NCBI GenBank assembly: GCA_963693365.1
Contig: CAVNZM010000010.1
Location: forward strand, 8,948,554-9,012,553
Direction: 5' to 3'
Source: Amoebidium appalachense
Lineage: Eukaryota; Protista; Ichthyosporea
Length of the DNA: 64,000 nucleotides
Positions 1 to 64,000 of the stretch are shown in pieces. The stretch's first letter is position 1, and each line of letters starts with the position of its first letter. The position numbers and the translations under genes are program-made. The notes beneath the pieces were generated by a model. It saw only the letters and a list, made by a program, of their open reading frames with translations, made no database searches and was not told the DNA's origin.

Positions 1-505
1 ATGTGTACACTGGCAGTTGTTTACAGGTGCGCGTTCTTTCGAACAAGCGGTCCAGCGCGTCTTCGATCTTGAACGGCGCGAGGTACTGATGGCTGCAGCC
101 GGCGGGAAGCGCGAAGCGCACCCGGTACTGGCCGGGGTTGTCGAGCAGCCCGTCCATGACCTTGCGATGGACCTCCCTCGCCAGCGCTGCCGTGAACGTG
201 CGCGCATCGACCCCCGTCCAGACCCACGGCGTGGGAAACAGTTCCCGGACTGCGACGACGAGGTTTCCGAGTTTCTTCGAGAACCGTGTGTGTTCGGAAA
301 CTTCACTGGGGCGCGAGAGCATACTCTCGATGTCTTCGGCTGGCACCTTTTCGTTTGTTTCCAGCTCCATAATCTGCTTGACGTACAACACCAGGTGGTG
401 GCCTGTGTACCCGCGCATGAACAACTCGCTGTCCTCGTGGTTGGCCAGAAAGGTGTGCACCAGGTCAAGGCACCGCACAACCACGCCTTCGCCGAGATCA
501 GGCAT
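1..505 (-). CDS. Fic/DOC-domain protein, N-terminal part (runs off the left edge)
   Basis: Manual translation from ATG at 505 is open to position 1: MPDLGEGVVVRCLDLVHTF...FTAALAREVHRKVMDGLLDNPGQYRVRFALPAGCSHQYLAPFKIEDALDRLFERT. This matches the Fic pre-motif pattern (H..lm.gl...pG.yR...y.pp..i...l..lf). The catalytic HPFxxGNGR motif would lie outside the window. Confidence 0.7.
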   Translation of the reverse strand, partial: MPDLGEGVVVRCLDLVHTFLANHEDSELFMRGYTGHHLVLYVKQIMELETNEKVPAEDIESMLSRPSEVSEHTRFSKKLGNLVVAVRELFPTPWVWTGVDARTFTAALAREVHRKVMDGLLDNPGQYRVRFALPAGCSHQYLAPFKIEDALDRLFERTRTCKQLPVYT

Positions 506-899
506 CACTTGTCTCTACACCGAGAGAAAAAACAGACATGTGCAACATGTTTCAATGTTTGAAATCCCCACGACGCGGGCATGCACGGCCGGCCGGGGAG
601 GGGCGGGGCGGGGCGGGGCACACAGGCCCGGCCCGGGAGGCAGGCGTGGCGCGTGCGCTGGGGAGAAACGCGGGCACCCCCAGCCACCCCAGCCCCCCAC
701 CGGGAACCAGCAGTCAACTCGGGGTTGGTTTGGGGTGTGTTGATTGGCCATTGTGAGTGCAGCGCCTGCTTCCTCCACAGCCAATGAGCGTCGAGTGCCA
801 TCGATCAGTTGTGTCCGATTGGAGAACATGTACAGCGGTGTAGGGCCGAATAGGGGATTTTGATTGGCGTCAGGTGAGAGCCCGGGACCGCCGCAGCCA

Positions 900-2118
900 A
901 TGGGAGACGACGGGACCACCCAACGGCTCGGCACAAGGGTACATAAGCAAAGACGGTGTTGTCAAAAGCACACTCTTGCTGCAGCGTGACAGTGGGCTTT
1001 TGGAATTGCCAACATGACGCACATTGAGCGTATTCACATTCTCGGTAAGGACCGCCAACCCCGGTTCGCCTACCAAGAGGACCTGTTCTACACGCTGCAC
1101 CTGCACCCCGAGGCGCCTGGCTCGATCCGCATGGGCACCGCCGCGATCTTCAGCACGAAGACAGGGGAGGAGAGGGTGTGGCCGGTCGACGTCATCCTCT
1201 CCGGGCCGGTACCGCGGCAGTTTGTCGACGAGGAGGGGCGGTGGACCCAGCCGGACAGTTCCACAGCCTGCGACGAAGCGATGGCCTGCGACGAAGCGAT
1301 GACCTGCGACGAAGCGATGGCCTGCGATGAAGCGGGGGCCTGTGACGACCCCCCGCTTCGTCGGGCGTGGCAGCGCGGTGTGGCGTGCACTGTACGACGA
1401 GCTCCAGGCGCCGGCGCTGCGCAGCCTCATCCCCGACGACACGGGCCTCGGGTTTCTCCTCCGCAAGTGCCCCCACCCCGACTTCGACGATGTGGACAAC
1501 GACAACGACGAGGTGATCACCGTCGAGGAGACTGAGCACGTCTGGGGTGTGAGGCTTGGGCAGGCGATGGCGGCTCCGACCGTGGTTCGGCCGCTCCACC
1601 AGGTCGTCGAGAGCGCGACGGTCCGCGCGGCACCGGTGCCGGACGAGCAGTGTTCCGTGTACGCATTGAACACGTTGGACAGCGACGAGGAGGCCAGGAC
1701 GGTAGAAATGTTTGAGGTCTGGCCGGTGCTTCATTGTGGGCAGCCCGCGCTGCGCCTGGGTCTCTACTACCTGCTGGCCGAGGGGGCGCTGGCCGAGCGC
1801 TTTGTGCCCCTGGACGTCATCGTCCAAGGCGACTGGGTCGAGGCCAAGATCGATGAGCACGGGACGTGGAGGGCCGGAGCGGTGGTTGGGCGAAGGGCGG
1901 TGGGCAGCGAGGATGCGTTCCACCTCCAGATTGACATTGCGCTCGACCAGCACATGGAGTTGGGGGTGCTGTCGCGGCAGATGCTGGGAATGGATGCTAC
2001 CAGGGTGGAGGTGCTTGAAGTTGACCCACGCAGAGTGTACGAGCTGGATTGTGACATGGACACCATGGAGTCCAAATTCTCGTTCGAGGGCCACGCGTTT
2101 AAGCATGCATTTTCGTGA
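900..2118 (+). pseudogene. Frameshifted paralog of the unknown gene at 2716-3870
   Basis: Near-identical to 2716-3870 but split into ORFs 1014-1535 and 1327-2118 by indels and an inserted 18-bp repeat block. Confidence 0.75.
1266..1349 (+). repeat. 18-bp tandem repeat GCCTGCGACGAAGCGATG, about 4.5 copies (encodes ACDEAM)
   Basis: Units at 1266, 1284, 1302, 1320 and a partial at 1338; absent from the paralog. Confidence 0.9.
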
Positions 2119-2715
2119 CAGACGGGTGAACCTTGCGAACTTGGTGATTGGTTGCGCATATGTGAGCCTAAACCCTAAGGGTTGTGTGGGGGGTGGGGGT
2201 GGGTGTGTATTTGCGTTGGTCATTTGCCCACAGGATGGGTCAAAACGCGCAGCGCGCAAATAAACCACAAAAACACACGAGCGCGCCCCACCGAGTGGCG
2301 CGCGAGGCGCGCGTGGCGCGCGTGGCCGGTGCCCTGTGTGCCACGCATGCCACGCATGCCCCCATGCCCCGCCCCGGCGCGGGAATTTTCACGCCGGGTT
2401 TTGGGCAGCCATGCACCGTGCAAGGGACCGTGCGGACGCGGTGGGGGCTTCAAGCAAGTTGACACCGGAGCAAAGGGACGCGCTGTACAAGGACTACATG
2501 ACCAACTGCGATATCTGTGCCAGTATCCACAACGACGTAGAAAACCGCGAGATCAGGTGTGTTGATTGGCCATTGTGAGTGCAGCGCCTGCTCCCTCCAC
2601 AGCCAATGAGCGTTGAGTGCCTTAGATCAGTTGTGTCCGATTGGAGAACATGTACAGCGGGCCAAATTGGGGATTTTGATTGGCGTCACGTGAGAGCCCG
2701 GGACCGCCACAGCCA

Positions 2716-3870
2716 ATGGGAGACAGCGGGGCCTCCCAACAGCTCGGCACAAGCGTACATAAGCACAGACGGTCTGTCAAAACCTCACACTTGCTGCAGC
2801 GTGACAAGTGGGCTTTTGGAATTGCCAACAAGACGCACATTGAGCGTATTCACATTCTCGGTGAGGACCGCGAGCCCCGGTTCGCCTACCACCCGGACCT
2901 GTTCTACACGCTGCACCTGCACCCCGAGGCGCCTGGCTCGATCCGCATGGGCACTGCCGCCGTCTACAGCACGAAGACGGGGGAGGAGAGGGTGTGGCCG
3001 GTCGACGTCATCCTCTCCGGGCCGGTACCGCGGCAGTTCGTCGACGAGGAGGGGCGGTGGACCCAGCGGGACACTTACACACCTCCCGACCCCTACTTCG
3101 TCGGGCGTGGCAGCGCGGTGTGGCGTGCACTGTACGACGAGCTCCAGGCGCCGGCGCTGCGCAGCCTCATCCCCGACGACACGGGCCTCGGGTTTCTCCT
3201 CCGCAAGTGCCCCCACCCCGACTTCGACGATGTGGACGACGACAAGGTGATCACCGTCGAGGAGACGGAGCACGTCTGGGGTGTGAGGCTTGGGCAGGCG
3301 ATGGCGGCTCCGACCGTGGTTCGGCCGCTCCACCAGGTCGTCGAGAGCGCGACGGTCCGCGCGGCACCGGTGCCGGACGAGCAGTGTTCCGTGTACGCAT
3401 TGAACACGTTGGCCAGCGTCGAGGAGGCCAGGACGGTAGAAATGTTTGAGGTCTGGCCGGTGCTTCATTGTGGGCAGCCCGCGCTGCGCCTGGGTCTCTA
3501 CTACCTGCTGGCCGAGCGGAAGCTGGCCGAGCGCTTTCTGCCCCTGGACGTCATCGTCCAAGGCGACTGGGTCGAGGCCAAGATCGACGAGCACGGGAAG
3601 TGGAGGGCCGGAGCGGTGGTTGGGCGAAGGGCGGTGGGCAGCGAGGATGCGTTCTACCTCCAGATTTACATTGCGCTCGGCCAGCACTTCGGGTTGGGGG
3701 TGCTGTCGCGGCAGATGCTGCAAATGGATGCTACCAGGAAGGAGGTGCTTTGTATTGCACCATGCAGAGTGTACGAGCTGGATTGTGACGTGGACACCAT
3801 GGAGTCCAAATTCCCGTTCGAGGGCCACACGTTTAAGTATCATTTTCGTGACAGACGGGTGAACCTGTAG
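2716..3870 (+). CDS. Hypothetical protein (~384 aa), intact copy
   Basis: Uninterrupted ORF from ATG 2716 with GC3-rich codons and a paralog at 900-2118. No family recognised. Confidence 0.7.
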   Translation: MGDSGASQQLGTSVHKHRRSVKTSHLLQRDKWAFGIANKTHIERIHILGEDREPRFAYHPDLFYTLHLHPEAPGSIRMGTAAVYSTKTGEERVWPVDVILSGPVPRQFVDEEGRWTQRDTYTPPDPYFVGRGSAVWRALYDELQAPALRSLIPDDTGLGFLLRKCPHPDFDDVDDDKVITVEETEHVWGVRLGQAMAAPTVVRPLHQVVESATVRAAPVPDEQCSVYALNTLASVEEARTVEMFEVWPVLHCGQPALRLGLYYLLAERKLAERFLPLDVIVQGDWVEAKIDEHGKWRAGAVVGRRAVGSEDAFYLQIYIALGQHFGLGVLSRQMLQMDATRKEVLCIAPCRVYELDCDVDTMESKFPFEGHTFKYHFRDRRVNL

Positions 3871-4429
3871 AACTTGGTGATTGCGCATATGTGAGCCTAA
3901 ACCCTAAGGGGTGTGTGGGGGTGGGGCTGGGTGTGTATTTGTGTTGGTTGCGCATATGTGAGCCTAACCCCTAAGGGTTGTGTGGGGGGTGGGGGTGTAT
4001 TTGTGTTGGTCATTTGCCCCAGGATGGGTCAAAACGCGCAGCGCGCAAATAAACCACAAAAACACACGAGCGCGCCCCACCGAGACTCGGGGGTGTAGGG
4101 GGCGGCGAGGCCCAGGAGGCCAAAAGGCCGCGTGATAAAACATTTTCCACTGTGTCAAAGTCGTGAGTGCAGTAGTATGCCAGGCCGCAGGCCACATGCA
4201 TACAACATTGTGTATCGGATTATCCGGGAGTACAAATGGCCCAGGGGGCAGCGAGAGGCCCGCCCGGCCCGCCCGCCCGGCGAGACGCGTGTGCCACGCA
4301 TGCCCCCATGCCCCGCCCCGGCGCGGGAATTTTCACGCCGGGTTTTGGGCAGCCACCCACCAATATGACCGATGGCCATTTTGGTTGTGTGTGCGCCTCC
4401 GCCGCTTCCGATTTTGTAGTCGAGGAGCA

Positions 4430-5904
4430 ATGAGTTCACGCCCGCGCGGCAGACCCCCGAAACGCGCCAGAACCGAGGAACCGGAGGACGATGACCCGCT
4501 CACCTCATGGTTCTCTGGGATTTGGCAGCTGACCGCCGACCGTGCAAGGGACCGTGCGGACGCGGTGGGGGCTTCAAGCAAGTTGACACCGGAGCAAAGG
4601 GACGCGCTGTACAAGGACTACATGACCAACTGCGATATCTTTGCCAGTATCCACAACGACGTAGAAAACCGCGAGATCACGACCCCAATCAGACAGATCG
4701 TCTTCCCGCCCGACGGTGACGGCCTCGAGCCACGCGACGAGGACCTGGCAGAGTTTATGAACATTAATGGGCTGAAGGAGGCGAAGCAGAAGCTTTTTGA
4801 AACCGTTATTGTTCCACGATTTGTGCCCGAACTGTTCCGCAGCCTGCGAACGCCTGGGCGGGGAATTCTGATGTTTGGTCCACCCGGGACCGGCAAGACG
4901 TTTATTGCGAGCAAGTTGGCGCAGGTGGGCAGGTCGACGTTTATGAACGTGTCGTCGGCTGTGCTCAACTCAAAGTGGGAGGGCAACTCGGAGAAGGCGG
5001 TGCAGGCAGTGTTTTCGCTCGCAAGGTGCCTGCGTCCCACTGTCATGTTTCTGGACGAGGCCGAGTCGATACTGGGCTCCCGAAACCGCAACAGTGCGAG
5101 CGGGTCGGGCAACTCGTACAAGATCACAAACCAGTTTCTTTCGGAGTACGACGGGCTGCGCAAGAACAATGACCATATGCTGTATGTGGCCGCGACAAAC
5201 CTGCCGTTCGACCTTGACCGGGCGATTCTGAGGCGATTCCCATTCGCGTGTTTGTTGACCTGCCGCTACCGATCGACATCCTCGAACTGATATTGGAGAA
5301 ATTGGACGAGTTCCAAGCGGAGTATCCCCTGAGCGTCGACCCAACGCTGCTAGTAGTTAATGACGGGGTTCACACCCCGCGAGAGGCCCTGCAGAAGTTG
5401 GCGTACTGGATGTTTCTCAAGTCGTATTCCACATCGGACATCCTCAATCTAATCAAGCAGGCTGCGACGGCGCCAATGTCTCGGCGCATTCGGGAGATTT
5501 TTCAGTCACCCTCGGGCACAGGCAGCTTTGCCGGAGAGCTCAAAGGGCTGATCGAAAGACAGCCCAAGCCACTGGCAGTGCGGGATTTCCTGTCGGCGGC
5601 AAATACTGTTCTCCCCGCGTTTACAAAGTTTGACGATGACATGGAATACACCGCGGACTACATCGAGCTATTTGCATTCAAGATCAATATTGAATGGCGG
5701 CGCGGCGAAACGATGCCCCCCGGGTTTGCACACGCACTCCAACAGCACAGGGATGCGGAGCTGAACCCAACCAGCTTGTGGGGACCCGAGGTTCCGACAT
5801 GGTACGTCCACGACGTCCGCGAGGGCAAGGATTACGCCCTTGGTCGTTACTACCAGGAGCAGGTGCTGCCGGAATTGGATATTGTGCTCATCGACGGCGA
5901 TTGA
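4430..5904 (+). CDS. AAA+ ATPase of the Vps4/katanin/spastin type with N-terminal AT-hook; 1-bp frameshift near 5245
   Basis: Walker A GPPGTGKT, pore loop SKWEGNSEK, Walker B VMFLDEAES, SRH AATNLPFDLDRAILRRF. The protein continues in another frame as VFVDLPLP to stop at 5904; restoring one C gives RRFPFRVFVDLP. N-terminus contains RPRGRPPK. Confidence 0.88.
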
Positions 5905-6175
5905 ACCCGGGTGTGTATTTTGGTAAGCAATTGGCAATCGATCAATGTGATCGATCGATAGCCATTCTGGTTGTGTGTGTGTGCCGTAACCCGCAGCCTG
6001 CAATCGGTCAATGTGACCGGTTGTCATTTTGCTAGGCACTGGGGTACTTGGCAGCCAAATGCCTCAAATTGAGGCCTTTGAAATGGTTAACCAGTGAAGT
6101 GGATGTGTTGCACCCTCCCGCTGGCCGGGTACAAAAGGCGCCGCGCGCAAAATAAAATCGCAGTCTTACTCTGAA

Positions 6176-7555
6176 ATGACTTCAAACACGTCTCCCCCAC
6201 CCTCTTACTCTCCCACCCCTCTTGGCCCCGACTGGCGCCCGCCCGCGGGCCACGAGTCGCGCGTGGACACGTCGTCGGTGCCCGCGTGGCCCGGCGTGCG
6301 CCCGTTCTTCGCGCCGGACGGGGAGAAGGTGCTGACGTACCTGACGAAGTTCGACGGGCACGTGTTCTTCAACGCGGGGTACTCGGCGATGATGGGGAGC
6401 AAGGAGACGGGTGTGAGAAAGAACCCGGTTGACTGGAAAAAGGACAATGCAAATACGATTTCGAAGGTTGTTTCGGTGGTGCAGGCGTCCCAGACGACAT
6501 TAGGGGATGCCCTAACGTCCTCTGTTGTGTCTTCCGATTGGTTGGTTAGACCGGCTTATGCAAACATCAAGAAACTACCCGCCGTGGGCAACCCGGACGG
6601 TTCTGTTGCCTACGCCTTCGCAACGCACGGTCTGATACCCGCCATCGAGATGTACCGCGGGACCTGGTTCGCGTTCGAGCTGACCGCGCCGTTTCTGCGC
6701 TACTGCTTTCCCGCGCTGCGGGACTTCTGGGACAACGTGATGGTCAAGTCGCACCTGGGCCAGATGGACTACTTCGCGGACCTGGTGCGCATCGCCGACC
6801 AAGGACGCGGCGACGGGGCCAAGACCAAGTCCGTGCACATCGACATGGAGGCCGCGGACGCGGAGGGCCCGCGCGCGGGCAAGCGTGAGCGCGAAGACGA
6901 CGGGGAGCAGCAGGTGGCCAAGCGCAACCCGCTGGACGCGATGCTGGAACCGGGCAACTGGTTCAAGCCGGGAGTGGATTTCGACACCGCGCTCGAGCAA
7001 CTCAACAAGTTCATCACCACCGCGCACCGCGACATCTGCACCAACTACTGCCCCGAGGCACTCGCGGCGGTCAAGCGCGCGGAGGAGGTAGAGCGACAGG
7101 AGCGGGCCAAGCAGGACACGATCCAGCGGGGCATCGACTCGACGCTTGCCATGGTGAAGGCAGTGCGCGAGATGAAGGCCGAGCTCAAGGGTCTGGACGT
7201 GCACTTTGTGGCCTGGCGGCAGCTGAACTTCGACTGGTCGCTCAAGGCGGCCGGTGGGGCGTGTGTGTATGCGCTGCACATCGACGGCTACATTAAGATC
7301 GGGCACACGGGCAACTCGCTTTTCCAGCGCTACAAGTATGACCTGTGGTCCCACGACATGAAGGAGCTCATCATCATATGTATGCCCCATCGCAACAAGA
7401 ACGAGGCGGACCAGTTCGAAAAGCTGGTGCAGAACCAGCTCAAGCAGGTGCGCGTGATGGTGGGCAACAAGCGCGAGATGTTCGCGGCGGACTACGTGCG
7501 CGTGTCAAACGCGTTCAAGGAGGTGTACGGGGACGACGACATCCGCTTTGTCTGA
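6176..7555 (+). CDS. KilA-N domain + C-terminal T5orf172 (GIY-YIG-like) domain protein
   Basis: KilA-N-like segments FFNAG...KNPVDWKK...YRGTWFAFELTAPFLRYCFP; central coiled coil; C-terminal VYALHIDGYIKIGHT...FEKLVQ...KREMF. Confidence 0.75.
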   Translation: MTSNTSPPPSYSPTPLGPDWRPPAGHESRVDTSSVPAWPGVRPFFAPDGEKVLTYLTKFDGHVFFNAGYSAMMGSKETGVRKNPVDWKKDNANTISKVVSVVQASQTTLGDALTSSVVSSDWLVRPAYANIKKLPAVGNPDGSVAYAFATHGLIPAIEMYRGTWFAFELTAPFLRYCFPALRDFWDNVMVKSHLGQMDYFADLVRIADQGRGDGAKTKSVHIDMEAADAEGPRAGKREREDDGEQQVAKRNPLDAMLEPGNWFKPGVDFDTALEQLNKFITTAHRDICTNYCPEALAAVKRAEEVERQERAKQDTIQRGIDSTLAMVKAVREMKAELKGLDVHFVAWRQLNFDWSLKAAGGACVYALHIDGYIKIGHTGNSLFQRYKYDLWSHDMKELIIICMPHRNKNEADQFEKLVQNQLKQVRVMVGNKREMFAADYVRVSNAFKEVYGDDDIRFV

Positions 7556-7752
7556 TTCTGGATGTATCTGGATGTCCGTGAACCAGTCACGGACTTCTGT
7601 GTTCACGAACCGCACCTATAAAACCGTCTACTTCGCATCATCTTTGAAGATCACGAATCACTCAAGCAATCACTCAAGATGAGTGATTGCCAGTTGGTTT
7701 GCATCCAAGTTGCGCATATAAAACGCCGACTCGCACGAGAGATGTGTGCAGA

Positions 7753-8411
7753 ATGGACTTCATCGAGCGTCTGAAACAAAACGAGATTCCCTACCCACAG
7801 GGAAGTACACAGTGGCTGCGCGCGCGCGCATCCATGCTCACGGCCTCGGACGTGGGCGCAGCGCTGGGGGTGAACCCGTACGAGACGCGGAAGGACCTGA
7901 TCGAGCACAAGTCCGGGCTGAAGCGGCGGGTCGTGGACCCCGTGTTCGTGGCATTCGGACACAAGCACGAGGCCAACGCGGCGGACGCGTACATGCGCGC
8001 GACGGGGCGCTCGTGCATCGAGCTTGGGCTGATCCGGCACGCGGAGCACCGGTGGCTGGGGGCGAGCCCGGACCGGGTGACGCTGTGCGGGCGCGCGGTG
8101 GAGATCAAGGTGCCGTACAAGCGCAAGTTCATGGACGGACAGCCGATCCCCGAGCACTATGTGGCGCAGGTGGTCGGACACAGCTGTTTGTGCTGGGGCT
8201 GGAGGTCGCGGACTTTGTGCAGTTCGACCCGCGCGACGGGTCGCTGCGCATCGACGAGATCCCGCGGGACAAGGAGTGGTGGGCCAAGCACGGCAAGACA
8301 TTAATGAGTTTTCAGGCCAAAGTGTTAGACATACGTGCAGATCACGAGCTGCAGGGATGGGAGACAGAGGACCAAGACACAGCGATTTGTCACATTCCCG
8401 ATTTTATATAA
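7753..8411 (+). CDS. YqaJ-like viral recombinase / lambda-type exonuclease; frameshift near 8178
   Basis: Motifs QGSTQWLRAR, LTASDVGAALG.NPY, FGHKHE, WLGASPDR, VEIKVPY, IPEHYVAQV. An extra CA (GGA CA CAG CTG) shifts the frame to QLFVLGLEVADFVQFDP...IPRDKEWW. Confidence 0.9.
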
Positions 8412-8635
8412 GCTCACAGGGCAGTGTGTATAGATGGACACAATCCACCGACTACACCCCGGCCCCGGCCATCAGCCGCAGTAGCGGCATCGGCAGTATA
8501 TATACGACAAAGGGATGTACGGTAAGATAGAGCATCAACAGGTACCGCTTTATCAAATTTTGTTTTTTTGTGTAAGTGTGCTGGTCCGGGAGGCCAGGTG
8601 CCTGTATGGTGGGTGAAAATGGATCCTGTGACACC

Positions 8636-8902
8636 ATGACTGCTTTATGGTTAATATATTATGCAATGAAGCCCAAGTATGTCAAGGGACGGTATTGTAG
8701 AAGAGGCAAACGGATCTACCGCCGAAAGCTCCGAAACGCACGAAAAAAGTACAAAGTCCAAAAGAAACATCTAAAACGCATATGGGAACCATCCTATCGT
8801 GTACTTGACTATGTGACCGGCATACCGACCATGACAACCAAAAACGGGTGGGACATCACAAGCTACGAGTACCCCCTACACTACAACATTTCCCGTATGT
8901 AA
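8636..8902 (+). CDS. Small basic (K/R-rich) hypothetical protein
   Basis: Short ORF rich in Lys/Arg ending tail-to-tail with the next gene. No family recognised and the start is uncertain. Confidence 0.35.
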   Translation: MTALWLIYYAMKPKYVKGRYCRRGKRIYRRKLRNARKKYKVQKKHLKRIWEPSYRVLDYVTGIPTMTTKNGWDITSYEYPLHYNISRM

Positions 8903-8904
8903 GT

Positions 8905-11190
8905 CTACAAGGCCGCGGCCGCGTTGGAGGGGGGCTCGTCGTTGCCGGGGCCGTCGGCGCGATGGCGTCTGCGAGGTGTTTCTTCGTCCCGCCCGTCGCC
9001 ATCATCCGCCTCCGACCTCCGCCTTTTCTGGGCGGATTGCGACTCGAACACTTCCATTAAACCCTTCAACCGGGCGCCGACCCCGGCCTCGATGCGAGAT
9101 TCTATGTCTTTTTCCAGGTCTTCTTTTTCCTTGACCAGTGCGGCAATCTTAGAATATTGGGATTCCAATTTCGATTCCAATTTCTGGTTCCTGTTATGTT
9201 CAGTCTCATAGGACTGTTTGAGCTTTGACACCTCCCGTTTGAGGTTGGCCGCCTTCCCTATCTCGCCAGCGAGTTCCGTCCTGAGTTCTTTAAGTTCCTG
9301 CTCGAGGCGTTTTCGCTCCGTTTCCTTGGTCTCCTTCCATTTCGTATTTTCGGCTTTGAGTTTGCGAACTTTCTCTTCGAGGCCGTTGATCTTTGTCGAG
9401 TCCGCGTTGTTGCGACGTGTGAGCTCCTCGATCTTCGCTTCCTTCTCCGTGCTAAGCTTCTCTAAGGTTTCCCTCGTCTCTTTTCCTCCCACGACTGCGA
9501 TCTTCAAATTTTGCTTCAGCGTCGCGCTTTCCTGCTCGAGCTTAACGATCTGCGCGCGGTACCGCCCCGAAACCATGCCGACGAGGCGCGTGATGGTGGA
9601 AACCACCTCCATAGTGGCCACGGAGTCGCCGCCGAGTAGACCGGATAGGTCGCTCAAGGGGTCGGCTGAGGGTGGGAGTGCGAGGCGCGCGGGCCGTCTA
9701 ACGTCTTGCTCCTGCTCCTCCGCTCGCTCCTTCTCAGTCTCTCGTTCTCGTTCGAACTCTCGCTCCGCTCCCTTGTTCTCTTCACGCTCATCTCGCTCCG
9801 TTCCCTCGTTCTGTGGATCTTGTTCCAAATCTCGCTCCTCTCGCACTTGCTCCTCTCTCTCCTTCTCTTGCTCCTTCTCTCGCTCCATCTCTCGTTCCTT
9901 CTCTCGCACTCGCTCCTCCGCTTGCTCCTTCTCTCGGTCCTTCTCTCGCTCCTTCTCTCGCACTCGCTCCTCCGCTTGCTCCTTCTCTCGCTCCATCTCT
10001 CGCTCCTTCTTCTCTCGCTCCTTCTTCTCTCGTTCAATCTCTCGCTCCTTCTCTCGCTCCTTCTTCTCTCGCTCCTTCTCTCGCTCCATCTCTCGCTCCT
10101 TCTTCTCTCGCTCCATCTCTCGCTCCTTCTCTCGTTCCATCTCTCGCTCCTTCTCTCTCTTGTTGTCCTCTCGATCCTTTCGCTTCTTTCGCTCCATTTC
10201 TCGATCTTTCTCTCGACCTTGCTCTCTCTCTCGGTTAATTCGCGCCTCCCCTCGCCGCTGACTCTGCAGCTGTTTCTGTTGCTGGGCCCCAGCAGGCGAA
10301 TGGAACAGTCCGGTCGTGGAAAATGGTTGGTGTTGCCCCGTGTGTGCCCCAGGAGAGAAGAGTCGTGGCTGTGCAAATGGTATAGGCTGTGGAGAGGCCT
10401 GCAGAGGCCGTGTCATTGGTTGTGGCTGAAACCCGAATTGCCGAGGGTCGAGAGTGTTGGGTAGAATTGGTCTGTTTTTGGTGCCGCCGGTCGTGGTTTG
10501 GGGTCCCGTGGTGGGAGCTGCCGGGGATGCAGAGGACGGTGCTGTCAGGGGTGGAAGATCGAACGGGGATGCAGAGGACGGTGCTGTCGCGGGTGGAAGA
10601 TTGATATCGGGAAACCAATCTACAGGAAAATCAATCACTTCCTCTTGTGGGAGCAACCACTCGAAACTTTCAATCGCCAACCAATCTATGTCCTGGGGCG
10701 GAATTGTCATCGAAGGGCGGAAAGTCTTTCCGGGTGTAAAACGTTGCAAAAATGTTGCCAATGAACACGGATAAACCCACGTGTTCACACCGGTCAAACG
10801 TGTAGCCGTTAAAGGTTCAACATAGAGGACTTTCAACTCATCGGCTACATGCCTTAGTATCCCGGCTGCTTTTCTCAGGCGGAGGAAATCAGAAAGCGAA
10901 GGTGTCGTGATGTGTTCATCTGGCTGTGTGCGCGATGAAGAATGTGAAGCAACGTGAATGAAATGGTGGAACGGCGTATTTGGTCCTGTTTTTGTAGAAG
11001 GTACACAAACGTGGTTGTGGTCTTCTGTGCACTCGCCCAACGCGCACGATTTATCTATAGTCACATCCAAAAACACATCATCTCCCCTCGTCACTAACGC
11101 TGCCTCAAAATATCGATCTTCACCAACTCTGACTCCAATAGTGCCTGGGGCGTACAGGCGCAATAAGCATGCAAACTGTGCTCGGTCCAT
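8905..11190 (-). CDS. 761-aa protein with E/R/K-rich low-complexity repeats and C-terminal coiled coil
   Basis: Long ORF with EREKEREME repeats (~9840-10230), heptad-rich C-terminus and an NLS-like QKRRRS. Confidence 0.75.
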   Translation of the reverse strand: MDRAQFACLLRLYAPGTIGVRVGEDRYFEAALVTRGDDVFLDVTIDKSCALGECTEDHNHVCVPSTKTGPNTPFHHFIHVASHSSSRTQPDEHITTPSLSDFLRLRKAAGILRHVADELKVLYVEPLTATRLTGVNTWVYPCSLATFLQRFTPGKTFRPSMTIPPQDIDWLAIESFEWLLPQEEVIDFPVDWFPDINLPPATAPSSASPFDLPPLTAPSSASPAAPTTGPQTTTGGTKNRPILPNTLDPRQFGFQPQPMTRPLQASPQPIPFAQPRLFSPGAHTGQHQPFSTTGLFHSPAGAQQQKQLQSQRRGEARINREREQGREKDREMERKKRKDREDNKREKEREMEREKEREMEREKKEREMEREKEREKKEREKEREIEREKKEREKKEREMEREKEQAEERVREKEREKDREKEQAEERVREKEREMEREKEQEKEREEQVREERDLEQDPQNEGTERDEREENKGAEREFERERETEKERAEEQEQDVRRPARLALPPSADPLSDLSGLLGGDSVATMEVVSTITRLVGMVSGRYRAQIVKLEQESATLKQNLKIAVVGGKETRETLEKLSTEKEAKIEELTRRNNADSTKINGLEEKVRKLKAENTKWKETKETERKRLEQELKELRTELAGEIGKAANLKREVSKLKQSYETEHNRNQKLESKLESQYSKIAALVKEKEDLEKDIESRIEAGVGARLKGLMEVFESQSAQKRRRSEADDGDGRDEETPRRRHRADGPGNDEPPSNAAAAL

Positions 11191-11641
11191 ATCTCGCGGA
11201 GTCTACGAATTCTTACGCATTTTCGGCCTAGCGATTTAGTACATTGTGGCAGCTTATTTGGCCAGGGCTGGGTTTTGTACGTTTTTTTTTATCAAAGAGC
11301 CGCGCAGCCAATCGTTCACTTCCGATGAACCAACAACCAATCGTTATTTCGATTGGAAATCGGTGATTGGATGATATTCAGCCAACAAATGGGCTGTTGC
11401 CATGTGTCATTAATGATTGGTTTGTCGAAATGTCTCGCATTTTTCTTGACTTGTTGGATCGCTGATCTTCAACCAGTCATATATCTACAAATTGCTTTTC
11501 TGTTATTTTAATTGGCTAGACGTCATGCAAGTGTTTTGGGCTAAAAGATTCCCGTGCTGTGATTGGTTGCTCAATCGTATCACGTTGGAAGATGCATCGG
11601 TATGTTGTTTTTGCTTTATTGAGTCTCTCGGGTCGGACGTT

Positions 11642-12067
11642 CTACTCCGAGTCGCCGTCGTCGAGGATGGAATCTGTTTCTATATAGTTGTCCTTGTCGA
11701 CGTGTTTGAGTGATTGCTTTGTGGCGAGGTCTTTGTCCGGTATGGCAGTCAGGAAGGATACCAGGTCGTTGGCCTTTTTCGTGTCCTTGAAGTACGTTTC
11801 GAGCTGACGGCGGAGATACTGTTCGCTTAGTTGTGGCTTTTTGATTGATTCTTGAAGAATCAGAAGGTCTTTCGTGGGAAGCTCGAGTGACCTGACATTT
11901 CCAGACGACATGTACTTCAGAATGGCCTTCTTTATAGTATTCATTTTCTTGGTAACAGGTTTTGTCTGTGCCGCGTGCTCCTTGATCTGTGCGTGGAGGG
12001 TTGCATAGTCACGCAAAACGCCCTTCAAGCTCTCTACATTGGAGATCTCGGTGTTTGGTTTTCCCAT
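11642..12067 (-). CDS. Small helical protein resembling the giant-virus DUF5760 family
   Basis: Pattern Y..L..QIK....K...KK...IKK.IL.YM....V..LEL....L.....KKP.LS...L...L..YF....KA..LV.FL, recognised from memory of the family. Confidence 0.6.
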   Translation of the reverse strand: MGKPNTEISNVESLKGVLRDYATLHAQIKEHAAQTKPVTKKMNTIKKAILKYMSSGNVRSLELPTKDLLILQESIKKPQLSEQYLRRQLETYFKDTKKANDLVSFLTAIPDKDLATKQSLKHVDKDNYIETDSILDDGDSE

Positions 12068-12118
12068 TTGCTATTACACACACATAATATTTTGTGGTGT
12101 TTTCGGCGATGTCGTGGT

Positions 12119-12181
12119 GCTTACGTCATCGAGTCTTGGTTCTGCTTGCGTCATCGAGTCTTGTTCTGCTTGCGTCATCGA
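12119..12181. promoter_or_regulatory. Three ~24-bp tandem units with bZIP-type sites (TTACGTCAT/TTGCGTCAT) between divergent genes
   Basis: GCTT(A/G)CGTCATCGA occurs three times in the short gap between starts at 12067 (-) and 12191 (+), followed by TATAAA. Confidence 0.45.
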
Positions 12182-12190
12182 CGATTATAA

Positions 12191-13501
12191 ATGACGATGT
12201 CATCGACCGCGAGCCCGACGTTTCGATCATTGGTTGGATTTGTCCGTGTGAACCCCATGATGCGTTTTGCGACGACCGGGGCGAGTTGTGTGCCGCTGTG
12301 CTTTTTCAACCATCCTGTCGAAGGAGCCTCCGTGTTCCTAGCCCGACCCCGTGCCTACAATCCATTTGGGGGTGTCGAGAGGTGGAGCCTTGAGACGGGC
12401 CCCGTTGGCTTCGCGAGCGCTGGTCTGGCGCGGTTTTGCGAGTTGACCACAGCGTACGTCGTGCTGGTGGTCGATTATCCGACGTTTGTTGTGTGGGGCA
12501 AATGTACAATCTCGTTGGTTAATCGCCATCGCGCGGAACCTGGCGTTGGCCAATCAGCGGTGCTGCGCGCGTCACCGGGCAGTGCAAACGCGGATAGGCG
12601 GGTTGGGGCCGCGTCGGGTGACATACTCGCGCTGGACGTCTTGCTGCCGTTCGATGTAACCGGTGCGCGTCTCGTTGGATACAGCGGTCGCCACGGGGTC
12701 GTGGTATTTTTGATCCACAGCAGCCCAGATCTGGGTGACTGGGCCTGTCCGCAGCTCCGGGGATATGGGACCGGTACTGCCGGGGCTGGGAAAGGACCCG
12801 GGTTGCCGCTTTGGTCGATGGACCGACATGTGGTCTCCGAGCATCCGTGTTCTGTGGGCGACTCACTTGTTGTGTTGTGTCGGGGAGAGCGAGGATCGAC
12901 GTTTGTTGTGTCGGTTGATTGGGTCACGGGTGCGCGGAACTGGAGTGTCTGTCTGGGTGGGTGGATGGGCGCGATGGGGGTGTTGTCGGTGTCGAGTGTC
13001 GATATCCGTGTTCTGTACCACAATCATGCGCCAGGTGAGGACGGGACGCTCGCGGTGGTGGACGCGATCGGTCTGCGGGACGGCCGACTTCTTGGGGAAT
13101 GCAGAGTGGATATGCTGACGACTGGTAGACCTCATTGGTGGGGTGATGAAGTCGGGTGTGCATTCTGTTCAAAGGCACCCCTCGAGCCCACACATCGATA
13201 CTTTGCCAAGCGTGCGTTATGTACTTGTTGGGTGGATATGTACGAGAGGACGGTGTTGTGCCGCGGGGGCGACCGATTGTATGTTGGTCGCCTGGGTTTC
13301 AGTAGAGGGGATAGCGATGTGCTGATATACGAAGTCGGCGCTGACGATGTGGTGCGTCTTGTCAGCCAGCATCGCGTGTTTCTGGATGGTGTCGTGCACG
13401 CGCTGACCATGAGTGTCGCCAGTCGATTCGTTGTTTTGGGGGCACACGTGACCGCCGATGGAGGGAGTATCTTTCAGGTTTTTCGGTGGAAGATCGAGTG
13501 A
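12191..13501 (+). CDS. Hypothetical beta-rich protein (436 aa), possibly a beta-propeller
   Basis: Long ORF with Val-rich strands and a PQQ-repeat-like segment VVSVDWVTGARNWSV. Confidence 0.6.
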   Translation: MTMSSTASPTFRSLVGFVRVNPMMRFATTGASCVPLCFFNHPVEGASVFLARPRAYNPFGGVERWSLETGPVGFASAGLARFCELTTAYVVLVVDYPTFVVWGKCTISLVNRHRAEPGVGQSAVLRASPGSANADRRVGAASGDILALDVLLPFDVTGARLVGYSGRHGVVVFLIHSSPDLGDWACPQLRGYGTGTAGAGKGPGLPLWSMDRHVVSEHPCSVGDSLVVLCRGERGSTFVVSVDWVTGARNWSVCLGGWMGAMGVLSVSSVDIRVLYHNHAPGEDGTLAVVDAIGLRDGRLLGECRVDMLTTGRPHWWGDEVGCAFCSKAPLEPTHRYFAKRALCTCWVDMYERTVLCRGGDRLYVGRLGFSRGDSDVLIYEVGADDVVRLVSQHRVFLDGVVHALTMSVASRFVVLGAHVTADGGSIFQVFRWKIE

Positions 13502-13805
13502 TGTGTGGGCTACTATTGCCCGGTGTACTAACGATTTGAAGCTACACAGCTGGCTATTTTTGCTTTCGTGCTCGCTTATTAGTATTCAATTTACACACCA
13601 TGTTCTGTCATTTGGTTTCGGTGTTGGCACTAAGATATGTAATTGCACACCGACATGTGTCGACGGTTCATAGTCTTTGCTTCTGTTTGCCAGCACTGCC
13701 AAAGTTTGTATCCATCAAACATTATATATAAACTGTATCTGTATCTGTGTGTTGTTCCCCGTTCCGTGCATGCTCGATAATAGCAAGTAAAATAATGGGT
13801 TAGTC

Positions 13806-14787
13806 TCATATGACCACTGATTCGATGTATCCTCGGGTGGGTGCGGCGTCCCTTGCAGGGCAGCCATGTGTGTGTTGCGTTTGTGTTGTGGATTGTGCGT
13901 ACAGGTCGAGCTTGCGTTCGTGGCCGACAAAGAAATTTGTCGTGAGGGTCGCGATTGTTCGGCTTGACGCGAGTGTCACTTGGTATGCCTTGAGGGATGC
14001 ACATGCAAATGCTTTGTCGTCGAAGAAAGACTCGCATCTCGCCAGTGTTTTTGAGATTGTTGTCGAGCCGGATTTGACGGCCGTGACCGTTCCACAGTCG
14101 TGCAGTGGAAACGCAACATATGTGCCTTCAAAAGCACCCTTGACGGTCCAACAAGGGCTCTGTTTGTCTCCAGAGAAGTGGATCAGTCCTGAAGATATTG
14201 CCCCGTGAACTGTCCCGTCGTATGTCATCCACGGAGACGATCCGTGTGTGAATACGCGGCCGCCGTGTACATCCAGAAATGCAATTCTATGGATGTTTGG
14301 GTCCCTCGATGTGGCCGTTTTCTGTTGGGGTTCGTTATTTTCCTGGTAGAGTCTTTTGTAATTGGCGAGTTCGTGGTGAAGCCTAATGTTATCCTTTTCC
14401 GTCTCTTGTAATGAATTTATAAGCCTGTTCTGATTATTTAAGAGCTTGATCGCATTGCTTATTTGCGATATGATATTTTCCAATTCCTTCTCGAGTGGAT
14501 CGTCTTTGGGTTTTTTCTGTTGTGCCTGGTTGCAAATGAGCAGCCATCGTCGTGAAATGGTTCAAAATTTTGAGTGTCTGTGTGGAGGTTCTGTTAAACA
14601 TGTTTATTATATTTTTAATGTCGTCTATTTTGTTTGGGTCGTCGACATCAGTGCCACCCCCAACTGTTCCCGATCCAGCGGTGTCGCTTTCTTTTGGCAT
14701 TTTCGATAACAATCTGACGATGTCATCGTGTGTGGCGCTCAGTGAATTCCGAATTCCGCTTAGAATTTCTTCGTTGTCGGTTGACAT
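13806..14787 (-). CDS. Hypothetical protein(s): overlapping ORFs 14434-14787 and 13806-14483, possibly one frameshifted gene
   Basis: Same strand with a 50-bp overlap; the downstream ORF starts at a non-ATG codon; both have coiled-coil-like segments. Confidence 0.5.
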
Positions 14788-14872
14788 TTCTGCTTATCAT
14801 TGCTGTGAAAATATCGGCACCGCCCGAGCGACAAATTATTGGTCTCGTAACAGACACGCCAATCGGCTAGTC

Positions 14873-16190
14873 TGGTGGGACGGAAACACGGGTTCTGTGT
14901 GGCGACCAATCGGAACGCGCGGTTGGGGCGTGGTCGTGGTGACGGGACTGCGGTCAAGAGTAGGAGCATCATCGAAGACCCTGTCGTGTCGGACGCGCAA
15001 TCTGATTGGTGGGACGGAAACACGGGTTCTGTGTGGCGACCAATCGGAACGCGCGGTTGGGGCGTGGTCGTGGTGACGGGACTGCGGTCAAGAGTAGGAG
15101 CATCATCGAAGACCCTGTCGTGTCGGACGCGCAATCTGATTGGTGGGACGGAAACACGGGTTCTGTGTGGCGACCAATCGGAACGCGCGGTTGGGGCGTG
15201 GTCGTGGTAACGGGACTGCGGTCAAGAGTAGGAGCATCATCGAAGACCCTGTCGTGTCGGACGCGCAATCTGATTGGTGGGACGGAAACACGGGTTCTGT
15301 GTGGCGACAAATCGGAACGCGCGGTTGGGGCGTGGTCGTGGTGACGGGACTGCGGTCAAGAGTAGGAGCATCATCGAAGACCCTGTCGTGTCGGACGCGC
15401 AATCTGATTGGTGGGACGGAAACACGGGTTCTGTGTGGCGACCAATCGGAACGCGCGGTTGGGGCGTGGTCGTGGTGACGGGACTGCGGTCAAGAGTAGG
15501 AGCATCATCGAAGACCCTGTCGTGTCGGACGCGCAATCTGATTGGTGGGACGGAAACACGGGTTCTGTGTGGCGACCAATCGGAACGCGCGGTTGGGGCG
15601 TGGTCGTGGTGACGGGACAGCGGTCAAGAGTAGGAGCATCATCGAAGACCCTGTCGTGTCGGACGCGCAATCTGATTGGTGGGACGGAAACACGGGTTCT
15701 GTGTGGCGACAAATCGGAACGCGCGGTTGGGGCGTGGTCGTGGTGACGGGACTGCGGTCAAGAGTAGGAGCATCATCGAAGACCCTGTCGTGTCGGACGC
15801 GCAATCTGATTGGTGGGACGGAAACACGGGTTCTGTGTGGCGACAAATCGGAACGCGCGGTTGGGGCGTGGTCGTGGTGACCGGACTGCGGTCAAGAGTA
15901 GGAGCATCATCGAAGACCCTGTCGTGTCGGACGCGCAATCTGATTGGTGGGACGGAAACACGGGTTCTGTGTGGCGACCAATCGGAACGCGCGGTTGGGG
16001 CGTGGTCGTGGTGACGGGACTGCGGTCAAGAGTAGGAGCATCATCGAAGACCCTGTCGTGTCGGACGCGCAATCTGATTGGTGGGACGGAAACACGGGTT
16101 CTGTGTGGCGACCAATCGGAACGCGCGGTTGGGGCGTGGTCGTGTGGTCAAGAGTTCGAAGACCCTATCGTGTCGAACGCGCAATCTGAT
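14873..16190. repeat. 134-bp tandem array, 9 near-identical units plus 1 degenerate unit
   Basis: Unit start TGGTGGGACGGAAACACGGG at 14873, 15007, 15141 ... 16079. Few substitutions (e.g. GACCAATC versus GACAAATC); the last unit has internal deletions. Confidence 0.97.
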
Positions 16191-16425
16191 GTGTGATATT
16201 TCTGTTGTTGTTTTTTTTTGTTATTCTATCCTCCTTCTGTGATTGGTGTACAACAATCTTAAACCGGGCGGTCCAATTAATGGATGTCTCTTGATACTTT
16301 GTTTTTGTCGCTACGTTGTGTGTCTCCTGGCTATAAGAAGTGTTGCGTGTGTGTCAGTATGCTCATCCTACAGTCGCAGCTTTCTCTTCACATCTACTCT
16401 AGCTCTCAACGAGGCTGTTTTCAAC

Positions 16426-17623
16426 ATGTCTAACCTTAGCTCTCGAGACTACGACTTGGGGGTTGATGGTGCTGCAATCGAGGCGGCCCTTGCCATTCCT
16501 AGGAATGTCAAAAACCTTGTGCGCGTTGCTGGGTTCGGATGTGTTGTCCGTGATCTGATGGCTACTTTTGCCGACTATACCCACGACGAGGGGCTCAAGG
16601 AAATCCTTTCTGCTATCAAGTGTATGTTACCTGAAGGGATACCGCAATACCCGAGGGGTTTCACTTCAGAAGACGAAGAGAGTCTGAGGACCGCCATCGT
16701 TTCTTACTGCAAGAGTAGCAACCGCAACGCCAAGATTGCTCGGAATGTCGAATCACGTGCCGGTGATCTCGCCCAGTCTATGGGTGCCGCCCCCATGGCC
16801 CCGCCTCAAGATGTCGCCCCCATCGCCCCGCCTCAAGATGTCGCCCCCATGGTTCCGCCTCAAGATGTCGACACCGAGATGGCCGAGCAAGACCCAGATG
16901 ATACTAAGGCGGGTGATCACAATTCGGCAAGGAGCTCCAGTAGTAGGTCTGATACCGAATCGTCTTCGTCTTCATCTGATGACGATGACAACGATGACAA
17001 CGATGACAACGATGACAACAAGGGGGCTATCTGTCTCAAAGAGTTCTACAGTCTTATGCAGAAGAATCGTGAGAGCCAGGACAACGTGGTTATCGATGTG
17101 CCAGCCTCGCGGTTTGCTATGTTCGATGAACTGGGCAATCCGATCTTTGTCGAGTCACGCCATCCAATCGCCGACCCCCAAACCGCTCCGATCGATGTTT
17201 CCTCTGACGATGACACCACTCAAGATCGTCCGCCTGTCGCTCAGCCCGTCGTCTCTAATGGGATCAGTAAGACCACTGGCCGCAAGTTGGCGATTCCATC
17301 GGTGGGCAAGACCCCCCCCGGGACTGCCGAGGCACTTCGGAAGATCGCGAATGCCGGTGTTCAAAAGCACTCCAAGCCCAAGAAGTCTAAGCCCAAGAAG
17401 TCTAAGAAGTCTAAGTCGGCTCCCTCGCCCGCCCGCACCCAACAACATTGCCGACTGTAATAACCCAGAGAGTAGAAAACGTGCATTTTCTGAATATATG
17501 GATACTTGCAAGAATATTTGTAAACTGGTAAAGAAGAATATATTGACAGAGGAGCAGGCTAAACAGTTTAAAATTGCGGCCTGGCAGAAGAGAATCGAAG
17601 ACGAGTCAAAGCCTGATGAATAG
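16426..17623 (+). CDS. Hypothetical protein with PPQDV repeats, acidic tract and Lys-rich tract; probable frameshift near 17430
   Basis: ATG 16426 is open to 17460. A helical-looking C-terminus (RKRAFSEYMDTCKNICKLVKKNILTEEQAKQFKIAAW) continues in another frame to 17623. Confidence 0.6.
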
Positions 17624-17852
17624 GTTTTGTGTTGCTTTACGATGTGTTACACGGATGTAAATCATGTCATTAGTGTCGATGTATGCGTGTTCTTAGTCTT
17701 AACAGTAGATTCGGCTTCTATTAGTATGCATATGTGTTTCTGTGCTTGTTTCTTATATCGACTTGGCTTGTCAATATATATATATATATATATATATGTA
17801 AAAAGTTTCATTGTGTTGTTACTCGATATGTTTGGTGAATATTATTAAATAA

Positions 17853-18110
17853 ACCCCCCCCCCCCCCCCCCCCCGGCCCCCGGCCCCCCTGCCTCGCGTG
17901 CCTCGCGTGCCTCACGTGCCTCACCTGCCTCACGTGCCCCCCCCTGCCTCACGTGCCCCCCCTGCCTCACGTGCCCCCCCCCTGCCTCACCTGCCTCACG
18001 TGCCCCCCCTGCCCCCCCCCCCCCCTGCCTCATCTGCCCCCCCCCCTGCCTCACGTCCCCCCCCCCCTGCCTCACCTGCCCCCCCCTGCCTCACCTGCCC
18101 CCCCCCTGCC
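17853..18110. repeat. Low-complexity block of (C/G)TGCCTCAC and poly-C units
   Basis: Repeated TGCCTCACG/TGCCTCACC interspersed with C runs. Confidence 0.85.
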
Positions 18111-18126
18111 CGGGTCAAGACTTAGC

Positions 18127-18399
18127 TCGTGTAGACTTAGCTTTTTTCTCTCTCTCTCTCTTTTCTCTCTCTCTCTCTCTCTCTCGTGTAGACTTAGCTT
18201 TTTTCTCTCTCTCTCTCTTTCCTCTCTCTCTCTCTCTCTCTCGTGTAGACTTAGCTTTTTTCTCTCTCTCTCTCTTTTCTCTCTCTCTCTCTCTCTCTCG
18301 TGTAGACTTAGCTTTTTTCTCTCTCTCTCTCTCGTGTAGACTTAGCTTTTTTCTCTCTCTCTCTCTCGTGTAGACTTAGCTTTTTTCTCTCTCTCTCTC
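18127..18399. repeat. Minisatellite: TCGTGTAGACTTAGCTTTTTT followed by (CT)n, 6 copies
   Basis: Copies at 18127, 18184, 18241, 18298, 18332 and 18366. Confidence 0.92.
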
Positions 18400-18525
18400 A
18401 CCCCACCCCGCGTGCCTCCCGTGCCTCCTGTGCCTCCTGTGCCTCCTGTGCCTCCTGTGCCTCCTGTGCATTCCCCGTTCCCCGTTCCCCGGCCTGTTTC
18501 TGATTGGTTTCTTGTCTTTACTTTA

Positions 18526-19368
18526 TTAGGCAAACAGGCGCGTGATGCTGTTGGTCGGGACACACAGCTTGCCGGTGGGTCGGGCAGTGACGTCAGCCAC
18601 GAATCCGGGCGCGATGATTGGCTTCACTTCCGGCTCTGGAATGTGTGGCTCCATCAACACCTCGAAGTCTTGCACCATGCTTGGGTCGGTCCAGCCACGT
18701 GCCTGTGTGCAGTAAACACGCCAATGGGCTCTCGCCACGTGCACGGCCTCCGTGTAGTCGGTGTATGTGCCGATCTTGTGGTATTGCCCTTTCTTGTGCA
18801 CCATTGGAAACCGCACCTCGAAGAAACCTTCGCGGGTGTTCACAAACCGGCATGGCTGCCCTGTGATTCGTCTCTTGAACTTGTTATAGGCCTTTGGTCG
18901 CGGGCAGAGATTGGTCCGTCGGTTGTCCTTTACTGATTGGTTTCGGTGATCGATCTCGAAGTCCGTACTCGCGGTGATAATGCCCTGGAAATAGCACACC
19001 AACTGGTGTGCAGCCGGTGACTCAGCCACGTGTTGATTCCAGCCCGGTAGGTAGAGTCGTAGGTAGCCTTTGGTATCGCGTACCCAGCCCACACGTGTTG
19101 CCCAGGTCATGTCCTCCTCGGAAAAACACCAATCGATTCCGCCCATTCTTATCGTATCCGTACCCACCGCGTGCATCTCATTGGCTTCACTCCACGTGTT
19201 CATCACCGGCTCATCGTTTGCGTCATACCAGAACAGGCTGAACCCACTGCCCTTCTGAATGTTGCTGTTGTACCATGTTATTAGTTGTAAAGGCTTGTAT
19301 ATGCCCAGAGCAACCAGAAATTTGCACCATTGTGGCGCGTTGTGTATTTCATCATCCATGATCGCCAT
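18526..19368 (-). CDS. HNH endonuclease with C-terminal AP2-like DNA-binding domain
   Basis: KGYLRL...AHQLV...EIDHRNQSVKDNRRTNL...YN (HNH), then RFVNTREGFFEVRF...GQYHKIGTYTDYTEAVHVA (AP2-like: three strands plus G.y.t..eA helix). Confidence 0.8.
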   Translation of the reverse strand: MAIMDDEIHNAPQWCKFLVALGIYKPLQLITWYNSNIQKGSGFSLFWYDANDEPVMNTWSEANEMHAVGTDTIRMGGIDWCFSEEDMTWATRVGWVRDTKGYLRLYLPGWNQHVAESPAAHQLVCYFQGIITASTDFEIDHRNQSVKDNRRTNLCPRPKAYNKFKRRITGQPCRFVNTREGFFEVRFPMVHKKGQYHKIGTYTDYTEAVHVARAHWRVYCTQARGWTDPSMVQDFEVLMEPHIPEPEVKPIIAPGFVADVTARPTGKLCVPTNSITRLFA

Positions 19369-19923
19369 TCATGTCTATGCACACATAATATTTTTCACAT
19401 CACCGGCGGGGCTGGGCGTGGCTGGGCGGGGCGGGGAGGCCCCTGGCAGGCACGCGCGCCTCGCATGCCGCGTGTGCCTCCTGTGCCTCGTGTGCCGCGT
19501 GTGCCTGGCATGTCCCCGTTCCCCGTTCCCTAGTACTATATGGTTGTGTTTTAGGTTTAAATCGATAAGTGTTTGTTGTCATTGGCCACTTACCCACTTA
19601 AAAGTGGGTAATGCTGTATCGTTTGTTTTGTCTCCTTTTTTTTTCTCTTTTTCGATTTTAAGTGGAAAAAGTGGGAAGTGGGAAATAGATTGATCGCGAT
19701 CGGATCGGAGGTGGTTGGTGTGGTGTGATCTCAAAGTTACCAGGCCACGTGACTAGTCCAATACCCTGAATCAATACATGTTTTAATTGGCTTATATGAC
19801 TTTGTCATTCCAAGAGCTTTTTTTATTGGTTTATACAGGGATGACAGATGCCTTCGTAGATCCACTGATCTGGTCGAGGGCGAGGACCATCTTCCATCTG
19901 CAGAGCACGCAGCGGCCAAGGGG

Positions 19924-19930
19924 TATAAAA
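19924..19930 (+). promoter_or_regulatory. Candidate TATA box of secreted-protein gene copy 1 (conserved at ~24311 in copy 2)
   Basis: GGGTATAAAAG lies ~180 bp upstream of the ATG in both copies. Confidence 0.5.
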
Positions 19931-20101
19931 GAGGTACACGGTCCCACCACTAAGCAGTACAACAGCAAAAGGACACATAAAAACGATTTGGATGCAGCCA
20001 ATATACCACAAGCCTGTCTAATTTTTCTCCCTGCTCAGAAACATTCCTAGCCGCAGCCAATACACTTAGCCCTGTAGAATTCAAGTACCACCCACTGCAC
20101 C

Positions 20102-20860
20102 ATGTCGCCCCTCACCTTCCTCCTCCCCGCCGCCCTTGCCGCCTGCGCTGCCGCTGCGAGTCTGCCCTCATCCTACCCAGGAAGTCAGACTAACTCGCCA
20201 TGTTCCACCCCGCTACCGAGCGCGTGCAACCCCGCAAATGTTCTCGCAAGTATTCGAGGTGATGCTTCCATGCTGCGTGCCTCCGAGCTCAGCTACCTCG
20301 GCGCCCAGATGGCCAGGTGCCGTGCCATTCAATCCATGTGCAGCAGTGGTGCAGGGGGCCCTGGTGATGAAACACCTGAAGATTCGCTCGAGAGACGCAG
20401 CGTCAATGACTTTGACCCAACCTACAATGTCCTGTCTTGGTCTCCCCCTGACTCTACCTTGCTCGGGGCCTTGCAAGTGCCGCAGGATGAAACCCAGCAG
20501 GGCTCAGCAGGGGAGGCCACAGTCAACTCCCTGCACACACGCAGCGCACGTGCATGGCCCAGCCACGTGCAGGCACGGCGCAACATCTTCAACGACATTG
20601 GGGGCGCCTTCACCTCGGCCGCCGACAAAGTGTCAAACTTTGCCACGGATACATTTGGGCCCAACGTGAAGGAGGCTGCACGTGCCACCTATGACGCGGC
20701 AAAATATGGCCACGACGCCTTCAACGCGGCTCTGGGCGAGCAGGCGCCTGGGCTCTCAAATAGCGCTGGGGTGCTGGCCGATGAGCTGCCGGCACCTGTG
20801 GCTCAGGCGGCAGCAGAGGACGGGGCACTGGAGGTGGCCGAAATAGCAGTGGTCGGATAG
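20102..20860 (+). CDS. Intronless secreted preproprotein-like protein, copy 1 (252 aa)
   Basis: Signal peptide MSPLTFLLPAALAACAAAA, a 4-Cys segment, and basic sites LERR, RSAR and QARR. The reading frame is preserved in the paralog. Confidence 0.8.
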   Translation: MSPLTFLLPAALAACAAAASLPSSYPGSQTNSPCSTPLPSACNPANVLASIRGDASMLRASELSYLGAQMARCRAIQSMCSSGAGGPGDETPEDSLERRSVNDFDPTYNVLSWSPPDSTLLGALQVPQDETQQGSAGEATVNSLHTRSARAWPSHVQARRNIFNDIGGAFTSAADKVSNFATDTFGPNVKEAARATYDAAKYGHDAFNAALGEQAPGLSNSAGVLADELPAPVAQAAAEDGALEVAEIAVVG

Positions 20861-22499
20861 CGTGCGAGGTGTGCTCTTTTACACATGTGCTTAGAAAAGA
20901 CGTAATAATGATGATTCGAGCTGACCAGAGTGAAGCCAGGGCAGGGAGGGGGAGGAGAGAGAGGAAGAGAGGGAGGGTGGGTGGGAGGGAGGGTGGGTGG
21001 GTGGGTGGGGGGTGGGGTGGGGTGGGAGGGGCTGGGGGGGTTGTGGGGAGGAGGGGGGTGGGGGTAGGGGGTGGGAGAGAGGGTTGCAATTGATGTGGGC
21101 TCAACTTGATACAGATCTAGAGGGCAGACCGTTTTTCGATCATGGTTGGCTGTCTCACTCCAGCTAGGTACGGTCCCAAACTAGATGTCCTAGGCGTCCG
21201 GTGTGCTACACCGTATGTACTACCATTACATATATATTGTAGGAACAACCGGAGATTCTCGAAGCTGGGTCTGTACATAAACACAGCAGTGAGATATAAT
21301 AAAGTACGATGTGAAAATCCAATGTTCTTGTAGTTGCACACCGTCGCAGACTTCAGAATCTAGACCGTCCCCCCCCCCCCCCCCCCCCCCCCCCCGCCCC
21401 CACCCCCCACCCATCCCACCCCCTCCCCACACAAACACCTCCTCTACCCACCCCCTCACCCACCCACCCACACATGTACACCCACCTCACGTGTATGCCC
21501 TTCTCGGCCTCCCTCTGTAACCGTGCTTCACAAGCTTTCTTTTTATGTTCGTTTCAAGCTCCTGGTAAAAATCCCCTCGTATTCCTAAAGGTCCATCTTT
21601 CGCAGATCATGCTTCCTTCAATTTCCAGTTTCAAATTAGGTGGCATCAAATCGATTCCATTTTTATTATAACAAAACCTTGCCGAGATTGGCATATGAGA
21701 GGTGGCCTACCGAGTCCCCCCCCCCCCCCCCCCCCCTCCCCCCCTCCCCCCTCCCCCCCCTCCCCCCTCCCCCCCCCCTCCCCCCCGCGCCCGCCATCCC
21801 TCCCCCTGGGCGAAAAAATAGAAATAAACTTTAGATCGTAATAAATAATACCAACGTTGTCCCAAGAAATTCAAACTTTATCACAACCATATGGGGGCGG
21901 GGCGACTTTCCCCCGGACGTGATAAATATACAGCACTACAACAGTTACTGAATTTTGTTTTTGAACAATTGCAATCCAAGTAGCAAGCAAGTCAGCCGGA
22001 AGCATTCAAACATTGTCAAACTTTTTTTGTGGGTCAGTCCAACCATAATTTTATTTTCAAGTTACATACTGATTTCAGAAATCATTTATTATGCCATTTT
22101 TTAGTGTTTTGTTGGGCGGGGCAGGGATGCCCCGGGGAGGGAGGGCCCGTCGGGGGGGGGGACTTAGCCGTGACGGATTTGCTTTAAGTGCTCCCGGACC
22201 GTTTCTCTCCCCTTCTGGCGGCATCCTTTCTCCTCATGATATGCAGGTGGCCGTGCACTGAGCATGCTTATCACGTGTCCTGTTGCCATATTCCCATATG
22301 GTATGCATATGTTTAAGGTTGGTGCCAGTTGGCTTATTTTGTTTTTAGATTATTTTTGGAAGCTCGCATCACACACACACACACGTGCACATGCACACAC
22401 ATGAACACATGGGTGCATGTACGTACACACATACACACACACACGCACATACATACACACACACACGCGCAGACGCGCACAGGCAGGCGGGGCACGAAC

Positions 22500-22755
<256 letters not shown>

Positions 22756-24489
22756 GTGTTTGTATTTGATGCCGGGCCATCATCAGAGCGTTTGCGCAAT
22801 CACTCAGTTTGCGCAATGACCCAGTTTGCGTAATCGTGGCTTTTGGCGCCAACAGAAATCAAAAAAAAAAACGAGCGGGAACGAGAGAAACACACATACA
22901 CCGTCACATACACACACAGAGAGAGAGCCTCGGACAGACAGAAAGAGACAGAGCACAGATGCAGTAGCGTGCAGGAGTTGTAGTCCTCATTGTTGAAGCG
23001 TCAACACCACAGCCATAGCCTATTACTTATTCACAGTGAAGTAGGGCAGACTCTTAACACGCACACACACCATCATAGACCCGGGTGTCTGTGTCACGGG
23101 TGTTTCTAGATGGCCGTGGTCTGTGTGCACCCTCGGAACATGGCTACCAGTGTCGAGGGTGTGCTGCGTGCTGCACGGAGCAGCTGAGAAGACAAACACT
23201 GAGCGAAAAACTGCAAGCTCTGGCTGTGAGCATACACCAGGCAAAGGTGCATGTTCCTTTCAGTCATGCTTGTGCTTGTGGAGTCAAGTACACGGTTTAC
23301 CTTTTCAATTTCGATGTTTCGATTATGATCGGCTGTACGCAGCTGCACGCAAATGCGCAACCAAATAACAGAGCTCAAAACCCTCGCACGCCCCTCTCAC
23401 CTGCCCGCCCGCAACCCGGCCCTCGTTAATCCCCCCCCCCCCCCCCCTCCCTCCCCAACCCCCCTCCCTAACCAACCCGCTTTTCTTTTAGTCATCCCCT
23501 TCCTTCTAATCCTTTCAGAAAGAAGCATCAGACTGCAACTCCCCCCCCCCCCTTTTCTCCCCTCCCCCACAACCCACCCCATTCCCGCCCCCCATAAAAA
23601 CTCGGTGGAAGGTCTCCAGCCTTACGGATAAAAAAGCTGCACCCCTACAACCGCACAACGAAATGCACACACAACAGCATTCACTAGTGCGCATGCACAA
23701 CATTAAGGCAAGGCTGAACGGTTGCATGCAACACCAGCTGGCTGACAACCGATCAGCAACGATTGAAAACACATAGGGAACATACAAAACATCGTCTTGT
23801 CGGTCTGTATATGGAAGTAATGTACATGGAAGGGGGGGAGGCTAGCAAAGAGCTAAGATCCACAAATTTACCTACACCAAATTTGGAAGAAAGACAGAAG
23901 AGTACTTGAAAGGAATTTCTGGGAATCTTTCCAGACACCCCTTTTTCTCCTTGCAATTGTGTTCACGGTTCCATGGTGTGTGACTGTAGCCGGTGTGAGC
24001 ACGTGCCACGTGGCACTATTGAAGCACGTGGTTAGAAAGGCTGCCAAATATGGAATGATTAGGAGATCTACTGTAGATCTTGATATGACGACGGCGTGTA
24101 GGGATTGGCGGGTTGTTGTTCCAAGATCACCACAGCTTTTAGAGCCATATCTAGGTAATCAATACATGTTTTAATTGGCTTATATGACTTTATCATTCCA
24201 AGAGCTTTTTGATTGGTTTATACAGGGATGACAGATGCCTTCGTAGATCCGCTGATCTGGTCGAGGGCGAGGACCATCTTCCATCTGCAGAGCGCGCAGC
24301 GGCCAAGGGGTATAAAAGAGGTACACGGTCCCACCACTAAGCAGTACAACAGCAAAAGAACACATAAAAACGATTTGGATTGCAGCCAATATACCACAAG
24401 CCTGTCTAATTTTTCTCCCTGCTCAGAAACATTCCTAGCCGCAGCCAATACACCTAGCCCTGTAGAATTCAAGTACCACCCACTGCACC

Positions 24490-25251
24490 ATGTCGCCCCT
24501 CACCTTCCTCCTCCCCGCCGCCCTTGCCGCCTGCGCTGCCGCTGCGAGTCTGCCCTCATCCTACCCAGGAAGTCAGACTAAATCGCCATGTTCCACACCG
24601 CTGCCGAGCGGGTGCAACCCCGCAAATGTTCTCGCAAGTATTCGAGGTGATGCTTCCATGCTGCGTGCCTCCGAGCTCAGCTACCTCGGCGCCCAGATGG
24701 CCAGGTGCCGTGCCATTCAATCCACGTGCAGCAGTGGTGCAGGGGACCCTGGTGATGAAGCACCTGAAGACTCGCTCGAGAGACGCAGCGTCAATGACTT
24801 TGACCCAACCTACGATGTCCTCTCTTGGTCTTCCTCTGACTCTACCTTGCTCGGGGCCTTGCAAGTGCCGCAGGATGAAAACCAGCAGAGCTCAGCAGGG
24901 GAGGCCACAGTCAACTCCCTGCACACACGCAGCGCACGTGCATGGCCCAGCCACGTGCAGGCACGGCGCAACATCTTCAACGACATTGGGGGCGCCTTCA
25001 CCTCGGCCGCCGACAAAGTGTCAAACTTTGCCACGGATACATTTGGGCCCAACGTGAAGGAGGCTGCACGTGCCACCTATGACGCGGCAAAATATGGCCA
25101 CGACGCCTTCAACGCGGCACTGGGCGAGCAGGCGCCTGAGCTCTCCAATAGCGCTGGGGTGCTGGCCGATGAGCTGCCGGCACCTGTGGCTGGCGCCGTG
25201 GCAGAGGACGGGGCACTGGAAGTGGCCGCTGAGATAGCATTGGTCGGATAG
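24490..25251 (+). CDS. Intronless secreted preproprotein-like protein, copy 2 (253 aa)
   Basis: Paralog of 20102-20860. Duplicated block 19769-~20865 versus 24157-~25256; the only coding indel is a 3-bp in-frame one. Confidence 0.8.
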   Translation: MSPLTFLLPAALAACAAAASLPSSYPGSQTKSPCSTPLPSGCNPANVLASIRGDASMLRASELSYLGAQMARCRAIQSTCSSGAGDPGDEAPEDSLERRSVNDFDPTYDVLSWSSSDSTLLGALQVPQDENQQSSAGEATVNSLHTRSARAWPSHVQARRNIFNDIGGAFTSAADKVSNFATDTFGPNVKEAARATYDAAKYGHDAFNAALGEQAPELSNSAGVLADELPAPVAGAVAEDGALEVAAEIALVG

Positions 25252-25407
25252 CGTGTGCTGTGCATACGTGTGCGAGTGCGGGTGCATGTCAGTGACTTGG
25301 TTTGGTTACTAATATGGGTGTTCTGTACAAATCATTAATATCCAGTTGCTACCATGTATAACGACACATATATGTCAACTTTTAGTAGTAGTAGTATCAT
25401 GATATCA

Positions 25408-25409
<2 letters not shown>

Positions 25410-25475
<66 letters not shown>

Positions 25476-25501
25476 TAATATATGATATATAGTACGTATG
25501 G

Positions 25502-25544
<43 letters not shown>
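25410..25544. repeat. Two (TA)n microsatellites
   Basis: Tracts at ~25410-25473 and ~25504-25544. Confidence 0.95.
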
Positions 25545-25546
<2 letters not shown>

Positions 25547-28082
25547 CTAAGAATAGAATCCTGTGGCAAATATAGACATGACATCATCTGAACCGGGAAT
25601 AATAATTAATGAGCACAATTAGCACGTTGCTAGTGAAGCTCGTCATTGGTACAGTTTTGGCTCAAACATATAACTACCATATATGAATATGACCGTAAAC
25701 AAAAGCTCTATGCACTCGAGTGAGTGTTGAAACAATTATTCAATTGCTCAGAAACTTTCTCTAACAGACATTGCTAGCCGGGAGTACCAGTGTACTCCAA
25801 CAAGTAGCCCTGGGCAAAGTGTGTACTTATAGTCAGGTTGTGAATGATGGATTAGCTTAGCTGAACTCATAGATAGCACCTTAATAACTAGTGTACTGTC
25901 GGTGCTGTATGGTAGACGGTAGTTTCCCTAGAGGGCCTGTAAAGGCCCTCCGGGAACAAAACGTGATAAAATAAAAAATAAATAAAAAGAAATCTAAGAC
26001 TTTTTTATTGACATTCAGCTCGGTGGGAACAATTTAAAGCCTGAGCCCCTAGGGAGTTCCCCCGTGGCAACATCTGGCGTATTGCCAAAAGCATGCTCAA
26101 GACCTAGGTGACTGGTAGGCTCGGTGGTTCGGGTCCAGGCTCAATTATGTGTCTGATAGGCCACCTAGACACACAATAGGAAACCAGTATAAGGAATGAA
26201 CAGGTAAACTTAAATAAACGTCTTGTGTCTGTGGTGTCGCATGTGTGTGTGCGGAACGGTTTCCTCCATCATGATAGTATAATTTGTTTGTGTTACACTT
26301 GTGGGGCCGTTTTTTTTTGTTTTTTTTTTTTCGGGGGGGGGAGGGGGGGGGGGGGGGGGGGAGGCTACTTTGGGTCGGGTTCCAAAAATATTTTGTGGCT
26401 ACCTTCGTCCGAACTACTAAGTAAGCGGCCACTCTTTCCGTGCTGCATCTGGCACCTCCGACCATCTTGGCCTGTAGCGGTGTTGACTCTTTGTCGATGG
26501 GTGTCTGTTTTGGCCCGTGCAGCTGAGGCAGAAGCATGGCACTGGAGCTCTTTTGCCCCTATTGGGCCCTGGCCGCCGGGCACACATCCGCCCCATGGCC
26601 CCTGGGCAATATTTTTGCACGATGATTCGAAAGACTGTCAATTAGTTAAACAGCAGTGAGCTCTGTATGCTACGCTACGTAGTAGCGCTAGCCATGTTAT
26701 TATCAAAAATTATTGTTAGCAGGAAGCTACTGATCATGAGTCAACTAGCTACTGATCATGAGTCAACTAGTCTAAGACTTGCAGCAGCTTGTGGAGGCAG
26801 AGCAGCTGCTCACACAGTCACTCACTGTGGAATTCGAAGGAGGCTTCCACGGACTGGTACTGAAGATACTCTTGCACGTGCACGCACAGTGTCACATGTC
26901 AACACAGGTAGCGTTATTATAACAGGCGGCTCGAGGGAAAGCTGAGGGCTCGTACGTGCGGGCCAAGTTGACGAAAGTTTCAAGTTCATGTGTTCAAGCT
27001 CATACTACTGTACTGCAGGTGTGTGTCTCTGTGTGTGCGTGCGCATTGCTTGTGCCATTGTGGGTGGGTGCCGAAACTCTAGGGAATTGGGGAAAGGTAG
27101 AAACGTAATATTTCAACACTTGCTTGAAAATGTGGATTTTTGTGGTTCTCCCCGGAGCTTCAAATTTATATATCAGTATACATACAACAGCACAGTCGGA
27201 CAGCTAATTTGTGTGTAGACGTGCGTGGCAACTTTCCGAGTTGTTTATTCGCTTGTCCGGATCCGTATGAATTCTAGCTTCTAGCTCTGGTAACCATCAA
27301 CGGTTGTGTGCACGTCTGCACGAAGCAATACAAGTGAGCTTTGAGCATGTACTCACACACATGGTCATTATAAGTGCCGCCGTGCTTCCATCAGCTTCGC
27401 GCTACGTTGCTCACTTCAGCGGCCACAGCGTCTATGCCTGCAGGCAGATGTGCTGTGTGACCTGTGGCCAAACGAAGGCCAAAATGGCAGCAACCGCCAG
27501 TGAAAAGGGCGGCTCACGAATTTGAACTGACCAAACAGGTGCGAGCAGTGATTGCTTAATAAGTTTTATCCACTTGATGCGCTGGAAGATTCCGTATGTG
27601 GGATTAGAGAAAAGAAGGTCTAATAAAGGCTTTAGTAAACAACCGGGGGTAAACGCAAACACATGATTTATTGTTATTTGGCACAATTTTTGTCGAAAGT
27701 TATGTACATATGAGCTACCTATCAGGTCTGCAGTACTCGATGGTCCCCGGCCAGCACTTGCTGGCAAGTCTGGATGAGGGGTTTACGCTGTTTACTAGAG
27801 GCAAAGCCTTCCTATTGGTCCGGAAAGCATCGCTCTGTTGCTCATATGAGCCGCATGGCGCAAGACAGAAGCACAGCACACCACCTTAGCGCTCCTTAGC
27901 GCTTTGCTCAGTGCCCCAGCTACCTCTTTGACCCACTACAAAAACTATTGTAGCCCTGCGGCGTCACTGAAAGCGCCGACCACCCAACCATTACCAGACA
28001 GAGTCAGTTGAATTTACCGGCTAGAAGGCACAGTCGGGACGTGCCAGGGTGTGCACACACAGGGAGACCTCCGCCCCCAAAC

Positions 28083-37346
<9,264 letters not shown>

Positions 37347-37349
37347 TAG

Positions 37350-37450
37350 CCTTATATGGAAGTAGGACTTTATATGGAAGTAGGCCCATTTATGGAACTA
37401 GGACCATATATGGCAGTAGGCCCATATATGAGTGTAGGCCCATGTATGTA
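37350..37450. repeat. 18-bp tandem repeat (CCATATATGGAAGTAGGC-like), about 5.5 copies, right after the FARS2 stop codon
   Basis: Degenerate units in the presumed 3' UTR. Confidence 0.8.
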
Positions 37451-38350
37451 TATTTTGTGGGCTTCCGCTAGGCTAAGGCCACCACATCCCATGCATGCAT
37501 GGTGCTGCATATATGTATCTGAAGTCTTGTACCATGGCCCACATCATTACAAGCAATTGACGTAATCACGGCGTGGACATGGCCAGTGTGTGCATGCACA
37601 CACACACAAGTCAGGGCGCATGCACACACCACACGACACACACACACACAGACACACACACACACACACACACACACGCGCGCGCGCGTGCATACACGCA
37701 TCTGGGTGGCTGTGGATTGGGCCCACTTGGAGCCTGGCAGACACTGCCGGGATGCAGCTATGGTTTTGACACAGCTCACATGCACGTGGCTGTCTGGAGC
37801 AATAAAAGAGGCCAACGTGCCAGGCACAGTCGCATGCATATACGGGGCACTTGGGAGTATGCTTGCACGTGTTTCACTGTTCATTCATCTGCCTCTCTCT
37901 GGGGCTGCAAACCGTCACAGACGGCCAGAAATTTGGCTACGATCTACAGGCTAACTACAGCATATGCATGTGGGTGTACGTCGCACATTGTGTACATCAT
38001 GTGTGGCGTATTACTACACGCATACAGATCTGCATACAGCCCAAGTTTACGTAAAAGGTGTTGCAATCTACATACAGCCCAAGTATACGTAAAAGGTGTT
38101 GCATTCTATTTCAGCCTGGCGGTGCGCTGTGTGCACATTTGTGATTGACAATCCATACGATGCATGGTGGGTGGTTGCGTGTGGGCGTGTTGCTAGTGGC
38201 TCCATGAAATGCGAGTGCACGATTTGTGTGCCGTGTGTGTGCACATGTCCCTAGGAGCACATGTACGCATGTCATTCTAATCAGTCTAGCAAGGTGGGTA
38301 CTGTACTGTATAACAATCGACTAGCCATTTCGTCAGTGTGTGGTTGGTGC

Positions 38351-38403
<53 letters not shown>

Positions 38404-38513
38404 ATGTCCACGTAGTGTGTGCCGTGTGTACCCGTGGGTCCATTTACATGCACCTCAGAGCTTCAGCACAGGTGTTCTTGGTCGCTGGCCAGCCTGGCCC
38501 CCTATACCTGGGT

Positions 38514-41016
38514 TTAGGGGGGCACCATAGGTCCCCCCTCCATCTGCCGGTACGTGCCCCGCCCACCCACCACCATCAGCCCCGATGACTCGGACTCTGG
38601 CCTTAGTCGTCTAGCGGCCTGGTCGGAATAACCAGGGGTGGTGCCCAATACTAGCGGCGTACGTGGGGGCTCATCATAGCCCAGCCAAATAGGTTCGGCC
38701 ACCATGGGGGGGTCATGCACTCGGGTGTGCCGGAAGCTGCCTGGGCGGTCGAAATAGGGTACTTGGGGCTGGTGGCTGGGCAGGGGGCTGGGTGCAGCAT
38801 AGAGCCGTGTGGGGCCAGGTGATCTTGGGCCGGCCCAGTAGGGGTCCATGGGGCTGGCACTCAGAAACGACTCGACTGACGCCTGTCGGGGCAGAGCACG
38901 TGCAGCCACAAACACATCGGCAGACCCCTGGGTCGGTGATACACGTGCATACGTGCCGTCTGGCTGCCTGCTGACTTGCATTTGGGGGGTGGGCGGGCTG
39001 CGCTGGTACTGCATGGGGCCTGGGCCCTGCATGGGCCCTGCCAGGGACATAGACGATTGCAGCAGCCGGTTGCTGCTGGCCCGGGGGATGGCCATGGGCT
39101 GGCTGGGGGGGTCTGCCTGCCGTCTGAGGAGCCCACGTAGACGCTCAGTCCAGGTCTTACGGGGCGGGTCCGGTGACAGCAAACCTGCTGGCCCGGCCGT
39201 GCCTGCGCCTTTGCCGTGTTTGCTGCCTGCCGGGCTGAGGCCTGCAGCAGGGTGGGGGTAGCCGTTCGTGGCCGGTTTTAGGGTCTGGTTCGGGTAGAGC
39301 AAGTAGAGCTGGCCGGGCTGGGCCACACCCATGTGCTCGAGGCCCCACCCCGTAAAATCGACCAGGTCGTCCAGCACCTGGGCCTTGCTGTCTGCCTTGG
39401 CCCTTCTGCGCCTCCTCACGTGCACACCCACAGCACCCATGGCCCCGCATGCACACAGTGCCCCAACCACAGCCCCGGCCACAATCAGCGCTATGCGGGT
39501 GGTCTTGGGCATGCCCTCTGATTGGTCGATGCCCTGGGCCTCGATCTCCCTAGCCATGGCCTCGTCATACTGCTCCTTGGTGTATGTCAGGCCCATGCCC
39601 TGTGTCACGTGACCCAGTGCCTGCTGGGCGCCGTTGACCAGTCTGCGCCTCAGGCGCTTGGTGTTGCTCACATAGTCCACTAGCACACTGATGTTGAGCA
39701 TGACGTGATTGGATGCCCCCATGTCGGCCTTGCAGCCAAAACTGGTGGTGACGTTAAAGTAAAAGTCCAACTGGGCCGGTTTGATTGGGCCAGTGTACTG
39801 GCTGCCTGTGTTGGGTACTATCACTACATTGTCGTCTTGAGGCTGCGTGGTTGGGGCAGGGGGGGGTGGGGGTGCCTGTTGTTGGTCGGTGGTGGAGGCT
39901 GGGGAGGTGGTGGGGCTGGGCAGGTGGTCCTGAAACACATCCTTGATGGTCATCGTGGGGAGTGACCCCGTGTTGCTGCTGGCCAGGAGGGAACTGGCAG
40001 GTGGGGGGGGTGGGCTGAGTGCCGACGTGCTGGTTTGGGGCAAAGGGGCAGCCGTGTAGGACTGGATGGTGGTGGGGCCTGGTGCGGGTGAGGGTGCGGG
40101 TTGAGGGGCCGGCACGGTGGTAGAGGCCACGGAGGATATAATTGTCTGTGTGGTGGTGGTGATGGCGGGGGGTGGTGAAGAGGCCGGTGCAGGTGCAGAT
40201 GTCAGCGCCGTGTCCGTTGCGGGTGGCGGCGGCGGTGGGATGATGGTGGGTGAAGGTGGTGGTGGTGGTGGTGGTAGCTCGGTTGTGGTGGGAGGAGGGG
40301 GTGGTTGAGGTGTGGGTGTGGGTGGTGGAGGTGGTGGCTCCGATGTTGAGGGAGGAGGGGATGGGTCAGGTGTGGGTGAGGGAAGGGGGGGGTGGTGGTG
40401 ATGGTGCCTCGGTGGTGGGTTGCTGGGCTGCATCACTGGTGGTGGGGGATGGGGTCTGGTCGGTTGAGGTCGGGGCCTCTTGCGTGGTGGTAGGCGTCTC
40501 ACCGGGCAGGGCAAAGGGATCCGTCTGTCTCCGAAACCGACCCAAAATCCAATCTGCCGCACGTTCAAAAAACGCCCTCACATCCGTTCTTTCCCCAGAG
40601 AAACCCCACCTCTCATTGATTTCCGTGTTGTCATACACCATAAACCCCCCCGCGCTGCGCCTCACGGTCTGGCTGGTGGCATTTTGCAAGGTGTCTATGC
40701 CGGGCACAAAGCGCTGCGGCACGTTGCCTGCCTGGTAGGCAAATAGTTGGCCGGTGCAGTCGGCACTGCTCCTACGGTCCATGTGCACGATACGTGCATC
40801 CTGGATGGCCACACCACTCTTGTTGTTCCACAGGTGCACACTCATGTACGCCGTCTCCCCAAGCCTGCTGTGTGGGTACGTGCAAATGTCAGGGTGTGCG
40901 GTAGTCGTGTATATTAAACAGATGAACGAGGGGGTCATGTATTGCATGAAGGAGGAAAAGGAGTTGTGGATGTCACTAAGAGGAAAAAAAAAACCAGAGA
41001 TAGATAATCTGCAGCA

Positions 41017-41052
<36 letters not shown>

Positions 41053-43291
41053 CCCCCTCCCACCCCCCACACCTCCCCCCCTGGCGCCTCCGAAAGGAAA
41101 ATAAAACAAAAGAATTCCTGTGCCTCCTGGGGTATCCTGTCGCCAGCCACCAGCATGTAACAGGCTACACAGCCCATGCCCACTATCACAGACATGTGCG
41201 TGCACATGGTTGCCCTTTGCCATGTTCACCGCCCCAACGTAAACGGCAGTAATGTGTGCATATGTAAAGGGCAAACGGTTGGTGGGTGCCACAATGTCAC
41301 GTGCATTCAGGGCACCTACGTGAACTCCTGCTCAGTCTTCTTAGTGCTGAAGTTGCCGTCCGTCCACACGGTGGTGGTCAGGTCAAACAGCTGGTCCAGG
41401 TTATAGCTGGTGCCCCCACACGTGTCCCTCCCATGCACCACAAACCGCACCTGCGCCTTGTCTCCCTGCCCCGGGGCTATGGGGCAGCGCTTGCCCATAG
41501 GCAGGGAGTTATTGTCTGCCTGCTGGCAGGCCACAGGCAGGGTCAGGTAGTAGTTGGCTGTGATGTCGCAGCCACTCACAAAGAACGTAAGCAGCTGCCG
41601 GCACACCCCCGTGTCTAGGGGCATGAGGTTGCAGGGCGCACTGACCGCCCAATCACTGGTCTCGATGCCGGCATTTGATTGATTGAAGATCACACGGCCT
41701 GATGCGTCCTCGGGGATGGTATAGGGGGCCGGCAGGGTCAGGGCCACGACGACCTGGCTGAGGTTTTTGTTTTCCATGGCCTCCTCCTCGATACTGGCCA
41801 CTACGGCCTGCAGACCGGCACCCTCATAGGCCACACTGCCCTGCGGTGCATGGGTTAATGAAAATATCATGCAGAGAGGGTGTATGGTGCACGTGCGGGT
41901 ATGCACACACATGGGCCCAGCCCGCTAAAGCATGAGCACGTGCATTACATCTATACATGTGCACGTGCATTACATCTATACATGTGCACGTGCATTACAT
42001 CTATACATGTGCACGTGCTTTACATCTATACATGTGCACGTGCATTACATCTATACATGTGCACGTGCATTACATCTATACATGTGCACGTGCACCATGA
42101 TGACGCCGAATGCACACACACTTGCATACCCCCCGAACCCAGCCACAACACACTATCACACTGCCGCTGCACGTGTACACCCTCTTCAAGCCTCACCGGG
42201 ACACGCCATTCCCCAAACCTGCCCCCCTTCCCCCCCCCCCCCCCCCCCCCCGCACCCCCCTCCCCGTCTCCCCCCAACCCACAAACCACCCCACCCCACC
42301 TTACCCAGACCCCCCCCCTCCCCTAAGCCAAACCCCTCCCCCCCCTCCTCCCCCCTCCCCCCTTCCCAGACCCCCTCCCCTCCCCCCACCAGCACGCGGC
42401 ATATCCCCCACCTGTGAGACTAGCCCCGTATTGTAGTCCACCTCGGCATTCAACCGCCCAGACACCGTAGACGACCGCATGTAGGGCTGGTCTACGGGGC
42501 TATTAATAGTCGCCAGGGTTATGTATTCCTCGTACGTGGCCGTGGCCAGGCCATCATAGGCCGTCCTATTGTCTGTATCGCTCTGCACCACACTGCACAG
42601 GTTCAAACCCTCCCTTTTGCCGATGATGACAAATTGGGCATGGCACGTGGAGGCTGAGATGTACGTCTGGGGCCACGTGAGGATGTTTGGGTTGCTCAGC
42701 CACGTGCAGATGCCGTAGCTGAAGTCTAGAACACGCCGGTTGCCGTACCACAGCCCAGCATAGAAGCGCATGGAAAGATCTCCATCTTGCACCTGTGGGA
42801 GAGGAGGGGTGGTTGGCATGGGGCACACGGTACGGGGTATGCACACCCACACAATATATGAGAGGGTTTGCACCGAGCACACAAACAGTATGCAGAAATG
42901 GCAGAGTCCGAAGTAGGCACGGGTGGAGGAGGAGGAGGAGGAGGAGGAGCAGGAGGAGGAGGAGGAGGAGGAGGAGGAGGAGGAGGAGGAGGAGGAGGAG
43001 GTGGTGGTGGTGGTGGTGGGGGGGGGGGGGGGCGCAGCAGTGATTGTGGCGCACGGAGAGGTGGATGGTGTGTGTGGATCGTGGCTGGAAGGGTGGAGAG
43101 AGGGAGGGCGGAGGGGTTGGGGGAAGAGGGAGGTGGTATGTGTATGTCTGTGCGTGTGTTTGGAAGGCGGGGAAGGGGTAAATTGAGTCCCAGAGTACGA
43201 TGTACACATTCACGACGTACAAAGCAGTGCTACATTCAAAAAAAAGGGCACACGTAAAGAGTATGCACCCGGGGAGGGGAGCGGGGGGAGT

Positions 43292-43323
<32 letters not shown>

Positions 43324-43700
43324 GGGGGGAGGGGGGGATGCTTTTGTTTTTGGCTACAGTTGGTAATTTGAGTGCAGCAGGTTGTGAGATGCCCAACTCT
43401 GCCAACAACACTTCGGACACACACGGGAGGCAGACACTGTGTGCAGGCACATGCGTTGTGTAGGGGGGCAAGGGTGGCTGCAACTCTGTATGCAACTATT
43501 ACTGAGCGAGTAGGTGTGTGTGCACACACGCAGGTTTAGTTGGTGTGCGTGCGTGCATGTGTGTGTGTGTTTGGGAGCGAGTGAATCTGCGTGTGCGTGC
43601 GCACGTGCTCGCGTCTGTGTGTGTGCGTATGTGGAGTGTGTGCATATGTGTGTGTGTATGTGTGTGTGTGTGTGTTTGTGTGCGTGGGGATAGAGAAAGC

Positions 43701-43757
<57 letters not shown>

Positions 43758-44290
43758 GTGTGTGTGTGTGCATGGCCGGCGTGTGGCCGTCCATGTGCAT
43801 GGCCTTTCAACATACACAAAGGTGGAGACAGGGTTCCCACATCTGTGGCCTTTTCAACCGCAAAACAAGATGCAAAGTGTGCCCAAATAGATCTATGTAT
43901 GTGTGAAGGACTATGCAAGTGCAGATAGATGAATCCAAGTAATTATATCAATCTGACTTTGGCTTTAGCTATCTAGTCGTCGTACCCTCACAGTGCATCC
44001 CTCGTGGTTGCCAGCGTATTTGCGTATGCGGCAAGCTCTGAACACACACACACACATGCGGTGAGCCCGCTTGCACCATACACACGTACTCGCGCGCGCG
44101 CACACACACACACACACACAGAGAGTGATAGAGTGTGTGTGGGAAGCAGCTGTACGCCACACTTGCACGAAGGTCCAGCCCCCACCACACACACATAGGC
44201 ATACGGCGCGCACTGTGCCACCTACACACACAGCATGTGTATGTGTCTGTGTGCACACAGCATGTGTATGTGTCTGTGTGTGTGTATTAC

Positions 44291-44356
<66 letters not shown>

Positions 44357-44377
44357 GGACTCTTTCGCCCCTTTTCC

Positions 44378-44436
<59 letters not shown>

Positions 44437-45511
44437 CCCGCACACACTTACACACACAGTGATATGCACACACACAAAGTTGAAGAAAGACAATGCCTTC
44501 GAATACACCATTGTGCCCTAGGTATCTATGTGTGGCTATAACATCACAATATGTGAGAGAATGGTCCGTCCCAACAAATACATGGGCAAGCGTAGAAGTG
44601 TTGCACGCAACGAGAGCCTGTGACTGAATGATTCTTTGTTAATCGTTCATCAGTGTGGAAGATGTTTGTGTATCACTATGCACATTTGCAAGTGTGGATG
44701 TGTGTACAGTGTGCTTATGCTGCTTGCTTCGTGCGTATAAGAGTGTGTTTGTGTGCACGTGCATATGTCTGTGTGCAAGTGTATATGCACTGATGATGTG
44801 TGCGCGCAAGTCTATGTGCCAGCAGCACTTCTACATGCACCACAAACCGCACAGCAACCCTGCAGTGTTCTTGGAGCACTTCTGTCTGCAACTATAGCTA
44901 TGTATTTTCTAGTAATGTGGGTACCACCAGCCGGCCTGTGTCTGCGGTGAACATTGTACCATTACCCTTAATACCTCCGTGTCATGGCATTCTGTCCAGC
45001 TGTATCATCCGATGCATGTCAGCACCACGCCTATCCCCTTCACACCCTTACCCATGGTGGTGCGCTATTAGTTAGCCCCACGAACTCACCTCGGGCAGAA
45101 AGAAGTCCATCGTCATGTTTGCAGGCACAGTGTCGTATGGGGTGCCCCACGTACACAGTGACGCCTGCGTGTTCGTCTGCGGGTCGACGACCAACAGATA
45201 GAACTGGTCCAGGTAGAAAGCCCATGTTGTGGCATAGAACCCCACTCGCACACTGCTTGGGAACTGCACCACCGTGCCCGACCCCACACCTCGTATGACC
45301 ACCGGCTTATTGATAACTATGGTACCTGTCTCGTAGTAGGTGCCAAAGTCTAGTGTGAGTATGTCGCCTGGGTTTGCTGCTGCTAGGGCCTGGCGTATTT
45401 GGTCTGTGCCACCGGCAGGCACGGGGCGCGTTATAGCGGCACAAGGCCACACCAAGAGAAAAGGAGGGCCCACGTGGCATATGCCCACGCGGGCCTGTAG
45501 GCCTGCACCAT
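38514..45511 (-). CDS. Large type I membrane protein: signal peptide, beta-helix-cap-like N-terminus, Cys-containing ectodomain, Pro/Thr stalk, furin-type site, TM helix, Pro-rich tail
   Basis: Phase-compatible exons 45511-45090, 42792-42412, 41840-41320 and 40864-38514. Needs 1-bp corrections in homopolymers near 45460 (giving MVQAYRPAWAYATWALLFLLVWPCAA) and near 40388. KRLRRR precedes TM IALIVAGAVVGALCACGAMGAVGV, followed by RRRRRAK. Confidence 0.75.
41935..42093. repeat. 25-bp intronic tandem repeat (GCACGTGCATTACATCTATACATGT), about 6 copies
   Basis: Directly visible tandem units. Confidence 0.92.
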
Positions 45512-46949
45512 GGCACAGAGGTGTGGCGGTAAATATGTTTATATGAAGGAGTGCATGGTGAGGCTACTGAGTGCACGTACGCGCTAGACGAGCTCAGAGC
45601 GAGCTTATTTCGAAGTTGATAGTGTGTGTTTTCTGAAGCGAAGAGGAACGCCTGATGCCAGGGTTTAGGGGGTGATACGTGCCACAGTGCACCAAACTGA
45701 ATTGCACGGCCTATTAGGTCCAGATGAACTGTGCTAATAACGCAAAGAGGAGTTGTAAAGACTAAGATACTCGGAGAGTTCCGACTTGTGTCAGTAACAG
45801 GATTACAGGAAACAGAACCTCGCATACAAGTGGGTGATAACACTCCTCAAGTGTGGTTGCCTGGATGCACGGTTTTCAGTGACAGCCTGACTCGCCGGCT
45901 GATCACGGTGGTATGCAGTGGCAAACGCTACGCTCGTGCTGATTGGCAGAGCCGCTGCTCAGCGTTCCATTGGTCTTTATATGACTAATAAGAACTTTAG
46001 ATGATTGGTGTAGTTTATCGGGAATGTGAGGAATGCCGCCTGCGCGTGAGATCATGATCACTGCTTTGATCGCTGCGGGTCGTCTCACACGTACTGACGG
46101 TGTGCACGCGCTGCGATGAACTTTACGTTCGCTGCAGACGGTTTCCTTACACTCTCGCGACCGCACGTGCATGCTTTCTGTCGCGGCGCCTCGACGGTTC
46201 GATAGAGTCCAGTGTTCGCTGAATGTGTAAGGAAAAATAAGGAGCCATCTCAGTAGGTGGCAGGCGGGTCGTGCACTGCACAGTGCACACACTGCAGACG
46301 TCAGCTGCTGCACCGCAAATCATTTCGTGAGTAACCACGTCGTCAAGTCCGGCAGGGAACCTGTATATCCGGGCAACGTTACAGCCTAGTAGAACATACA
46401 TCTATCCGGATCCGCCTCTCATGTCATTGACCGCAGCGCCATCTGCAGACCAGGTGTTGTACAGTAGAATTAAAACGCCAAAAGCAGCGCTAGGCCCATA
46501 GCTGTGGTTGTCAGGGTTTCGCTGGCACTGGCGATGTTGCCCGGGGACTCGAGCTGAGGGACTGATCCGTAACCGTCTAAGAGAAAACCTGCGGGGGAGG
46601 GGAGGGAGGCCTAGGGGGGGCGAGGGCGGGGGGGGGGGGGGGGGGAAGGGGGGGCCGGTGGAGGGGGGAGGGACTACTAGTCTAAGTGTCGGTGTCACTG
46701 CCCACCGGCCACGCTCTCGCGGCTATATAATATATATATATAGAGTAATTTGAGAGTGCTTGATGCATACGGTGGCCCATAATTTGTGGTCGTTTGTGAC
46801 ACACTTGTGTGAGCGGAGTACGGGTGAGTGCCCCGGCATAAACGGTTCAACGGTGTCAGTGGCATATTTGCCAGCGCGGTGTGTGAATTATAGCAGGCCG
46901 TGTCTTGTGTGTGTTTGTGTTTGTGTGCGTGTGGGCGTGTGTGCGTGTG

Positions 46950-47025
<76 letters not shown>

Positions 47026-48451
47026 TGTGTGCGTGCGTGCGTGTGTGTGTGCGTGTGTGTGCGTGTGTGTGTGTGTGGGTGTGTGGGTGTGCACACACAC
47101 GAATGCGTTTATGACACAGTGTGCATAACTGCGCACACGCGCTTGTCTGTGCGTGTCTGTGTGTGCACGTGTGCGTGCCACGGTGCGCGTGCACGTGTGT
47201 GCTGCCAAACAGTGTATATGAGCTCAGACTGTCCGCGGCCTTGTGGCCTGCCCCCTGCGGCAGCGGCATGATCATCCCTTACCCGTCTTCCGAGGCTTGT
47301 CTCTCCTACCTGCCTCACCTAGCTCAGTTACTGCTGTGGCTGAGGCTTACATAGTGCCGACTCCGGGAGGTAGTCTCCATTGCTATGTACCCACTGGCTT
47401 ACGTAAGTGGCCGGGCACTACTACGCCGCGGAACCATACAAGGTCTACCACCTACTGAGGCGGTGTCTCCTTTCTTTTTTTTTTTTCTTTTTTTTTTTTT
47501 TTTACTTAAAAGGGACGTAGATGTTAAACGTCGCACGTGCGGCAACACGTCAGTACTAGTACGTGTTAGATACAAGGTATGTTAGAGAGCCGCAGGGAGA
47601 CAGCACTCACACCAGGCGCAAGGAGGCTCCAAAAACCGCCTTGCTGAGCCGCCGAGAATCAGGCAGGGTTTGATTCGTTCGGAACCGGCCGGCACTGGCA
47701 TATCTGGCAGGCAGCCAAACGAATGCTTGCAAACGCCAGCACATGGCGAAGACTATTTTAAGACTACAGGCATGGCTTTATTTATACTTTTCACCAGGTG
47801 CTTGCTTGATGGACAAGGGGCAAGGAGTCAAGGACTCGTCACTGTGCACAAGTTTCGACCGCGATATCATGAGGCTGAGGGCAGGGCCGTGCTGAGGACG
47901 GTCAAATGTCAATTACACACCCTGGCACTTTAACCTACTTTACCTAAACTACCACGTCTCTGATTGGCTGGCCATGTGTCAAAGTCAATGCCGATTGGTT
48001 CTTTTGCGCGCGCAACAATTTCAAGTGTGATCCGATCATATGTCTGGCAAAACCAGAGGGCTGGATGGAGGCCCTGGAGGCTGGGAGAGTGTGATAGCAC
48101 CGAATCATTACATAGGCATTCAGAGGCTACATGCTCCCTTACACTGAAAGGTAGAGCTGGCCTATTAGCCTGTTAGCAAAACATTGGACATTCTGGTCTC
48201 AGGAAGGATTAAGTAGTGGTGTCAGCGAGACCCCAGGAGTGAAAGCTATTACTGCAAGGCCACTTCGTTCAGCCCTCGGAGGCCCTCCACTTAGCACAGG
48301 CGCCCCAACACTGCGTGCACTAAGAGCAGATGTAACTATAACTGAGCCACTGTCTCTGTGTTTCCAGCCATACCTTAGAATAGGTCAGCCCTCTCCTCTT
48401 TAACATAATTCCACACACGACAATGATGAGGATGCAGGCTAGGTGACGGCT

Positions 48452-64000
<15,549 letters not shown>

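Follow-up and report, generated by a model that had tools for sequence, protein, structure and literature searches.

The first 19,760 nucleotides of the window (the whole stretch analysed, 64,000 nucleotides) form the right-hand part of a virus-like element whose left side extends beyond the window start. On balance, we take this block to be where an endogenous giant virus of the Nucleocytoviricota ends on its right, in the nuclear genome of a probable Amoebidium-like ichthyosporean, and regard it as one eroded member of about ten recent, near-identical chromosomal copies. That its origin is viral we consider very probable. The block fits a known kind, the Amoebidium-type endogenous giant virus, and as such is an expected finding; the new part is the structure of its copies, namely a tenfold depth, near-identity, lesions private to the copy in the window and a repeated, motif-rich end.

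The original prediction described some 20 kb of intronless, CpG-rich ORFs beside microsatellite-laden, spliced host genes, and this description stands. CpG observed/expected is 1.06 in 1-19,768 against 0.54 in 19,769-64,000 (repeat-masked, 1.09 in 1-14,800 against 0.65 on the host side), microsatellites are abundant downstream of the block, and a gene in eight pieces, for mitochondrial phenylalanine-tRNA ligase (PheRS), follows. About 13 intronless gene-like units occupy 75% of 1-14,800 and 66% of 1-19,760; being intronless, gene-dense and compositionally distinct from the host, the block shares these traits with giant endogenous viral elements (GEVEs). It is a mosaic by its GC content, which steps from 60% in 1-8,600 to 52% in 8,600-14,800. 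Rfam and tRNA scans of the window returned no matches. The switch to host DNA had been called abrupt; the contrast is real but its abruptness is not, since low-complexity arrays lie at 17,858-18,469, the best CpG change-point falls at 19,170 (17,346-19,274 being within 3 log-likelihood units) and the first gene past the edge (20,102-20,860) is itself intronless. An element end, as proposed, is supported by read data, in which the repeated family stops near 19.76 kb. They place the edge at 19,760/19,761, eight bases before the proposed 19,768, which is the last base before a host duplication, and eight bases thus separate the element end from that duplication. Position 19,761 may mark a real terminus or a point at which a longer element is broken.

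Table 1. Features of the block and its host flank, in window coordinates.
Feature	Position	Strand	Observations
ORF, 168 aa, no assigned function	2..505	-	Open at 3' end; no Pfam, PHROGs or NCBIfam matches
Tandem duplication, first unit	734..2555	+	Frame-broken copy of the 384-aa gene (ORFs 1014-1535, 1327-2118) and 5' fragment of the AAA locus (2348-2555)
Gene without assigned function, 384 aa, second duplication unit	2716..3870	+	GC3 0.82; atlas matches <0.8; model pLDDT 32
Single-domain classic AAA ATPase (Vps4/spastin-like)	4430..5904	+	PF00004 E 1.7e-27; frame broken near 5,236
T5orf172-domain protein, 459 aa	6176..7555	+	PF10544 22.6 bits (cut-off 20); two homologues, both unnamed Logan proteins
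YqaJ (lambda-exonuclease-like) gene	7753..8410	+	PF09588 E 1.3e-20; frame broken near 8,173
761-aa protein, R/E-rich repeat and coiled coil	8905..11190	-	Only weak coiled-coil family matches
DUF5760-like protein, 141 aa	11642..12067	-	PF19064 E 1.6e-4, 22.2 bits, below cut-off 27
Beta-rich protein, 436 aa, possible propeller	12191..13501	+	Top atlas match 0.84
Two ORFs (14434-14787, 13806-14228)	13806..14787	-	Open frame 13809-14561; short indel against X2 and X9 near 14,508
Satellite array, 134 bp x 9.5, 99% identical	14873..16144	.	CCAAT-box-rich
Acidic/basic low-complexity protein	16426..17623	+	Frame break near 17,429, where X2, X9 and X10 all differ by the same short indel
Low-complexity tandem arrays	17858..18469	.	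Periods 9, 18, 34 and 57 bp
HNH endonuclease-like gene, 280 aa	18526..19368	-	PHROG HNH 1.8e-5; HNH_3 14.8 (cut-off 24.8)
AT-rich terminal segment, ~214 bp	19548..19760	.	41% GC; six AAGTGG motifs (2 reverse, 4 forward)
Host flank with an intronless secreted-protein gene (ORF 20102-20860), one of its duplicated copies	19769..20864	+	96.6% to 24,157-25,255; low CpG
Mitochondrial PheRS, 8 exons	29764..37343	+	Pfam; 8 collinear tblastn pieces; trees

Among the block proteins in the window, only the AAA, T5orf172 and YqaJ proteins pass Pfam cut-offs. The families first named therefore hold for T5orf172 and YqaJ, while DUF5760 and HNH_3 fall below their cut-offs, and KilA-N and AP2, not detected in the window's own proteins, occur only in the relatives P0002 and P0134 (P0002, a relative of the T5orf172 protein, has KilA-N). 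About half of the ORFs had been described as unrecognisable, and 8 of the 13 units indeed have no family. The top NCBIfam match of the AAA ATPase is CdvC (7e-37, under that model's cut-off); a spastin match reaches 3.9e-38. In IMG/VR the ATPase matches five loci at 27-36% over the domain, and one further match covers 35 residues at 50%. The YqaJ protein has eight unnamed homologues at 53-61%, and the frame past its break resembles their C-terminus. Over 171 columns, the HNH-like protein shares 28% identity with an HNH_3 protein; two of its four matches (P0131 and P0132) were dropped as repeat-derived junk. ORFs 14434-14787 and 13806-14228 are likely to be halves of one gene broken near 14,508. 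CCAAT density is 12.6 per kb in the satellite array against 1.7 in host DNA. The 436-aa protein has as its top atlas match a 53-member viral cluster in which Nucleocytoviricota are commonest, which is a lead only, all atlas matches of block proteins being at or below 0.84. Single-sequence AlphaFold models gave a pLDDT of 32, for which reason no fold search was made. All ten window proteins queried were absent on exact look-up, and the homologue clusters of block proteins are all unnamed Logan proteins. IMG/VR had no confirmed match to the DUF5760-like protein, the T5orf172 alignment or the 13.8-14.6 kb ORF, and none to the satellite motif; the nearest relatives of the block's genes are unnamed proteins from raw-read assemblies, with none close in IMG/VR or JGI metagenomes.

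A large-DNA-virus origin, as originally predicted, is supported by the YqaJ tree together with the gene set. In a tree of 39 rows (the window, eight homologues and 30 representatives of 107 loci), the window YqaJ and its eight unnamed Logan homologues form a clade (100/99), the sister of which (96/90) is a pair of sequences on metagenome contigs with a GC content of 67-70%. The giant-virus family DUF5767 (E 1e-27) is encoded on one of the two, L016, and in this single gene tree YqaJ branches with a homologue of giant-virus type. No other element gene was present in the 112 loci fetched. Phage or bacterial contamination was rejected, phage YqaJ reaching at most 36% (12 records); matches in IMG/VR and JGI reach at most 44%. 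The proposed search for MCP, PolB, A32 and VLTF3, to which integrase and transposase were added, found none in the 124 six-frame ORFs of at least 75 aa in the window, and viral class and mobility are consequently proposed on indirect grounds. The suggestion of an undescribed lineage is doubtful, given the Amoebidium-type methylation footprint of the host and the at least six clades of endogenous giant viruses known from Amoebidium in the available text of one study (PMC11244446), of whose catalogued insertions the block may well be one.

In one public run, X2, the 10 listed contigs on 175-17,444 all lie at depth 348-622 (median 538), and three listed contigs on the host flank (21,082-22,247; GC 44-47%) at 29, 57 and 73. 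The block is thus some 7-18 times deeper than the flank, about tenfold, on a single-copy baseline of three short contigs in runs whose kinds are guessed, contig depth being no copy number; its long contigs are 99-100% identical. Depth along the block is uneven (about 350, 600 and 170-260, a ~3.7-fold variation), and over half of the 596 aligned records are below 99% (204 at 95-99%, 127 at 90-95%). Such unevenness and so many variants are more in keeping with a family of copies than with a single clonal genome. The excess likely arises from membership of the block in a family of recent, near-identical copies, and there is good reason to place these mainly in chromosomes. The HNH gene, at depth 167-262 against ~540 for the element body, is likely present in part of the copies only.

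Frame breaks and a tandem duplication set the window copy apart from the high-depth form, in which neither was seen. All four frame breaks checked have short indels relative to that form (at the AAA break, against both X2 and X9); two, near 5,236 and 14,508, fall within or next to short homopolymers and could be errors of the assembly. The first duplication unit is 92-94% identical to 2556-4084 and its AAA fragment 97-99% identical to 4292-4679, and a contig of run X9 connects 2308 to 4266, that is, without the second unit. Substitutions relative to X2 display no clear C-to-T bias (51 against 42 in reverse). Our best reading is of a viral insertion that multiplied recently, of which the window holds one copy, eroded but with its end retained. 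Gaps in cover were not taken as evidence: X20 (RNA, by guess) is confined to the secreted-protein gene and low-complexity stretches, X10 (uncertainly labelled DNA) is patchy, high on 8.6-10.9 kb, absent on 2-5.9 kb and RNA-like in appearance, and X18 has diverged pieces only. None of the listed runs with the block is recorded as RNA, which says nothing on expression.

Six AAGTGG motifs, as found in the terminal segment, were reached in one of 5000 simulations. In public runs this segment occurs in several contexts, with other inner flanks and another outer flank; loose contig ends fall at 19,548, 19,570 and 19,761, and summed depth (871 at 19,567; 1,255 at 19,714) exceeds that of the element body. 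An X9 contig runs past 19,761 into unrelated sequence, where the window also leaves the family; what lies beyond may be more element and not host flank, X9 having no cover on 19,908-22,350. With one end visible, no repeat partner of the segment was found inside the window, and the terminal motif had no match in JGI metagenomes. Because the alternative inner flank is absent from the window, an HNH cassette inserted simply between two window positions is not confirmed. A Helitron end was ruled out, the shared sequence continuing beyond CTAG.

A eukaryotic, methylated and intron-rich host (intron-rich genes had already been described) is supported by the CpG loss of the flanking DNA and the eight-exon PheRS gene. 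Several PheRS pieces have AG/GT at their edges. In a tree of this one gene, with no sponge, cnidarian, choanoflagellate or fungal label, the protein is excluded from 11 bilaterian animals (100/99) and pairs weakly with CFRG8252 (75/62); the CFRG tag we take to be Creolimax. Host CpG loss is stronger in GCG/CGC context, with an odds ratio of 0.56 (p 8e-22) after repeat masking and of 0.50 (p 5e-6) across 4.4 kb of coding-like DNA. The element has no such bias (1.03 and 1.02), nor does a Penelope-like remnant give a signal (0.90, n.s.). A Penelope remnant was suspected upstream of the second secreted-gene copy, with a match too weak to retain (E 0.005). As far as the available report goes (PMC11244446), Amoebidium methylation is 70% against 20% in those same contexts. 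Read indirectly from CpG depletion, the footprint fits Amoebidium-type GCG/CGC-biased methylation in this host, and an Amoebidium-like host is highly probable.

A virus with a nuclear phase would have inserted repeatedly, or been copied after insertion, and the element may retain its CpGs because its arrival was recent. Host 5mC would silence it, and small indels, internal deletion and tandem duplication would erode it, with the ends persisting. The AAGTGG-rich 214 bp are a predicted binding site of a genome-end integrating or processing protein encoded outside the window. YqaJ would resect DNA ends for recombination-linked replication, the Vps4/spastin-like ATPase would remodel host membranes or microtubules, the T5orf172 protein is predicted to bind and cut DNA, and the HNH gene may be a mobile passenger of some copies.

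The depth excess might instead come from a giant virus replicating persistently in culture at about ten genomes per host genome, with the window as one integrated, decayed relic, comparable to the Allomyces mycodnaviruses and the Chlamydomonas virus. The high-depth form is homogeneous across contigs of 0.6-1.7 kb, departs from the window by a short indel at each of the four frame breaks checked and is found in runs of at least three sample codes and of the years 2011, 2020 and 2024; excess coverage marked replication in one Allomyces strain, according to the accessible part of that report (PMC13533422). We nevertheless think a free virus improbable, since the depth variation and the share of diverged X2 records are unlike one clonal genome, and the available text on Amoebidium (PMC11244446) records neither particles nor a complete core gene set. 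Another candidate is a giant transposon, or an integrating virus of intermediate size (Polinton-like virus, adintovirus or Plavaka giant repeat), whose arm carries captured giant-virus genes and whose AAGTGG motifs are transposase binding sites. It would account for many near-identical copies with a short motif-rich end, like those of DNA transposons, and Amoebidium has 44 adintoviruses (~30 kb) and Plavaka repeats of up to 50 kb. The 19.8 kb next to the end, equal to two thirds of an adintovirus, however contain no capsid, packaging ATPase, protein-primed PolB or helicase, Dam, VLTF3 or integrase, nor any Pfam match to a Plavaka domain or transposase or to a tyrosine recombinase, and YqaJ is a core gene of mamonoviruses and their kin, with DUF5767 on its sister contig; this origin, too, has a small chance.

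The block is joined to host DNA in the assembly, and we think it very probable that the join is real. Among the contigs listed none bridges 19,761-19,769, and repeated sequence flanks the join on either side, the element on one and the secreted-protein gene (contig depth 242-343) on the other, as would suit an assembly chimera of repeated or free viral sequence with a host contig. Such a chimera is very unlikely: the two sides have no sequence in common that could mislead an assembler, the join coincides with the point where the X9 contig also leaves the family, and the window copy's private substitutions and duplication fit a distinct locus. Least credible is an origin as host genes or through one ancient gene transfer since domesticated: this class of AAA ATPases arose in eukaryotes, but the block has no introns, no CpG loss, a viral-type YqaJ, frame breaks and a tenfold depth excess.

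Under the favoured reading of an eroded member of a chromosomal family, the element could provide a test system for giant-virus chromosome entry in a culturable relative of animals. If the roughly ten copies share this end and have fixed-length target duplications, accident and programmed integration of giant viruses could be told apart from existing long reads. It is unlikely, yet worth considering, that this is a holozoan giant virus that integrates on purpose, with about ten near-identical copies whose genes are intact and which end in a short repeat rich in motifs, still multiplying as proviruses or surviving as free DNA. Laboratory cultures would then already contain a latent, integrating giant virus of a holozoan, the first of its kind, and the view of such insertions as chance debris would be overturned.

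The closest known system is the set of GEVEs of Amoebidium appalachense, which, in the text available (PMC11244446), are likewise intron-poor, gene-dense blocks in an intron-rich, CpG-methylated host with GCG/CGC bias, partial in gene content, decayed, and enriched for recombinases and genes of membrane fission or tubulin depolymerisation, the recombinase and Vps4/spastin types seen here. Those GEVEs are described there as highly divergent and stochastic, with terminal repeats mentioned for adintoviruses only; by comparison, the block, at 99-100% identity, is in roughly tenfold excess, has a repeated motif-rich end, and shows no hallmark gene or JmjC in the window. The latent giant virus of Chlamydomonas reinhardtii (bioRxiv 10.1101/2024.09.03.611062) also has a satellite array near its end, and its relics, several in one genome, keep their termini; it too has no evident integrase, and differs in having inverted repeats of 10.8-14.8 kb, ACC-GGT ends and 6-bp target duplications and in making particles, whereas the block is known from the sequence of one end, which closes in a different motif. 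Viral insertions in Acanthamoeba, related to Medusavirus (PMC12210455), are similarly several partial, chimeric copies per genome with sudden GC shifts, but are 85-95% alike and without terminal repeats, against 99-100% over kilobases and a repeated end here. Polinton-like viruses and adintoviruses likewise occur in protist genomes as numerous near-identical insertions whose ends are defined, though at 14-40 kb they carry, in the portions of the reports available (PMC10120064, PMC12220804; PMC11244446), the capsid, packaging ATPase, polymerase and integrase genes that the end-adjacent DNA lacks. Mycodnaviridae of zoosporic fungi (PMC13533422, in the accessible text) are likewise integrated in an opisthokont microbe, encode YqaJ and exceed host coverage in one strain; they differ in their near-complete genomes with hallmarks and integrase, their mostly host-level coverage and their fungal hosts.

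The original prediction had an endogenized large DNA virus ending at 19,768, where intronless, CpG-rich ORFs were said to switch abruptly to microsatellite-laden, spliced genes. The contrast is real: CpG observed/expected is 1.06 in 1-19,768 and 0.54 in the remainder of the window (1.09 and 0.65 with repeats masked). About 13 gene-like units without introns occupy the left block, with 75% coverage of 1-14,800, whereas microsatellites abound on the right, where the mitochondrial phenylalanine-tRNA ligase (PheRS) lies in eight collinear pieces across 7.6 kb. The proposed edge, 19,768, is where a host duplication begins; the CpG change-point is spread over 17.3-19.3 kb.

The gene families named beforehand were recovered in part: T5orf172 and YqaJ passed Pfam cut-offs, as did an AAA matched best in NCBIfam by CdvC, which is related to Vps4, but DUF5760 and HNH_3 matches fell below them, KilA-N and AP2 were seen in relatives only, and 8 of 13 units have no family. 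We take DUF5760 and DUF5767 to be giant-virus families. Both are named in the available part of one giant-virus genome paper (PMC12085832). Hallmark genes were not found; the 124 six-frame ORFs of at least 75 aa scanned in 1-19,900, those within the satellite being left out, yielded no capsid, polymerase, A32, VLTF3, integrase, tyrosine recombinase or Plavaka domain.

The YqaJ phylogeny points to kin of giant-virus type. Among 23 candidates, the nearest relatives are eight Logan proteins (53-61% identity), matches reaching 44% in IMG/VR and JGI and 36% in phages. In a 39-row tree the window sequence and these eight form a clade (100/99), and its sister (96/90) is a pair of metagenome contigs of 67-70% GC, L016 and L046, the former also encoding DUF5767. 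L016, L035 and L046 would represent a high-GC giant-virus group, the nearest free relative found. Diverse YqaJ and KilA-N/T5orf172 proteins (P0123-P0130, P0001, P0002), known only from raw-read assemblies, are likely to derive from sister insertions or viruses. YqaJ is described, in the accessible part of a preprint, as one of five genes common to skiaviruses, mamonoviruses and manesviruses (bioRxiv 10.64898/2026.07.28.741200).

In host DNA the loss of CpG falls more heavily on GCG/CGC contexts (odds ratio 0.56, p 8e-22). The bias recurs in each half of the host region and in 4.4 kb of coding-like DNA picked by hand (0.50, p 5e-6), but not in the element (1.03), its genes (1.02) or the presumed Penelope-like remnant (0.90, small counts). 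Amoebidium is reported to methylate these contexts at about 70% against 20% (PMC11244446). A PheRS tree of 26 rows, picked from 57 that were themselves drawn from 120 listed matches, places the host outside 11 bilaterians (100/99) and beside CFRG8252 (75/62), although a clade of host and animals is not rejected (p-AU 0.34). Together, the context-biased CpG loss, the Amoebidium methylation pattern and the PheRS placement make an Amoebidium-like ichthyosporean the likely host.

Features of the window and of one related contig
Feature	Coordinates	Strand	Observation
X10 cover around the 761-aa gene	8425-11215		Depth 240-570 across much of the gene, ending ~25 bases upstream of its start; X10 is sparse or absent on the other genes of the element
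Satellite	14873-16144		CCAAT boxes, 12.6 per kb; repeats may be promoter-like, or mark an origin of replication close to the end of the element
Secreted-protein gene, two copies	20102-20860; 24490-25251	+	96.6% alike; intronless; secretion predicted; no Pfam family
Reverse-transcriptase-like remnant	31610-32560		Inside PheRS intron; YIDD motif; no Pfam match; PDB RT only at E 0.72; presumably Penelope-like
Multi-exon host gene	38514-43209	-	Terminal 687-codon frame proline/threonine-rich; predicted membrane span; no Pfam match
Host stretches	46001-47000; 62001-63000		CpG o/e near 1.0; candidates for promoters free of methylation, for repeats or for short insertions of foreign DNA
PGAP1-like GPI inositol-deacylase gene	55836-56159 onward	+	Exon, E 1e-10
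L016	1706-3160	-	With L035 and L046, short metagenome contigs (67-70% GC) with YqaJ and DUF5767

Parts of 16,300-21,000 are present in 20 of 24 listed public sequencing runs, five of which were compared with the window, the best-covered run, X1, a possible source of the window itself, being left out. Among 16 contigs listed for X2, a run guessed to be DNA, ten lie on the element body (depth 348-622), two on the HNH cassette (167 and 262), one on the secreted-protein gene (242) and three on the host flank (29, 57 and 73). Median depth on the body exceeds the flank values 7-18-fold, and GC content gives the body no advantage; contig depth is no measure of copy number, however, which makes a figure of about ten copies rough. 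The long contigs match the window at 99-100% identity (one differs by 17 substitutions and 3 gaps over 1,706 bases, another by 4 and 1 over 1,077), whereas 331 of the 596 records matched on 1-14,800 are less than 99% alike, with variant forms at several joints, as expected of a family of copies. The frame breaks near 5,236, 8,173, 14,508 and 17,429 each coincide with a short indel, relative to the window, that is common to X2 and X9, and an X9 contig omits the second unit of a tandem duplication; the lesions of the window copy are therefore missing from the high-depth form. Two of these four indels may be assembly errors.

The secreted-protein gene, at depth 242-343 in X2 and also covered in X20 (guessed to be RNA), may have several more copies, as the X2 contig depth suggests. 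Should X10 be an RNA run, a point on which its label is silent, the 761-aa gene would be strongly expressed.

The final 214 bp of the element (19,548-19,761; 41% GC) hold six AAGTGG motifs, against 0.064 per 214 bp expected elsewhere. This motif was picked post hoc; six copies of any hexamer were reached in 1 of 5,000 simulations and in 5 of 137 element windows, the latter all lying in tandem repeats. At 19,548 and 19,570, contigs of X2, X9 and X10 run into the segment from inner flanks unlike that of the window, and an X9 contig leaves it at 19,761 for at least 255 unrelated letters. None of the contigs listed bridges the junction with host DNA. The segment looks as a terminal repeat would, but may instead be a break point within a longer element; a 134-bp satellite sits 3.6 kb inside the end.

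The left block works like an endogenous giant virus of the Amoebidium type and probably is one, on the basis of one gene tree and composition rather than hallmark genes. A nucleus-using giant virus would have inserted repeatedly, or been copied after insertion; by analogy with PMC11244446, host methylation may have silenced the insertion, and decay would have spared its ends. That this apparently multi-copy element with defined ends is an actively integrating latent virus seems unlikely.

In Amoebidium, 90 giant-virus insertions are placed on chromosomes and 42 are unplaced; they measure at most 200 kb, none is complete, and they come from at least six clades, besides 44 adintoviruses and Plavaka repeats, according to the part of PMC11244446 available; the window insertion and its sister copies may already be tabulated there. 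That paper terms giant-virus integration stochastic, and 'terminal' appears once in its main text, for adintoviruses. We found no published account, in a search that most subscription journals lay outside, of an ichthyosporean giant-virus family that has terminal repeats or is present in many nearly identical copies. As far as the accessible parts of the reports go, the inverted repeats of the Chlamydomonas virus contain satellites, its insertions show 6-bp duplications, and its relics retain their ends (bioRxiv 10.1101/2024.09.03.611062), whereas viral copies in Acanthamoeba are 85-95% alike and without terminal repeats (PMC12210455).
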